DNA of 64,000 nucleotides from Adineta vaga. Lineage: Eukaryota > Animalia > Rotifera. Below the pieces are notes generated by a model, which saw nothing but the letters and a program-made list of their open reading frames with translations, was not told the origin of the DNA and did not search any database. This document shows positions 1 through 64,000 of the stretch, in pieces. The position numbers were made by a program, and so were the translations under genes. Every line of letters begins with the position of its first letter. Position 1 is the first letter of the stretch. The stretch is from the NCBI GenBank assembly GCA_021613535.1, contig CP075493.1, positions 1-64,000 on the forward strand, read 5' to 3'.

Positions 1-1274
1 TGATAATCTATTATTTTCCAATGTTGGATTATAAACAAATGTTAACATGAAATCAAATTTAGCCATTTCATATGATTGTTCTAATGATACTTCTTCTAAT
101 TTTGTATTATTCATCGATAAGTAAGTTTCACTTTCGGACAAAGTGATAAAATCGAACATTGTTTCCAAAAAGCTAAGATTAGATTGATTGAGATGAAAGT
201 CACTGAGAATATGTTGAAGTGGATAATGAGAATGTTCAAGTATTGATAAACACATCTCTCTTACAGAGTGAACAACTTCATCAAATGACCAATCTCCATT
301 GAGCTGAACACGATATGGTAATGTTGCCACAAACATTCCTATCATATTATACAATTCAGATCGATATCGATTGGCATTTATAGTACCAACACACAAATCA
401 GTTTGATTATGAGATAATTTGAATAGAAATACATAAAATATCGATAGTCCAAGTTGAAACAGTGAAAGATGATGTGATGATGCATAATTTAGAAATGATG
501 TACATATAGCATCATCTAATGTTATTTGAGTTCTAGAAGCGAAGCCAGATCGTTGGTGAATTGATGAACGTGATCGATCATATGGTAATGATAATGAATG
601 TTGAAGATCACACCCTTGAAGCTGAGAATACCAAAATTCATGAGATAATGTCATATCCATGACATGTTCATGAATAGAATAATCAACATATTGAAATGAG
701 TTGTTTTCGACAAAAAGTGAATCATTATCTTGATAAGCAAGAGAAAGATCACGAATAAAGATTGATGTTGATGCGCCATCGAAGAAAGCATGATGAATAG
801 TAAATAATATAAAATCATCTGTAGTCAACATATCATCTTCTTCCTTTGAACTGTGCGTATGAGAGCGAAGAATATGACAATTAATGACATGTCCTTTTGA
901 TAAATCAAATAAATCACATTTATTTAAGATTTCTCTGACAGTTTTATTCTTATCATGGTTTTCTTTGGAAACATTCGTCACTATTGAAAAACCAAATGTT
1001 TCGATATTATTGCTTAGAGTATTCATATCTCGACAGTCTTGTACAATAACACCATTTCGATCAAAATAAAGTGCTGTTCGAAGAATCTGATGTTTTCTAA
1101 TGATACATTGATATGCATGATATAATCGTGAAATTGAAATATGATGGTCATTTATCGATGATAGACGATATATTAATGGAATAACATACATATTTGTACT
1201 GTTATCTGTCGAAGAAGAAGAAAATCGAATATTTTCATCTAAGAAAATGCGTTCTTGAGCAAAGGATGCTTTAG
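1..1274 (-). CDS. NRPS exon 10: condensation domain with canonical HHAFFDG, truncated by the window edge
   Basis: Manual translation AKASFAQERIFLDE...IHHAFFDGAS...NMIGMFVATLPYR...MAKFDF. Open to position 1, so it is absent from the ORF track. Confidence 0.9.
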
Positions 1275-4200
1275 CTGAAATGAAAAAAGTAGAATGTGAT
1301 TATGCGAATGTTTTTCAAATTATACTTGTTACCTGTAAGGATATTTAATGAATGCCAAGAATGATCATCTTTACTCAATTCGGTATTGAGAATCTGATGA
1401 ATAAGTTGTGCATGATCAGTGATGGTTGGATGTTGAAATAGGTCAGTGATAGAAATGGAATTTATTTCTAACCGAAATTCTACTTTATAGTGATGCAGAA
1501 GTTGCATAATAATTAATGAATGACCACCAATAGAGAATATGTTTGTATTAGTAGATATTTGATTTCGTTTCAATATATCACACCATATACGATGAATAAT
1601 AGATTCAATTTCATTTGTTGGTTCTAAGAATTCGATAGTATTGTTGAGTTTAGTTGAAGAGAGAGAAATAGAATCAGGTGATGGGAGAGATTTTCGATCA
1701 ATTTTTCCATTTTGATTTAGAGGTAATTTATCAAGAATAATAAAATGGGATGGAATCATATGTGGTGGAAGATGGGATTGACAATATTCACGTAATTCTT
1801 TTTCACTAACGACTGAACTTTGAACATAAGCGACTAAATGATCTTCACCCCATTTCACCACAACACAAGTAGATACCGATGTGATACTAAGTAAGCATCG
1901 TTCAATTTCACCAAGTTCAATTCTTTGTCCGTGTAATTTGACCTGAAAGTCTTTTCTTCCTTCATATCGAACAAGGTTATTCTGATCTATCTTGACAAGA
2001 TCACCAGTTCGATAAAATAAAATATCATCGACATAAATTATTGCTTTCGATGTTAAATCGTCACGTCCAAGATAACCAGCAAAGACGCCTACTCCTCCAA
2101 CAAGTAGCTCTCCTTCTTGATTTATTAATACACTTTGCAGGTATTGATCCAGAACTAAATTTCGATAGTTTGGAATTGGTCGACCTATAGGAATATTTTC
2201 ATTATCTATATGGTGTTCCAGTAGGTAAGTAGTGGCATCAATGGTTGCCTCCGCGGGGCCATATAAATTCCATATGTTGCACTTTGATATGCCGATATTT
2301 ACAATGGAACGCGTTAGTTTGCCATTGAATGGTTCTCCTGTTTAAATATAAAGTTAAGTCGGATAAGATATGCGAAAAGACAAGTATAGCAGAACAGTTA
2401 GCGATACGTCTGTAAATTTCTCTAACAGAATTACAGACTGTTTATAAATGGAAGTGACGTATATACTGTCGTATTGTCAAATTATGCGATCCGGTGAGTA
2501 TTTATCGATTCATTCTGAGTCGTACACCCAATTTTATTGTGACACCAGAGAAAAAATATTTACGATCAAAATATCGAATGAAAGAATTTGGACTGAAAAA
2601 TTCCGGCAATGAAACTATCAAAATGATCATGAAATCGAGAATATAATTATCGAAAACGGGAAGATCGAAAATTGGACGGTGTGGAGAAGTCGAATATGTA
2701 TTCTAGATTTGTCGAAAGTCAAAACTTCTACAGTGTACTAGTTTATAACTTTCGTATTAATCTTGCAGATGGATGTCGGGGATTGTGGAGACAGCTGAAC
2801 TGACTTCATCAACACTTCACAGTCTCTCCCAACACTCCCATTTCGCTCTTAACCTCGAAAATTCATGAGTTTTTCCTTTTTAAGTTGAAAATGAAATATT
2901 TCAAAGTAGTCTCTTGCACTTTACCAATGTTTCTTCCATTTCGACATTCAAGTTCTTAGACACTGTATGTTCCCATTATTAGCTATTCGACATTTTTTCT
3001 TTGCGACATTTTAACTTTCCACCCGAATCCTGATTAACCGTTTAACCGTTTACTATAACAATACGGCTACAGCTGTGACCAAATACTGACTCTACCGCTT
3101 TTCCTAATTACTTATTCACTAACTAACTCACCGCTGCTGCAAAGTGACCGAAGATATTTTACAAAATGGCCCGCGTTACATTTGTTGATGAAAGTGAAGA
3201 AGTGAAACAGCAAACTTGGAACAGTGTGCATGTATGTTATTTGTTTGTTGTATAGCACTTCGGACAAATAGTCAAAATCAATAGTTCCTCGTGGATGCAC
3301 CATAATTAATGTGGCACCCTTTGATAAAATACCAAGTATCTCTTGAACATGAATATCGAATGAACATCGTGCCATTTGTATAGCTGTATCACCTTCGTTG
3401 AATGAATTTATGAACGTCAAAGAATGCATACATTCATTGAAATTTCCATGACGAATTTGAGCCTATAGAGGAAAAGAGAAAGATTAATTCAACAACAAGA
3501 CACAAGCAACAACGAACCGCTTTTGGTACTCCAGTTGAACCACTAGTGAAAATAATGTATGCAATATTCTCTGGTGTTACTATCACGTTCGACAATTGAT
3601 CAAAGCCAGTATTATTTTGAATGTCATTATTAGTTAATATTAAATCAACATTCACTACGATATTTTCGTCATGTATCTTGTTCTTTGTTAACCAATGAGC
3701 AAGAACAAGATGACTATTAGTTTGCTCAACAAGTGTATGTAGACGATGTGGTGGATCTCGAGGTGATAATGGACAATATGCACCACCTACCATTTCAATT
3801 GCCATTATACCAATAACCTAAAATAAACAACAATTCGTCATTAATACCAAGAGACATTCTTCTCATTCATCTACTTACCATTGATATACTTCTCTCCACA
3901 CATTGACAAACAATATCACCAACTTTTACATCATATTTGTTCAGTAAAGTCAAAGATAATACTTGAACATAATATAACAGCTCACAATTTGTCAACGATT
4001 GTTCATCTAATTCTACAGCTAACTTTTGTGAATATATCATTGCTTTAGAAACAAACTCATGATGAATACATTTGACAGCAGGAGATGATATTTGTGTATT
4101 ATTCATTGATTGTACAAGTAATTGTTCATTGGGTAATATTAATGAGAATTCATAGAGTGGTTTCTTCGCTTGACTATGAATAGATGTTGACAACTGACAC

Positions 4201-7200
4201 AACATTGAATGAAATTGGTGTGAAATCTTATTCACAGTTTCTACATGAAACAGATCACGTGACGCATCAATTGTACATGAAAGTTGATTAAGATCCAAAG
4301 TATGATGAAAAGTGAGAATAAAATCAAATTTACTCATGATTTCATCTTCACTAATCTGAATCCAAAATGGTGCTGAACTTAATTCACTATCACCAAGCAT
4401 TATTTTATCTTGATCGTCATTTGTCATCGATGTTGTAAACTCGAATGATGTATGAAGAAATGCCGGATTTGATAGGTGAGGATGTTGTGCAAGAATACGT
4501 TGAAGTGGAAAATATGAATATTTCATACTATTTGTAATCAAGACTTGCATTTGTCGAGTGAATTGATGGAAAGATGAATGAGGATCAAGCTGACATCGAA
4601 GAGGAATAGCATTGACAAACATTCCAATTATTGATCTAAATTCATCTCGATAACGTCCATCTGTATTCATTCCAATGCATAGATCTTGTTCTCCATTGGT
4701 TAATTTGAATAAGAAGATGAAATAAGTCATGAGTGACATATATTCAAGTGATATGTTATTTGTCGATGCATATGTGAGAAAGTATTGTGAAAGATCTTGT
4801 CCAAAGTCAAACGAAATAGATGTTCCACGACCAGTTCGATGTTCACTTGCAAGACGATATCGATCATAGGGTAATGATAGAGGTTGATCGAGTGGACAAT
4901 CATAAAGAGTATTAGACCAATACATTTCTGCACCAGTCATTGACATTTGTTGTTCAATGACAGCATCTAAACAAGATAGATGATCAATGTTTTTTGAAAA
5001 GAGAAGAAACGAGAGAAAAATGTATATTTACAATCGATATAGCGTAGAGTACTGTTGTCTTGATCAATAGATAGATGACTTGTTGTATAGGCTTGATTGA
5101 GATCATGAAGAAAGATATTCATTGATCGAAAATCAAATAAAGCATGATGAAAATTAAAGATAAGTAGATCTTTATGAGAAAGAAGATCATTCGATGAGAT
5201 GATCTCCTTGTAATGTATAAGATGACATCGAAAAACAAGACCTTGAGCCAGATCAAAATATTGAGTATTTTTTCGTTCATCCTGCATTATATTGTTAAGT
5301 TGTTCATCTGTTTCATAGCTACTTTGAGTAAATGAGAACATTGTTTTGTTGTTGCGATGCTTTTGAGATGTAATTCGTTGGATGAGTTGATTGTTTTGTG
5401 TATCGAAGATGAGTGATGTATGAAGTGATGGATGTTTGTTAACAACAAGTCGAAGTGCATGATGAAGTTGTTTTATTGATAAAGTATGTTGTGCATGAAG
5501 ACGATAAACAAATGGTAGATTACTAATGAGTACTGCTTGTTGTTTGTTGAGGTCGATAGATCGTTTGTGATCAAGATAAAGACATGTTTGTGCAGATGAT
5601 GCTGGTCCTATGACATTTAGAAAGTAGTTTATTATCATGATTTGCAGAATAACAGTCAGTTGCTCTCTCATTATATGCTACTTACAGTACTTCTCCCTAA
5701 TAACGACACTAAAATGAAACTTTATTTTTGTTTTTATTCGCGTTCATCTATTTTACGACCGATTTCAAACAACTTTATATTTGGGGAATCTTTGGATGAC
5801 GCTCTTTCGAATGATATATTTCCGATCCATTTTCTCATATGTTTTCATGGAGATATCACCGGTCTACGATTGTGATGTCTTGGTGTCGTTATAACGTTCT
5901 ACTTCCGTAATAGAGACACTCAGCTATTTTTTTACCCTAATAACGACACATCCTTAATAAAAGTTGATAGATTCTTCAGCAACTATAACGAGGAGCAACA
6001 TGGTGATGAAAATCGGCTTATTGTCGTTATTAGGGTCCAAAAACTCTTCGAGAATCTCTAGAACGAAAAATAGCTAGAATTGCTACAACGGCCAAATCAG
6101 CTGACTGTCGTTATTAGGGAGAAAAAATAGTTCGGTGTCGTTATTAGGGTCACCTATTTTTTCCATTGATCCGAGATGATTTTTGTTGATATTAGGATTC
6201 TCATATGGCATGAGTCAATCGACCTGAACCGTTAGATATAGGTAGAACTTGAGACGCTCTTCAAAGTTGACTAAGGAATCTACCCTAAATTTCAGAGTAA
6301 AAATCGTCCAAAACACTTTTTTCTGAGAAGAATTCGCTTTTAGCATAAATTTTGCTTGATTGTCGTTATTACGGAAGTAGAACGTAATAACGACACCAAG
6401 ACATCACAATCGTAGACCGGTGATATCTCCATGAAAACATATGAGAAAATGGATCGGAAATATATCATTCGAAAGAGCGTCATCCAAAGATTCCCCAAAT
6501 ATAAAGTTGTTTGAAATCGGCCGTAAAATAGATGAACGCGAATAAAAACAAAATAAAGTTTCATTTTAGTGTCGTTATTAGGGAGAAGTACTGTAGTTCA
6601 TTTGATCAATGTACTAACTGCAGACGCATGTTAATTGTTTTCAATTTGACCAAACTCGATAAAACATTAGGGCTTTCTGTATGAGACTGTTAAAATTACT
6701 CAGAGGTTTGTAAAAATACAAACGATATCTGTGGAATATTGTCAGCAGCTAATATAGTTATGCTTCATGAGTATAAAATCACTCTGTAGAATCAAGGATT
6801 TCAACTTTGTTCATCACAGTTTATGTCGAACGGTTCACAGGAATACAATGATCATCATTGGAAGAAAGCAAAGAAAATTCTTTAGATTCTGCGCGAGGCA
6901 AGGAGCTTCAAAACGGGAAAATCGAAGTAAACATACTATCTTGAACTGTGTTTCTTAATGAATGCACGATGGAAGACAAAAAAAGACAATTTTCGTCTTT
7001 TGGTTTGTTTCTTTGCTAATTATTTGCGTTGAGTATACTGAGTGATGAGAGAAGGAAGAGCGGGCTGTATAGGCAATGCGTGTTGGGGCTCTAGAGTTTA
7101 TTGACAGGTTACTGACAGATCATTCGAGAAAGTGAGACGAGTTCGTTTTGACACTGACGTATCTCCAAGCAAAAATTTTTATAGTTAACGTCCTTTTAAC

Positions 7201-10200
7201 GTAGAGATATTGAGGCTGCGTAGTGTGCTCTGGGTATATTTGTATTTATTCAGTATCGGACTGGAATATAAATGTTTCAGATCTATTAGAAGCTCATTAT
7301 ATTTTCATTAGAAAGAACATTCAACTCCGCATCAACCCATACAAAAGCTGTTTTTTCTGAACGCACTACAATCAGAGATTGGACGAGTACAAATACAGCA
7401 AGTAAAAGTACAAATACTTTTTACTTAGGTTGTGTACTTAGTACAGGTACTAAGTACCATGTTGTACTAAGTACATGTACTAATGAGAGAAGATCTTCAA
7501 CAGTTCAATCGCTTTTGAGTTGATTTTTCGGCTATAGGTTGAGAGGTGGGTATCACGAGTCCAGAATAATTTTAGAAAGATTTGAGCCGCTAGGCCTTTG
7601 GGATCGAGTTATGAGGTTTTTAGTGCATTTTTGACTATTTATTCAATATTGATGGAAAAGTCAAATAACGGAGTTTTGATCTGAAATTTTGTCCTTAGAT
7701 GGGTCTATTCATCATCAAAATATTATGAAATTTTCAGCTGAAAAAATGTTCCTTGGTCGAGGTACTGGGTTACTAAAACATAATCATTTATCGCCGATTA
7801 AACGCAAAATTCAAGTTTACTTGAAAATCCAATATCTCGACCAAGGAACATTTTTCAGCTGAAAATTTCAGATCAAAACTCCGTTATTTGACTTTTCCAT
7901 CAATATTGAATAAATAGTCAAAAATGCACTAAAAACCTCATAACTCGATCCCAAAGGCCTAGCGGCTCAAATCTTTCTAAAATTATTCTGGACTCGTGAT
8001 ACCCACCTCTCAACCTATAGCCGAAAAATCAACTCAAAAGCGATTGAACTGTTGAAGATCTTCTCTCATTAGTACATGTACTTAGTACAACATGGTACTT
8101 AGTACCTGTACTAAGTACACAACCTAAGTAAAAAGTATATGTACTTGTAATGCATAAATGTACTATTTACTGAGGTTTTTTAAGTACAAAGTACGAAAAG
8201 TACCAAGTTCTGTACTACGTATCCAATCACTGACTACAATAGGGTTATCAGAGGATACGAAGTTTATAGAGCAAGACTACTCTTCATGATATCTAACACC
8301 GATTAGATCTTTTTTCGATCATTTGTCCGTGCGAATCATTCGAATTTACTAGATTGATTCATCTGTTTTTGCTCATTTTCTTTAGCTACGTGTATTCCTA
8401 TAAGACTGCAGTAAAGTTTTATTTTTATGTGGTTGGATAGTGCATTGACTATTCTGTCGAACTATATAGTTTTAATTTGATTGGCTTCTTATTTTGGTCA
8501 AAAAATTCATAAATTTCTGAAATTATTGAGAAATTATTTTTGTAAGCTGATATTTGATTTAAAGTAAAACCGACTGTTTCGAAAATAGTATTAAAGTAAA
8601 GATATTGCTGAAACTGAAAGTTAGGGAAACTATCTTCTAAAACGGTCCTGAATTTGAATAGAAAATCAAATTTTACTGTTGAAGTTTTCAACATTTTTGA
8701 ATCATCATGTATTTTGGTCCTTTATAATCAATACAAAAGAAAAACTGAATCAATGTATATATTTCTCGAATTTGAGCGAGAATATGCATTTTTCCTCGGA
8801 AACCTAACTCTGCTTCGCCTCGTAGATAGCTCCAAAAATGAAACATTCAAAATCTGATTTTGCTGATTACTTAGTTGGTATATTGAATGCATATTTCATT
8901 TTGAAGGTCAAAAGTTTGCTTTTGTTCCAGCGAAAGTGATATTTTCAATGGGTTTCATTGATGGACACATCCTCTAAGAGAAGCAGAGTGAAATTTAGTG
9001 GAAAAATAAAAGTTCTTGGTAGGGCCCAGTGGAAGTGCGATTTTTGTTCCGATCCGATCATGTTTCGGCGGAAGGAACCCGCCCGGACCTCGATCCGCTT
9101 TCTAAAAGGGAAACCCTTTCTAACTCCGTCTACTACCATTTTTTCTAAATTTTCAGGCAACGATTTTCCAGCACATGTATCGCATTAAACAGTATTCGAT
9201 ACAATTCCGCTAGTGTTATGATTTGTCAGTGGAAAGCTCATATCAAAACTTGTATACTAAAGTTCGAATTTGATTCAGTTAGATGCCATATCAGATTAAT
9301 CTGGGAAATATGAGAGGATGGGTGTGGGTGGGGGTAGATGTGAGTGTGAGTGAGGGCGTGAGTGTGAGTGAGGGCGTAAGTGTGAGTGTGATTGTGGGCG
9401 ATTTCTCAATGTAAGGCACACCACACCCACACCCACCCACGCTTACACCAAGCGAATACTACCAAAATCAACATGTATGTACATACCTTCATTAACAACG
9501 TCTGATTGTCGAGAAAATACAATATTTTTCATTTCTTCGGTTTCATTTGGTAGAATAAGATCGATTTTCGCAATAGGTGTCAGGCATGTATCAATCTGGC
9601 TAGTAATCGAATTTGATGAAAAAAGATGCTGAACAAGATATTGTAGTCGACGAGCCATCGTCTCAACTGTTGTCTCATCAAATCGATCGCGTGAGCAGAC
9701 AAAACGACATGACAATGGAGCATCATCTGATGTTGAATTGTAAATGAATGTTAGCTTAAAATCAAACTTAGCCATTTCACGAGATTGTTTCATTGTTACT
9801 TGTCCCAAATGTACACCATTGAAAGCCAAATGATCGATGTCTGAAGATACAGTTATAAAATCAAACATTATATCAAGAAATGAAGCATTCGATTGATTGA
9901 CATGAAAGTCAGCGAGAATATGCTGTAATGGATAATGAGAGTGCTCAAGAATTGATAAACGGTTTTCTTGAACATGTTTAACAAGTTCATCAAATGAACA
10001 ATGTGGATTAAGCTGGAGACGATACGGCAACGTGGAAACAAACATTCCAATCATATTCTGCAACTCACTTCGATATCGATTAGCATCGAGACACGAAATA
10101 CATAAATCAGTTCGACCATAAGTCAATTGGAATAGAAATGTGTAAAATATAGCTAATCCTGAAAGGAATGGTGTAACTTGATGTGACGATGCGTAATCGA

Positions 10201-13200
10201 GAAATAATCTTGAAATCTCTTTCTCCAATGAGATTTCAGCAATAGAAGCTAAACCTGATCGTCGCTCAGTAGATAAACGATGTCGATCAACTGGCAATAG
10301 TAATGACCGTTTGAGATTATATCCTTTCAGCTGCGAGTGCCAAAACTTACGAGATGATGTCATATCTATTAGACGTTCATGAACAGCATAATCAATATAA
10401 TCCAATGACGCTTCAACTGTCGACATTAGTGTATTATTGTTATAAGCAACGCATAGTTCTTTACAAAAGATTTCAGCAGATAACCAATCACATGCTGAAT
10501 GATGAAAAGCGATTATGAGAATATCTGATTTGACGATTAACTGACTATCTCGATTTTGACTGCCTAACTTTTGTTGTCGTAATACTTCACAATGGAAAAC
10601 ACGACCACTCGACAAATCAAACAAACTAGGATTGACTGCCATTTCATTAATAATATCGAAAAGTTCAGAGTCATTTTTATAATTTCGGTGGTCAACCAAT
10701 AGCGATCTTTGATGATTGTTAGTAATGTGTTGTTTTAAAGTATTGCCATTGTAGTCATAAATCAACGATGTTCGTAATATCTTGTGTTTACTTAAAAGAG
10801 ATTGAAGCGCACGTGACAGACGATCAACTGATAATGAACCTTGAACAATTCGTAGAGCACTTAGTTCATTATAGATACCGACTTTCCTTGAAAAGCGAAC
10901 TTCTTCATCAACAAAGATGCGCTCTTGACCGAATGACGCAGTGCCTAAACGTTTCACAAAACAAAATTTCATCATCGAAGAGAAATCTATTCCAAAATAG
11001 CTCACCTTCACTCAAATATAATTTTCTCCATTGTTTCTTTTCTTTGTTATATACAACAACTGTCTGAAGCAGTTTCGCGTGTTCAGCCACAGTATTGTAT
11101 TGAAAAAATGAGCGCATTGATAAAACTTCATTGTCAAAATTAAAAAGCGCTTGATATTCTCGATATAAATAAATGAGTAAAAGAGAATTACCCCCCGCAC
11201 TAAAGAAGCTAGTAGCAGCTGATATGCGAGGAAATAGTTCTGTATCTAATTGCCACAATTCCGAAGAGCAAATACCAGTCGAAGATATTTCATTGCAAGC
11301 GATCCCCGTCGCCTGCTTCGATCCGTCTGACTTCGACTGAATATAATACGCACCAGGTCGGTTTGTATTCAACAAACCACGCCAAATGTCCGCAATTGTC
11401 TTTTCTAGTTCAGTAGTTGGTGCTATATATGTATCTTCTTTCTGAAGATCGAATGTCGATATTTCTGGTAAAGATTTCCGATCGATTTTCCCATTTGGAC
11501 TCAATGGAAATGTTGAAAGAGTCATAAAATATGATGGTATCATATAACTTGGGAGATTTTCTCTTAAGTATGTCCTGAGTGTGTCAATATAATCTGGTGT
11601 CGATTTCACAGTCGAAATAGCTCGTTCATATTTTTGTTCATCACGAATCTTTCCCATGAACATTATATGCAATAACATGTTCCCTTTGTTCGATCCACAA
11701 TAAGTGAGTATGTTATCTAATGTCTTATTAATTTTCACTGGTAAATTTGTACGAGTACCAATTGGACACATACCAATATTCATTTCTAAACCACCATCCA
11801 TTAATAAATGCGATGTCATACCAGCTTGTAATCCGTGCTCAGATTGTCCAATATAGAAGATTGCGCATTGACAATCATTGAAAATAATTTTAGTATCGTC
11901 ATGATCACCCAAAAATAGTGGAACATCTTCTTTTATTACATCTAATTCTATATCGAAAGAGATAAGAGTACTATCTTTTTTGTCATAGATAAACCATTGA
12001 TCTTTGTTATAGTCAACAGATTTCAGATAAACAATATATTGAAGATAGTCACTATCATTAGCAATGTCTTGTTGAACAGATGAAATTGTAAAACAATGAT
12101 GAGTATCGTTCTCATCTAAGTTGATAATATGTCCATCTATCTCTTCATTATGCATAAATCTTGAAAATATGAATCCCAATTTAGATGCTTCTTGTTGAAG
12201 TAATCCCATCATATATCCTGTTTCAATTATACAAAATTGACAACCTAATGTTTTCCCATATAGAGGTGCAATGGCTGATGATCGTCCAACAAGATGTAAT
12301 CTTATACCAAGATTCTCATCATGAACACAATTATCGATTAATTCGAGAGTATGTGTGTCCGGATTATGATAATAGATACCAGGAGAAATATCATCTATTG
12401 ATGTATGAAGCTCAATATATACTTGAACAGGATAAAGACTTCCTGCTGATGCATAGCGATATTTTGGCAAGGGATGATTGTAAATATTAATTGGTGTCAA
12501 TATCGATAATAACTGACTAAGATTATCGAAATTGAAGCTTTGCAGAAATCTTTGGTTGACATTTTTCTTGGTCAGACAACATTTGTTCAACAAATGTTCA
12601 ATAGTAGACTTTTCAATGATTTCATTTGTAAACTGTCGATAACTTTTTCTTGCATAATATGTATTAATGAATGTTTCTGTTAGTTTTGGTTTCGTGAGTG
12701 CATAGCTCTTTTTGACTTCATAGTCGTGTTGTATTCCATGTCTAGCAAGTTTAAAATTAGTACGTTCAATAGGATCCGTAATTGAAATTTCTGCTTCATT
12801 ATAATCATCATTAATGACAGAATGTTTTTCTGGCATAATATATCCAATCAAGTATTGTGATGACTTATCAACAGTAACAATTGCTTGATGAATGTCAGAA
12901 TGTTGTTGTAGATGGTATTCGATTTCACCAAGTTCAATACGATGACCATGAATTTTGACTTGAAAATCTTTTCGTCCGATGAACTCAATGTATCCATCTG
13001 GATGAAATCGACCATAATCACCTGTTCGATAAAGACGCTGACCATTCTGTGGATGAATAATAAAACTTGATCGTGTTTTCTCTTCGTCGTTCCAGTAACC
13101 ATCAGCAACACCTATGCCACCAATGTATAGCTCACCATCAACCCATTCAGGACAATCATCAAGATTTGTATCATAAACATAATATTGTTGATTTCTTAAG

Positions 13201-16200
13201 GGCATTCCATAAGGAATTGATTTCCATTCTTGCGGTATTTCTTTTGGTAAAGTAAAAGCAATTGACCAAATCGATGCTTCGGTTGCACCACCTAGACTAG
13301 TTATTGTTACTTCTTCACCAAATATTGTTTGTATTGATTTTGGTAAAGATAATGGTATCCAATCACCACTTAATAAAACATGCCGTAATTGATTATAATT
13401 AGAAGTATGTTGTAAATGTTCAACTAACATTTGCATCAACATTGGAACACTATTCCAAATGGTAACATGATGTTGAACCATCATATCATACCAATGTTGA
13501 GGATTTCTATAATGTTCATGATCTGGAATAACAATAGTTCCACCAGCGATTAACATTCCAAATATATCATAAACAGATAAATCAAAATTTAGATGAGACA
13601 ATGCAAATATTCGATCATTTGAAGTGAGATTTAACCTAGTATTGATATCAAGAATAGTATTGAGAACAGCTTGATGACTAATCATAACACCTTTTGGTTT
13701 TCCAGTTGAACCAGATGTATAAATCACGTATGCCAAATCAGTCAACTGTTGTTGTCGTATTGGAAAGGGCTTTGGATAGTCGTCAAATGTGAATGTATCA
13801 ACTGGAATAGTTACCAAATGTGGAATTGCGTGATGACAATGAGATTGTGTTAGGATAATTTTTACATTCGTTTCTTCAATTAGTGCACAAAGTCGATCCT
13901 GTGGAGAATCAATATCCAATGGTAAATATGCAGCACCTGCAACCAAGATAGCTAAACAAGCAACAACTTGTTCCCAACCTTTTCTCATGAGAATAGCAAT
14001 GAGTTGGTTTGGTTGTCCTCCTTGTTGCTGTAAATGATAAGCCAATGAATAAACACGATTCATTAGTTGTTTATATGTTAAAGATTCAGTGGATGAAAGA
14101 ATAGCCCAAGCGTCAGGTGTTTGATAAGCTTGGTCTGCGATCAGTGAACGAATTCGGGGAAGCTCGATGTTCAAAGGGTGATTGGTTTGATTGAAAAGCA
14201 GTCGTCGTTCTTGATGATCAATTGGAAGAACAGAGGTAAGAGGCTGCAGCCAAGTATGATCTAATGTTGCTAAGTCGACTATGATGTTAATAAAAACGTT
14301 ATGCATATCGTTTATCAGGCCGGAAGGAAATAGAGCATCTATATAATCCCATTCAATCACTAAGTGGCCCATATCATCTTCATAAACTCGATTGTCTAGG
14401 TACACTTGAGGTGTTTGTGATACAGCATATGTTGGTTCGTCGGGGAAAATAGTTTGAATACCAGAACTAGAAGTTCGTCGGATGCCATCTTTTACATCGA
14501 TTCCACAGGTGAATACTATCGGGAAAAGAATTTGTCGACTAGCGCGTATATGCATGACTTTATTGATAAATGTGACAGTACTATACAACACATGATCAAG
14601 ATCTTCCCAAAGCTGCATTTGAACCGTTCGAATTTGATCGATGATAGCAATTGGCGTTCCAGTTTCAGTGTTGATCTCGAGTAAAATGATTGACGTAAAA
14701 TCACCCAGTATGTTATTAATATGGTGATGAATTGGTAATCGGTTGAAAAACGGCATATTGAGTGTGAAGTGATGGTTTTTACTCCACTTACTCAATACAA
14801 GTGCAAAAATAGTTGCTAAAAAGCCAGCAGAAGATATTTCATACTGTCGTATTTTAAGCTTTAACTTGTGCCACGTTTGGTCATCTAGTGTCCCTGAGAT
14901 ACGGACAAATTGTTGACTTTCTATATCATTTGGCAGACTTTTCAGTGGAAGATCTGGTCCAGAAGGAAACGACGAGAGACGACTTAGCCAATATTCTTCG
15001 TCATTTCTGTATGCAGACGTGTTTTGAATTTCTTTTTCTGCTAGAACATAGTCACGAAATGATAACGTTGGCGTTGGCAAAGTAATACTTTCATTTTCAT
15101 AAAGAAATAGTAGTTCTTGCCACATTATATTGTAGCTAAACCAATCAAAAATGAGGATATCGAAACCAAGATGCAACCTGAAGTCACGGTCAGTCCATTG
15201 CGTGATCTGAATGTCAAATAATGGCCATTTACTAGCAGGTAAAATTTGATGAGATAATAATCGTCGTCGTCTCTCTAGCTCCTCATATATATCCACTACA
15301 GGCTGCTTCCTGATATCAATAATAGGAATTTTATAGTATGGTACGTGTTCGAGAATTTGCTGTTCACTCTCTGACGGAAACACAAGTCTTAATGCTTCAT
15401 GGCGCTGAATCAAACGATTGAATGTTCGTTCAAAACGCTCAATATCAATTGGAGGAGAATCATATTCAACATAGCCGAAACCAGATACATCGCTTAGTTG
15501 GATGAAACCACTGCGCCCGATCAGATACATTTGCTGAATGTCTCGCAACGGAAAAGGTTTATACCGATGCATTTCGTCGGTTGTCACGCTAATCGCTACT
15601 TTGTCTATGTTCGAATGACTTTGTTTTATTCGCTCATTTTTGCACCGGTACACTAGAGAACTTAGCACTGGGTTTCTATAAAATATATGTAACGGTAAAT
15701 TAATCTTTAAGATTTGCTCAATTTGAGATTTTAGACGAATAACGAATAAAGAATTGCCACCAAGTTCGAAAAAATTGTCCGTCAAGCTTATTCGATCTCT
15801 ATCGAATAATACTTGCCAAATGTCCGCAATTGTCTTTTCTAGTTCAGTAGTTGGTGCTATATATGTATCTTCTTTCTGAAGATCGAATGTCGATATTTCT
15901 GGTAAAGATTTCCGATCGATTTTCCCATTTGGACTCAATGGAAATGTTGAAAGAGTCATAAAATATGATGGTATCATATAACTTGGGAGATTTTCTCTTA
16001 AGTATGTCCTGAGTGTGTCAATATAATCTGGTGTCGATTTCACAGTCGAAATAGCTCGTTCATATTTTTGTTCATCACGAATCTTTCCCATGAACATTAT
16101 ATGCAATAACATGTTCCCTTTGTTCGATCCACAATAAGTGAGTATGTTATCTAATGTCTTATTAATTTTCACTGGTAAATTTGTACGAGTACCAATTGGA

Positions 16201-19200
16201 CACATACCAATATTCATTTCTAAACCACCATCCATTAATAAATGCGATGTCATACCAGCTTGTAATCCGTGCTCAGATTGTCCAATATAGAAGATTGCGC
16301 ATTGACAATCATTGAAAATAATTTTAGTATCGTCATGATCACCCAAAAATAGTGGAACATCTTCTTTTATTACATCTAATTCTATATCGAAAGAGATAAG
16401 AGTACTATCTTTTTTGTCATAGATAAACCATTGATCTTTGTTATAGTCAACAGATTTCAGATAAACAATATATTGAAGATAGTCACTATCATTAGCAATG
16501 TCTTGTTGAACAGATGAAATTGTAAAACAATGATGAGTATCGTTCTCATCTAAGTTGATAATATGTCCATCTATCTCTTCATTATGCATAAATCTTGAAA
16601 ATATGAATCCCAATTTAGATGCTTCTTGTTGAAGTAATCCCATCATATATCCTGTTTCAATTATACAAAATTGACAACCTAATGTTTTCCCATATAGAGG
16701 TGCAATGGCTGATGATCGTCCAACAAGATGTAATCTTATACCAAGATTCTCATCATGAACACAATTATCGATTAATTCGAGAGTATGTGTGTCCGGATTA
16801 TGATAATAGATACCAGGAGAAATATCATCTATTGATGTATGAAGCTCAATATATACTTGAACAGGATAAAGACTTCCTGCTGATGCATAGCGATATTTTG
16901 GCAAGGGATGATTGTAAATATTAATTGGTGTCAATATCGATAATAACTGACTAAGATTATCGAAATTGAAGCTTTGCAGAAATCTTTGGTTGACATTTTT
17001 CTTGGTCAGACAACATTTGTTCAACAAATGTTCAATAGTAGACTTTTCAATGATTTCGTTTGTAAACTGTCGATAACTTTTTCTTGCATAATATGTATTA
17101 ATGAATGTTTCTGTTAGTTTTGGTTTCGTGAGTGCATAGCTCTTTTTGACTTCATGGTCGTGTTGTATTCCGTGTCTAGCAAGTTTAAAATTAGTGCGGT
17201 CAATAGGATCAGTAATTAATATATTTGATTGATCAAAATCATCATTAGATATAAAATATTTCTCTGGCATAATATATCCAATCAAGTATTGTGATGACTT
17301 ATCAACAGTAACAATAGCTTGATGAATGTCAGAATGTTGTTGTAGATGGTATTCGATTTCACCAAGTTCAATACGATGACCATGAATTTTGACTTGAAAA
17401 TCTTTTCGTCCGATGAACTCAATGTATCCATCTGGATGAAATCGACCATAATCACCTGTTCGATAAAGACGCTGACCATTCTGTGGATGAATAATAAAAC
17501 TTGATCGTGTTTTCTCTTCGTCGTTCCAGTAACCATCAGCAACACCTATGCCACCAATGTATAGCTCACCATCAACCCATTCAGGACAATCATCAAGATT
17601 TGTATCATAAACATAATATTGTTGATTTCTTAAGGGCATTCCATAAGGAATTGATTTCCATTCTTGCGGTATTTCTTTTGGTAAAGTAAAAGCAATTGAC
17701 CAAATCGATGCTTCGGTTGCACCACCTAGACTAGTTATTGTTACTTCTTCACCAAATATTGTTTGTATTGATTTTGGTAAAGATAATGGTATCCAATCAC
17801 CACTTAATAAAACATGCCGTAATTGATTATAATTAGAAGTATGTTGTAAATGTTCAACTAACATTTGCATCAACATTGGAACACTATTCCAAATGGTAAC
17901 ATGATGTTGAACCATCATATCATACCAATGTTGAGGATTTCTATAATGTTCATGATCTGGAATAACAATAGTTCCACCAGCGATTAACATTCCAAATATA
18001 TCATAAACAGATAAATCAAAATTTAGATGAGACAATGCAAATATTCGATCATTTGAAGTGAGATTTAACCTAGTATTGATATCAAGAATAGTATTGAGAA
18101 CAGCTTGATGACTAATCATAACACCTTTTGGTTTTCCAGTTGAACCAGATGTATAAATCACGTATGCCAAATCAGTCAACTGTTGTTGTCGTATTGGAAA
18201 GGGCTTTGGATAATCGTCAAATGTGAATGTATCAACTGGAATAGTTACCAAATGTGGAATTGCGTGATGACAATGAGATTGTGTTAGGATAATTTTTACG
18301 TTCGTTTCTTCAATTAGTGCACAAAGTCGATCCTGTGGAGAATCAATATCCAATGGTAAATATGCAGCACCTGCAACCAAGATAGCTAAACAAGCAACAA
18401 CTTGTTCCCAACCTTTTCTCATGAGAATAGCAATGAGTTGGTTTGGTTGTCCTCCTTGTTGCTGTAAATGATAAGCCAATGAATAAACACGATTCATCAA
18501 TTGTTCAAAGGTTAAGCTCCCGTGTGGTGAGAGAATGGCCCACGCGTTAGGGGACCGTTCAGCCTGTTCAATAATCATTTTATGAAGTAAATCGCTTGAA
18601 AATTTTGGTTTCCACATAGTTTCGTTAAAAGAATAGCGTCTTTGTGTTTGATCTAGTGGTAGCGAAGTAAAACTTATCTTATGCCATGATTCATCGAATA
18701 GTGCTAATTCATAAAGAAAATCAGTGTATACCTGTAACATATTTTCGATCATTCCTGGTGGAAACAAATCTTCTACATAGTCCCAAATAATGATTAACTC
18801 TCCTTTTTGTTCATAAACTTGATTATCGAGATATACTTGTGGTGTTTGGGATATGCTGTACACAGTAGATATTTGATTGTCAAACATATCATCGCCATTA
18901 GTCGGGCTGTAGTTTTGAATATCAATGCCACATGTAAAAACGATTGGTAAGACAACAGATCTTGTATTAGTATGTCGCATCAAGTCTCGAATATATGATA
19001 CCCCACTATAGGATCGGTGGTCTGAGTCTTCCCATAACTGGTTTTGAACAGTACGAACAAATTGGCTAAAAACTATCGGTTTATTCAAATTTATTTCTAG
19101 TGCGGTAAGTGAAGTGCAGTCTCCTGCTATATAATTAACTTGTGAATGCATAGGCAATCGATTGAAAATCGGCAAGTTCAAAGAGAAGTGTTTATTTTCA

Positions 19201-22200
19201 CTCCATTTAGATAAAATAATTGCATATACTGATGCCAGACAGCCGGCTGATGATAAATGAAGATCAACAACGCGCTGCTTCAACTTTTGCCAAACTAACA
19301 TCTCTACTTTTCGTTTCAAACGAGTAAATCGTTGCTCTTTTAAGTCATTTGGCCAACATCGTAACGGCAACTGTGGACCTAGTGGAAACGAAGCTAGACG
19401 ATTGATCCAATACATTTCATCTTTTTTGTACACCGACATATTCTTTATTTGATTTTCGGCCATAATATAATCTCGATAAGAGAGATTCAGTGGTGTTAAA
19501 TTAGTGTTTGGATTGCTATAAAGTTCACTTAATTCCTTGAATATCAAATGCAAACTCCATAGATCGAGAATGAGAAGATCGAAACCAACATGTAGACGAC
19601 AACGGTCTTCGCCATCAGCGATAAAACGAGTTAGCTGAATATCAAATAGTGGCCATTGATCAGCCGGTCGCACTTGATGTGATAGTTGTTTACGCCGTTC
19701 TAAAAGTTGTTCTTCTGCATATTCGACTTTGCGTAGATCGATAACAGCAAGATTATATGGAGGAACATGTTCGAGAGTCTGTTGCTCCATTTCGGATGGG
19801 AAAATAATTCGTAACGTATCGTGACGTTGAATTAGCATGTTGATTGCTTCTTCAAATCGTTTAACATCAAATGCTGGCGAGCAATCGTATTCTTGATATG
19901 AGAAGCAAGATACTTGACCAAGTTCGACATATGCACTTCGTCCGAATAAATAAGCTTGTTGAATTTCTGTCGTAGAGAAGGGTCGATATCTCGCCGAAGG
20001 ATCGTTTTTAAGCAATCCAGATAATACGAATCGATTATCCCGATATTGCTCCTCTGCTAAATATTTCTTACAATGTGCTACTAACATTGATATTATTGGA
20101 TTTTCGTAGAAGATTTGAATAGGTAAATTTATGTTTAAACTGTCTGTGATTTTTGATTTTATTTGATTGACATATATAGAATGTGCTCCAAGTAAAAAGA
20201 TATTATCATTTAAACCAATGTGTGCTACGTTAAGTGAAGCTCGACAAATTTCCATAATGTGCATTTCTAATTGACTATCAGGTGGTACATAGTCTTTGAT
20301 TTCTGATTTGATCATTGTCAGCGTTTTCCTATCCACTTTTCCATTAGACCCGATCGGAAATTGTTCTAAGACGATGAATGCAGACGGCACCATATACGAT
20401 CGAAGACGTGCATGACAGTGCTCTCTCAATTTTATCTCATCCATATGCAGCATTGACGACTGAATATACGCAACCAAATATTCGAATGAGTTTTGTTCAT
20501 TGGTGATTTTAGTGACGATGCAATTTGAAATTGAATTAGAGTAACTGAGTATTGTTTTTTCGATCTCTCCGGCTTCAATGCGTTGTCCACTCAACTTTAT
20601 TTGGAAATCTGCACGTCCAGCATGTACCAACTGGCCTTGCACATTGTATCGAGCAAGATCACCTGTCTTGAAAAATTCTTCGTTATTTATTGTCACTCGA
20701 CTGTTGCGAGTTAATTCAGCATTATTGTAATAACATTGGAAGAGAGCAGCACCTAGAAATGAATTGAAACTATATTTGATGAGAGAAGGTCACCAACTTT
20801 AAAATGCCTTTTGAGCTGATATTTGGCGCATCAGCAGATACTAGTGTGCCTAGGAAAAGCCTAAAAGCATTACGGCTAATGGCGTTTTCTCTTCGAGTTA
20901 TGGTCAATTTACTGAAAGTTTACCCTATACATTGATATAGGAATGAAAATCGCGTGATCATGGTTTGGCCTGATTTTTTGTTCATAGATAGTACCAAGTG
21001 TAGATATCATACCCTGAAAATTCCAGATCAATCGGACTCTTCATTCACGAGACAAAAAGTTTTTTTATAAAATGAAGGACTTTTTAAATCGTTTGTATAA
21101 TACGAGCACCTTTTTGAAACTTTTTTTTTCGTGAATGAAGAGTCCGATTGATCTGGAATTTTCAGGGGATGATATCTACACGTGGTACTATCTATGAACA
21201 AAAAATCAGGCCAAACCATGATCACGCGATTTTCATTCTATATCAATGTATAGGATAAACTTTCAGTAAATTCACTCCTCAAATGCTTTTCTCCTAACAG
21301 ATAAATTTCGCCAATTTCGTTTAGACTTGACGGTGAAATTATTTGTCCGTCGGCTTCTTTGACTAGGAGACACCGATAATCGGCTAGTGGATAACCGATG
21401 GGCAATGCCTCTGAACTTACAAGTTCATCAGCATTTTGTTTGATTTCACAGCCAATAGCAGTATTGGTTTCACTCATACCAAACGCAATAAAAAGACGAA
21501 TTTGTGATGCGAAAAACTTTACTTTAGCCAGATATCGTGAGTCCGAGGTCTCGCCTGCTGTCCACAAGATGCGTACTTGTCCAAGTGTTTCTTTTGGTTT
21601 GCTGTTACGAGCTTCGAGATAGTTTATAAAGACTTTAAGCAACGATGAGCCGATAAGAAGAACCGTAGCTTGTTTGTCTTTGATAATAGAGGCCAGACGA
21701 TCCATGTTTAAGTTATCACCTGGACGTAGGAGTACTAAAGTGCTGGAGGGAAACACGCTTAGCGACATAAAGATTTCATAGATATGAATAATCCATGATG
21801 AGGCAGTTAATTGAAGAACCTTCTCGCCATGTTCTACCTTCCAATTGATTAGAGTTCGAATACTTTCTGCCAGACTTCGATGTGTGTGCACAATTGCTTT
21901 AGGTACACCTGTTGTGCCCGATGTACAAATGATGAAACTTTGACTCCTACTCTTGATAAAGATCTCTAAATAATGTATGCTTCATTGCGAAAATGCATTC
22001 GTGCAAGAACAAAAATGTTACCTTTCTGATCAATATCTTCTGTCATAAGACTCATCGATAAAATATTGCTAAGATCGATAAGCTGAATTCCTTGACTGTC
22101 GATGCTGACAAACCTCTGACGCGTATTTCCATGTACCAGAACGATTTCGCCTTGAACATTGTCAAGCACCGAACGAATCCGAATGGAAGAATCAGCCAGA

Positions 22201-22451
22201 CTGAGTGGACAATAGACACCACCAGCACACATGATTCCCAATAAGCCGCATACCATCTCTAAGCTGCGATCGATATATTGACAAACAATTTGGCCGATTT
22301 CAATTTGAAGATGATGAGCGACGTAAGTCACACTTGCCAATAGTTCACTGTATGTCAACGTTTGATCCTCGAGCTCGATTGCTATTTGCTGAGGAGAAGT
22401 GTATGCGACGTCGAAGAACATTTCAAGAACGTTTTTTGATGATGAAAACAT
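1..22451 (-). CDS. Giant multi-exon nonribosomal peptide synthetase, A-T-Cy-A(Ox)-T-Cy-A(Ox)-T-C-C-A-T-C..., 3' end outside the window
   Basis: Exons read manually: 22451-22022, 21965-21294 (or -21276), 20752-11006, 10944-9487, 5607-5032, 4966-3879, 3817-3518, 3462-3132, 2337-1333, 1274-<1. All junction phases are consistent (1,1,1,1,1,0,0,1,1). Splicing rebuilds split motifs such as TSGTTGVPKA, LRYID|YAVIEQQM, ERSISM|VIGIMAI, PKA|AQIRH and CSSG|EPF. About 16.9 kb of CDS; no in-frame stop seen. Confidence 0.93.
1333..3817 (-). CDS. NRPS exons 7-9: adenylation domain A4 (Ser-like code) and T domain
   Basis: AYIIFTSGSTGVPKA, FDIHVQE, WNLYGPAE, YRTGDL, GRKDFQVKLHGQRIELGEIE, NGKIDRK, IGGHSL. Introns at 3463-3517 and 2338-3131. 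Region 2337-1862 translated manually, no stop. Confidence 0.9.
3879..5607 (-). CDS. NRPS exons 5-6: second tandem condensation domain (HHALFDF) and start of A4
   Basis: KHPSLHT, FHHALFDF, IIGMFVNAIPLR, MSKFDF. 65-nt intron at 4967-5031. Confidence 0.9.
5683..6595. mobile_element. Tc1/mariner/pogo-type MITE in an NRPS intron
   Basis: TA|CAGTACTTCTCCCTAATAACGACAC...GTGTCGTTATTAGGGAGAAGTACTG|TA, with inverted arms of about 225 bp and repeated TAATAACGAC motifs. Confidence 0.9.
7373..8232. mobile_element. hAT-type MITE/foldback in an NRPS intron
   Basis: 8-bp TSD ACTACAAT (7365-7372 and 8233-8240), termini CAGAGATTGGA...TCCAATCACTG, near-perfect internal inverted repeat at about 7420-8135. Confidence 0.92.
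9320..9441. repeat. GT/CA-rich simple repeat with inverted ends next to an NRPS donor site
   Basis: GGGTGTGGGTG...(GTGAGT)n...CACCCACACCCACCCAC. Confidence 0.6.
9487..10944 (-). CDS. NRPS exon 4: condensation domain (HHSACDW)
   Basis: ASFGQER, KHKILRT, FHHSACDW, YIDYAVHE, NMIGMFVSTLPYR, AKFDF. Bounded by phase-1 introns 10945-11005 and 5608-9486. Confidence 0.9.
11006..20752 (-). CDS. NRPS exon 3 (9747 nt): end of A1, T1, then two Cy-A(Cys)-Ox-T thiazole-forming modules
   Basis: ORF 10908..20696. T motifs GAHS, GGNS, GGNS. Cy motifs IQQAYLFGR/IQQMYLIGR, DLLILDLWS/DILIFDWFS (DxxxxDxxS), FNRLP, GDCTS/GDFTS, PIVFT, SQTPQVYLD. A domains FDLSVYD/TIWNSVP/LLSGDW/SLGGATEASIWS give code DLYNLSLIWK (Cys). 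Ox motif KYRYASAGSLYPVQ is inserted between A8 and A9. Confidence 0.95.
11381..18497. repeat. Near-identical 2683-bp direct repeat (11381-14063 and 15815-18497) covering the A(Cys)-Ox domains
   Basis: Constant 4434-bp offset. Only scattered SNPs apart from one divergent patch at about 12720-12830 versus 17154-17264. Confidence 0.97.
20906..21272. mobile_element. Foldback/MITE in NRPS intron 2
   Basis: Inverted arms of about 155 bp (20906-21060 versus 21118-21272). Confidence 0.85.
21294..22451 (-). CDS. NRPS exons 1-2: starter adenylation domain (N-terminal core), atypical specificity pocket
   Basis: Motifs LTYSEL, AGGVYCPL, FIICTSGTTGVPKAIVHTH, WTAGE, FGMSET, PIGYPL, GEIYLLG. 56-nt GT-AG intron at 21966-22021. 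No upstream C domain. Confidence 0.88.
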
Positions 22452-22522
22452 CGTAAAAGCGAGTTTAAAATCTACAAATATATGCAAATCTAAAGTATTA
22501 CGTTATAACTATATGATAGGAA

Positions 22523-22716
22523 CAGGGACGTAGCTCAGGTGTCAGAGCAGGGGGGCGCAGCTATATTTTTCTGTTCCGATGATTAAAAAAACTGGACTTT
22601 CCAGAGTCAGAGGAGGCCGCAACTCTTTTTTTTTGGATTTTGATGACAAAAAAAACGAAATTTTCAAAAGCAGGGGAGCGCTACGCCCCACGCCCCCCCC
22701 CCTATTTACGCTACTG
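22523..22716. mobile_element. hAT-type MITE about 70 bp upstream of the NRPS ATG
   Basis: 8-bp TSD GATAGGAA (22515-22522 and 22717-22724). Termini CAGGGACGTA...TACGCTACTG. Confidence 0.9.
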
Positions 22717-25198
22717 GATAGGAAAAGAGCTTTTATAGTTTTCTCAGTTTTCTATGCTACTTTTTAAAGAACGTCTATTGTTACACAGAAGAAATACAAC
22801 ACTGATTAAATTTCAGCTACTCGTTTCGATATGGGCATACCGTTCAGTATCAAATAAAATCTCTTGAAACGAAACTAATAGTACATCTAGATCTTAACAT
22901 TTCGTTATCTGAAGTACAGAATTTATACCTCGTGTTTGTAGTATAATTATTACATCATGATGCCTAAATATACATCATACAAACGATCTTGGACTACAAG
23001 AGTATGTCTGAGAAAGAAAAGAGTATGTTTTATGTGCCATAGTCAAGGAGGAAATAGCGGATATGAAGTATAAAAGTACATCGAAGTACATAAGCAGTTC
23101 CAAGGATGTTTTTTTTTAAAGGGTTAACCTGAAAATGAGCAAAAAGAAAAATATCGAACGAGAAAAATGTCGAAAGTAAAAATGATCGAAAACGAAAAAT
23201 GAGGGTGACGCAGAAATGCGAGAGTGAGAGTGATAATGGTGACAGTTTTCGATATTTTTCTTTTCGCTCATCTTCCAGAGAATCTAAAGTACATTAAAGT
23301 ACAGAAAAGTACGTAAAAGTTTTCTCGAAAATGCATTCACTCAGATTAAGCAACGCTCTCAGTAGAATTCTGACTTGTTTTTAACTGCAACTCGAAACAT
23401 CTGGCATGATTCGACCGATTCGTATGCAGATTCGGTCGCAGCAGACGGTCGAAATGTGACTAGAACAATCTCAGAAACTTCCGATTTAACGGAAATTATA
23501 TCGGTTCCACAGGATTCTAACAGGCGTGACTGATCTGAAAGTAGATGAAACAAATTACTCCTTTCAGTTCCGGCGATGTACAAACAATGTTTCTAATAAC
23601 GACGCAAAAATTTTGTCGTGCCTTGTTTGACTTCCCGCGTATGACTAATTTCCATATAGTTTAATGATGTTTTGATATCTAGTGAATTCTTAGATCATGC
23701 TTTTTCGAATCATATATTTACGGTCTTTTCTTCGCTGTTTTCGCAGAGATATCGCCCGGTCTACGATGAAGAACTCTATCCATCGTTATCACGATTGAGT
23801 TCTCTAATAACGACACTCCAGCAATATACAGGAGGGCTGACAAGTCACTTTACAGAGAAAGGAGCTCACGTCTCCATCAACCTCGTGGTCGAAAAGCTAG
23901 TTTATTTACCAATAATAGAGGCATGTTCACACTTTAAGACAACACTAAAAAATTTTGGATGGCTCTTTGAAATCTGTTACTGGTAATCTCAACAAAGATA
24001 CTGCCTTTTCCACATATACGTATCTAATAATGACAACAAAAAGCTGTTAGCGTAGTTCTGCGGGATTAGATGTGAAACACGAACTAACTGGTTTATTCCT
24101 CACTAAGTCTACTATCTCATAGTGTCTTATTCCGACTATTTAATTCTAATTACGAAAGACTGAATAATTGATTGTAATCGTAAGTATCGTAGACATGAAG
24201 GATATTATTTATTAATATTTGTTAGTTAAGCTACCTAATTAACGGCAGTTAACTAATACTGTTTATTTCAACTAATGATTCTTTAATCACTAATTAATGT
24301 TCATTGCTAAGGTGTCCGTCCCGTCGGTGATGCCGCATTGTTAAGGTGTGATGCCGCATTGTTAAGGTGCCTGTCACGTCGGTGGGAAGAGGGGAAAGCA
24401 CAGCGAGTGGGTCAATTTCTACCCTACATACTTCAACACTCCTTTCAGTTCGTGTTTCACAAAAGCAGAGGATAACCTTTACTGAAGTCATTTGTCCTAA
24501 TGGTTAATTGCGCAGAAATGCAACGGTGCCGATCATACATCGCTTCATAGTCAATGGTATTCACCTCTACTGACTACTGTACGACGATTATCATGTATAT
24601 TCTCAGTAGTGAGCGATGCGAGAGTCTTCGGCAAAATGTCATACTCTGTTAGCCTACCCTGCCAATTTCTAAACTAGTCAAATACTTCTTTTTTTTGACA
24701 GAGCAATATTTGAGCGACTAATTTTATATCCGACATACTTTTCGATTATTTTGATCTATACGAACGGAACCGTAACGAAAAATTACATCAATGTGTAGTG
24801 TATCAAAATTTCTATCGATACCAACTTTGAGCACCCTCTTCTCAACAAAGTATTCCTTTTCATCAAAAATTTTGAAACTAAGATATTTCCATGGAAACAG
24901 AGTCCACCTTTAGATCTTTCAGAAACAATATAATCTTTAAAGGGTTACCCTTTTACGGATAAGGTTTTTGATGATTTTCAGTAACGTCTTCTTCAAAAAT
25001 CAACTTCCTTTTTTAAAAAAATGTGTTTCGTTTATCTCGGTTTATGATTTTTTTGATCTTGTAACAAGAAATTCTCGGTCCAAGCTTTGCCAATATATTA
25101 AGAATTTTTCTCATTTGAAAGAAGGTGTCGAGATGCAGAGCTCTATAGAGGCCTTTTTTATTAGCTTTTACTGTTCATTATATAAACAGACGCTTATG

Positions 25199-25393
25199 CA
25201 CTGTAAAAAAAAAAGAAGTTTTACCGGACCTGTATCCAAGGGAAGATCCTTTGAGGTTTAGTATCGATTTGGCAAACTAAAAACCGTTCGGTTGAATGTT
25301 CAACGATCTTTTTTTAGTTTGGCAAATCGCTACGAAACCTCAAAGGATCTTCCCCTGGGTACAGGTTCGGTAAAACTTCTTTTTTCTACAGTG
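25199..25393. mobile_element. CACTA/CMC-type MITE
   Basis: CACTGTA...TACAGTG termini, inverted arms of about 80 bp, 2-bp TG flanks. Confidence 0.85.
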
Positions 25394-25987
25394 TGTGCCT
25401 AGATCCCCATTTTGACACCTTTTTTCAGTCATTTAACTTATGAGCCCCTTTCTTCGCTAAAAAAAAGTAAGATTAAAAAGAAAGGAGCTCTGTGGTATCT
25501 TGTATCCTGAGATTCTCTTTCAAACAAAAAAGAATTTAAATATGTTAGCAAAGCCTACACAGAAAATTTCTTATCTGAAAGTGAGCTTTTTTACTCTTCT
25601 GTGGTTTATATCTCTGTCAAGGGTCATAGTATTGAGCTGACAGATTTGCCGTAGTGTCCTCAGCTCAGCCTCAACATAAGCTCTGACTTTCGCCCCATTG
25701 AAACGCTCCCGAACTGAGATTGATTATTAGGCGGAGGGTCTTAATAAAGTGTTTTAGATTCATTCTTCATTCTTTAACAAAAACTTTGAAAATTGCAATT
25801 TTTATGAAGTGGAGTCGTTCATGGAGACTATCAATTTGAATGGACATTCGTCTCACTATCCGGAAATTACGCATAACATGAACTCTTCGTGCGTTATTAT
25901 GTTGAAATGTATCCGTCTGGAAAGACTTGACAGAAAAAAACAATTCAATAAATTTGGTTTATCACGATCAAACAGTTAGGTAGTAAG

Positions 25988-26371
25988 CAGAGGCGTGCAC
26001 GGGGCAAAATGTTCTGTTTTAGACCCGAAGCTATGAATGACATAGATCAAATGCTGAGAATGTGAGAATAGTCCTATTCGATGCAGAATTCTCTGGCCTA
26101 CACGTCCATATATTTGGGTCGCCATTTTGGATGTTCAATAGAGAAGTTATAGCTGCTACGGGGCAAGTCTACGTGGGACGTCTCGGGTAAAGCTGCCCCG
26201 TAGCAGCTATAACTTCTCTATTGAACATCCAAAATGGCGACCCAAATATATGGACGTGTAGGCCAGAGAATTCTGCATCGAATAGGACTATTCTCACATT
26301 CTCAGCATTTGATCTATGTCATTCATAGCTTCGGGTCTAAGACAGAATATTTTGCCCCGTGCACACATCTG
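25988..26371. mobile_element. hAT-type palindromic MITE
   Basis: 8-bp TSD GTAGTAAG (25980-25987 and 26372-26379). Nearly perfect arms of about 178 bp. Confidence 0.93.
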
Positions 26372-29254
26372 GTAGTAAGAATGATCAAATCATACTGTCT
26401 CTTCCAGAAAAAGCTTTATTTTAGCATAAAAACTAAGGGTAAATTTAACCTGCAATACACCATTAGAAAGAGTAATCTTTATGGTAAAAAATCACCATTC
26501 AATGTGGTTTTGTTTCTGTTTTGATATAAAGAAACTTATAGAATATATTAAATGATATTGAACGATAGTGAAGCCGCAGGAACGATTTTCACGGTATTTA
26601 GTATTGGACTTTGTCTCTATCTCCGATTCTTCTCGAAAAATCAATCTGTTACAGAGGTTTGTAGTTTAGACTCTGCTTTTTCTAACTAAAAAAGATCTAA
26701 TTGGTTTACAAGTCGACAAAACGGTTTTATAGTCTAACTTTTTCCAAACGACTTTTGTATTGCACATTATTTGTCTATCGACCCAGGTTACAACGAATGT
26801 GTTTTCTGGACAATGAAATTCTACCAACATTTTCTTTTACAGTGAGACTGCAAACTAGTCCATCTCTGTTTTATACGTAAAAGGCGCGAGAAATGGCTGC
26901 TAAACTGTCTTCCCAATCAAGAAAATGGTATTTCTATGTTATTGTACTGAAAAATCAGTATTATTCGACCTAGCTCAGCAGTGAATAAGGTCTTCTTTCC
27001 GTGGCGTCCGCCTACAAGAAGAAAAAAGCGTTTTTTTTCGGATTTGATTCGCTTAAGATCACTAAAATCCATTGTGGATTTCACAAACGGTAAAATCCTT
27101 AAAATGTTGTACTCCTTGATTTGCTGAGTTTTTAGGACTTTCGGACATCTTCGGGATTCAAAGCAGAACGAATCCGCCTTTTCTCCCTCACCTTACACGC
27201 AGGACCGTGGCTATATAAAATCCTAACCACACTAAAGGTAAACACGTACATTACAAAATTGTAGGGTTGCAAAATACTTGAATAGTTCTAAAGAGATATC
27301 AGGGCCTCGGGACATTTGCAACAATTGCAATTAGTAAGTAATACATGGAGATGCTATATAGAATTTGTTAAATCCTACCAACGGATATTATCTGAATTAC
27401 GTCGGACTCTACATTCAGCTGCAACCCAGAACTTTTTGGATCTATCTAGAGTCGTTAAATGAAACCCATCAAGTCCAATCCCCCAAGAAAAATAGTACCG
27501 GATAAATCAGTTTAGTATTTCCACTTCAAGCGCAACTTTTCCAAAATTTTAAGATTCCAGATGACATACTTCTATTTGAAATCATCCTTATTCTTCAAAC
27601 ATTGTTCCACACTAAAAACGGAAAATCGGCTATTCTGCATTTCACAGCAAAGAAAAAAACAAAACAAACTGAATAAGCCCAAAAAGCACCCAAAAAATAG
27701 ACAAAACCAAAAACACAAAACGGCCCATCAGCCTCAACATCCCAAAACCATCTCGAAAACTCCGGAAAACTCCAAACAAAACTGAAATAAACCGACACCT
27801 ACCACACAAATCCGAAAAAATCCTATCACGTCGCAAAAAAAAACCGAGACGGTCTGCACATCCTCTATTCATCCACGATAATGCCCAACAACCCAAAAAA
27901 TCACGGCACATCTTGAATGGCGACAATGGATAACAGAATCTCTTCAACAGCAGCTAAAAAACAACGACATCTGATGAAAGTCTAAAAAACCCAGAAAGAT
28001 CATCCATAGGCAACAACAAACCAAAAAATCCAAACAACCCGCGAAAGATACAGAAGTGAATGACAATGCCGCAAAAGACTGAGAAATTCGTTGTGAAGTT
28101 TTAAGAAGTAGTGAAGTGTTCGAAATTTGCGAAAAGATATTGCCATTAAGGAGAGAGCCACAAAAACTGCTATATTTGCTCAAAAGTGTCTGAAAGTTCC
28201 GATATATTGATAAAGATCGGGGAAATCATTGAAATATCCGAAACTTCGGATAACATATCGATGTATCTGGAATATTTCGAAAAGTCTAGAGTAGTCTGTA
28301 TGATTGGCTAATCAGCTAGAATATAAAGGAAAACTCGGAGAGGTTTAAGAAATCTAGAAAAGTCTTCAGACGTTTTGAAGAATGTCTCAAAGCCCATAAA
28401 GTGGTGAAAATGTCGCGAAAAGCTCGGCGATATGCCCAAAATTCGGAACTAAAACGGAAACGGATTAGATTTCCCCCAAAAAGTCCACTTGGGTTGTTGT
28501 AATACATAAAGCTGCGAGTTTGGTGTTTTGTTCTAGTGTTAGCTATCGGTCTTTCCACGAAGCTCTTTAAAGGGAAAAGTTGATACTGTATCATAGGAGT
28601 TGAAATCGTGTGGATGGTTGTCGATAACTTTAAATATACAGCGGATACAACAAACTAATGAATAGGATGTCATTATATCCTATGCAATACTATGGTTGTG
28701 TTTTTAGCTATTTCAGTTCTCCACGCTTACTAATCTAAAGGGGGCTATAGTCTGTGTTGTCTGAATTAGCTACTAACCTTTATTGAAGTTGGTTTCCGAT
28801 TAATGCGTTGTATAATGATTAAGTAAGTAGTGATCAAAGGTTTATATACACATCTTTTTTTCGTTCTATCTCCCGCCTTTTCTCTGTTTTTTTGGTATCG
28901 TTTTCATGGTTCGTTGCTTTCTTTTCGCCGCTTTAGTTTTTCGTCTTCAAACAGAATGGCTTAATAGTCGTCTTTTATTCTGCCATCTCATATATCTCAT
29001 ATTGTAGACAAGTGGAATCCGCTATTTCTGCTCACGAATGGAACTTCTAACGGCTCTACTTTACTGTCCGGCAACTTTTGTCACGAGAAAGATGTGATTG
29101 GCACAGCTAACTTAAAGTTTTTTTACCAATCCACTACATCCAACACGAATCCAACCGCTATTTTCTAAGTGGCTGATTCCCTCAGCCAAACAGGTTGTTC
29201 GATAATTTTTAACCTCAGCAGCTTACGTCTTTCGACTAATAGGAATATAGGAAC

Positions 29255-30321
29255 CAGTGGTCGAAATGGGCTGCCCGGGTCAGACGTTTTGTCGGGCTTG
29301 CCCGACCCGACGGTATTATTCACGTGTTTATGGTTTTCTGTGCTATTTCATATCTCTTGTGCCGGTGTGAGTATTTTTAAGCATCCTATAGACAAAAACT
29401 GCGTCTCAGTACCAAAAACAATATTAATGTTTGCTTTTCTCGAAACCGATAGTGTGTCTCATCTACATATTGCTTTCTATAATATATTATCCAAATTAAA
29501 TAATATAGTAATATTTTTAGAGATGAGATTCTATACAAATAAACCATCGTCAATGTTTGGAGTAACGCATGCCAGCTTATCTTATACTTTAATCTTAACT
29601 AATAGATATATTTACTGTGTATAGAACGATACACAGCGGAAAGTTTTATGAGTTCTATACGTTTCCACTAAAACACTTGTACTTTAATAATATGAAAAGC
29701 TAGCTCATTTATGAAAGTAGCCCGCATGTAATAAGAAAATTTTACTGCCCATTGCCAATGCGATCGAAAAATCATACGTTTCTATAGTGGACTAAAGTTA
29801 ACCTATAAAAAATGGTTATCCAAATTTTTTGATCACGCATCTGCACAAACGTTCATTGAGTCCTACTTCATTAACCGATTACAGTGTAAGACGATATAAT
29901 CTACATACATGATACACTTCGTTCAGGTTTATTTTACCAAAAATTCAGAGACATACTACAATGAGTTATGTCTGATTACGACCAGCACATCAAAATATGC
30001 TTTGAAATACCATCTTATTAAATTCACTCATGTTTAACTCAGACAATTTTATAGTGAGAGAGTTTTATTCACTTAATTTAAGTCCACCGGTCACATCATA
30101 ATGCTAGCTATTTGCTTTTTGGAAACCTTGCTTATCACTAAAAGAATCCTTTACTCCTAATAAAAAGAGCAAATGTTTACAATAAACTATCCTTCGGGCT
30201 CGGGCCAGGCCGGGCTGGGCCGGGCAGAGCCAAATTTTGTTGGGCTCAGGCGGGCATAGAAAATACACGGGCCATTTTGGGCCGGGTCGGGCCACGAAAA
30301 TGAGGCCCGTTTCGTGTCCTG
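29255..30321. mobile_element. Non-autonomous hAT element
   Basis: 8-bp TSD ATAGGAAC on both sides, CAG...CTG termini, GC-rich CGGGC/GCCCG subterminal repeats. Confidence 0.88.
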
Positions 30322-31119
30322 ATAGGAACTTCTCTTTACGCAGACGTTTCAGAGGTACTGTTTCCACCTGCTTATAATACTGAGGTAGTTCTACCCGAAA
30401 ATCCATTCACAATGCGAACATTCTCAACCAATTTTTCGCAGCAACAGAAAACAATAATAATACAAAATAGAAAGGTGCCTATAGTTAAAGCTTCCAGCCA
30501 TATTTCCTCTCGTTAACATTCCAGCATTACCATTTTCACTGCGTTATACTATTAACATTCATCCGTTAGAGACGGCACTCAAGAAACACACCTCCCAAGC
30601 TTCGTTGCTCAGTATCCAAAAAAGTTAAACTTTATCTAAAGACAGCTCTTCACGAAGCGACGATGTCAGTCCATACTATCCTCAATAATACGTGACATCT
30701 GTAGTTTCGTGTTTTCCGTAAAACAAACGGTGCTCTATAAAATCATATATTCAGAAGCAAGACGTTTAAAACGCATCTATATAGCATCAAGAAATTTCTC
30801 AACGTCATCAAAAAGCGCGCAAAGTGCAGACAATCTCCCTAATAACGATAATCCAGCAAGATATATGAGAAAAACCATTTTTGAAAAAACAAAATGATTT
30901 TTTTCGCAGAAATTGAGAGACGGTCTCTGAGATAATTTGTAGAGTAGGACTGGTTCTACAGTCCTGGAAAAAAGTTCTGGGACAACATAAAATGACTTCC
31001 GAAAATTTTATATTTCGTTCAAATTCAATATCGTGTATATGGTAATGTTAGTTTCATATATGAGCAACGAAGAGGTCATCAGCGAAAGAGAACGAAAGAA
31101 AGAGAGAATGGAGAAAAAG

Positions 31120-31192
31120 TGACCTTCGTGGGACTCGAACCCACACCTTCTGCTATCCGGGCAGATGTCCTAGCCAGTTAGACTAGAAGGAC
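31120..31192 (-). pseudogene. tRNA-like sequence (GGA in the anticodon position); tRNA pseudogene or SINE head
   Basis: Cloverleaf GTCCTTC TA GTCT-AACTGGCTA-GGAC A TCTGC-CCGGATA-GCAGA AGGT GTGGG-TTCGAGT-CCCAC GAAGGTC A, then TTTTT. C instead of U at position 33, a T-T acceptor mismatch, and no long Ser variable arm. Confidence 0.7.
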
Positions 31193-31436
31193 CAACATAA
31201 TCCCCAGTTTAGCGTTGTGTGATTCATCACAAACGCTAACAGGTAAGTATAGTTATTGCTCAGGTATTCAAAGTACATCATCTATGTATAAAAGTCCTGG
31301 TTTTAATATAAGAAAAAAAAATAGTAAAATTTTCCTGCGAGCAAAAACTTCTGGGACACTTTTTTATCTCTACGTTGATCAAGGTTTAGCCGGGAAAATG
31401 GCACCATTGGGAAGTTCATGAAAAATTGAGTATCGC

Positions 31437-31767
31437 TTAGAGATTAGAAAAACAACAAGATATCAGCTTGTTTCTTATCTTATTTTGAAGGGCAGAAAAC
31501 ACTGAACAAGATTTAATATCTGCGAACCAATTAAAGCTAAGCACCAACAATGTAAACAACAAAGAAAGGAAAAATATGGTTTATTAAGAATTTTCTATAA
31601 AAATGACTGAGAAAACGGAAAAGTTTATGTTTTCATTTTCTTTTATCCCGTAATATCCTGTCTAACATATTAGAGCTTTAGATAACATTGAATCTTGTTC
31701 AGTTTTTCTGCTCTTCAAAATAAGATAAGAAACAAGCTAATATCTTCTTGTTCTTACTAATCTCTAA
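31437..31767. mobile_element. Foldback/MITE
   Basis: Imperfect inverted arms of about 75 bp, TTAGAGATTAG...CTAATCTCTAA. Confidence 0.75.
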
Positions 31768-31886
31768 ACATATTTCTGATGATCACCCTCATTTCCCAGC
31801 AAAAAATCGCTATTTTCAACATACCTTTTCGTAACGATCTGAACCGTGAAAATGTTCCAGCTGTACCATATATGTAATACTCGAAA

Positions 31887-32965
31887 AGGTATTACTAATT
31901 TATGCTAACACCACACACACCCAACTTTTTAAGTACGGACATAGGTTGGTGCTACTAACATCCACAGATCAATGAGTTATGATCACTAACACCCACTTTG
32001 TCTGACACTTAGATGAAAAAAGCCATCAACAAAAACGAAAAAATGACCCCTCTCAACACTAACACCCAATATCTCTCTTATAGTCTGGACTAACATCCAA
32101 GTGTGTCTACACTAACACCCACAGAACTTCACGATCTACGTTTTTACTTAACTAAGTGCCAATTTCGGAACATGTTTTTACAATGAAATTCATTAGACAC
32201 ACATGAAACCAGTCAAAAAGTGAAATCTGACCCATATAGTTTTCATCTGAGATGCCTATGAAATAGACATGTTTTCAGGGTAGATAAAGCTGATTGAGAT
32301 CTACAAAATGATGCTTAATTCTATGAGAAAATATGTTGCGCCCGAGATTTCGTCTAACCCATACTCCTGTAGAATGGACAAAACCATGATTTAAGATCAC
32401 TTTATACCTAAAAAATTTACTATATGAGAACCAACCGGCGCGATATTTTGAGACTTGATGGAACTCATTGAGAACTACAAACTGATACTGAATTACATAG
32501 GAAAATTTACTGCAGTCGGGATTTCGAAAGGAGCAGACCCCTACAGGTAGTCTTTTAGCGTCGATTGGTAGGAGTCCCAACTGTTTCTCGTCACTTTTAA
32601 TCATCGACCTAAACCCTCCAGAGCGTTCCCTTATGGCCTTTCGAAAACAGAATGGAAGTTAAGAGAAACCGTGGGAACTCATACCAGTCGATGCGATTTT
32701 TCATGCTGATTCACAATATGATCTCAGTTTAGATCTTCCCTATAGCTTTTGGTTGTGGGTGTGAGTGTGCGTGTAGACACACTTGGATGTTAGTCCAGAC
32801 TATAAGAGAGATATTGGGTGTTAGTGTTGAGAGGGGTCATTTTTTCGTTTTTGTTGATGGCTTTTTTCATCTAAGTGTCAGACAAAGTGGGTGTTAGTAG
32901 CAGCAACCTATGTCCGTACTTAAAAAGTTGGGTGTGTGTGGTGTTAGCATAAATTAGTAATACCC
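31887..32965. mobile_element. Long-TIR non-autonomous element, same family as 47387-48133
   Basis: GGTATTACTAATTTATGCTAACACCACAC...GTGTGGTGTTAGCATAAATTAGTAATACC, arms of about 200 bp. Confidence 0.85.
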
Positions 32966-32983
32966 TTCCGCAAGTAATAGGTA

Positions 32984-33909
32984 CTACTATCGTCGCCAAA
33001 AATAAAATGAACGCGGGCATTTTTTGAATAACTCGAGAATGGAAATAGCTATTGATCTGCGGTTTTCACCACTGGAAAAAGCAAATTTGGGGAAATATGC
33101 TCATGCCAAATTAGGCGGAAAGTTTTACTTTCAAGGGGTCTATGAAAGTCTGGACTTGTTTCCGACGATACTGTCAAAAACCTTTGCAATAGACTTTGGG
33201 TTCTGAAAGAAGACCTGACCACACAAAACGTTTCTCTCTCGATCTGCGCAAAAACGCCGTCGCTCCCATCTTCCGCTCCATGGCCACAGGGGTTCTTTAG
33301 AGACCCGTTTTTTGACCAATTAATCTTAAATCACTCATAAACAGTACTAACCGATCATGCTGACTCCAGTGATCGTATTTATTTTTCGTTTCAGTGCCAT
33401 ATTAAGCCGTTTTCTCAATATTTTCGAATGATAGATTCTTCATGGTTTAGAGCAAGGAAGTTAATTTTCAAAATATTAAGTAAACGGCTTAATATGGCAC
33501 TGAAACGAAAAATAAATACGATCACTGGAGTCAGCATGATCGGTTAGTACTGTTTATGAGTGATTGAAGGTTAATTGATCAAAAAACGGGTTTCCAAAGA
33601 ACCCATGTGGCCATGGAGCGGAAGATGGGAGCGACGGCGTTTTTGCGCAGATCGAGAGAGAAACGTTTTGTGTGGTCAGGTCTCCTTTCAGAACCCAAAG
33701 TCTATTGCAAAAGTTTTTGACAGTACCGTCGGAAACAAGTCCAGACTTTCATAGACCCCTTGAAAGTAAAACTTTCCGCCTAATTTGGCATGAGCATATT
33801 TCGCCAAATTTGTTTTTTCCAGTGGTGAAAACCGCAGATCAATAGCTATTTCCATTCTCGAGTTATTCAAAAAATGCCCGCGTTCATTTTAATTTGCCGT
33901 TGATAGTAG
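32984..33909. mobile_element. Foldback MITE (Tc1/mariner-like termini)
   Basis: Inverted arms of about 430 bp, which explain the mirror ORFs 33024+ and 33870-. Confidence 0.92.
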
Positions 33910-34208
33910 ACGTTAAATGTTTTATTTATCAACTGTTTTCAACAATGAAAGCGCAGTAAAAACAAATCATGTTGAACTATATGACGAGAATTATATGTAA
34001 CAAAGGATAGAAGATACAAAAAAAACTTTCAATACATAAATAAGCACAGCTATGATGCATAGTTCTTATCACCATTCATACTAATGATGAATTAGGTAAT
34101 AGAAAAACAAGATACAGCACGATAATGATATAATCTTACTATATAATAAAGTATTTCATAAACAAGTAAAAGATTTCGTCTAATAACCATGAGTATTCAT
34201 CATAATTT

Positions 34209-35525
34209 TCAAAATCGATGAATTTTTGTTCTCGTACTATTTGCATAGTATTGATATTCGATTGAATTATTTGTAAGTACTTTAACCGAATGTACTTTTT
34301 TTGTTTTCGGTACTGGTTTGAGTGTTTGAAATATTTGCTCCATTTGTACTTTTGAATTATCAATATCATTTTGTGCAACTTCCACAACTTCAATTGTATT
34401 TGTTTTCGATCGAGCAATATTAATGAAATCAGTTGCTGATTCACATTTCAGTCCACTCAAAACACCACGATAGACAAGGCGTTTTAATGAACCACCCACA
34501 CCATCCACAACCCCTTTCCCATGAGAAGTTGCAAAAAAATCCCAAGATAAGTCAACCTAAAGGTATCGAAGAATATGTTACAATATAACGTTTATTAAGA
34601 GACTGACTTCATCACCTACTTGAAACTGTTCAGCCAGACGACATAAATTTCGAAATAAAAACTTTTGCTTGAATTGTTGTGTAGCACCATCCGAAAACAT
34701 ATGAATTTGTTTCAAGTCTTTGAATTTTTCTTTTAATTTGTTGAATAGAATATCAATTGTAGCACTGATGCAATATTTATCATGTGACAGATTATTTGAA
34801 ATAAATACAATAGAAAAACCACCATTTGAATGCCATATATAACAAGTAAAAATTGAAACAGCATTAGTAGTATAGAAATACCCTTGTACAGCATCTTGAA
34901 CATCAGTCTCGAAATTTTCGCTGTAGTCAGCCTGGATAGTAATGGATTCGTCATTAGATTGTAATTTCAATGTTTCGAAATGCACTGATTGTTTTCTTTT
35001 GATGAAAACGTGAATTAAGAATGATGGTAATTACTGTTTCAATTGTGTCAAACATTTTTGTACAGTATCATAATACTCTTGCTTTTTCATAAATCCACTA
35101 GATGTTGACCATTGAGCCCAGTGAATTAGTTTTGTTGCATCAATCACGTTGTTTTGAATTTTAACATTGAAATTATTTTTACATAATAAACATCGACCAA
35201 ACATACAATCTTCCTTTCCTTCATCACACACAAGTGCTGTAATAAATGCTTGAATTGTATTTAAATCAATAGAAGTAACGTATTTGGCCAATGGTTCCAA
35301 CAATAAATTGATGTTCTCATGGTAAGAACATACACAGCTACGATGAGACATATGTGAATTACATAGAACGTTCAATGGACGTAAATTACCAAATGAATTA
35401 AGTGATAGAGACGAACTTGTAATATTATTATCAGATAAGAATAATTCATAGGTTTCTCGAATGGTATTTAATAAAATTCTTTTTTGTAATGTTAACGTTT
35501 CACGATTATCATCTTTCACCGTGAT
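34209..35525 (-). pseudogene. Inactivated DDD transposase, Sola-like (family assignment tentative)
   Basis: CVCSYHEN, ADYSENF, SHDKY, FSDGATQQFK, FFATSHGKGVVDGVGGSLKR. 63-nt intron at 34557-34619. In-frame TAA at 35031-35033; 5' part missing. Confidence 0.7.
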
Positions 35526-35601
35526 TAGGGATGTAACAATACCAATACCCACCAATACCAATACTATTGGTATTGGAAGTATTGGTATTGTTACATCCCT
35601 A
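35526..35601. mobile_element. 76-bp palindromic hAT-like MITE at the Helitron/transposase junction
   Basis: TAGGGATGTAACAATACCAATAC...GTATTGGTATTGTTACATCCCTA. The flanking 8-mers differ. Confidence 0.85.
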
Positions 35602-38600
35602 ATTGCGAGAAGTTGTTCAGCGAAGGGCCCGGCAGACACGTCACCTTGTAAAGGCACTCTCATGTTAGTACTGAGTTTTAGTGATACAACATGTCTCCAA
35701 AGATATGAAGATTTCAAGCAAGCTTTAAGCTCATCAGCCATGGTACCCTTTGGAATTACCGGTAATGTTTGCCTAAAATCGCCAGCAAGAAGTACAACTA
35801 CTCCACCTATATTCTTTCCATTGTCATGAACATCTTGCAAAGTATTGTTCAAGGCTTTTAATGCATATCGATGGGCTATTGTGCACTCGTCCCATACAAT
35901 AAGTTCACACTCTTGCAGAACCTTAGCTTCGTTAGTTCCTTTGAGAATGCTACAGAGATGAGTTTCATCTTCGAAAAACTTAAAAGGTAATTTTAATGTC
36001 GAGTGCGCAGTGCGACCACCGTGCAGCAGCGTAGCAGCGATACCGAAAGAGGCAACAGCAATCGCGATCTTTGACTGATGCTGGATTTTAGCCAATAACA
36101 AAATGATGACAAATGTCTTTCCTGTTCCAACAGGTGCGTCGAGGAAAATTATTCCACCAGTTTTCTTCTCGATTCGAGTCAAAATCGCTTTGTATGCAGC
36201 TCTCTGACCCGGCACCAATAATGGATTATTTGCTGTTATATAAGCATCCAACTCTTTCACATCATAACTTGTTTTTCTGAGCATTGCACTGTTTAATCGA
36301 TCACCCAAATTTCGTTGAGGAGTTGGAAGGTGTAATTTCTCAAATTCTTTGCCACTCATTTCTAAAAATTTATTTTCAATAATAATCAGTGCTTGATTAA
36401 ACATATCTGGCGTATAATTCAAATTCATTCTAGGATTTTGTCTGCGAACATTTCTCAGAATGTCTTCACTTAAGCTTTCTTTGTACGACTCTCATAATTG
36501 TTTTGGATTAGATGGTCCACAAACAGCTAGTATAAGTGCGAATAGATTTCTTAATCTTGCTGGTGATTGAGCTGCAGCTGCTTCAGACATCGTAGCATCC
36601 CATTGCTGGTCATCTTCGAGTAATCCATGTAATTGACATGCTTCAAGAAGTGTTGTATATCCGACCATTCACAGTCCGCAAAGCTTCATATGAAGTAGGA
36701 CCTCTAACCGTATGAAGTAAGAGCCGTAGGTGAAAACAGTCAAAGTTCTTGGGATGCACCGTTTAGACACGTCCCAGCGCATCTCCTTCTCTAACATCTG
36801 GATAGCCAAACACAGCAGTTCCTTGAACACGCCGCTTAAACACTTTTTTAGACGCGCTCCATGTGCAGTATTTAGGAACATCACAGTACAACAGCGTTTT
36901 GGCAAAGTCGTATTTCTGACAGAGTAAGAAAAATGCTGTTAGTGTTGTTCTTGGTGGCTCATTAACTTTCTCATGAACATTATCTTCCGTGAAATAAACG
37001 CGTTGACCATTTTCCAAATGAACAGCTAAATGAACTACGGCTGGATATCGTTCGTGAATTGGAAAATCCAAGATTCGCCAGACTGCCTCATTGCTACAGA
37101 TGTATTTGATTGACTTTACCGAATTGCAATATTCCACATTGATGTGTGCTTGAAAGATCCGACTGAGCAATGGACAATATGGCACAACCCATTTGTTGTC
37201 AATTTCAATTTCTTGCATGGAATTATTAATTCTCATTTGGGTTTTGGCTGTGATACCACCGTCTTCTGGACTTCTTCTTCTGTATAATGGATACCCGTCG
37301 TCACCGGTTTCTGTATGACTCAAGAGTTGTCTTGGATATCTTTTCGTGCACTTGTCCTTTTCCATACAGGGAGATCCCTTGTTGATAACACCACATGGAC
37401 CATGAATCATTGTTTTGGTGATTATTTCAAACAGACGTGGATCTCGTTGAGGATCAGGTATTTCTGCGCTGATCACGCGATCTATTTGATCGACTTTAAT
37501 TTTGTCCTTCAGCCATATCAAAATATGAGCACGTGGTAGTCCTCTCTTTTGCCATTCAATCGAATACATCCAGCATCTTGTTGGCCCAAATACATGACTC
37601 TTGTTAATAATGTTAATCAATTTAACGAGCTTTTCCCTGAACACTCTTGCTAATAGGTCATGACGATCAGAGGGAGCTTGACCTTCCATTAGTTCTTCTT
37701 CAATTTCTTGCCACTTAGGATTGCAAGTGAATGTTATAAAGAGGTCGGGTCTTCCGTAGTTTCTTACATAATTCATAGCGTCTTGTGTATACTCATGCAT
37801 GTGCCGGGGACTTCCAGTGAAAGTTTCTGGTAGAATCACTAATTGACCAAGATCGTTAGCGTGTCCATCGTTGGCTATAGCATCTTTCAGGTGAATGTAT
37901 TCATCTACTCTAAGTTTTTTTTGATTTAAAACGTAAAAAAGATAATCTTTCGCTTTCGATCTTAGCGCACATGTCAACCACAAACTGATGGAAAAGTTGT
38001 CGACAGCGTAAGATATGATTGACAGTTTCAGATCGCACCATAATTCTGTAAGCATAAAAATCCATAGCCGATACTTTCTTACCTTTAATAGGCAATCCTG
38101 TTGTTGGATCAGTCTGTGGAATGAGGAAATGATAACCATCTTGTCCTTCCCAAAAGATGAGGGGATATTGCAAAGCGTCATAAGATCTGTGCGTCTCAGA
38201 TATTCTCTTTAACTTGTCGTTTTGCTTCTTCAGAACGATATCTCGGCTCTGAAAGTTGTTGCCAGCGATGACGACCACTATCGTATTTGTCACCGGCTCA
38301 TTGAAGCGTCGTGCATGCTCTTCAGCAAGTTTCATGTCTGCTCGGATAACCACCCTCAATTCATCCTTAGGCATTGTTTGGAAGGCAATCTTGAAAAACT
38401 CGACATAAACGTTGTGCTCATGAATCATTTCTCGCAGTTTCTTGACAATATCCTCACGTACGCTAGGCATATTTTTACAACGTTGTTTTACTTCTTTTCT
38501 ATCGTCACCCATGAAGTAAATTTGAAGAAATTGATGTTCTCGATTCGAAAGTGGTAACAAAGGTCCTACACGATGGTATACTTGACCCTGAACTCTGAAA

Positions 38601-39656
38601 GTAGGCATGAAGTCTGAGTCAGACACTTTCCCTGACATGCCAAAAGATGTCATTTGAAAGCAGCAATTGTATTTTCTAATGTTGTCCAGAAAATGCTTCG
38701 ATTCAGGCGTTGTTCCTGACATTAGTGATTCCAATGGTTCAGGAGGAGGGTGAAGTTCAGGTAACTTTACTTTACCACCAGAACAGCACATACCTCGTGT
38801 TTCTGCAGGCCACTTGTGAGCATTACAATATGGACAAACATCGCTCATTCGTCTAATATAAAGTTGAGGATGGCTGTCATAGTTGTTGCCTGGATCGTAC
38901 TGGAATGCTTCCCCTTCCATAAATGTCCATTGCGTGTTTCTGTAGGATCTTCAGCTGCTCTTGAAGCTGCCACTCTTCTTGCAGCTGATGTACTTCTTCC
39001 CAAAGAGGCTCTTTTTTTTACTGGCATTACGCAATATTTTTATCTAAATAACAAAGATAGAAAATGGAAAACGCTTTGAAGAGAATGAATTTGCAATCTT
39101 ACCTTTTGAATTGATTGTTGATATCACAATCGAAAAATATTTGGTAACCTGTGAGCTTATAAGTTTTATATGGAATATTGAACACTTACTTGTTTTTGAC
39201 AATTATGTTCAGTGATAGAATAGAATATGATTTTATTAAAACCGTTGAAGAATAAGAAATACTGTAGTGAATTTAGTTTTATTGATGAAAAACAAACGAA
39301 AAAGATACCTATTTATATAGATGCAAAACAATCGGATATTTCTATATCATCGTCATTTAGCATGACATAAACATTCCAATGACGATATAGAATATGATAT
39401 ATGAAGAGGAATGTTATACATCGCATCATACACAACAAATGACAGAGAAATCAAGTCATATGTATTCAAGGATGTAATACAGCTGATTATTGAGTAAAAT
39501 TATATAAATAATAATATATATAGATATCATTAGAACGTCATATTTCTGAGTCACGAAAAAGAACAAAGACGTCATCATTGCACGTCAGAAACAATGCATG
39601 CGCCATTGTTGTAAGTAAAATAAACACAAACACATTCCTTTATGAATATAGATAGA
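35602..39656 (-). mobile_element. Decayed Helitron (RepHel: HUH Rep plus PIF1 helicase), 3' truncated
   Basis: CPYC..CC zinc finger, FRVQGQVYH, SYDALQYPL, RPDLFITFTCNPKW, IEWQKRGLPRAHIL (HUH His changed to Arg), DAPVGTGKT, IVWDEC, GDFRQTLPV. Several frameshifts. 5' terminus A|TCTATCTATAT at 39656. Confidence 0.93.
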
Positions 39657-39657
39657 T

Positions 39658-39911
39658 GAGCGCTCAGGCGGCCTTCAGTCACATTTGCTATTAATTATTT
39701 GAATTTTTTAGAACGCTACAATGCTATTGGTCAGTTTCATACATTGTCTGTGCCATGCGTAGGACTCCCATACATTGATAGACATGTGAAATGTTGTTTT
39801 GGAGCGCTCAGACGGCCTTCGGCCGCCTTCGCTATTAATTATTTGAATTTTTTCGAATCCTGCAATCCTATTGGCCAGTTTCATAGATCGCCTGTAGCAT
39901 GCGTAGGATTC
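39658..39911. repeat. Two diverged 110-bp direct repeats (144-bp period), probably a non-autonomous Helitron remnant
   Basis: GAGCGCTCAG.CGGCCTTC...CATGCGTAGGA at 39658 and 39802, with ACAAACAAACAGACAGAC at about 40017. Confidence 0.65.
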
Positions 39912-40444
39912 GTTTTTTTTTCGGAACAAAGTCCATGTCGACCTTCCCCTGGGTGTAAAGATCACTTTTGAAAAGTTTCATACCATTTGCTCGTACGGTC
40001 TTCAAATGCCTAGCGAACAAACAAACAGACAGACAAACTTTCTTCTTTTTTCGTGTGTGATTCTTGTTTCATTATTTTTGTCCTTACATAACCCCAATAT
40101 ACATCATTATGTTTTTTATCTTCTTTGTCATTTATTGGATACGGTAGGCTTGTTTTTTGCCATTTGCCAGATTCGTTGATATCTATCAATCATTAGTCAG
40201 CTCCATTACGATTTCGTCTCAGGATATCATCGTAGATTGTGCTTATATTTTTCTTTCCGAAGCAAGAACTTCACAAGAGCTAGATATATTTTATGGATAT
40301 TATTGTTTACGAGTGTTAAATTTCTAGCATTTACATTTGATAGCAAATAGCTCAGCGTAGCACAAAAATCAAAATTCACCAATTTTCGAATCACATGCAA
40401 CAAAAAATACTCATAATCAGTGTTCAAAGATTAAACATGTATGT

Positions 40445-42340
40445 TCACTTCTTCTGAGCCTGTTTCAATTCATTGACCATCGCTTCTGACAATTTGAACT
40501 TCTGGATTTTGCCCGTCGGTGTCATGATGAACTTTTGCACGATGCGGATGTGTTTGGGAATCTTGAAAAATGCCATTTTATCTCTCAGGAATCGAGTGAT
40601 GTCATTTGACTGACATGCAGCTGTATCAGATTTGAGCTTAATCCATGCGCATATCTCTTCGCCATATCTTTCGTCAGGAATCGAGAAGACTTGTACTTCA
40701 GCGACACTTGGATGTTCCATAATGGAATTCTCTATCTCCGTGGGATAGATGTTTACTCCACCACGAATGATCATCTCTTTTCGACGACCAACATAGTAAA
40801 TATACCCATCTTCGTCCATCCGACCTTCATCACCAGTACGAAGCCAACCAGACGGCGTGAGAGTTTCTTTTGTTTTCTCGGAGTCATCATAATATTCGAT
40901 CATAAGGGAATAGCCTCTTGCCCATATTTCGCCATGCTGTCCGATAGGTACCGGATTTCCTTCTGTATCAGCTATCTTCACTTCTAAACCTTGCATGCAT
41001 TTGCCTAGCGATCCCATACGTCGCTTGACATCTGTTTGACCAGCCCATTCTCCGCTAAACATCAACCCTGAGTTTTCCGTGATACCATAGTTTTGACAAA
41101 CAATCTTAATTGGTATTTCTTTCTCTAGTTGGAGTAGAAAATCAATGTGCATTGGGTTTGCTCCTAAAGCACCGAAAATTAACGAACTTAGATCATAGTT
41201 TTTTCGGTCAGGATGTTCGAGAATATCCCTAAAGATAATGGGTGCACCGATAAGAGCCGTGCATTTTTCTTCATCAATAGTTTGCATAGTCAACAATGTA
41301 TCGGGCAAGATGGTCGGAAAAATAATCGTGCATGGAGCTACAGCCGCACTAAGTACACCAAAGCTTTCGCAGAAAATGTGAAACATCGGTATGGGAGCAC
41401 AAACCCGAGCAAAATACTTTCCGAGCAGTTCTCGTTGAGCATTGGCCAAGTTGAGCATAGCGAAATTGGTAAGTGTTGCTGCTTTTGGTTGACCTGTGGT
41501 ACCTGATGTAAAGAAGATTGCAGCAGGTGAATCAGAGTTGACCAATGCTTGACGTTTCTTCAGTTCATCATATGACAGCTTGCTGCCGCGTTCTATCAGT
41601 TCAGTGTATAAATGCATTCCATCACGTGATGACGACGAATCACCGGTGAGTATGACATGTTTAAGTGTTGGAATTGCTTTCGACGACAGCTCGCGACATG
41701 TAGAATGCTGATCAAGTTCGGGTACAAGTTTCCGAATGATCGATAATGACGGAATGGCTTTCACTGCTGACGACAGAATGAGGCCTTTGCAACCTACTTT
41801 GTTGACGCAATACTCCAGTTCACGTCCCACATACGACGGATTGATGTTCACCTAAGCATGAATGTCTGATAAAAGGCGAAAGATGAGAGTGAGGGTTTAC
41901 TTTGATCAGACCTAGTTTGGATGCAGCAAACGACATGGCCACATTCTCTGATGTGTTGGGTAGCCACACAGCGAAACGATCGTGTTTTTGGAAGCCTAGT
42001 TCGAGAAGTGACGCAGCTAGACTGTCCACTTCGTGCTTGAATGACTTGAATGTAAACCGCTTTTGTTCACCTGAAGAATCATAAGTGTAGATATAGAGAA
42101 CGAGAGAGTGAACATACTCCTAAAAATATAACATTCGTGATTTGGATGCCCGATTGCTATCTCGTCGAAGCTTTGGCTGAGCGTTTTGTAGATGAGTGGT
42201 AGTGATGACACATGATGGTAATAACTGGAAGTTAATTTTGTCAAACTTGATGCAATTGCACTGCTGTGTTTCTTGAGTTGTAGGAAAATGTATGTCGTGT
42301 TGGAAGGTATAAGAAAGCGTTTCGTGTTAATGATAAGCAT
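40445..42340 (-). CDS. ACSF2: ACSF2-like acyl-CoA synthetase / AMP-dependent CoA ligase (599 aa, 3 exons)
   Basis: Exons 42340-42118, 42070-41901, 41851-40445; introns of 47 and 49 nt, GT-AG, in phase. FTSGTTGQPK, YGITE, WLRTGD, RRKEMIIRGGVNIYPTEIE, PDERYGEEICAWIKLK, TPTGKIQKFKL. Basic/Ser-rich, acid-free N-terminus resembles a mitochondrial presequence. Confidence 0.9.
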
Positions 42341-42919
42341 GTTTCAATGAAATTAAACTATAATATCGATGTGTATGTTTCTATTGTAGATAGAAGGCAA
42401 CAAGTGAGCATGTGTAGAGAGCTTTTTTCTGCGCTTTATTTGTATTTGTTACATTTACTACATATGATGTGTACGCTGAAGCGCGAGAGTACGGTACAAA
42501 TCCGACAAATATTGGCAAAGATGGATTAGATCACGTTGTTTCGCTAACATTTCTTCTCGGATAGTATAGTTTTTGTTTGTAATCTGTTGATCTCAACGCT
42601 ATTCTACTTGGAAGAAAATCAAAATAAGCAGCTGATTTTTAATATTTCGTGTATGAATCTGTGTGTATTACTATTATAGCTGCAAGGGCGACATAATTTA
42701 AATGTATTTACTTGAGATGGATTAATATTAGAAGTTTGCATTGCTCTTCAATGCAAAGAATTCTCTTCAACACACACAGAACTACTAATCACCATAGATT
42801 GCATTTGTCTTAACGTACTAGTCTATCAATCGATGTGAAGCTGCGGCCTGACGACTGATCAAAACTTACCGAATACTGACCAGTAGGAAAACGTGCATAA
42901 AATACCGAGAAAAACGTCT

Positions 42920-43539
42920 TACGAGGGAGGTGCCCGAAGTGTCCCATCGATTTAGAGCTCATACTTTGGCCATAAGTAGACCTCAATATGACTAACAAAA
43001 GCCAAAGAGGATTCGTGCCCATGTGTCTGCGGGGCTGAGTTATAATCGTTTTACTGGTTTTTGCCCTATGGCTCTGGTTTACCTGCAAAATCGAATCAAC
43101 GAGTTTCGACCTAAAACTTCGTCCGTGGAGAGGTCTCAGGGCAACTAGAATACTCTGTAAGTTTCAGACCAAACGAAAGCACCCTTCTTAAGAAATTCAA
43201 TTTTCAAAAATCAACTATTTCTTAGAAAAAGTTGACAAAATCGGAATTTATTGTAAATTGAATTTCTTAAGAAGGGTGCTTTCGTTTGGTCTGAAACTTA
43301 CAGAGTATTCTAGTTGCCCTGAGACCTCTCCACGGACGAAGTTTTAGGTCGAAACTCGTTGATTCGATTTTGCAGGTAAACCAGAGCCATAGGGCAAAAA
43401 CCAGTAAAACGATTATAACTCAGCCCCGCAGACACATGGGCACGAATCTTCTTAGGCTTTTGCTAGTCATATTGAGGTCTACTTATGGCCAAAGTATGAG
43501 CTCTAAATCGATGGGACACTTCGGGCACCTCCATCGTTA
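42920..43539. mobile_element. Mariner-like foldback MITE
   Basis: TACGAGGGAGGTGCCCGAAGTG... with near-perfect inverted arms of about 280 bp. Confidence 0.9.
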
Positions 43540-44326
43540 GTAACCATTATCGAACAGAATTGAAAACCACATGAAAATGAACACCAGACAGAAGACATAA
43601 AAAACACACTGGTAATCTCTTTCTGTTCAAAATACGAAACATAACCGTTCACAAAAACGAAATTCGAACCACTGTTCCATCCTAAAACCCAAGCGAACAA
43701 AAGTATTTCCTGGACCCGGAAGACACAACAATCGACGGGAGTGAGAATGAGGAGCGAGCCAGACTGCTCTACTCACCCACACTAACTCCCTCACATCCTC
43801 ACACTCACAATGGTATTTTTAGTGACGAGTAAATTTGAGTACAACGGTATATAGCTACAGCGATTTGTTTATCGATCTTATCAAAAGAGTTTAGCGGGTG
43901 CTATATTTAATCTGCATATAGAAATTTTATCTCACAAGTAACGCTAGCCCAGAAAATGCGAACTCGTCGACGTAGAAACCGTGCGGACAGAGTAACGCTA
44001 AAATATTACGTTTGATCGAGTTTAAGGATGCACGAGTTCTGTTTGACTGGATACCAGTCGGATTGGCTTAAAACTCTGTGTTTCGGAACGATATATATTC
44101 CCTAGACTGTAGAGAGGGTCATTTGACAAAAAATAGTTTGTGGGTGGTTTTGTGTCAAGGTAAAAAGAACGTGGGAAATAGAAATCGACTCTCGATTCTG
44201 TTTGATCGAAATTTGGACCAATCAGATTTCAGGAGGGTTTTTTCTCCATTAATTATCGAACAAAATCTAGAGGTTGCTTACATCAACTCCAGGTTATCGA
44301 GAATGCTCTTTTAGATAAGATAAGTC

Positions 44327-44972
44327 CAGAGCTGGACAACTCAAATCCAAAAGATACCCAATTCGATTCAATTCGTCGAGAAAGAAATGCAACTCAATGA
44401 GCCTTATTCCCATTTCGCTTGTGGCCACGAACATGTAGAAAAAATGGCCACATATCTTTTCACTTGTTGTTAGGTTCTATTCTATTTCTTTCTCTATTGT
44501 CACTATAGTGACAATACGATAGAGAAAGAAATAGATAGATAGATCAAAGAAATAGAATCGAACCTAACAACAAGTGAAAAGATATGCGGCCATTTTTTCT
44601 ACATGTTCGTGACCACAAGCGAAATGGGAATACGGCTCATTCAACTCAATTCAATGATATTTTAAAATTTTTGTACTCAATTCATGAATTGAGCGATTCT
44701 TAGCTAAAATATGCAATAATTCATGCGTGGAAAGTATAAAAATTACGTAGGATAATATAGCAAAACATTATTAAGCAAAACATAACACTTTATTTAAATA
44801 AATTATTGCGAAATAAACTTTTTTCTAGCTCAATTAATAGAATCTTGTTCTGAGTTGAGTTGAGTTCAATTCATTGACCACGAAAAATAGTTCTCAAGTA
44901 AATTCATCAACTCAAAAAATGAATCGAATTGAGTTGAGTTCGCCATTTTTTCAATTGAACTGCCCAGCTCTG
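44327..44972. mobile_element. hAT MITE containing a nested GAG...CTC foldback (44399-44638)
   Basis: TSD GATAAGTC/AATAAGTC, termini CAGAGCTGG...CCAGCTCTG, inner arms of about 90 bp. Confidence 0.85.
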
Positions 44973-45085
44973 AATAAGTCTCGAGAGCGTTTCACCACCA
45001 AAAACCGACTCTTGTAAGAGAGAATAAGAAAGGTCTATTAGCGGATAGGAGAAAAAAGCCAGGATAAGAGTGAAGTACAGCAAGG

Positions 45086-46443
45086 TACATGGTGCGTTCA
45101 AAAAGTTTCCGTACTGATTCTATTTAAAAACAATAAGAAACCCTTTATTATTTATATTAATGTCTGTGCATAGTTCACACAGTCCTCTATCAGAAGAGAT
45201 CATAAGCTTAGTTGATTCGAACATATATATGAAAAAAAAATAAATACTTTTGAGACCAGTATATATACACTGCTTGTAAATTAAGAATGTGATGAAATTT
45301 TTGTTTTGCAAGGCTAATTGCTATTTCATACTTATAAGCATATGGAAAAAAATTAAAGCAATAATGCTCTATCAAATACTATGATATATAAATGGACTCA
45401 CAGTTCTTAAGGCAAAAAATGACGAATCTGAATATGGCCCACTGTTGATTCATGCAGTATCAGAAGTTGGGTCATCTTCTTAATCTGATTTTAGTATTAT
45501 AAGATTGATCACATTAATTAGTATACATAGTGAATGTGTAGTGTTAACGATGTTTCCTATCTATCCACATACGATTCGATTAAGTTTGATCATAGGACCT
45601 TCTATAGTTTTAAAATTTCTGTTTTTTCGCATACTGATTTTCATCCATGTGTGATAGTGCACGTACGCAATACGGATTACATTCAGAAACTGTAGTAGGA
45701 GACAGAGTATCGTTCAGGAGAACGTGCCATTATATAGTCGTAAATATCAGGTGACGCGTCGTTCTCTACAAAAAAAAATTTCATCAGTGAATGGTGCTCC
45801 AAATGTACGATTGTTAGGCAGCGTGTATATACTAGTCTCAAAAGTATTTATCTTTTTCATATATATGTTCGAATCAATTAAGCTTATGATCTCTTCTGAT
45901 ACACTCTAAATAAAAAAGGTGTCTTACCAAACCCATCAAAAAGGTTCTGTGGATGTCAAAAGCTTCAGAATGCGTCGATAAATCAAAAGAAATGCCTTTC
46001 AAAATTTACGAAACCTAAAAAGGATCTGACCGCGGGTATACGCTCCGAACCATCGTCTACGAAACCTTTTTAAGTTTCGTACAGTGACAAAAGGTTTCGT
46101 ATTTGCTCACGAAACCTTAATGCATTCGTATAAAACCACAGTGCTGAACCCCGAGGTTTCGTACTTTCTGACGGAACCTTTTTTTCGCTCTACAAAACTC
46201 AAAAAGGCTTCGTAGATGATGGTTCGGAGCGTGTACCCGCGGTCAGATCCTTTTTAGGTTTCGTAGATTTTGAAAGCCATTTCTTTTGATATATCAACGC
46301 ATTCTGAAGCTATTGAAATCTACGAAACTCTTTTGATGGGTTCAGTCACCTTACCTTTTTTATTTAGAGTGTAGAGGACTGTGTGAACTATACACAGGCA
46401 GTAATATAAATAATAAAGGGTTTCTTATTGTTTTTAAATAGAA
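45086..46443. mobile_element. Mariner-like MITE interrupted by a CACTC-ended MITE (45902-46371, TA TSD)
   Basis: The left arm (45119-45270) matches the right arm, which is split at CTTCTGATA|...|GAGGACTGTGTG. Inner element CACTCTAAATAAAAAAGG...CCTTTTTTATTTAGAGTG. Confidence 0.88.
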
Positions 46444-47386
46444 CGGAATTAGGAGTACACAGGAGATCATAGGAGAGAAAGAAGAGGAAATATGAAAAAC
46501 CTAGAAAATGGTAAGAGAGAATTGGAGAGAAAAGAGCTGGGAATGAGTATAGCAGAGTAATAAGAGAAAAAAGAGAGGTCTAGGAGAAAATAGGAGAGAA
46601 TTGTGGCAGAATGTTCGGCCCACTAGTCTAAGCCGACGAAACCGTATCCGAGACCGGCTTTGGAAAGTTTGCGACATCGATTTTGTTGTTGGGAGAGTAT
46701 TGTCTGGGGATAATAAGGACACCGTTTAAAATTGGACCAAAGATATAATTGAGTAGGGGAATTAGAGCGTATTTTCCCTCGACTGAAGCTAGAGTGATTT
46801 GCGGAGAAATCGATAATATGTTTACCTGTCTGTCCAAGATCATAGAAACATTGAGGTCGAAAAGATATCTGATTCGCGAATTTTTGTGGAAGAGATCGGA
46901 TAGGTTTGGAACGTCAGGAAATCCGATGGTGCCATTAGTTTCTCGAAACTTCCATCTCTGTTTTCTCAGTCCAGAGATGGCCCCCAGTCCGAACTCATGA
47001 AACCTTAGGAGAGTTGATTGAAGGTAATAGAGATCGGGAAATCCGATGGTATTATGGACTTCACATTACTCTTCTCTTTCCCGCTATTAGTTAAACTATA
47101 TTAAGAGAATGTCTGCTTCTAATTAATCATGCGATAATAATAGACAGATGATGCATAAGCTTAGAAAAAGTGAGAATCAGTGGTTAGAAACGGCGAGTCG
47201 AGAGTGGTGGACCGAAGGGACACCGTCGAATGACGAGCCGCTGTGTGTATGACTCGATGTCACTAATGTGTGCGCACAGGATCACCGGAGATTTCATGGA
47301 AGCCTGCCTCAACTCATCCAATACAACGGTCCAATCCCAGAAACCATTCCAGATATCACAGTACAGGTACTTATGAGAGTAGGTCG

Positions 47387-48133
47387 CGGGTATTATTAAT
47401 TTATGCTAACAGCACAAACACTCACATCTCGATGAGTTATGACGGCAAACACCCACTTTTTCTCACTTTTAAGAGAGATAGACCCCCAACAAAGCGAAAA
47501 AATCGCCCTTCTCAGCGCAAACACCCAATATCACTCTTATATGTCCTGACAAACACCCACAGAATTGTAAAATCTGCATTATTGAAAGTACAAGTGGTAT
47601 CCACCCATCAAGTAGTAAGGACCTGGGTGAACGTCTAGGTGGGATTCAAATGGGTCTCAAATTACTGCGCCAAAGTAGACAAGCACTTCCGTATTTCCTT
47701 CCATGATGTCCCAACATACATTAACACTTACTGGCTACCAAACTAACCCTTCACTTAGTATGAACACGTCCATTCATATGTCCAGTCATTCTGATAAGGT
47801 CCGTACCCATTCAACCTCATGAGTCGGTGTGGATATCATGGAAAGGAATACGGAAGTGCTTGTCTACTTTAGCGCAGTAATTTGAGACCCATATGAATCC
47901 CACCCAGACGTTCACCCAGGTCCTTACTACTTGATGGGAGGATACCACTTGTGCTTTCAATAATGCAGATTTTGCAATTCTATGAGTGTTTGTACTGAGA
48001 AGGGCGATTTTTTCGCTTTGTTGGGGGTCTATCTCTCTTAAAAGTGAGATAAGGTGGGTGTTTGTAGCAGTGACCGATATGCGATCTTAAAAAGTTGGGT
48101 GTTTGTGCTGTTAGCATCAAATAGTAATACCCG
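47387..48133. mobile_element. Long-TIR non-autonomous element (family of 31887-32965)
   Basis: CGGGTATTA...TAATACCCG termini with long inverted arms. Confidence 0.87.
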
Positions 48134-50135
48134 TACGTCGCCGTGGTTTATTACTGGAATCTAGCGTTTCATTAACTGATCCACGTAGCTGACTATATAC
48201 TTGTCTAAACAGATAAGACGAAAGTTGTGTCAAACGAGTGAGAATTGATCGGGAAGGAGAATTAGCATAATCTCAGAAGACTTGTGACAATGAGCACCTC
48301 TAGTTGCATCAATTGTAAAGAGGATCAGGATGTGGATGTCAGCGGCTTTCTAACCGATGGGTTGGTTTTATATAGTACCCTCAAGATGTGACTACACAAA
48401 AGTGGCAGGAACCTCTTAGTCGTTTACGGTTCATTTTTCGGACGACAATGATGCATGACTGACGATTATCATAGAAATGGCTAACAATGATTAATGCATA
48501 TAGAATTGTCTCCTGCGGGATCCACATCGCGAACCCAAAGAGCAGATAGCGAACGCGTTCAGTTAGAAAACAACAATTGTGGCGAAAGAACTAGGAATAT
48601 AAACACGCTAAAATTTCTCACTTTGGCGATCAAACAGTATTAATCCGCATATCTACTAATCAGATCTCTAGAAAAGAAGAGAACGGTTGTTTTTCCAGAG
48701 TGTTTGTTTATAACTCTTCGGAGGAATGGTACGGTAGCATGTGACGTTAGGATGTGCATAGTGATGTACACATTTTCGTGTGATGCTACTGATAAGGTAT
48801 ATGTACGATTACGATCGGTTTTGTAGAAAAGGAAGTAAAGAGAGCTCAAGTTGGTTCGTGTGCACCCGTTTGCATGTGTGCTCAAGCAAACGAGAGACGT
48901 GTTTTTTTAGTGCGAGGTGTTTGTGCAGTTCATAGAGCAGTACCAAAAACAGAGAAAGCGCTTTTTTGAGGGTGTGAACTCTTTGAATCATCGAACATGA
49001 TGCAGAAGAGTGGGAAACATTTCAACAAACTATACAGTAAGTAATCATAAGCGTGCGTCTTCATGATATGTTCTGCAAGTACACCAAGCACCATCAGTCG
49101 AGGGGGAAGCGAGACTCTTCGGCGAGCGTTACTTGTTAATTCTTGCTTTATGAGCACTACTTGTCATTTGATGTTCGATCCGGTCGGACTGGGAGAATAG
49201 CTAGTACGACTGTATCCAGTCGCCTAATTCTGAACTGGAACTGATGCATTCATAGTATAATGCATGAAAAATTTCTCCAATTTACTGAAGCTAATCCTGG
49301 TAGACATTTATCGAATGATTTTCACGAATTTTGTAACATTTCTTTGACAGTGATAAAAAAGTCGCTCTAGACTAACTTTCCTATAGTGCATCGAAATGGG
49401 CTAAGAATTGTGGTTCGACAGTTTCGAAACATACTCTATCTAATGGACCTAAAAGATCGAGAAGTAATTTTTCGTCTACTGCCTTATATATGGGGGTGAT
49501 CCTCAGGCTTTTCATGAGCCATCTCTTATATACTGAAATATATTTAAACGACATTCAAAAATTGTATTCAAGTCCTCGTTCCTCTCACATTTTATTTCAA
49601 TTTCAAATGAAAGACTGTCGTAATTCTGGAAAAAGCGTTTGCTTCTTTTGATATAAACTGGTACCACATATTGTAACAGATGTAAAAAGAGAGTTTTTAT
49701 TAGATCACTTACCTGAATGATTTCAACGGATATGCCGAAGCTATGTTTGTCGGTATGTCTTTCTCAAGAGTTAGAATTGCAAATGCCACGAACCGTTTCT
49801 CCTAGTGGTCGATAATATATTAGAGAAAAATTCACTTAAGAAACTGAGCCAATACAGTTTACAGACAAAAAAAGAGATACAATATAACCTATGTATAGTG
49901 AACTCTCATGGGACTATTTAAACTTGTCCACTATAAGGAGGTGTCGAGTTTGTAGTGGTTTTTAATTTTTTCTTAAGAAACGTTGTTGCTGTTTCTGTGG
50001 ATACTAAAATCTCTCTGTAGTATTTTTAGAAAAGAATCGTTCTGATTACAGTTAGATCACCAGTAATTGAGAATTACTTTCAATATCAATTATCAAAACA
50101 TTTTAATTTCATTAGTTGTTTTCAAAAAAATTACT

Positions 50136-50387
50136 TACAGTCGCGGCCAGAAGTCTGACCCCATTTTTTTGTTTTACGTTTGTACAAAAGCCGTGCAACA
50201 TTCTTTTTAATTCATCTGTAGACTTGTGTAGTTAAGGCAAAGTGCTATCCATCTAGATGTGGAGCCAATATATACCTAGCACTTTATTTTTACTACACAA
50301 GTCTATATACGAATTAAAGAGAATGTTACGCATTTTTTGTACAAACGTAAAACAAAAAATGGGGCCAGACTTCTGGCTGCTACTGTA
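50136..50387. mobile_element. Tc1-like MITE
   Basis: TA|CAGTCGCGGCCAGAAGTCTG...CAGACTTCTGGCTGCTACTG|TA. Confidence 0.88.
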
Positions 50388-52288
50388 TCATACTTTGTTT
50401 GGACGTTTTGGCATCGATATAAAGATGAGCCATTTTTCACTCATTGCCTCTCTTTTTGTTCTATTCTGACTAGTGTGTTCAATTAGTATCTGGTTTTTAA
50501 TAATCATTGACTTTTATTGCTTGCTTTTTCTTGCTATTTTGCAGTATGTTCGTCATGAGAATTGGATTGGTGCGAGTGGTGTCACATATCCCACAGATCG
50601 GGGATGCACCCCAACTCTCGAAACTAACTCGACTGATGGCAAGTCGCTTGATCTATATATATTACATAAATGTTTGCCGAAGATGTCCACAGTTTCTTAG
50701 TAAAGATTTTATTATTAGAAAAAATTCAATTCTTTTGGTTTCTTAGAAACATTGGTTCTCTGCACTTTTTATTTCAGAGACTCAAGATAGAACGAAACCT
50801 TTTCTCATCAAGCAATAGTACATGAGATTAACTATAAACATCATCGGAAGTTTTGCGATTTTATCAATCATTGAGCTTTTCTGCGTATCTAAATAATTAT
50901 TCTCACAATGGAAAAGAGTGAATAGTTAAGCTGATATCCACTGTATAGAGATTATTCACTACAGAGGGATTGAAGAAAAGTGTCTACAGTCCAGAATGTA
51001 CAGGTGTCCATTTTAGAGAGATGTTCACATAAGGAGGTTTTGCTGTATCTCCGCTGTGTTTCAAATACAAATACAGAAGATAATAAAGCAGAACTAAAGA
51101 ATAATAGCGTATATATTACTGGTGACAGATTTTGATATGATCTGTCTTAGAACTTTCCAGGTCATGCTGTTCAAATATACCAGAAGAAAACCAAAATCAT
51201 TATGCATGAAGAAAGTAATTATTTTAGCAGCCAATATACATAAAGAAAATCCTTTGTTGGATTTCTTCATATTTTTGTAGACATTAGTATTTTGTTTACA
51301 GTAAAATGTTTACCGATAAAACTTTAGCCATCTATAGCACATAAACTCTAGTTTCTAGCATATTTTGAATGGAAAGTTTTCAAATATCACTCATATTCAG
51401 GACATAAAGTACCGAATTCGAAACATAAAGTTAAATCATCCGAAAAAGTTGAAAGAAACTGAATTTTATAGTGTTACTGATCGTTTATGAAGATAATAAT
51501 AAAACTTTTCGGCCATAACTAGTTTTACTATGAAGAGATATCATTTAGATTGTATAGACTACACATAATAATATACTGGTAGCTCTCTTAAAATAATGTC
51601 GAAAAGGTGCTCAGAATAAAAGGAGAATATATTAATACACTGGTTTTTATTTAAACAAGCGGATTTGAAATACATGTGTGAGAAATAGATGTTTGTGTGA
51701 TTGCTGTGATTATTGATGCATTAATCGCTTTTCTTTCACCATAACAAGAGAAAATTATCAACCCGCCATATTGATAAATCATTATACGCCGTTTGTAGTT
51801 ATTCACATAGGTTATAAGAGAGCAGTGCGGAGCTTACTTATCTTTGCAGTGACAAACTGGACCAAAAGAATAATAACGTTTGTGAGTTAAATCCATCATA
51901 GTTATCATTAAAGCTACCAAAATTCTGTGCTTAAGTGAGGGTACGGATGCTAATTACAAGCCCGTATCTGTGAAGCAGAGTGAATTTATAGAAGTACTGG
52001 AATAGTCGCTTTGGTCTCGAATATTTTTCGATTTTTTTCTATGAGATGAGCCAACATGAATCAATTGAGTAGTACAGGATCTTCCACGATGGTGGCCTTT
52101 ACTAAACCCAGCTACTCTAAATAGAGTGCATAACTTGTTTATTCGATTGATTTGTGTAAAAGAATCATTGGAAATTACAATGGTTCGGAACCTATACTGA
52201 TACGCAATTAAAAAATCTTTGAATGAAATAGTTGTGTTTTTAGCTTTAATTGCTATTAATACCTAATCGACAATCGATTTGAATTCCT

Positions 52289-55200
52289 ATGGAAAAGAAA
52301 ACAATCATACTATATGGTGACCGTCTCACATTAGATGATTTGGTGTCCATCGCTCGCTGTCGTAGTGCCGTTCAGTTGACTGACAATGAGAATATAAAAA
52401 ATCGTATGAACAGATCAATAGATATTATACAAAATATTGTGAAAAATAACTTGCCATTGTATGGTGTCACTACTAGCTTCGGTGGTCTTGCAAAAAATAC
52501 TATCTCGGGGCAATATGCGGATGAACTGCAAAGCAACCTCATTTTAGCATTGAACATGGGCGCCGGTCCGACTTTACCTCTTGAAACTATTAGAGCTGCA
52601 ATGGTTTTACGCGCTAATGCACATTTAATTGGAGCATCAGCTATTCGTCGAATATGGGATGAACGTCTGATTTTATTCTTGACTAAGAATGTGACTCCAT
52701 TAGTGCCTGAATTCGGATCAATAGGAGCATCAGGTGATCTCGTTCCTATGTCATATATTGCGGCGGCTCTTGGTGGCAACGATAATCGAATCCTTGTCGA
52801 TTTTGATGGTAAAACTATGAGTGCGCCAGATGCTTTAACTATATTAAATATTGAATCGCTAACATTTGTACCAAAAGAAGGATTAGCCATGGTGAATGGC
52901 ACAAGTGTCATGGCTGGTTCTGCAGCTCTTGTTACTTACGATTTTGCAAAATTATTTGCCGCTACTCTTCACGTTCATGCTATTGCTATTCAAGCACTTG
53001 TCGGTGGCAATCAATCTTTTCATCCATTTGTGCACCATGTCAAACCTCATCCTGGACAAGTAAATAAGATATTATCTTTTTTTGCACCTCCCGTCATTTA
53101 AGATTAGAAATCACAACAAATTAATCTTATAAAGCGAAAACGTTCTGCTGTAGATTAGTAGAATAGTAAAATGTAATCTAGATTTTGTTTAGAGCGGTCT
53201 GATTATCGCAAATTTTAATGATGTTACATTTTGCTAATTACTGTCTGCTCATTTTTCAAAACGAAAAGACTGTTGTATATTCTAGATTCAGCTAGATTCT
53301 TGTTCTTTCAGCCGTTTGTTGGAGCTGATGTAAGAATAGAAAATCATAATACGATTCCGTAGACACTTTAGTGTTTTCGAAACGAAGATAATGTTTGATT
53401 ACAGATGCTGGAAGTCATTGGTTACAATAACCCCAAAATGGTGGTATACGGTTACTCAATATGCCGGATATCTTTGTGTAACCAAAATCGTGACCGAGCA
53501 CAAACTGTAGAGTATCTGTTTGATAGACGTGATATTAGGGCTATATGCAACACTATCGTATATGAATCATATCTGAAACTAAACCGGCTGAGTTTCGTCG
53601 GTCTTTTACCGGTGTTTTAAAGTTTTCAGCCACTGAACTTTACGTACTTTAACCCTTTTTAAGAATTTCCATTGCATTACTAGACAGCAAATATAGTCCT
53701 AAAAGTTTTCCATTAATAAGATTCAATTGTAGTTGAGAACTGTAGCTCTAAATGTTTTATTTATCCTTTTATTAGAGGCTCATATCAGATCGAATGAATA
53801 TATTATAGTCAAAAGTCAGCCAACTTTTATTAGAGAATGTCAATTGAAACTGAAAGCTTTTCATCGAGGATGTCCGGCAGGATAGGGGGAGGGTTACCTA
53901 CCTTAAGTATTGGAAAATTTTGTTGGTTTCGTTCGTTAATTTTTGAAATGTTTACAAGAAGTTTTAAAAATTGGCAATATCCGCTTCCCAATATTTTCAA
54001 TTTCGGGAAACCGCTATTTTCACCGTAAAAAATATTGGAGCCATCCGTATGCAGGAGTTTTAGCTAACTTTTACAGAACTTGGACAGCTATCAATATTCA
54101 GGGTATACTTTCATAGTGGAATATTTTAAAAATGTTATCTTTATTGTCGAAATCTTTGTGACTTATAGCATTATATAACCCTAATAATATTTGATATTCA
54201 CAAATTCTAATTAAAAAATCTAATATAAAAACCTCACATATTAGTTCACCTTTTCTTTCTCGATATAATTCATTGCACAGCAGATACGACTAACTCATAG
54301 ATTATGTGCTCAGTCGCAATCACGAATTTCGATAAAATTTGACTCATGTGTAACTTTAAGGGAGATAAAAAAATGCCTGAAGTTTCATCTTCTAAAACCC
54401 TTCTATCGTTGAGATATAAGAACAGCGGTGGAGGTATTCTAGGAACAAAAATTAAGAGGAAATGACAGTAATCATAGCAGCACGCGTACATTGTATACTG
54501 CGCCATTCTTCAGCAAACGATTTTAGTCATGAATTTTTCCTAGTGTATATTATTGTCGACGCTCTGCATACTGACACAATCAAAATCCTTTTCGACGTAC
54601 TAAGCGATACAGAAGTACTTAATAGATTCTAGATATAGTGCTCTATACAATTCTATCTTGTGAGATACTGTTTGATTAAAAGTCGGGAGCCTTTTAACGA
54701 AAGCAATAATCACTTGCTGAGAACGGGAAAAAAGTAAAAGAGGTGTTTGGAATTTGTGAAGAAATGTTCTAGTTTCTTTCGTGTCTGTGCAAAGACCTAT
54801 CTTAAAAGGCTCAAATTTTGGATGTAGGATTTTTTATAGGCTCTTCCATGTTCGATAATAAAATGAACACGCCAAAAGTTTTCGTGTTACTAGATGTTTT
54901 TAGCGAGCCATGGATTGTCTGTCAACTTAAAAGTATTAATATGAATTCGTATGTTATAACCAAAATTAACCGTTGCATTTGGTTCAACAAAAACGAACCA
55001 AATCCTACCTTTAGTTTCTTGTGGTTGGAGAAAAAAACTAACACTTATGTTTTATTGACAGGTTGATATAGCTAGTATTATGCTTGATCTTCTCGACGGC
55101 TCCAAACTTATCAGCGACAACCTTGACGCTAATCTAACGCAGGAAAACGTGGATCGGCTCATTCAAGATCGATATTCTATTCGATGTTTACCGCAATTTT

Positions 55201-56673
55201 TAGGTCCCATGCTAGAAACACTACGTGATGTTACTCGAACACTTGAAATTGAAATGAATTCGGCTAATGATAATCCTCTGGTTGATGTTAGTACATCCAA
55301 AGTATATCGTGAGTATAAACTCGGTATAGATACAGAATGTTTCAAAAAGTCTGCTCGAATTGAACAATTGTAACAAACACTAGAGAATATTTATATAAAT
55401 ATGACTTTGAAAAACGCTCGACAAAACGAGTAGCCGGATATTCGCCAATAGGACTTTCGCTATTGGCGAACGTCCACTAATCTTTCGCCAATATACCTTC
55501 TCTACTTTCGCCAATTGACGAAAGTCTATTAAAATTGCGCTAGTATTGGCGAAATTCTATTAATCTTTCATTTATATGGTTATAAATTTGGTATCGAGTA
55601 AAGATATCATCGTTTGTTAGATTCTACTGCACATATGTTAGTACGTTTTAATAATGTCACTCAACTTTTGCCAATATTGGCGAAAGTTCATAGGATTCTT
55701 GTCAGTTTATGTTGGGACATTCGCCAACTGGCGAAAGTTTACAGATTTACGTGATCAATTATCAACATATTATAAAACGCATGAAGCAGCCTGAGTCAGA
55801 TGGTTCAAAAAGTGATATCAAAAGGCGGTGGGGATATCGATGTACCAATAGATGCGTAGAGTTTCAGATGTATCCATGACTTATTTTGAAGGCAGAAAGT
55901 CTTATTAACAAAGAGCTGATATCAGTTGAGAGTCAATGATATCATGATTCGCTGCCAATTATAGCCATGTAGGTAACTTCTTGGGAGAACTCTTACGTAT
56001 GATGTCGATGGATCGTCTTCGTCAATCCATAGGTTTAATGGCTAAACATTTGGATGTTCAAATAGCTCAATTAGTTACACCTGAATTTAGCAACGGTCTT
56101 CCTTCGTGTCTTATTGGCAATCAAGATCGTCCAGTTAATATGGGACTGAAAGGACTGCAGTTGTGTGGAAATTCGATAATGCCATATTTACTGTTTCTTG
56201 GTCAACCAATGGCCGATAGATTTGCTACTCATGCTGAACAATATAATCAGAACGTAAATTCTATGGGACTTACATGTGCCCAACTCGCTCGTCAATCGGT
56301 AAATGTCATGAATCAATATATCGCCGTTTGTCTTCTATTTGTCGCTCAAGCAGTTGATTTACGTGGTAAAATTCATTTTAACACTTATGATCCACGTTTG
56401 TATCTTTCGACCTCCACGGTGCAAACGTACGAAGCTGTTCGAACCATCGTTCAGGCTGAGATTGATTCGTCACGTCCGTACTTATGGGATGATGGTGACC
56501 GTGCAGTAGACAAAGATATTGCTAAACTTGCTGGTTCGTTGGTGGACGAAAATTCACCTCTGGTTGCAGCTTTACATTCTACCGTTAAACAACTTCGTCA
56601 TTCCAAAATAAAACCTGACTCTTCTCTAACCAAAATATGCGATTACGGGAGTAATACGACAAACGGATCTTAG
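52289..56673 (+). CDS. pal: MIO-dependent aromatic amino acid ammonia-lyase, cyanobacterial PAL type (3 exons, about 572 aa; exon 3 acceptor uncertain)
   Basis: Exons 52289-53059, 55062-55308, about 55973-56673. Catalytic YGVTTSFGG, MIO-forming GSIGASGDLVP (ASG at 52727-52735), KEGLAMVNGTS, QSFHPFVH..KPHPGQ, IQDRYSIRCLPQ, NDNPL, AKHLDVQIA, FSNGLP, VNMGLKGLQLCGNSIMP, HAEQYNQNVNS. From memory these are colinear with Anabaena/Nostoc PAL. Confidence 0.9.
55436..55740. mobile_element. Repeat-rich element in PAL intron 2 (TTCGCCAAT/ATTGGCGAA motifs)
   Basis: About seven copies of the motif in both orientations. Confidence 0.55.
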
Positions 56674-58020
56674 TACTTTCAGAACGATTCGGTCGTTCAA
56701 GGAAAATAGCTTCAACATATGAATTGTGATATGCGTTCATGCTTAATAAGTGCTTTCATTGATCTTTCTAGTATATACACCCCTTTTTCTGTTAGTTGTG
56801 TCATTACATAGTAGGCTTTTTACCGCATAGAATTGAACAGTTAGTCGAGTTTTTTCCTGTATTACATCCATTGCGCAATAATAACGAAATAGAGAGGTGA
56901 AATTTTAATCTTTTTTTACATTCTTTTCGTGGTGTGATTATTCATTCTTTCTGTTCATTTGCATGAAGAGTAAGGATGTGAGTCAATAAACGAAAACAAA
57001 TTACAGATTTACGTGATCAATTATCAACATATTATAAACGCATGAAGCAGCCTAAGTCAGATGGTTCAAAAAGAGTGATATCAAAAGGCGGTATTTGAGA
57101 TAATATTTGAAATGTCAATAGAACATGCCTATTTGATTTACAAAGAAAATTATGATACAAGCCATACGACCAAGGGCGAAAGGTGGATCGCATGTATCGC
57201 TGATACGGTTGTGGTACGTACGAGACCAAAGATACCATGGTGACACATATTTTGAAGGCACCCTAGAGTTCTCATGTTCTATATTTTGCGGACACCCTCG
57301 GGTCTGCAGGTGGTATTTTATGGGATAGTATAGAGGCTTGGTATTTTGTTTACTCTCCTTATTCGGACCAAAATTAGAATTTAAAGCCTTTCATTTATGA
57401 AGTTATAAGTTCCAACGACAGCTTTTCTTGCCTTGAATAATTTTCATCCTCACTTCAAGATTCAATTGTGACACGCACAAAAGCATCTTAAAGTAAATAA
57501 ATCAAACTCTTCATTTTTGTCCGAAAGACGTAGAAAAAGTGATGGTAGTTTCGTAAGCATCATTTTTATAGATATTAGTCCTTTACGAACTCGCGATGCT
57601 GCATCCACATTCCTATGCGGTCTGTACACCGTATTTTCTGTTCCAATATACATTTACTCTAAATATTGAAAGGATCTTTCTATAAACACAAAAAGCACCT
57701 GCTAAAAGTAAGATATCTATTCAAAGATAATTTAATACGAAAAAGTAACACGAGTCTTTTCTTAGATTTTTATTTGAATAGTTGTGCATCGGAATGTGCG
57801 GCGTCAGTTACAATACTGAAAAAGCTGAAATTGCTACACTAATACTGACCATCGGTGATCACTGACATCGACAGCACTGGAACACCGGTGTTTTTGTATT
57901 CCTGACCACTGATGCACTGATATTCTCGGTGCACTGATGATGTCAGCGACGCTGATTTCACTGACAGATTAATGTTGATGTTTATTGCTTGTAATTCCTA
58001 GGCGGAGCATCATAACATAT

Positions 58021-58302
58021 TTTATACGAATCATTGGAATATGCTGAATAGTTTTATTAGTTGAGAGACTAGATCAGCTGGACAGTGTGTCGAATGTATT
58101 TTTGCGTATTTTTCTTATGAATGGCTCGACCATATGTTATACTCTATGAGAGAATTCGTAAAACTTCATTTTTTATGATTATTCGATAGAATATGTAGTC
58201 ATTCGCAAGCAAAAATTCGAAAAATATATTTGACAGACTGTCTAGCTGATCTAGTCTCTCGGCCAATAAAACTACTCAACATATCCCAATGTTTCGCATA
58301 AA
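58021..58302. mobile_element. Degenerate foldback MITE
   Basis: GAGAGACTAGATCAGCTGGACAG versus CTGTCTAGCTGATCTAGTCTCTC within arms of about 90 bp. Confidence 0.75.
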
Positions 58303-59336
58303 GTGTGTAAGTGGACCAGAGCGGTCTCTATATTCTTTACCAGTTGCCAGCGTGATTCCTATTAGAAACTTCGAAAAAACTCACCCACCCTCAAATACTT
58401 CTTCGAACGTTTCGATTAGTTGATTGACGCACAAAGAGGTGAGCGTAAACTGGATGCCAAAATGCTGTACAGGTGCTCAGGTTCTGGTAACATCCGATCT
58501 GTACTTACCGTCTTGTTCATGCATGAAATTTACTAATCGTGTTCTTGAAAGCAAAACTTTTAACTAGCATATATTCTTCACGCATATATGGAGTAGAAAT
58601 TAGTTTTGTATGAATATCTAACAGTTCCTTATCAATTTCTAAAGGGTTTACGTCAAATCAACAGAATCAGTACAAAACCTCGAAAGTTTCATATTTTCCT
58701 ATGGAAGCTTCATCTGTTTTACAGAATCGCAAAAGATCTCCGTAATGGAACCCTTTATTCGTAAGGATCGGAAGAATTTTCAGAAGATGCAATAATATGA
58801 AAAGATGTCTCTTTCAATTCTGCACACCTTGCGCCACATTTTTCCAACTTTATCAAGTGTGTTTTCGACTGTGTTGTATTGATATTTTCGGTAGGAAAAT
58901 ATTTAGTTTCGAATATCTCAGAAAAAAAGATGAACACGATAGACTATATATTGTCATTAATAGTTTCTTGATATCTTGTTTCGTTTCTATAGGCTCAAGC
59001 TAATATTGCTTTCAGAAGATGCGGGACTCGATTGTTTACAACTGCAAATTGATCAATCGTGTAGCAGTAGAAAGAACTAAAACTATTTCAATAAGACTGG
59101 AAATTCGTAATATGTTTCACCATTTATGCGCATGCTACTCTTTTTTGTGGATATGAGTTTAAAACAATTTCTCGGTAACGCCGAATATTTCTTTTCAAAT
59201 TATTATTATTTGATAAATGGATATTTAGTTAATCTTGAACGCTTTTATTTGTTTATGCTGAATAGTACGTGAATTGGCTTAGTTTCCAAAGATTCTTATC
59301 ATAATCGATCATAATACACCGGAACTAATACGTTTA

Positions 59337-59531
59337 TCAGAAACGTGAATCACCATCGGTTTTACCAAATGTGTTATTTAAATTACTAGGTGAGCGATTA
59401 AGGCATTTTGATTTTCCGGAATACTTGCATTTCCATAGCATTTTGTCGTTTCGTCGATCAATAATATAAGAATATCTATCATGAATGACTAGAGAAGCGT
59501 TTTTCGACGTTATTGAAAGAGTACCTGACAT
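59337..59531 (-). pseudogene. FLYWCH-like fragment, probably from a MULE transposase N-terminus
   Basis: LVIHDRYSY...LWKC.....KC pattern, truncated. Confidence 0.45.
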
Positions 59532-59889
59532 GACTGTTTTTTAGCGTGCTGTTCAGCAACTAATACCGTTTTATACAATTATAATGATTAAATATCGTCA
59601 AGCGCTCATATATATAGTTTGAGTAATCTCTTACTTTTGTTCTGAATTCTATCAATTACAAATGAACGATTGTCGCATTTGCGAACAAACGTCACAACGA
59701 GAAAGTTTCCTTACGAGAAAATGTCTGTTTCCGATGAATATATGTTTTAATAATAAAGGATATTGACCGTGGAAATTTCCATTCTGTAACACTTCATATT
59801 TTGGCCTTTCGCTAGTCTCTGTAATCTTTATAGTGAAATCTCTTAGTATCAAACCACGAATAATTCTGTCTTGTGCGCAAAAATTACAT

Positions 59890-62800
59890 CGTTTTACTCT
59901 GCTTTTATATCATCCAACCATTCTCTGCATGGGCGCCCTCGCCTAGATTTGCCCTCCATTTTGCCAAATACTAGTTTTTTCCTGTCTGCTTCTTTTAGAG
60001 TCCATGTCTCTTATGCATATGGTAGGGAGCTGAACACGCAGGTGTTTAGGATTATAAGCTTATGTTCTATCCTCAGTGTCTTATTACTCCATATGTGTCT
60101 CAGAGAAGCCATTGGATCTGTCGCTTTTCCTGTTCTTCTTTTAATTTACTGTGAACAATTATTATCCCATGTCAGCAAGCTGCCTAAATATTCAAAATTT
60201 TCTACGTTTTCTATGGCGTTTCCTGCTACCTGTATATTGTTATCGATATTCTTGTCTTCACATATCATGGTTATGATTTTCTTTATATTCGAGATCAGTC
60301 CAGATTGTTCAGCAGCCGTTTTAGTTAGCTCTTTTTGGCGTTGAAGTGAACTCATGTCGTTATCAATAAGGTCAATATCATCGGCGAATCTTAGGATATT
60401 TATTAATGTTTCGCTGATATTCATTCTGCACGTGTTCTGTCTCACTTGATCCATTACTCGCTCGAGATATGGGATGAAGAGGAGTGATGACAGAGGGTCA
60501 CTTTGTCTAGTGTCTATATCTGTTCGAAACGACTCTCCATAATCTATACCAATGCGAACCGTTAACTGCGGTTTTTCGTAGATTTTTTGTAGCAAGGTCA
60601 CATCTTTGCATCAGCAGCATAGGATTTTACCATAGCCCAAATAATTTCATGTTTGATCGTAGCGAATGCTTTTTCAGTCAGTCGTCTAAGCGGTAATATT
60701 TGATGTAGTCTCCTGTCTTTTCTGAACCATGGATGCTCTTCGGATAGGCATGAGTCCAGTTGATTTTTCAATCTGTTCAGTAATACTATTAGTAGGGCTT
60801 GTCCAAACGTAACTATGTGACATTTTTACATATTGTTTCTTAATTATCTCTTGAACAAAGACAGCTGGAAGGCTCGTTCAGACGGCATTCGATGAAGCTC
60901 GGTTTCTTCTACAAGGGATATAAGAATGAGTGTATTTGGTTTAGCAATCGAGTATCTATGAAGAATTTAAGACTGCATCACACTGTCACATAACAGGACC
61001 CTCAGTATCGAGTAATCCATCTTTCTTTCTCATTTACAGCACAAGACACTTCACAATCGAGAGACTGTGAGGACGAAAGTTGTAGAGATTTGGATGAGCT
61101 TTCTGGTGTTAAAAAAGATTTTCTTCTGCCCTCTCCATCGAATAAAAATACAAAAAACAAATGTAACGCTGTGACACAGTTTTTTTGTTGACCAGCTTTG
61201 GGGCACTTAAAATGCTCAGAATAACCTAATATTCTAATGTGCTGATCCTTCAATAGGGACCAGCATGCTGCTAGAAAATCAGCTTGATACATCAATGTGT
61301 AAGCTTCTAAACCGAGCCGCAAGTCGAAAAATGTATGACAGTCTATGGATCGCCTATAACTACAAAAATGAAAAGTAAACACACTATTTTGTAGACAATG
61401 TAATTCTGCGTCGAGAAGTATCCTTTCCGGATAATTTTGAAAAAGTTTTACCTCAAAAGTTTCAAAGTACGGTTTTTCAAAAGTTTAAAACTGAATTTCT
61501 TGGAACAAAAAGTGGTTTGTTTGCCAAATGAGTGGTAGATTCGTAATCAGCATGAAAAACTACATCAAAAAGTCTATTCGAGTAAATGAAATTCGAAAAT
61601 GTTTTTATTCAAAACTTGATCAGCGAAGTGATGCGTTGCGTGGACAAGGCCAGTAGTACTTTTCCTGTATGATTAATAAGAGAGATAGTTCGAAAGTTTG
61701 GGCATTTGCTAAGGTCTGCTTTTTTTCGGACAGAGACCAATATAGATTTGCCCTATTCTTTTGGAATTGTACCTTCCTGCCGTGCTTTGTTACAGAGTTT
61801 ATGGATTTTACGTGTTAGCTGTTCGCCTCCCGCTTGTAATATTTCCGCTATTATGCCGTTTGATCCTGGACTCTTACTTCATTTTGATGAACTTATCGCT
61901 GCTTGCACATCTGAGCACAAGATATCCTGAGGACCCTCGTTTGCACGAGGTGCAATGTCTTCAATTTCTCTCATCATCTCGTTCCCACCTTCAGAATCTT
62001 TATACAGACTGTTACAATACTGTGTCCACCTTTGTTTAATTTCGTCATTTGACCGTAACATTGTCCGCTCATGACTTCGTATGATATTTAAGCGAGGTGC
62101 AAATTCTTTACTGAGCATTTTTATGAGGCCATATGCTTCTCTTGTATTTTCAATACTTAAACCTTTTTCAGCTTGCTCACGTTAGTCTTGTATCTAATAT
62201 TCTTTGTTCTGTCTTGGTGATCTCTTGACGTTGCTACATAGACCTTTATATAGTTGTATATATCCTAAGGAAACGTGTTTTACCTGTTTCAATCTACGTT
62301 CTTCGTCAGCTGGTTTTAGTGTTTCTTCTGAAATCCAGTTTTTTAGCTATTCCTTTTGTTGGTACAGTCGCCTCTATCTCTTTTAGCTGTTCCGCTAAAG
62401 CGGCGCTATATGATTGGAATACAAATGAATGATCTGAACTTATGTCTGTACTCTGAAATGTTCGACAGATCCTGACCGAGGTCTTCCATCTTTGCTGGAT
62501 GAATATCAAGTCAATCATATTCTTGTAAACGCCACCTGGCGATGCCCAAGTCCACTTTCGATTTGATTTACCTTCAAATCTTGTATTACATATGTAGAGA
62601 TTGTGCGATCTATATTACCCTTACCAATTTTAGTGTTCTAGTCTCCTGTCAAGATAATTATGTCTCTCTTAGCTGTTCTTGATAATGCTTCTTTGATATA
62701 GTTATAGAATGCATTGATATCTTCTTCTGAAGACGAGCAAGTTGGTGCGTATACGTATAATACTGAGATTTTGAATGGTGTTGCATCGAATCGTGCCGAA

Positions 62801-62940
62801 ATTATTCGTGAGCTGATTGGATTGTATCCTATTAATGCCTTTTTCGCTTGAATGCTCAGTAAGAACCCCAACCCATCCTAGCATGTGAGGACGCTTCTCC
62901 TGTCCATCGAACTTCTGAAATACCAATTATATCGTATCTA
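59890..62940 (-). mobile_element. Decayed non-LTR retrotransposon (RTE-like; AP endonuclease plus RT)
   Basis: EN motifs YVYAPT, ILTGD, IDLIFI, SSDHS. RT motifs RQSDPLSSLLF, LRFADDIDL, FEYLGS; C-terminal RGRP..W. Many stops and frameshifts. Confidence 0.9.
60795..61651. mobile_element. Non-autonomous DNA transposon inserted in the LINE RT region
   Basis: TIR GGGCTTGTCCA/TGGACAAGGCC with AGTA duplicated on both sides. Removing it restores LINE codons GKVLLIVL. Confidence 0.85.
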
Positions 62941-64000
62941 AACCGTTTCATTTCGTTTCTGAGTAGTTTTAGCTTGCCTACAGCCCATAGCATCTGTACA
63001 TACCATGTTCCTACTGTCAGAGTATATTTGGCAAGTTTTAGTTTTTGCGTGTTTTCGTCGTATATGAATTCTTTCCAGTCGCCAATTTGTTGACTATGTC
63101 CTGGTCATTCGACAGAAAACGCGGACATTGTTTTACCAGCTGTCGTCCGAGCCGGCATGACTTATCTTTGTTATCGTTCATGGTTGGTTTCTTTCGTCTT
63201 ATTCTTTTTACAGACGATGGTATCTGCACCCTTTTCGTCTAATGCTCCTCCTTTGCCCGGACTTGTGACTCACACGAAGCTCGCCGAACATCGGCTTCCA
63301 TGTTGGAGTTTCTTTTATGTCATGCTCATTTAAAATGTTTGTACAATTACTGCAGTCATTTTATCTCTTTCTGTCGCTTTAAGGCTGACTTATATACGGT
63401 TTTCCGAACAATCGAATGGAACATCTTTTAGAAACGCAACTAGCTCAAAGCTATGACCTTTGAACACGATATTGAGAAAATCAACATGGAACAAACTGAT
63501 TCCGTGATTTCAGTGATATCAAATGATTTCTGGTGTTGAAATCAGTTTGTCCCCCCGTTATCACTTGTATTAGATGGCATAAATGTTAGCATTGTCAGTG
63601 ACATCGATATCGATGAAAAATAGGGTTGAAAGTTCCGAGAGACTAACAACAGATCGAAATACCTAAACATCAGAAGTCTTCTATGAGAATTTATGAAAAA
63701 TCCTTTTCGTCCTGAGGAGGCTTTCTAATACTAAGAGAATAGTCGAAAACTTAAAATAACTAAGGGAAGCGTTGGATTGATGGGTATGAGAGATCTTAGA
63801 CCATACTTAAAAACACTGTCATTTTTGAGAAAATAGCCAATATCTAACAAAATGATGAAGACCCGATTATTTCATTCAAAGAAGGCTGTTAATTTAAGCG
63901 TCCGGTGATTGAAATGTGAAACACAACTACCTGCCTTTTTACTTCATAAATAACGGGTGGCGCAGATTAAATAAACCTCTCAATATTTTCCATTTTCTTC

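Follow-up and report, generated by a model that had tools for sequence, protein, structure and literature searches.

A candidate ammonia-lyase-primed bithiazole NRPS pathway in a subtelomere of Adineta vaga chromosome 1

Two candidate pathway genes in a subtelomeric window

The window analysed here, 64,000 nucleotides long, is the left end of chromosome 1 of Adineta vaga Av20 (Chrom_1:1-64000), and at slightly below even odds (about 0.45) we read two of its genes as a host-encoded pathway in which a nonribosomal peptide synthetase (NRPS) takes up the acid made by an ammonia-lyase through its starter adenylation domain (A1) and builds a bithiazole on it, with a neighbouring ACSF2-type ligase uninvolved. 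The first-pass annotation had placed three genes here, and all three, an NRPS (22451 to 1, minus strand), an AMP-binding ligase (42340-40448) and a Lyase_aromatic gene (52289-56673), are real and lie where it put them. Its argument for residence in a eukaryotic genome, with introns in each gene, was likewise borne out by the NCBI models (four introns in the NRPS and two in the ligase, GT..AG-compatible after shifts of 1-2 nt under greedy exon mapping, two of six ends excepted) and by spliced lyase contigs. The features along the window are as follows.

1..22451, minus strand: NRPS (Pfam and NCBIfam domain maps, exon map, predicted C3-C4 splice, Nowell region 1.1)
34578..39470, minus strand: Helitron (Helitron_like_N and PIF1 ORFs)
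40448..42340, minus strand: ACSF2-family acyl-CoA ligase of 599 aa, I4U23_000005 (introns of 47 and 49 nt separate its three exons)
52244..56800, plus strand: MIO-type aromatic amino-acid ammonia-lyase, I4U23_000006 (under-annotated)
52289-53059, 55062-55308 and ~55967-55973 to 56673, plus strand: coding exons of the lyase

A distance of 30 kb separates the NRPS start from the lyase, and the two genes diverge on opposite strands, with the Helitron, repeats and the ligase between them. By gene numbering, no further non-transposon genes are called in the first 57 kb: the numbers I4U23_000002, _000005 and _000006 leave space for just two more genes, presumably the Helitron ORFs, which fit these places. 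The Helitron, whose other copies are ~80% identical, is outside the pathway.

The NRPS locus has already been catalogued: Nowell et al. 2024 (PMC11258130, Supplementary Data 9) number it 1.1 among the biosynthetic clusters, with the entry Chrom_1 region 1..40179, minus strand, "3'-incomplete", an estimated length of 5604 aa and the additional domains 'Cyc_NRPS; Nitro_FMN'. This region stops at 40179, so that the ligase and the lyase both fall outside it, and a product prediction for cluster 1.1, thiazoles and ammonia-lyase are all absent from that paper (PMC11258130). The lyase family, too, is already represented for A. vaga in UniRef, by B3G4D2, named 'histidine ammonia-lyase-like'. The earlier statement that no animal example had been described was therefore too strong; what is new is the evidence for a lyase-to-NRPS link, namely bacterial gene fusions, an adjacency in A. 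steineri and a second copy in A. vaga.

An NRPS predicted to form two thiazole rings

The NRPS domains run in the order A1-T-Cy-A-Ox-T-Cy-A-Ox-T-C3-C4-A4-T-C5, and the whole is probably a single gene that NCBI divides into I4U23_000001 and I4U23_000002. Its parts, all on the minus strand, are listed from the starter onwards.

20330..22451, minus strand: starter adenylation domain A1 (translation, motifs; best NCBIfam match TIGR01733, NRPS A domain)
22451-22023, 21966-21325, then from ~20750, minus strand: the three A1 exons
20073..20255, minus strand: carrier domain T1 (PP-binding match)
18705..19883, minus strand: heterocyclization domain Cy1 (motif DLLILDLWS)
15870..18569, minus strand: A2 (Cys code DLYNLSLIWK), with Ox inserted at ~16110-17222 (TIGR03605, BmdC oxidase)
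15651..15833, minus strand: carrier domain T2 (domain map)
14265..15455, minus strand: heterocyclization domain Cy2 (motif DILIFDWFS)
11436..14138, minus strand: A3 (Cys) with Ox insert (domain map, motifs)
11070..11228, minus strand: carrier domain T3 (domain map)
9487..10942, minus strand: condensation domain C3 (motif HHSACD)
5608..9486, minus strand: predicted C3-C4 intron, 3879 nt, GT..AG, phase 1
3870..5607, minus strand: condensation domain C4 (two frames, short intron)
1274..3817, minus strand: A4 (several exons; motif-read code D-I-Q-H-C-S-L-I-D-K)
~1403-1597, minus strand: carrier domain T4 (follows A4)
1..1299, minus strand: condensation domain C5 (cut by the contig end)

The claim that two Cys modules with Cy and Ox domains follow the starter stands on three features. 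Both Cy domains have DxxxxD in place of the condensation motif HHxxxDG (at residues 404 and 1877 in the open frame of 3293 aa), and the best solved relatives of Cy1 are Cy domains (EpoB 250 bits, Irp2 236, BmdB 213-216, HMWP2 177, PchE 154). The Cys code was read in both modules from NFDLSVYD, TIWNSVP, LLSGD, SLGGATEASIW and GKIDRK, with positions assigned by motif and not by structural alignment. Before A10, between the A core and NGKIDRK, lies a nitroreductase/SagB-like insert (RKSYRQF and YASAGSLYP); the Ox inserts resemble the BmdC oxidase (E=4e-8) and the SagB family, and score 27 bits with PF00881 and 46 bits with TIGR03605, the latter under its 78-bit cutoff. From two complete Cy-A(Cys)-Ox-T modules, followed by C-C-A-T-C, two thiazole rings would be expected in the product, and the bithiazole assignment holds as a prediction at this level.

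The modules of EpoB, BmdB/BmdC and bleomycin likewise pair a DxxxxD Cy domain and a Cys-activating A domain with an FMN oxidase, and the bleomycin bithiazole is also made by two Cy/Ox modules in series. The A. vaga NRPS differs from them in its location on an animal chromosome, with spliceosomal introns in the flanking parts, and in an unusual C-C didomain after the thiazole modules. By the chemistry established for these systems, each Cys module would condense, cyclodehydrate and oxidise, and the product on T3 would be an N-acyl 2,4'-bithiazole, then extended by at least one amino acid. The NRPS is 36-45% identical to bacterial relatives and 50-65% identical to other bdelloid copies; within it, 11381-14117 and 15815-18551 share 98.6% DNA identity, and Cy2 is just 50% identical to Cy1.

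The locus could also be a decaying one, in which the NRPS is truncated at the chromosome end, its modules are reshuffled, its introns are filled with transposons and the product is no longer made, a reading that we consider unlikely and that is compatible with the others discussed here. No stop closes the reading frame before base 1, where the contig end cuts the gene, and no thioesterase or terminal domain was found up to that point, as the published label "3'-incomplete" also conveys; the predicted 3.9-kb C3-C4 intron is filled with repeats (inverted pairs 7403-7690/7862-8149 and 5683-5922/6357-6595), another intron of 574 nt has a palindrome, and cluster 1.1 is not among the two A. vaga clusters reported as fungus-induced by Nowell et al. 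(PMC11258130). Decay is, however, hard to square with an uninterrupted frame of 3293 codons, with catalytic motifs intact in every Cy, A, Ox, T and C domain read, with a predicted C3-C4 splice that keeps the reading phase and agrees with the A. steineri protein P0143, which likewise goes directly from C3 to C4, and with the entry for cluster 1.1, which has no frameshift or stop (Nowell et al., PMC11258130). The absent 3' end may be merely unassembled, and subtelomeric contigs may be missing from the assembly (Nowell et al., PMC11258130).

A starter domain without Asp235

The amino-binding Asp had been described as absent from the starter A domain, and our alignment agrees: A1 has Ile at the Asp235 position (SWIIHIYE, where other A domains have F-D-x-S), together with an FGMSE core and the motif-read code I-I-Y-L-W-A-F-T-A-K. 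A1 thus lacks the Asp235 contact to the alpha-amino group that characterizes amino-acid-activating A domains, and would load a carboxylic acid without an alpha-amino group. Among 62 A domains in 31 bdelloid NRPS proteins, a survey biased because the proteins were chosen for likeness to the Cy module, the Asp235-less 'SWI.H' type occurs in two, both of them starters, and Asp is present at position 235 in other bdelloid A domains (58/62).

A lyase on a PAL-type scaffold

The lyase is expressed and spliced, its intron 1 (53060-55061, GT..AG) being directly visible in spliced contigs from runs presumed to be RNA; intron 2 begins at 55309. The MIO triad Ala-Ser-Gly is kept (GSIGASGDLVP, at the MIO site in the alignment with 2NYF and 2NYN), the catalytic Tyr context is retained, and the three exons match PF00221 with 248, 76 and 78 bits. 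The best solved relatives of exon 1 are the PALs of Anabaena variabilis (2NYN) and Nostoc punctiforme (2NYF) at 252-253 bits, which have the ASG triad and a short bacterial-type architecture in common with the A. vaga enzyme; exon 3 carries the PAL-like HAEQYNQN, and the nearest non-bdelloid sequences are deltaproteobacterial, Omnitrophota and Acidobacteria proteins (46-50% identity).

The lyase differs from 2NYN and 2NYF in having three exons and in its substrate-switch dyad, which is Ala-Leu and not Phe-Leu (LILALN vs LIWFLK in NpPAL). In this family Phe-Leu denotes PAL, His-Leu TAL and Ser-His HAL; the orthologues of the lyase have Ser-Leu, Ser-His or Ala-His, and the bdelloid family mostly Ala-His or Ser-His. 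Of the PAL-type assignment, the scaffold is therefore upheld (Nostoc/Anabaena PAL 253 bits vs P. putida HAL 113) and the selectivity is not, and the suggested conversion of Phe to cinnamate becomes doubtful, because the dyad is Ala-Leu and contains His in relatives. A strict PAL was rejected on the missing Phe-Leu dyad, and a housekeeping HAL on the score difference and on the lack of both a Ser-His dyad and the many-exon animal structure; separate many-exon HAL copies are found on A. vaga Chrom_3, one translated copy of which has Ser-His (IVSHCAG). Judged from its comparative context, the lyase would remove ammonia from an aromatic amino acid and release an aryl-acrylic acid, either cinnamate or a urocanate- or coumarate-like one.

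Evidence on the link between the lyase and the NRPS

In the proposed pathway, the acid made by the lyase would be the starter activated directly by A1; the pathway would consist of two host genes, and its ancestry would be bacterial. PAL-primed starters are known from bacteria, as with EncP/EncH (enterocin) and StlA/StlB (Photorhabdus stilbene), and McyG loads phenylpropanoid acids; the logic shared with these systems is that Phe is deaminated and the acid then activated as starter, whereas activation falls in them to a dedicated CoA ligase or to a PKS loading module, and in A. vaga the candidate is an Asp235-less NRPS-type A domain.

Of the seven scanned bacterial proteins nearest to the lyase, five carry a fused AMP-binding domain and a sixth a fused thioesterase. 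These lyase-adenylation fusions (P0248, a Lyase-A-PP-binding protein from an Acidobacteria MAG, and P0255, P0258, P0244 and P0242) rank with the nearest relatives of the lyase outside the bdelloids and join it physically to an acid-activating domain, in P0248 also to a carrier, although these added domains belong to the CoA-ligase type and are, at 20-27% identity to A1, unrelated to it. In A. steineri, on CAJNOM010000561.1 (locus L053), a lyase-family gene ends 220 bp upstream of a same-strand NRPS gene, the first A domain of which has Ile at 235 (SWILHFME) and is followed by T and then a C domain; the window C3 is 57% identical to the C domains of L053 and of another A. steineri locus, L054. 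The L053 lyase belongs to the clade of the A. vaga paralogues A and B, not with the window copy. Paralogue A itself is situated upstream of a stand-alone A domain in which position 235 is Thr, at a distance of 17 kb, and paralogue B has no A domain within ~35-40 kb.

It is also quite possible that the two genes are neighbours by chance in a subtelomere that collects foreign genes, the NRPS working, or having worked, alone with another non-amino starter (a fatty, keto or hydroxy acid) and the lyase having a role of its own, such as aromatic or histidine-like catabolism or free aryl-acrylate. In A. vaga the subtelomeres show an enrichment of foreign genes, and 27 of 40 NRP/PKS clusters are located there (Nowell supplement, PMC11258130); all three lyase copies fall in the initial 0.5 Mb of Chrom_1. 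In A. steineri the nearest homologue of the NRPS, P0143 (A1-T-Cy-A-Ox-T-C-C-A-T, with an ABC transporter nearby), has no lyase within 10 kb, the flank inspected across species; the Rotaria and Didymodactylos lyase loci have no A domain within the same distance, and other lyase neighbours are oxygenases (P450, FAD aromatic hydroxylase). Against coincidence stand the bacterial fusions, the 220-bp spacing in A. steineri, the second Asp235-less A domain by paralogue A and the rarity of such domains. On synteny, which the first-pass annotation proposed as a check, the loci differ: a lyase is paired with an Asp235-less A domain at L053 and near paralogue A, and such a pairing is missing at P0143, in Rotaria and Didymodactylos and at paralogue B. 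The idea of the first-pass annotation that the lyase feeds the starter gains from the fusions and from the loci L053 and paralogue A, and is weakened by the 30-kb distance, the opposite strands and the lyase-free P0143 locus. The two-gene pathway also has against it the Ala-Leu dyad, the missing 3' end of the NRPS and the fact that cluster 1.1 is not one of the fungus-induced clusters.

The ACSF2-type ligase as a probable bystander

The original proposal had included the ligase in a three-gene route, in which cinnamate from a PAL would be processed by the CoA ligase (e.g., to benzoyl-CoA) and would cap the bithiazole peptide of the NRPS. In its favour, gene calling gives no non-transposon genes but these three in the first 57 kb, and the AMP-binding domains fused to bacterial lyase relatives are CoA-ligase-like, at 29% identity to the window ligase, a level of generic likeness. 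We nevertheless regard this route as very improbable: an NRPS A domain requires the free acid and not a CoA ester, the lyase has no Phe-Leu dyad, and the ligase is of another family. Its best NCBIfam match is PRK12583 (fatty-acid CoA ligase family, 436 bits), among solved structures FadD5 comes first (168 bits; 4CL reaches 144, and benzoate ligases also score lower), and it is 71-74% identical to bdelloid proteins named ACSF2 in UniRef, on which grounds a 4-coumarate/cinnamate:CoA ligase was rejected. In A. ricciae and A. steineri its nearest relatives adjoin the housekeeping genes MCM4, BCKDK, DHHC and AMP deaminase, as does an A. vaga pair at Chrom_3 11.33 Mb, and none of the ligase paralogues is near another lyase. 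The caveat that the ligase might be a housekeeping enzyme was therefore well placed: it is probably a bystander, a duplicate of a housekeeping-type ACSF2 gene that nothing links to the pathway. Compared with metazoan and bdelloid ACSF2, a medium-chain acyl-CoA ligase, the window ligase stands apart from the conserved tandem pair by MCM4/BCKDK, as a dispersed copy in the subtelomere.

A predicted thiazole NRPS at the left end of Chrom_1

The window is the extreme left end of Chrom_1, an 18,146,847-bp contig (CP075493.1) of the Av20 assembly; the A. vaga genome examined comprises 100.8 Mb in six contigs. Base 1 already lies within a coding frame, that of the NRPS, and no telomeric repeats were seen at the window start. 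Exact protein matches linked the three genes under study to NCBI tags:

22451 to 1, minus strand: NRPS (I4U23_000002)
40448-42340, minus strand: ACSF2-type acyl-CoA ligase (I4U23_000005)
52244-56800, plus strand: MIO-type ammonia-lyase (I4U23_000006)

To our knowledge, no animals other than bdelloids carry bacterial-type NRPS/PKS clusters by the dozen, and no product has been assigned to any of these. The first-pass annotation knew of no described animal example. The locus is already published as cluster 1.1 (PMC11258130), and its gene family is published too: Supplementary Data 9 of Nowell et al. 2024 enters the locus as minus-strand 'region1.1:1..40179', flagged '3'-incomplete' and 'Cyc_NRPS; Nitro_FMN', with a length of 5604 aa and a single Av13 gene model mapped to it. 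The two fungus-induced A. vaga annotations in that study map to clusters 3.4 and 5.2, not 1.1, and its main text makes no mention of thiazoles, heterocyclization or ammonia-lyases (PMC11258130). The new elements here are the reading of the chemistry and the repeated pairing of a lyase with a starter adenylation (A) domain that lacks Asp235.

Pfam, NCBIfam and motif reading gave the minus-strand domain order from 22451 as A1, T1, Cy1, A2 with an Ox insert, T2, Cy2, A3 with an Ox insert, T3, C3, C4, A4, T4 and C5 (T, carrier; Cy, heterocyclization; Ox, oxidase; C, condensation). The DxxxxD motif is present in both Cy1 and Cy2, and Cy1 scored 250 bits against the EpoB Cy domain and 213-236 bits against those of Irp2 and BmdB. 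The Ox inserts matched the BmdC thiazoline oxidase (E=4e-8) and scored 46 bits against the SagB-family model, which is under the model cutoff. A2 and A3 share the code DLYNLSLIWK (positions set by motif), which we take to be the usual Cys code. The two DxxxxD-bearing Cy domains, the two Cys-code A domains and the BmdC-like inserts together bear out the earlier proposal of a bithiazole-type NRPS, and the proposed starter without the amino-binding Asp was likewise found, with A1 reading SWIIHIYE at the place expected for Asp235. The motif-read code of A1 is I-I-Y-L-W-A-F-T-A-K. Its best model, the NRPS-type A-domain model TIGR01733, led us to reject a DhbE/EntE-type aryl-acid ligase, and kinship with the A domains fused to bacterial lyases was rejected at an identity of just 20-27%. 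If the enzyme is made, the domain order predicts with good probability a product with an acyl cap, two thiazoles and further residues; the locus thereby permits an unusually concrete prediction, namely two thiazoles behind an acyl cap that has no amino group.

The Cy/Ox part is a single 3293-codon frame without interruption, flanked in the NCBI NRPS model (P0121) by introns of about 56, 574, 61 and 63 nt. That model stops after C3. A candidate C3-C4 intron runs from 9486 to 5608 (3879 nt, GT..AG, phase 1) and joins '..DVVNE-G' to 'PASSAQ..', and the junction so predicted is the same as the direct C3-C4 junction in P0143, the closest A. steineri NRPS homologue. Because this phase-matched intron joins C3 to C4 as in P0143, the gap is read as an intron rather than a deletion, and the NRPS is probably one gene running past the contig end; loss of an A-T module between C3 and C4 was rejected, with zero A or T remnants found there. 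The direct C-C didomain (T-C3-C4-A; window 9487-10942 and 3870-5607) is common to A. vaga and A. steineri P0143 (contig positions 16961-21507), and could hold an inactive, epimerase-like or docking C domain. Within the gene, the two A-Ox parts (11381-14117 and 15815-18551) share 98.6% DNA identity over 2.7 kb while Cy1 and Cy2 are only 50% identical in protein, a disparity that suggests recent gene conversion or partial duplication. The NRPS introns hold near-perfect inverted repeats (7403-7690/7862-8149 and 5683-5922/6357-6595; 97.5-99.6%) and an 89% palindrome at 20903-21275, and pieces related to the intron repeats recur elsewhere on Chrom_1, near 201 kb and 493 kb.

The Cy-A(-Ox) modules are 59-65% identical to the window in A. 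steineri, 57% in A. ricciae, 50% in Rotaria and 59% in a UniRef-listed A. vaga NRPS, with bacterial relatives at 36-45%, and at least four further Cy loci are present in the A. vaga genome; by these identities, the modules are a bdelloid-wide family.

A PAL-like lyase with an unusual switch dyad

The lyase was searched exon by exon, and full-length relatives were reached through exon 1 in a protein-representative search. Exon 1 scored 252-253 bits against Nostoc/Anabaena PALs, 113 against P. putida HAL and 88 against a TAL; the ASG triad is kept, as is a PAL-like HAEQYNQN in exon 3. The switch dyad in the window copy is Ala-Leu. Dyads are Ser-Leu, Ser-His or Ala-His in the closest orthologues (68-76% identical, from metagenomes), Ala-His in A. 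steineri, Rotaria and the further A. vaga copies A (Chrom_1 234.5-246 kb) and B (Chrom_1 467-475 kb), and varied in bacterial relatives, including Phe-Leu, Gly-Leu and Ser-His; Phe-Leu is the dyad of PALs, His-Leu that of TALs and Ser-His that of HALs. The label 'PAL-type' therefore stands for the scaffold but not for the dyad: as the dyads vary among relatives and the window copy carries Ala-Leu, a PAL-like scaffold is what the matches indicate, and it does not fix the putative substrate. Cinnamate as the specific starter is accordingly no better than unlikely. Three many-exon lyase-family copies lie separately on Chrom_3, and the one translated carries Ser-His, so the window lyase is not the housekeeping histidase.

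The introns claimed for the lyase are supported by spliced contigs (three runs, one 2024 study) that cover the lyase exons alone and join 53059 to 55062, skipping 2002 nt with GT..AG ends; they also join 55308 to the start of exon 3. The runs behind these contigs are only guessed to be RNA, which zero intron coverage fits. Over the first 31 nt of exon 3, contigs and window differ at 7 positions plus 3 nt in length, the contigs encoding HGGNFLGEHVAMS and the window ..VGNFLGELLRMMS; the remaining roughly 1.8 kb differs by one base and one 1-nt insertion. The differing stretch lies at window 55967-56000; on the window sequence, splicing to the AG at 55963-55964 would bring in an in-frame TAG, and the AG at 55971-55972 keeps the frame. 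The 31-nt difference could come from the other allele, from a tract of gene conversion or from an error in the assembly. One transcript contig (X1) carries 30 extra letters 5' of 52244 that are absent from the window there, which suggests an upstream 5' exon or leader.

Relatives were found in Rotaria (60-64% identity) and Didymodactylos (54-58%; compact genes, 562-582 aa), UniRef already holds the A. vaga 'histidine ammonia-lyase-like' B3G4D2, and the nearest non-bdelloid relatives are bacterial (46-50%); on this distribution, the lyase family is bdelloid-wide. A search of the rotifer PAL literature gave no relevant result. What the three A. vaga loci have in common is limited to the coding exons, 76-77% identical in DNA, and to scattered repeats; segmental duplication was therefore rejected. 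The three-exon layout is the same in all three copies, and their introns are very long (0.65-2 kb in the window, 3-5.7 kb in the paralogues); only short introns occur in an orthologue of 70-76% identity from a metagenome contig (L052 5468-7317) and in the Didymodactylos genes (L045 1306-3113).

Recurrent pairing of lyases with starter domains lacking Asp235

The acid product of an ammonia-lyase has no alpha-amino group, and an A domain without Asp235 is expected to accept such an acid. Asp235 is present in 58 of 62 A domains from 31 bdelloid NRPS proteins, a sample picked for likeness to the Cy module and therefore biased; Asp235-less domains are, within it, rare, and the SWI.H form was seen only in A1 of the window and A1 of P0143, both starters. 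Among the seven nearest multi-domain bacterial lyase relatives scanned, five are fused to AMP-binding domains, including one Lyase-A-PP-binding protein, and a sixth to a thioesterase. These fusions are a 'Rosetta-stone' link that would connect the lyase clade to acid activation.

Comparison across genomes cuts both ways for the proposed linkage. On A. steineri contig CAJNOM010000561.1, a lyase stands within a same-strand PKS/NRPS array, and an NRPS gene begins 220 bp after the lyase stop. The first A domain of that gene carries Ile (SWILHFME) at position 235; its core is 41% identical to window A1, 54% to P0143 A1 and 19-34% to ordinary A domains, and it is followed by T and then by a C domain 57% identical to window C3. 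In A. vaga, 17 kb downstream of paralogue A (minus strand, 246 to 234.5 kb) and on the same strand, an A domain stands alone and has Thr at 235 (QWTLHNFE). Against the pairing, the window lyase and NRPS are divergent and 30 kb apart, the DNA between them being occupied by a Helitron, the ligase and numerous small palindromic repeats, and the A. steineri lyase is orthologous to paralogues A/B, to which it is 78-81% identical, and not to the window copy. P0143 has the layout A1-T-Cy-A-Ox-T-C-C-A-T, as in the window NRPS, with an ABC transporter upstream and no lyase within 10 kb, and no A domain was found within 10 kb of the lyase in the Rotaria or Didymodactylos loci or within about 35-40 kb of paralogue B.

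Weighing both sides, we regard the link between lyase and A1 as a good lead, with a probability of about 0.45 on sequence grounds. A working two-enzyme route in the animal is a more doubtful proposition: the horizontally acquired MIO lyase would convert an aromatic amino acid to an aryl-acrylate, which would prime the Cy/Ox NRPS to give an aryl-acryloyl-bithiazole peptide. If true, a metazoan would for the first time have a thiazole natural-product pathway assigned to it, and the lyase with an Asp235-less starter would be a reusable loading cassette of several Adineta assembly lines. The recurring pairing offers a cheap entry point, in that an assay of one lyase and one A domain would give the starter identity and guide mass spectrometry. 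Were it shown, an animal would have retained foreign genes, or gathered them, as functional pairs of precursor supplier and assembly line.

Several other genes lie near the lyases and the P0143 NRPS. Next to paralogue A, an AMP-binding gene with long introns adjoins a mariner transposase (Chrom_1 221449-229106, locus L023, and 218485-219435, locus L022); the AMP-binding gene matched best to carboxylic acid reductase and FadD11, in their adenylation parts, with a weak match to AMP-binding_C_3, a C-terminal domain also fused to the bacterial lyases P0258 and P0242. An FAD-dependent aromatic-ring hydroxylase (Chrom_1 481326-482597) lies 6 kb from paralogue B, and a cytochrome P450 (L045 6359-7567) 3 kb from a Didymodactylos lyase; both may be aryl-acid tailoring partners. 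The transporter 4 kb upstream of P0143 is ABCB-type (positions 519-5873 of its contig) and recalls the transporter genes flanking induced clusters in Nowell et al. 2024 (PMC11258130).

The ligase and the surrounding repeats

A CoA ligase had been included in the proposed pathway, a role that gained no support from comparison with its relatives. Three exons make up the gene, separated by introns of 47 and 49 nt. Its best family match is PRK12583, for fatty-acid CoA ligases; among solved proteins, FadD5 and further fatty-acyl-CoA synthetases come closest and 4CL scores lower. In the source databases the bdelloid relatives are named ACSF2. Those nearest to it, 71-72% identical and found in A. ricciae and A. 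steineri, stand as a tandem pair next to MCM4, BCKDK, DHHC and AMP deaminase genes, the counterpart of an A. vaga pair at Chrom_3 11.33 Mb (74% identical to the window ligase). Similarity to its own paralogues is confined to the gene body, and none of these in A. vaga lies near any other lyase copy. By these comparisons the window ligase is a duplicated, dispersed member of a housekeeping-type family, and its membership in the pathway is highly improbable. Carriage by the Helitron was rejected: other copies of that element (Chrom_3 0.70 Mb, about 80% identical) stop near window 39470, without the ligase.

In the window Helitron (34578-38920), Helitron_like_N is spread over two frames that overlap and PIF1 has an ORF of its own; the element is probably degenerate. 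Short repeat families of about 200-470 bp occur at 25199-25394, 31046-31242, 45900-46373 and 39695-40048, of which the first three match on either strand, in the palindromic manner of MITEs or foldback elements; copies number from a dozen to dozens per family, mainly near chromosome ends. A short reverse-transcriptase fragment lies at 60146-60601.

What the first reader, a model, noticed from the sequence alone, without database searches (positions are those of the whole stretch)
11006..20752. Two tandem Cy-A(Cys)-Ox-T modules: a bithiazole assembly line in an intron-containing gene
Both modules have intact DxxxxD and SQTPQV Cy motifs, the canonical Cys code DLYNLSLIWK, and an FMN oxidase (RKSYRQF, KYRYASAGSLYPVQ) embedded between A8 and A9 as in EpoB/MtaD. 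Heterocyclisation and oxidation modules are bacterial hallmarks and are very unusual in a eukaryote, especially an animal.
Basis: partly seen in the sequence, partly recalled or inferred. Interest (0 to 1): 0.88.

Follow-up and report, generated by a model that had tools for sequence, protein, structure and literature searches.

The report
Rotifer gene with two thiazole-forming modules
The bdelloid rotifer Adineta vaga carries, at the tip of chromosome 1, a spliced peptide-synthetase gene of bacterial ancestry with two consecutive modules that should each turn a cysteine into a thiazole ring; the domains are real and look intact, but they belong to an already published rotifer gene family and neither transcript nor product has been shown.

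Summary
Confirmed. Window 11006-20752 (minus strand) is one stop-free exon. It encodes T-Cy-A(Cys)-Ox-T-Cy-A(Cys)-Ox-T, with DxxxxD and SQTPQV in both Cy domains and the code DLYNLSLIWK in both A domains. A roughly 450-aa FMN-oxidase insert lies between A8 and A9.

The host is Adineta vaga and the window is the first 64 kb of chromosome 1. The exon lies between GT-AG introns, and DNA runs from six studies hold it. Contamination is excluded.

It is not a recent graft. All 31 bdelloid homologues examined (four species) carry Cy-A-Ox, and they form one clade apart from all sampled bacteria. The best bacterial Ox is 27-39% identical. A. steineri has the same double module.

Both oxidases here keep the FMN motifs and the presumed catalytic Tyr, which some paralogues have lost. 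The two A-Ox units are 98.7% identical in DNA, which points to recent gene conversion.

The gene probably continues (C-C-A-T-C...) past a 3.9 kb transposon-laden intron and off the assembly's end.

Bdelloid NRPSs are published. Nowell et al. 2024 already mark 'heterocyclization' and 'AMP_binding-cys' at these coordinates in a supplement, without discussing thiazoles or the oxidase. This scan also followed up a paralogue 16.8 Mb away (s1-494308).

Splicing is unproven and transcription is barely seen. Verdict: new member of a known kind, moderate interest.

The parts
21965..22451 (-). Exon 1 (start codon 22451-22449, ends at 22022), intron 1 (21966-22021, GT..AG) and the first base of exon 2 (21965). 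This is the N-terminal part of the starter A domain.
   Evidence: Sequence read. Pfam AMP-binding on both ORF pieces. Annotated model P0001 residues 144-357 map to 21966-21325.
20753..21326 (-). Intron 2, which holds a palindromic MITE-like insert. The annotated donor (GT at 21326) skips the A6 motif GEIYLLG. The donor expected from homology (about 21291) reads GA.
   Evidence: An independent DNA contig (X2 record 12, 19642-20812) crosses the intron/exon boundary.
11006..20752 (-). The large exon: end of starter A, T0, Cy1, A1(Cys) with Ox1, T1, Cy2, A2(Cys) with Ox2, T2.
18657..20009 (-). Cy1 heterocyclization domain (DLLILD, GDCTS, SQTPQV).
   Evidence: Best solved match is the EpoB Cy domain at E 5.6e-82, then Irp2, BmdB, HMWP2 and PchE.
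17337..18599 (-). A1 adenylation core (A1-A8), code DLYNLSLIWK (Cys).
   Evidence: Nowell 2024 supplement marks 'AMP_binding-cys' at 17310-18512.
16002..17309 (-). Ox1, an FMN-dependent thiazoline oxidase inserted between A8 and A9 (RKSYRQF, PKYRYASAGSLYP, APLYGK).
   Evidence: BmdC E 5e-8 and TIGR03605 E 1e-12. Model pTM 0.82. Foldseek hits to 3EO7, BmdC, ThcOx and McbC. Motifs checked.
15627..15845 (-). T1 carrier domain (LGGNS).
   Evidence: Pfam PP-binding at frame residues 1622-1682.
14217..15590 (-). Cy2 heterocyclization domain (DILIFD, GDFTS, SQTPQV). It is 50% identical to Cy1.
   Evidence: It groups with the second Cy of A. steineri P0002. Marked 'heterocyclization' in the Nowell 2024 supplement at 14667-15563.
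11371..14081 (-). A2(Cys) with Ox2 (Ox2 = 11568-12875). This unit is 98.7% identical in DNA to 15805-18515.
11052..11411 (-). T2 carrier domain (AGGNS). It has a 45-aa insert (11219-11353) bounded by GT..AG.
10945..11005 (-). Intron 3, 61 nt, GTGAGC...TTTAG.
9487..10944 (-). Exon 4: a condensation domain (C1 motif SFGQERIF, active site HHSACDW).
   Evidence: Pfam Condensation E 5.5e-46.
5608..9486 (-). Probable intron 4 (GTATGT...CATAG), 3.9 kb, filled with foldback elements and (TGTGGG)-like tracts. The annotated gene stops here at 9443-9445.
   Evidence: Six paralogous proteins were checked. Five are exactly colinear across the gap and the sixth, P0002, to within about 10 residues. Splice sites; repeats.
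1..5607 (-). Continuation (second C, A, T, next C), which runs off the start of the assembled chromosome.
   Evidence: tblastn with bdelloid paralogues; Pfam.

Best explanation
This is a genuine chromosomal gene of the bdelloid rotifer Adineta vaga. It is annotated as I4U23_000002 and lies in the subtelomere of chromosome 1. It belongs to the rotifer's old, much-duplicated family of NRPS genes of bacterial ancestry.

Shown here: the domain order is A(starter, no Asp235)-T-Cy-A(Cys)-Ox-T-Cy-A(Cys)-Ox-T-C, and every core motif checked is intact.

Inferred mechanism:
1. A host phosphopantetheinyl transferase primes the carrier domains.
2. The starter A domain loads a carboxylic acid that is not an alpha-amino acid.
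3. Each A(Cys) domain loads cysteine.
4. Each Cy domain joins the growing acyl chain to that cysteine and cyclodehydrates it to a thiazoline.
5. The FMN oxidase embedded in the same A domain oxidises the thiazoline to a thiazole while it is still tethered.
6. After two rounds the chain carries a 2,4'-bithiazole-4-carbonyl thioester.
7. The C domain passes it on, most likely to further modules (C-A-T-C...) encoded beyond a 3.9 kb transposon-filled intron.

The two A-Ox units were recently homogenised by gene conversion. The two Cy domains are old and keep their positions.
For: Host and locus:
- A 100% identical protein is named Adineta vaga I4U23_000002.
- The window is C1:1-64000.
- G+C is an even 31-41% across the window.
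- A Helitron lies in the window.
- GT-AG introns flank the exon.
- DNA runs from six studies, 2013-2022, hold the stretch, and one contig crosses the exon/intron boundary.

Domains:
- Pfam; solved Cy domains and BmdB are the top matches.
- Cys code, with an internal control.
- Ox is homologous to BmdC and SagB and folds like them.
- RKSYRQF, KY..ASAGSLYP and the Tyr aligned with BmdC's catalytic Tyr are all kept (PMC8795117).
- The terminal C domain has HHxxxD.
- Two PPTase loci exist in the genome.

Family:
- All 31 bdelloid homologues examined carry Cy-A-Ox.
- The bdelloid Ox and Cy domains each form one clade with support 100.
- There are four diverged paralogous loci in this genome.
- A. 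steineri P0002 has the same tandem arrangement, with Cy1 closest to Cy1 and Cy2 closest to Cy2.

Continuation:
- Five of six paralogues checked are exactly colinear across 9485/5608, and P0002 to within about 10 residues. Splice sites there are canonical.
Against: - No RNA evidence for any splice junction. The only possible RNA signal is four short contigs inside the exon (depth 2-4) and one in exon 1. Five RNA-labelled runs of the species hold almost none of it.
- The annotated donor of intron 2 deletes the A6 motif of the starter A domain, and the donor expected from homology is not GT.
- Intron 4 would be 3.9 kb in a gene whose other introns seen here are about 55-570 nt.
- The 3' end of the gene lies outside the assembly.
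- T2 carries a 45-aa insert.
- Ox scores below NCBIfam's curated cut-off for TIGR03605 (47.5 against 78.4 bits).
- No product is known.
Confidence: 0.7

Rival explanations
1. The gene is a decaying or silent copy. The modules are intact only because they were recently overwritten by gene conversion, and no full-length synthetase is made.
For: - Next to no RNA signal.
- Defective or ambiguous donor in intron 2.
- Transposon-laden 3.9 kb gap after exon 4, with an in-frame stop just past the donor.
- A sister copy of the A-Ox unit on chromosome 5 lacks Cy and has a frameshift.
- The location is subtelomeric and fast-changing.
Against: - 9.7 kb without a stop.
- The unique, unconverted parts (Cy1, Cy2, T domains, C) also keep all their motifs.
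- Bdelloid NRPS genes are reported as nearly silent until fungal attack (PMC11258130), so low RNA is expected.
Confidence: 0.2
2. The modules work but do not give a bithiazole. One or both oxidases may be inactive (thiazoline product), or a module may be skipped.
For: The Ox here is a long two-lobed form that has not been studied biochemically.
Against: Both Ox copies here keep every motif shared with the bacterial long-type oxidases and with BmdC.
Confidence: 0.1
4. The exon is bacterial contamination or a misassembly.
For: Domain types that are otherwise bacterial; a 2.7 kb internal repeat that short reads cannot span.
Against: - Spliceosomal introns on both sides.
- Host-like composition.
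- The stretch is present in six independent studies, and a contig crosses the boundary.
- Depth of the repeat is about 3 times that of the unique part, which fits the three assembled copies.
- The same tandem layout occurs in A. steineri.
Confidence: 0.01

Closest known systems
Bacillamide synthetase BmdB with oxidase BmdC (Thermoactinomyces vulgaris by my recollection; PDB 7LY4/7LY7)
   Same: It is the best solved match of the whole module (E 1e-205). Its order is A-T-Cy-A(Cys)-T-C. The oxidase is homologous and acts on the tethered thiazoline (PMC8795117).
   Different: BmdB has one Cy module, not two. BmdC is a separate dimeric RREL-Ox protein. Here Ox is embedded in the A domain and is two-lobed. 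BmdB's last C domain releases the chain onto free tryptamine, whereas here the line probably continues.
EpoB (epothilone), Cy-A-Ox-T
   Same: Its Cy domain is the best solved match of Cy1. Its Ox also sits between A8 and A9 (PMC8795117), and its A domain is Cys-specific.
   Different: EpoB is a single module in a bacterial PKS-NRPS hybrid. Its Ox insert is smaller. About half of the A8-A9 spacings measured in bacterial hits were roughly 320-370 aa (the rest were about 410-525), against about 474 aa here.
Bleomycin BlmIV/BlmIII and myxothiazol MtaC/MtaD bithiazole modules (from memory and from the references of PMC8795117)
   Same: Two consecutive Cys-heterocyclising modules plus FMN oxidase give a 2,4'-bithiazole.
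   Different: These are bacterial. In bleomycin one Ox, placed after the PCP, serves both rings. Here each module has its own Ox inside its A domain. I made no sequence comparison with these proteins.
Indigoidine synthetase IndC/BpsA embedded Ox
   Same: A large Ox insert between A8 and A9, described as a pseudodimer (PMC8795117). The model here aligns over 465 columns to the 487-aa nitroreductase 3EO7 and shows two similar alpha/beta halves.
   Different: IndC oxidises a glutamine-derived ring, not a thiazoline, and has no Cy domain.
Bdelloid rotifer NRPS/PKS family (Arkhipova 2013, PMC3846280; PMC10531068; Nowell 2024, PMC11258130)
   Same: Same organism and the same subtelomeric, intron-bearing, bacterial-derived multigene family. 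This locus is in the Nowell supplementary GFF.
   Different: Term searches of the three papers' main texts found no mention of thiazoles. 'Heterocyclization' was searched in two of them and 'oxidase' in two, also without result.

Membership tests
NRPS heterocyclization (Cy) domain | DxxxxD in place of the HHxxxDG of ordinary C domains | tested here: met
   DLLILD at 373 and DILIFD at 1846. The motif aligns with DLINVD of EpoB.
NRPS heterocyclization (Cy) domain | Closer to proven Cy domains than to C domains; Cy motifs GD(F/C)TS and SQTPQV present | tested here: met
   The top solved matches are all Cy domains (EpoB, Irp2/HMWP2, BmdB, PchE). Motifs.
NRPS heterocyclization (Cy) domain | Catalyses condensation plus cyclodehydration | not testable with these tools
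   Needs an enzyme assay.
Cysteine-activating A domain | Specificity code DLYNLSLIWK | tested here: met
   Read by hand from the LgrA alignment. At the eight correct code columns plus two adjacent ones (positions 330/331 were sampled one residue early, which gave DLYNLSLSIK), 31 of 32 bdelloid and 98 of 190 bacterial Cy-linked A domains are identical to this one. Only 4 of 103 bacterial A domains without a Cy are identical.
Cysteine-activating A domain | ATP-PPi exchange with L-Cys | not testable with these tools
   Needs an enzyme assay.
NRPS-associated FMN oxidase (nitro-FMN reductase / SagB-McbC-BmdC family) | Sequence homology to proven azoline oxidases | tested here: inconclusive
   BmdC E 5e-8; Pfam Nitroreductase 27.4 bits (cut-off 23.5); TIGR03605 E 1e-12 but 47.5 bits against a curated cut-off of 78.4.
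NRPS-associated FMN oxidase (nitro-FMN reductase / SagB-McbC-BmdC family) | Nitroreductase fold | tested here: met
   Model pTM 0.82. Foldseek probability 1.0 to 3EO7, BmdC, ThcOx and McbC.
NRPS-associated FMN oxidase (nitro-FMN reductase / SagB-McbC-BmdC family) | FMN-binding motifs and catalytic Tyr | tested here: met
   RKSYRQF, PKYRYASAGSLYP and APLYGK are kept. The Tyr aligns with the BmdC Tyr that I take to be Tyr260 (this assumes a numbering offset of 2).
NRPS-associated FMN oxidase (nitro-FMN reductase / SagB-McbC-BmdC family) | Inserted between A8 and A9, as in EpoB and IndC | tested here: met
   A8 at 1096 and A9 at 1570 in the frame.
Bdelloid horizontally acquired NRPS family | Encoded in a bdelloid chromosome with spliceosomal introns | tested here: met
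   The splice sites are inferred from sequence only.
Bdelloid horizontally acquired NRPS family | Groups with other bdelloid copies, and the nearest outgroups are bacterial | tested here: met
   Ox and Cy trees, bdelloid clade support 100. The sister bacterial lineage is not resolved.
Bdelloid horizontally acquired NRPS family | Transcribed and spliced | tested here: inconclusive
   Only a few short low-depth contigs in runs guessed to be RNA, and none across a junction.

The most novel reading that the evidence does not exclude
A. vaga makes a bithiazole-containing natural product from its own nuclear genes. It would be an animal counterpart of the bacterial bithiazoles (the bleomycin tail; the antifungal myxothiazol and cystothiazole). 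The starter may be an aryl or phenylpropanoid acid supplied by the nearby PAL and acyl-CoA-ligase-like genes, and the product may be deployed as inducible chemical defence, for example against fungal pathogens. Each module uses a self-contained two-lobed (pseudodimeric) oxidase, which would let it work without dimerising.
Probability: 0.3. Interest if true: 0.8.

Novelty: new member of a known kind. Interest (0 to 1): 0.45.

Why it matters
Thiazole and bithiazole rings are the pharmacophores of several important bacterial drugs. In the papers I could search, no animal-encoded pathway to them has been described.

Cy-A(Cys)-Ox modules turn out to be a standard building block of bdelloid NRPSs: all 31 homologues examined have one. 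This particular gene keeps two fully canonical copies in tandem. That gives natural-product chemists a concrete mass and UV signature to look for in rotifer extracts. It also gives those who study bdelloid horizontal gene transfer a clear case of an anciently acquired bacterial chemistry that was kept, duplicated and homogenised by gene conversion in an animal subtelomere. The long two-lobed embedded oxidase is also an unstudied variant of NRPS tailoring domains.

The general phenomenon is published, however, and the locus is already catalogued.

Tried and rejected
- Contamination or misassembly: rejected (introns, composition, six independent DNA studies, paralogues in four species).
- Recent graft from bacteria: rejected by the trees and by identities.
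- Terminal C domain as an amine-capturing release domain, as in BmdB C3: considered, then downgraded. Five of six paralogues checked are exactly colinear across the 3.9 kb gap into a second C domain (P0002 within about 10 residues), and the gap has canonical splice sites.
- First C-like domain as an epimerisation domain: rejected. It has the C1 motif SxxQxR and matches solved C domains.
- T2 insert as an intron: left open. It is bounded by GT..AG and splicing would give near-canonical spacing. But paralogues carry in-frame inserts of about 22-45 aa at the same place, which fits a real loop equally well.
- Donor lineage: not resolved. The nearest rows are unnamed metagenomic proteins and Legionellaceae or Pseudomonadota MAGs, with weak support.
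- RNA evidence: the single reads call gave no splice junction.
- Specificity code of the downstream A domain: not obtained, because its exons are fragmentary.
- Rfam: only one tRNA in the window.
Exons were searched by reference, and the database's own model P0001 was used as returned.


Full report
**What is there**

The minus strand of the window carries a 3262-codon open frame at 10908-20696. An AG acceptor at 20754-20753 precedes base 20752. A GTGAGC donor at 11005-11004 follows base 11006, and that intron ends in TTTAG at 10945.

Pfam finds two Condensation, two AMP-binding, PP-binding and Nitroreductase matches. Motif positions are listed:
- DLLILD and DILIFD replace HHxxxDG in the two C-like domains.
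- SQTPQV occurs twice.
- RKSYRQF and KYRYASAGSLYPVQ each occur twice.
- Both oxidase inserts lie between A8 (GRKDFQVK) and A9 (LPSYMIP), which are about 474 residues apart.

**Domain identity**

The whole module matches the bacillamide Cy-A-T module BmdB best among solved structures (E 1e-205). Cy1 alone matches the EpoB Cy domain best (E 5.6e-82), followed by Irp2/HMWP2, BmdB and PchE, all of them proven heterocyclization domains.

I read the A-domain code from the alignment to LgrA, using GrsA numbering from memory. It is DLYNLSLIWK.

As an internal control I compared ten columns across 342 A domains from the hits. Eight columns are the correct code positions. Two were sampled one residue early at positions 330/331. 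Identical to this domain were:
- 31 of 32 bdelloid Cy-linked A domains;
- 98 of 190 bacterial Cy-linked A domains, with most of the rest one or two changes away;
- only 4 of 103 bacterial A domains without a Cy.

The insert matches the thiazoline oxidase BmdC (E 5e-8) and the SagB dehydrogenase model TIGR03605 (E 1e-12). The latter score is below NCBI's curated cut-off.

An AlphaFold model built on 32 sequences (pTM 0.82) gives Foldseek probability 1.0 to 3EO7, BmdC, ThcOx and McbC. Only the 487-aa nitroreductase 3EO7 aligns over nearly the whole insert (465 columns). The model also shows two similar alpha/beta halves. I therefore read the insert as a two-lobed, probably pseudodimeric, oxidase of the kind proposed for IndC (PMC8795117). 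It is not the shorter EpoB type.

The FMN motifs are kept in both copies. So is the Tyr (APLYGK) that aligns with the Tyr I take to be BmdC Tyr260.

**Host and reality of the locus**

A 100% identical protein is recorded as Adineta vaga I4U23_000002, 4085 aa, on an 18.1 Mb contig. The window is the first 64 kb of chromosome 1.

- G+C is an even 31-41% across the window.
- The window also holds a Helitron, an intron-bearing PAL gene and an acyl-CoA-ligase-like gene.
- The stretch 17100-22600 is present in DNA runs from six studies between 2013 and 2022.
- An independent contig spans 19642-20812, across the exon/intron boundary.

Contamination is excluded.

**A family, not a one-off or a graft**

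All 31 bdelloid hits (A. vaga, A. steineri, A. ricciae, Rotaria socialis and three unnamed) contain a DxxxxD Cy domain. All but one truncated protein also contain the long Ox.

The genome holds four further diverged Cy-A-Ox loci, with 51-59% amino-acid identity in Ox. It also holds a 99% identical A-Ox copy near the end of chromosome 5. That copy lacks a Cy domain and has a frameshift.

In an IQ-TREE quick tree of 124 Ox domains, the 32 bdelloid rows form one clade (SH-aLRT 100) on a long branch. The bacterial sister is unresolved: a Legionellaceae MAG, two Pseudomonadota MAGs and unnamed metagenomic proteins. A FastTree tree of 104 Cy domains gives the same picture.

Across one genome per bacterial species, the best Ox match is only 27-39% identical. 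The acquisition is therefore old. It predates the split of the Adineta and Rotaria sequences in the tree, unless bdelloids exchanged copies among themselves.

A. steineri P0002 has the same tandem Cy-A-Ox-T-Cy-A-Ox order. Its Cy1 is closest to Cy1 here and its Cy2 closest to Cy2 (54% and 58%, against 49% for the cross pairs). The double module is therefore older than the species split.

In P0002 the two A-Ox units are 61% identical. Here they are 98.7% identical in DNA over 2711 nt, with runs of 1243 and 896 nt that have no difference. This indicates recent gene conversion. Read depth over the repeat is about three times that of Cy1, which fits the three assembled copies (the tool warns that depth is not a copy number).

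**Gene structure beyond the finding**

Upstream, exon 1 (ATG at 22451) and exon 2 encode the first part of a starter A domain. It has no Asp at position 235, so its substrate is not an alpha-amino acid. This agrees with note s1-482744.

Intron 2 contains a palindromic MITE-like insert. The annotated donor at 21326 removes the A6 motif GEIYLLG, and the donor expected from homology reads GA.

Downstream, exon 4 (9487-10944) is a C domain with HHSACDW. The annotated model stops at 9443. However:
- a GTATGT donor sits at 9486;
- a CATAG acceptor sits at 5608;
- five of six A. steineri paralogues checked are exactly colinear across this 3.9 kb gap into a second C domain, and the sixth to within about 10 residues.

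The gap holds foldback repeats and (TGTGGG)-like tracts. The line then continues A-T-C and runs off base 1 of the assembly. A C-C pair after Cy-A-Ox-T recurs in many bdelloid paralogues.

T2 carries a 45-aa insert (11219-11353) bounded by GT..AG. Paralogues have in-frame inserts of about 22-45 aa at the same place. Whether this is an intron or a loop remains open.

**Expression**

No run on record as RNA holds the stretch. One run guessed to be RNA gave four short 100% identical contigs inside the exon at depth 2-4. Another run gave one contig in exon 1. None crosses a junction.

Nowell et al. report that bdelloid NRP/PKS genes are barely expressed until fungal infection, and that only two A. 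vaga models are induced. Function is therefore inferred from intact sequence only.

**How it most likely works**

See Best explanation. The steps from priming onward are inferred from the well-established logic of Cy-A-Ox-T modules (EpoB, BmdB/BmdC; PMC8795117). Two ACPS-family transferase loci in the genome could do the priming.

**What is known already**

- The A. vaga NRPS family is described as having about 50 copies, bacterial origin and introns (PMC3846280).
- It was surveyed in PMC10531068.
- It was mapped to about 40 mostly subtelomeric clusters in PMC11258130.
- Supplementary file 12 of that paper already lists 'heterocyclization' at Chrom_1:14667-15563 and 'AMP_binding-cys' at 12876-14078 and 17310-18512. 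These are exactly the domains discussed here.

Term searches of the three main texts found no mention of thiazoles. 'Heterocyclization' (two papers) and 'oxidase' (two papers) were also absent. A library search for rotifer + thiazol + NRPS found nothing relevant.

This scan had also followed up a paralogous module 16.8 Mb away (s1-494308) and reported that its oxidase had lost the Tyr. I see that loss in paralogues P0078 and P0068, but not in this gene.

**Verdict**

The finding is real and correctly read. It is a new member of a known kind. Its main added value is a specific, testable prediction of an animal-encoded bithiazole.

I sent no joined spliced model of my own to any search tool. Exons were searched by reference.

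Noticed in passing
window 20753-21326: Intron 2 holds a roughly 270-nt near-perfect palindrome (MITE-like, about 20960-21230). The annotated donor at 21326 deletes the A6 motif of the starter A domain, and the donor position expected from homology (about 21291) reads GA, not GT.
   Followed up: partly
window 5608-9486: A 3.9 kb probable intron contains two large foldback elements (arms 7403-7690/7862-8149 and 5726-5922/6357-6553). It also holds telomere-repeat-like tracts (GTGGGTGGGTGTGGG) at 9421-9445 and 9309-9333, just after the splice donor.
   Followed up: partly
window 11219-11353: The last carrier domain has a 45-aa, stop-free insert bounded by GT..AG. Paralogues in three species have in-frame inserts of about 22-45 aa at the same spot. 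It may be an unannotated in-frame intron or a variable loop.
   Followed up: partly
window 1-5607: The assembled chromosome starts inside an NRPS C domain. The downstream part of the assembly line (C-A-T-C...) is cut off by the end of the assembly, and no telomeric repeat is present at base 1.
   Followed up: partly
G000:C5:16907545-16910527 (loci L096, L010): A third, 99% identical copy of the A(Cys)-Ox unit lies about 20 kb from the end of chromosome 5. It has no Cy domain upstream and a frameshift inside Ox. Nearby DNA matches window 8278-9320 (about 89-90%) and 3684-5684 (79%), so the two subtelomeres are paralogous.
   Followed up: partly
proteins P0078 (A. vaga), P0068 (A. ricciae) and several A. 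steineri paralogues: Some bdelloid Ox domains have Cys in place of the presumed catalytic Tyr (APLCGK). Others have YASIDDLYP or YASYESLYP in place of YASAGSLYP. This suggests that part of the family makes thiazolines, or has dead oxidases.
   Followed up: partly
bdelloid proteins: Two consecutive C-type domains (C-C), both with HHxxxD, follow Cy-A-Ox-T in many bdelloid NRPSs. The role of the doubled C domain is unexplained.
   Followed up: no
window 40445-41851 (-) and 52289-56673 (+): An acyl/aryl-CoA-ligase-like gene (best matches FadD, feruloyl-CoA and 4-coumarate-CoA ligases) and an intron-bearing aromatic amino-acid ammonia-lyase lie about 18-34 kb from the NRPS start. They could supply a phenylpropanoid starter for the non-amino-acid starter A domain.
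   Followed up: partly
window 35031-38920 (-): Helitron-like element (Helitron_like_N plus PIF1 helicase), with its frame broken into three ORFs.
   Followed up: no
window 18921-19224: DNA runs from two studies hold a second version of this part of Cy1 with 30 differences in 304 nt. Its depth is lower in one run (14.8 against 44.4) and about equal in the other (62.9 against 69). It may be a diverged allele or an unassembled paralogue.
   Followed up: no
window 31120-31192 (-): One tRNA gene (Rfam RF00005, 52.5 bits).
   Followed up: no

Follow-up and report, generated by a model that had tools for sequence, protein, structure and literature searches.

In A domains of NRPSs, Asp235 normally grips the amino group of the amino-acid substrate, and the starters of thiazole-forming lines such as BmdB and bleomycin load amino acids (Ala, beta-Ala). 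The A5 motif of the catechol siderophore starters DhbE and EntE is without the Pro of YGPTE. A backbone contact from Gly324, next to the A5 motif YGPTE, was reportedly described by Conti et al. in 1997. The substrates of A domains that lack Asp235 are mostly aryl, keto or hydroxy acids; known exceptions are ClbH-A2 and ATRR, which take the amino-type substrates SAM and glycine betaine, respectively (bioRxiv 10.1101/559534). Alpha-keto-acid A domains (Ak/KAL), known from cereulide, cryptophycin, dolastatin 15 and StsA, sit in-line in the NRPS and retain Lys517 and the ATP motifs, but Asp235 has given way to an aliphatic or hydrophobic residue (PMC10949194, PMC13643306, PMC11355689). Bdelloid NRPS genes have been proposed to make antimicrobials against fungal pathogens (PMC11258130). 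The gene studied here, I4U23_000002 of Adineta vaga, is already annotated; what is new is that Asp235-less starters form one rotifer-wide, well-supported clade, which is not described in PMC11258130 and PMC10531068. Term searches for Asp235, starter units, thiazoles and ammonia-lyase found nothing in the former, and those for Asp235 and Stachelhaus found nothing in the latter.

I4U23_000002 sits at the tip of A. vaga chromosome 1, in the window analysed here (the whole stretch of 64,000 nucleotides), and has the architecture A*-T-Cy-A(Ox)-T-Cy-A(Ox)-T-C, in which A* is the starter A domain. The sequence-only reading had located an Asp235-less starter core at 21294-21965; these coordinates are correct, and the strand is minus, as shown by the plus-strand frame of this stretch, which is riddled with stops. 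The gene comprises the following features:

22451-20325, minus strand: starter A domain, with two introns
22022-22451, minus strand: exon 1 of the starter A (Pfam AMP-binding, E=1.2e-12), start ATG at 22451-22449
22358-22338, minus strand: A1 motif LTYSELL, in exon 1
22229-22200, minus strand: A2-like CAGGVYCPLS, in exon 1
21966-22021, minus strand: intron 1, 56 nt, GTAAC...TTTAG, found from the sequence; its junction (…DIDQK-E-IFIKS…) is also in the NCBI model P0151
21276-21965, minus strand: exon 2, the A3-to-A6 core of the starter A (Pfam AMP-binding, E=8.9e-26; TIGR01733, 94.7 bits)
21898-21924, minus strand: A3 P-loop TSGTTGVPK, intact, its T, S, G, G and K invariant in a 70-sequence alignment
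20325-20752, minus strand: first part of exon 3, encoding the C-terminal subdomain of the starter A (from Pfam and motifs)
20666-20646, minus strand: TGDLARY (A7 TGD), in exon 3
20618-20574, minus strand: GRADFQIKLSGQRIE (A8 hinge), in exon 3
20399-20382, minus strand: SYMVPS
20345-20325, minus strand: NGKVDRK (A10), with the Lys517 codon at 20339-20337
20046-20333, minus strand: carrier domain T1, core LGAHSI (Pfam PP-binding, 33.7 bits against a cutoff of 20.8), phosphopantetheine Ser codon at 20180-20178
10911-19973, minus strand: downstream modules Cy1, A(Cys)-Ox-T, Cy2 and A(Cys)-Ox-T, in one open exon with the C-terminal part of the starter (from Pfam, ORF translation and P0151)
19583-19563, minus strand: Cy1 DxxxxD motif FDLLILD
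11011-9446, minus strand: C domain, following across a further intron (from P0151)

The product of exon 1 is identical to the N-terminus of P0151, and the paralogues open with the same M-x-S-S-K-N-V. The Pfam families found in the downstream modules are Condensation, AMP-binding, Nitroreductase and PP-binding, and a Pfam search found no KR domain in the gene. Two Cys-type A domains with the motif FDLSVYD (18020-18000 and 13586-13566) serve as in-gene comparators. An A domain with SFDIHVQEIL, which had been taken as a downstream domain of the same gene, does exist at 3363-3334; however, the NCBI model ends at 9446, so this domain probably belongs to a separate gene or fragment. The terminal C domain, ending at 9446, has no A-T partner; the 3.7 kb of DNA beyond it is non-coding, and the C-A-T-C fragment that comes next runs off the chromosome end.

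Judged by its sequence and its modelled fold, the starter is a genuine NRPS-type A domain rather than an aryl-acid ligase of the EntE/DhbE type. The exons were searched separately, and the sole joined protein used was the NCBI spliced model P0151, whose residues 1-520 match PF00501 with an E-value of 3.5e-39 in a profile search; AMP-binding_C gave a weak match below the cutoff (1.3e-3; 20.1 vs 24.5 bits). The best NCBIfam family for the starter is TIGR01733, of the amino-acid-adenylation type, and no aryl-acid ligase family is among its best NCBIfam families. The A3 P-loop, the A7 TGD, the A8 hinge and Lys517 of A10 are all present, in invariant columns of alignment A1. Through T1, a carrier with a Ser attachment site, the starter is joined in cis to the other NRPS domains, and it does not stand alone in trans. 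Exon 2 matches NRPS A domains in the PDB (best E=3.9e-20), and the 47 PDB matches of the starter at E<=1e-3 include no DhbE or EntE chain; by contrast, the neighbouring ACSF2-like ligase matches DhbE/EntE at about 1e-28 to 1e-34. Structure prediction, which had been suggested as a check, bore out the NRPS A-domain fold: the AlphaFold (AF2) model, built from P0151 without the A6 core, has a pLDDT of 91.3 and a pTM of 0.92. Structural similarity search using Foldseek revealed NRPS A domains as the best matches, at E ~1e-40 (EntF, Txo2, GrsA, ApnA and LgrA; 7.7e-40 for GrsA 1AMU). The 50 best structural matches are dominated by NRPS-type and related amino-acid-activating A domains and contain no aryl-acid ligase.

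The substrate pocket is marked by two altered core motifs:

21769-21798, minus strand: A4 motif SWIIHIYEIF, giving Trp234, Ile235 (codon 21792-21790), Ile236, His237 and Tyr239
21469-21483, minus strand: A5 motif FGMSE in place of the usual YGPTE, with Pro325 replaced by Met and Thr326 by Ser

Columns were assigned from five HMMER alignments, motif anchoring and the Foldseek match to GrsA 1AMU. In all five alignments, which are to solved NRPS A domains, the W-I of the query falls on the F-D of the FDxS motif; the Ile that had been read in place of the Asp of A4 is thereby upheld, and column 235, proposed earlier as the decisive one, holds no Asp. Anchoring by the core motifs places I at 235, I at 236, Y at 239, L at 278, W at 299, A at 301, A at 322, T at 330 and A at 331, which together with Lys517 give the code IIYLWAATAK, the same as first proposed and without an acidic residue at any position. 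Among 496 other A-domain cores, taken from the best database matches, position 235 is D in 471 and position 325 is P in 447, so Ile235 is beyond chance; none of 10 clade proteins has P at 325, which is also missing from two unrelated non-Asp A domains (P0128 and P0059). The starter thus has neither the Asp235 nor the YGPTE of alpha-amino-acid A domains. It does have the combination seen in keto-acid A domains, a hydrophobic residue for Asp235 with Lys517 kept.

Phylogenetic analysis of 91 A cores gathered every Asp235-less rotifer domain in a single clade (SH-aLRT 99), itself part of a 22-row group (SH-aLRT 99) that also takes in Asp235-bearing A domains of A. vaga itself. One further relative (L004, C6:1140 kb, A4 TWILQ), whose match is split by an intron, was left out of the tree. 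The clade is represented in A. vaga, A. steineri, A. ricciae and Rotaria socialis, and the domain is N-terminal in every full-length gene model among its members. On this tree, the clade arose within the rotifers' own Asp235-bearing A-domain family, and the loss of Asp235 is an old trait of bdelloid initiation A domains, long retained across genera. The closest relatives of the starter are at or below 54-55% amino-acid identity, and synonymous sites are therefore saturated. The A5 motif varies across the clade (YGLSE, YGQSE, YGMTE, YGTSE and FGMSE); Pro325 is lost clade-wide, and FGMSE is one form of this loss. The motif was correctly spotted, but its aryl-acid-like interpretation gives way before the TIGR01733 assignment, the lack of a DhbE/EntE match in the PDB search and this variation. 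Clade members have I, L, V, A, G, N or T at position 235, and their pocket residues are not conserved, which indicates no single shared substrate. Three relatives (L002, L003/P0043 and P0003) have degenerate P-loops, and the clade therefore tolerates decay; one paralogue with a dead P-loop is fused to a calcium-channel gene.

Since the loss of Asp235 is shared with a rotifer-wide starter family, the domain probably loads a non-amino carboxylic acid. A starter acid without an alpha-amino group is the best reading, and one that we consider somewhat probable. The sequence-only reading had likewise proposed a non-amino acid; its support in the missing Asp235 and the starter position holds, the published substrates of Asp235-less domains and the clade-wide loss add to it, and its support in aryl-acid likeness does not hold. 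The starter A would adenylate a carboxylic acid without an alpha-amino group, with alpha-keto, alpha-hydroxy, aryl, alkenyl and alkyl acids as candidates, and the acid would be loaded on the Ser of T1. Cy1 would then condense it with cysteine and cyclise the product, so that the acid would become the 2-substituent of the first thiazole in a bithiazole product. The code does not name the acid; a cinnamic-type acid made by PAL is one of several candidates. Standard predictors name no substrate for a domain without Asp235. As the loss is both shared and old in the rotifer starter clade, a rule would follow by which many of the products of these animal assembly lines should be N-capped by a non-amino acid.

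Two further parts of the window, a lyase gene and the second intron of the starter, bear on the rival explanations:

52289-56673, plus strand: cyanobacterial-type, PAL-like MIO ammonia-lyase with at least 3 exons (52289-53101, 55059-55370 and 55981-56673; Pfam Lyase_aromatic)
20753-21275, minus strand: intron 2, 523 nt, donor GTGAAT, phase 1
21292-21312, minus strand: A6 core GEIYLLG, followed by the in-frame 5-codon extra EKHLR (21291-21277)
20903-21275, no strand assigned: near-perfect palindrome of 373 nt in intron 2, with arms of 122 nt (97% complementary) and 38 nt (95%)

The NCBI model P0151 splices intron 2 from another donor, GTCTAA at 21326, and drops LNEIGEIYLLG; it is consequently gapped at the A6 G-E columns, which are nearly invariant in alignment A1. 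The paralogue L004 has the same GTGAAT donor, and L002 and L004 both have introns at the same position and in the same phase. The outer edge of the palindrome is the GTGAAT donor itself. The palindrome was considered as a MITE and rejected, as there is no other copy in the genome. No assembled transcript of the starter stretch was found in any indexed run, and no run recorded as RNA contains the stretch. Four runs gave no contig over exons 1-2 and no splice joints; on exon 3 there are just two tiny contigs, of 222 and 151 nt, both from one run whose RNA nature is a guess. The gene may be in decay.

One alternative is that the starter acid is cinnamate, or some other compound made by the PAL-like lyase, giving an aryl- or styryl-capped bithiazole, with PAL and NRPS as a functional gene neighbourhood. 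The lyase has Nostoc and Anabaena PALs as its best PDB matches (E about 1e-74) and carries the ASG triad, with A-L where these PALs have F-L. The genome has only three PAL paralogues, all in the first 0.5 Mb of chromosome 1, and two of them lie 17-30 kb from a member of the clade: the present copy, about 30 kb from the starter, and PAL2, 17 kb from another Asp235-less A domain (C1:213.3-217.4 kb, A4 FQWTLH) on the earliest clade branch. A rough, post hoc hand estimate puts such double proximity by chance between about 0.002 and 0.08, according to the null model chosen. However, the lyase and the starter are on opposite strands with a Helitron and the ACSF2-like gene in between, the ligase found between PAL2 and the NRPS near it is of another kind, ACSL-type, and the intervening genes of the two regions are non-homologous. 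No PAL is near three other clade members (C4:382 kb, C6:1140 kb and C1:1146 kb), and the surroundings of PAL3, out to about 20 kb, are free of NRPS genes. Between the two PAL-adjacent domains, the first five code positions (235-299) have no residue in common, and the pocket of the starter would be bulkier than that of GrsA at 236, 278 and 299. In addition, A. vaga subtelomeres are generally rich in foreign genes. The link of the PAL to the starter is therefore weak, and we regard this alternative as unlikely. The ACSF2-like ligase (40445-42340) was also considered as a conserved cluster member, for example a cinnamate-CoA ligase, and rejected: it belongs to a large rotifer family (UniRef name ACSF2), and its PAL2 counterpart is ACSL-type. 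A third gene common to both PAL neighbourhoods was sought too, and the only shared ORFs are those of a reverse-transcriptase element. Distinctly unlikely, in our view, is the full combination, namely an NRPS starter class that bdelloid rotifers evolved within the animal lineage by losing Asp235 and Pro325 from an amino-acid-type A domain, that caps peptides with non-amino acids and that is paired with horizontally acquired, cyanobacterial-type PALs in the two chromosome-1 neighbourhoods, with a cinnamoyl- or styryl-capped bithiazole as the product of this gene. If true, an animal genome would here encode a hybrid of plant-like and bacterial chemistry.

A different explanation is that the gene is a vestige, a decaying or rearranged subtelomeric NRPS whose domain is unexpressed or inactive, so that the loss of Asp235 is irrelevant in this copy. 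The transcript searches, the aberrant intron 2 with its palindrome and competing donors, the missing A-T pair after the last C domain with the next fragment running off the chromosome end, and the paralogues with dead P-loops all speak for it. Nevertheless, in a genome of 36% GC, exon 1, exon 2 and exon 3, the last with 3262 codons, are all open, the catalytic motifs are all intact, the extra 15 nt at the end of exon 2 are in frame, the model folds with a pLDDT of 91, and the Asp235-less state is ancient and kept across genera; decay is thus an improbable account. An amino-type substrate held by a non-canonical grip, such as a quaternary-ammonium, betaine-like acid in an aromatic cage of Trp234, Tyr239 and Trp299 as in ATRR, or SAM as in ClbH-A2, appears very unlikely. 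Three aromatic residues do lie at or beside code positions, and ATRR-A, itself without Asp235, binds glycine betaine by F/W/W and a Glu (bioRxiv 10.1101/559534); yet the starter has an anionic residue at no code position, the clade does not conserve Tyr239, and it conserves Trp299 in part, in 5 of 10 proteins. Hardly credible at all is the recruitment in cis of an EntE/DhbE-type aryl-acid AMP ligase, an idea that draws solely on the F-G-M-x-E look of A5. FGMSE resembles the FGMAE of DhbE/EntE, but the PDB and NCBIfam searches, the structural matches and the nesting of the clade, with its variable A5, among rotifer amino-acid-type A domains refute membership in that family.

A non-alpha-amino starter acid, the reading we prefer, sets the domain beside several described systems. 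In its domain order, the gene invites comparison with thiazole-forming lines such as BmdB (bacillamide) and the bithiazole modules of bleomycin, which share the order of starter A-T, Cy-A(Ox)-T and terminal C; BmdB chains are among the PDB matches of exon 2. These lines are bacterial and have amino-acid starters, whereas the rotifer starter has no amine-binding residue. Like DhbE and EntE, it would load a non-amino acid as the starter of an NRPS, an aromatic one in their case, but these are stand-alone enzymes of another ANL subfamily; the rotifer starter has W-I-I at 234-236 and shows no significant sequence match or top structural match to them. ATRR-A is likewise an NRPS-type A domain without Asp235, with a code that defeated predictors and with aromatic pocket residues (bioRxiv 10.1101/559534); however, a Glu stabilises the cation in ATRR, a fungal NRPS-like glycine betaine reductase of A-T-R-R architecture, whereas the rotifer starter has no acidic code residue and opens a Cy-containing line. 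The starter agrees with the bdelloid NRPS/PKS family, as described in Nowell et al. 2024 (PMC11258130) and PMC10531068, in coming from the same organisms and from a horizontally acquired, intron-bearing and subtelomeric NRPS family. The Ak/KAL domains are similar in that the starter has Ile235 together with Lys517. They differ in that Ak/KAL modules have a KR and form ester bonds, whereas the starter module lacks a KR and is followed by Cy; moreover, bacterial KALs reportedly form a sequence class of their own, whereas the rotifer clade groups with rotifer Asp235-type domains. As the clade arose among these Asp235-bearing A domains, any KAL likeness would be convergent, and the clade would be a case of convergent evolution of non-amino-acid selection in an amino-acid-type A-domain lineage.

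The window covers the first 64 kb of A. vaga chromosome 1 (G000:C1:1-64000), in a genome of 100.8 Mb in six contigs. The stretch at 21294-21965 is senseless on the plus strand. Its minus-strand reading belongs to exon 2 of an NRPS gene with introns, and a word search matched the annotated product, "hypothetical protein I4U23_000002 [Adineta vaga]" (P0151, 4085 aa), at 100% identity. Pfam gave the domain order A, T, Cy (Condensation family), A with an inserted nitroreductase-type Ox, and T, followed by the same again and then C; the Pfam search found no KR domain in I4U23_000002. The two A(Cys)-Ox-T stretches (window 13500-18200) are protein-identical over >1000 residues and the preceding Cy domains differ markedly, therefore duplication or homogenisation is confined to the A-Ox-T part.

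Features of I4U23_000002 in the window
22451-22022, minus strand: exon 1 of the starter A domain
22021-21966, minus strand: intron 1 (56 nt, GT..AG)
21965-21276, minus strand: exon 2 of the starter A domain
21798-21769, minus strand: A4 motif SWIIHIYEIF
21483-21469, minus strand: A5 motif FGMSE
20752-10911, minus strand: long open exon 3, after intron 2
end at 9446, minus strand: C domain, downstream of the long exon

Both motifs lie where the sequence-only reading had seen them. HMMER alignments to five solved NRPS A domains place the W-I of exon 2 against the F-D of FDxS, so that Ile indeed replaces the invariant Asp235. The motif-anchored code, I-I-Y-L-W-A-A-T-A plus Lys517 (in NGKVDRK), is exactly the IIYLWAATAK proposed earlier; the GrsA reference code has been tabulated (PMC11355689). 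Among 496 other A-domain cores taken from best matches, column 235 is Asp in 471 and column 325 is Pro in 447, thus the loss of both residues is real and unusual. The comparator SFDIHVQEIL, assigned earlier to a downstream A domain of the same gene, exists at 3363-3334 but lies past the end of the annotated gene.

The starter A domain is NRPS-type, as several lines of evidence agree. Its P-loop TSGTTGVPK, TGD, hinge GRADFQIKLSGQRIE, SYMVPS and NGKVDRK are intact and fall in invariant columns of a 70-sequence alignment, and the carrier domain that follows scores above the Pfam cutoff and keeps its Ser. The top NCBIfam family for exon 2 is TIGR01733 (amino-acid-adenylation domain), and searching PDB chains with exon 2 returned no DhbE or EntE chain at E<=1e-3; by contrast, the adjacent ACSF2-like ligase matches these aryl-acid ligases at about 1e-28 to 1e-34. 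An AlphaFold model of residues 1-505 of P0151 (pLDDT 91.3) matched EntF, Txo2, GrsA (1AMU, E=7.7e-40), ApnA, DltA and LgrA; the 50 best structural matches included no aryl-acid ligase. Kinship with EntE/DhbE-type aryl-acid ligases is rejected on sequence, NCBIfam family and structural matches, and the "aryl-acid-like" label once given to FGMSE fails as a family assignment.

Four further Asp235-less A domains are present in A. vaga:
C4:382 kb: SRIVH
C1:1146 kb: SWIIH
C6:1140 kb: TWILQ
C1:213-217 kb (213.3-217.4 kb): A4 FQWTLH, A5 YGSAE

A further ten proteins (37-54% identity) came from an exhaustive representative search; those with a named source belong to Adineta steineri, A. ricciae and Rotaria socialis. 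The A4 motif of the ten reads W-[ILVAGN]-[IVLM]-H except for one degenerate SSTH. The starter-type domain is N-terminal in all full-length gene-model members, and P0053, one of these members, continues T-Cy as does I4U23_000002. A maximum-likelihood tree built from 91 A cores unites the Asp235-less rotifer domains in a single clade (SH-aLRT 99), from which the domain near C1:216 kb branches first. The clade lies inside a 22-row group (SH-aLRT 99) shared with Asp235-bearing domains of A. vaga. Because one clade is nested in this group, Asp235 must have been lost a single time within the rotifer A-domain family, and the Asp235-less state has been retained over deep divergence in two rotifer families. 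The A5 motif in the clade is YGLSE, YGQSE, YGMTE, YGTSE or FGMSE; since loss of Pro325 accompanies loss of Asp235 clade-wide, the A4 and A5 peculiarities noted earlier are two faces of one signature. These domains constitute a newly recognised, rotifer-wide monophyletic starter clade marked by Trp234, non-Asp 235, His237 and non-Pro 325. There are hints that the amine-binding Asp may generally be coupled to the Gly324-Pro325 turn. Two unrelated Asp235-less A domains, P0128 (FVAS..., YGQSE) and P0059 (LVSH..., YGLTE), have Pro325 replaced too. The paralogue L003 (P0043, C1:1145225-1148719) keeps SWIIH, with its P-loop and A5 destroyed, and the NCBI model joins it to a protein running on into ion-channel-like transmembrane sequence.

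Intron 2 is 523 nt long, compared to about 50-70 nt for the gene's other introns and those of the paralogues. It contains a near-perfect palindrome of 373 nt (window 20903-21275; arms 122+38 nt, centre 54 nt), the outer edge of which coincides with a GTGAAT donor. Since no second copy occurs genome-wide, the palindrome resembles a local inverted duplication, or a foldback created in assembly, more than a transposon. Splicing at GTGAAT (21275) retains the A6 core GEIYLLG, followed by five extra in-frame residues; the hexamer is also found at the paralogue L004 (C6:1140 kb), and the introns of L004 and a further paralogue, L002, have the same phase and a matched position. The NCBI model splices from 21327 (acceptor side 20753) at a weaker-looking donor, GTCTAA; LNEIGEIYLLG is lost in this way, and with it the nearly invariant G-E of motif A6. 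We favour GTGAAT over GTCTAA as the probable donor. No run recorded as RNA contains the stretch; two contigs only (222 and 151 nt), both on exon 3, were obtained, from a single run whose RNA status is a guess, and 86% of the stretch's words are present in independent 2013 DNA runs.

At the other end of the gene, no A-T partner accompanies the C domain that ends at 9446; its stop (9445-9443) is closely preceded by a donor-like GTATGT site. About 3.7 kb (5677-9446) without coding potential follows, including TH/TC-rich low-complexity sequence, and beyond it comes another C-A-T-C, cut short by the end of the chromosome at base 1. As an A-T pair is apparently missing, the assembly line seems rearranged. 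This, together with the abnormal intron 2 and the dead P-loops of some relatives, could mean that the gene copy is decaying. Arguments against decay are that the reading frame is open in each exon (for 3262 codons in exon 3, in a genome of 36% GC) and that no catalytic motif is damaged.

The lyase encoded at 52.3-56.7 kb resembles the PALs of Nostoc and Anabaena most closely and has the ASG triad. At 52600-52620, within exon 1, it has Ala-Leu at the substrate-selectivity switch where these PALs have Phe-Leu, therefore its substrate may not be phenylalanine. The starter A domain is 30 kb away on the opposite strand, with a Helitron Rep/Pif1 and a member of a large ACSF2-like family in the interval. 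All three PAL paralogues in the genome are on chromosome 1. PAL2 (C1:234.5-245.9 kb; 57-58% identical) and the Asp235-less domain at 213.3-217.4 kb are 17 kb apart, and the gap holds an ACSL-type ligase at 225.3-229.1 kb and, at about 230.4 kb, the remnant of an ABC transporter. Around PAL3, no NRPS lies within about 20 kb. The intervening genes of the two regions show no homology, and the sole shared sequence is a reverse-transcriptase element.

Mobile elements in the window
34500-38920, minus strand: Helitron-type Rep (Helitron_like_N) and PIF1 helicase, between the NRPS and the acyl-CoA ligase gene
59800-63100: element with a reverse transcriptase (RVT_1); diverged copies lie at C1:197.9-198.8 kb and C1:210.2-212.4 kb

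The two PAL-starter proximities are suggestive of a link, but both may stem from one old duplication, and the codes of the two PAL-adjacent A domains differ. That the starter loads cinnamate supplied by PAL is unlikely.

When position 235 of an A domain holds neither Asp nor Glu, the substrate is mostly an aryl, keto or hydroxy acid; the rare exceptions are ClbH-A2, which takes SAM, and ATRR, which takes glycine betaine (bioRxiv 10.1101/559534). Given this pattern and three features that fit it, namely Ile235, a code free of acidic residues and the starter position, a non-alpha-amino carboxylic acid is the likely substrate. The non-amino-acid starter proposed from sequence thus holds as likely, stripped of its aryl-acid-ligase kinship. 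Such an acid would be loaded onto T1, and Cy1 would then join it with cysteine. The remaining pocket residues differ among clade members, so the clade has at most a substrate class in common, not one substrate. Compared to known systems, the domain resembles the keto-acid (Ak) A domains, in which an aliphatic or hydrophobic residue replaces Asp235 (PMC10949194, PMC13643306), as Ile235 does here; however, it differs from a strict Ak assignment in that the starter gene has no KR and the rotifer clade arose independently.
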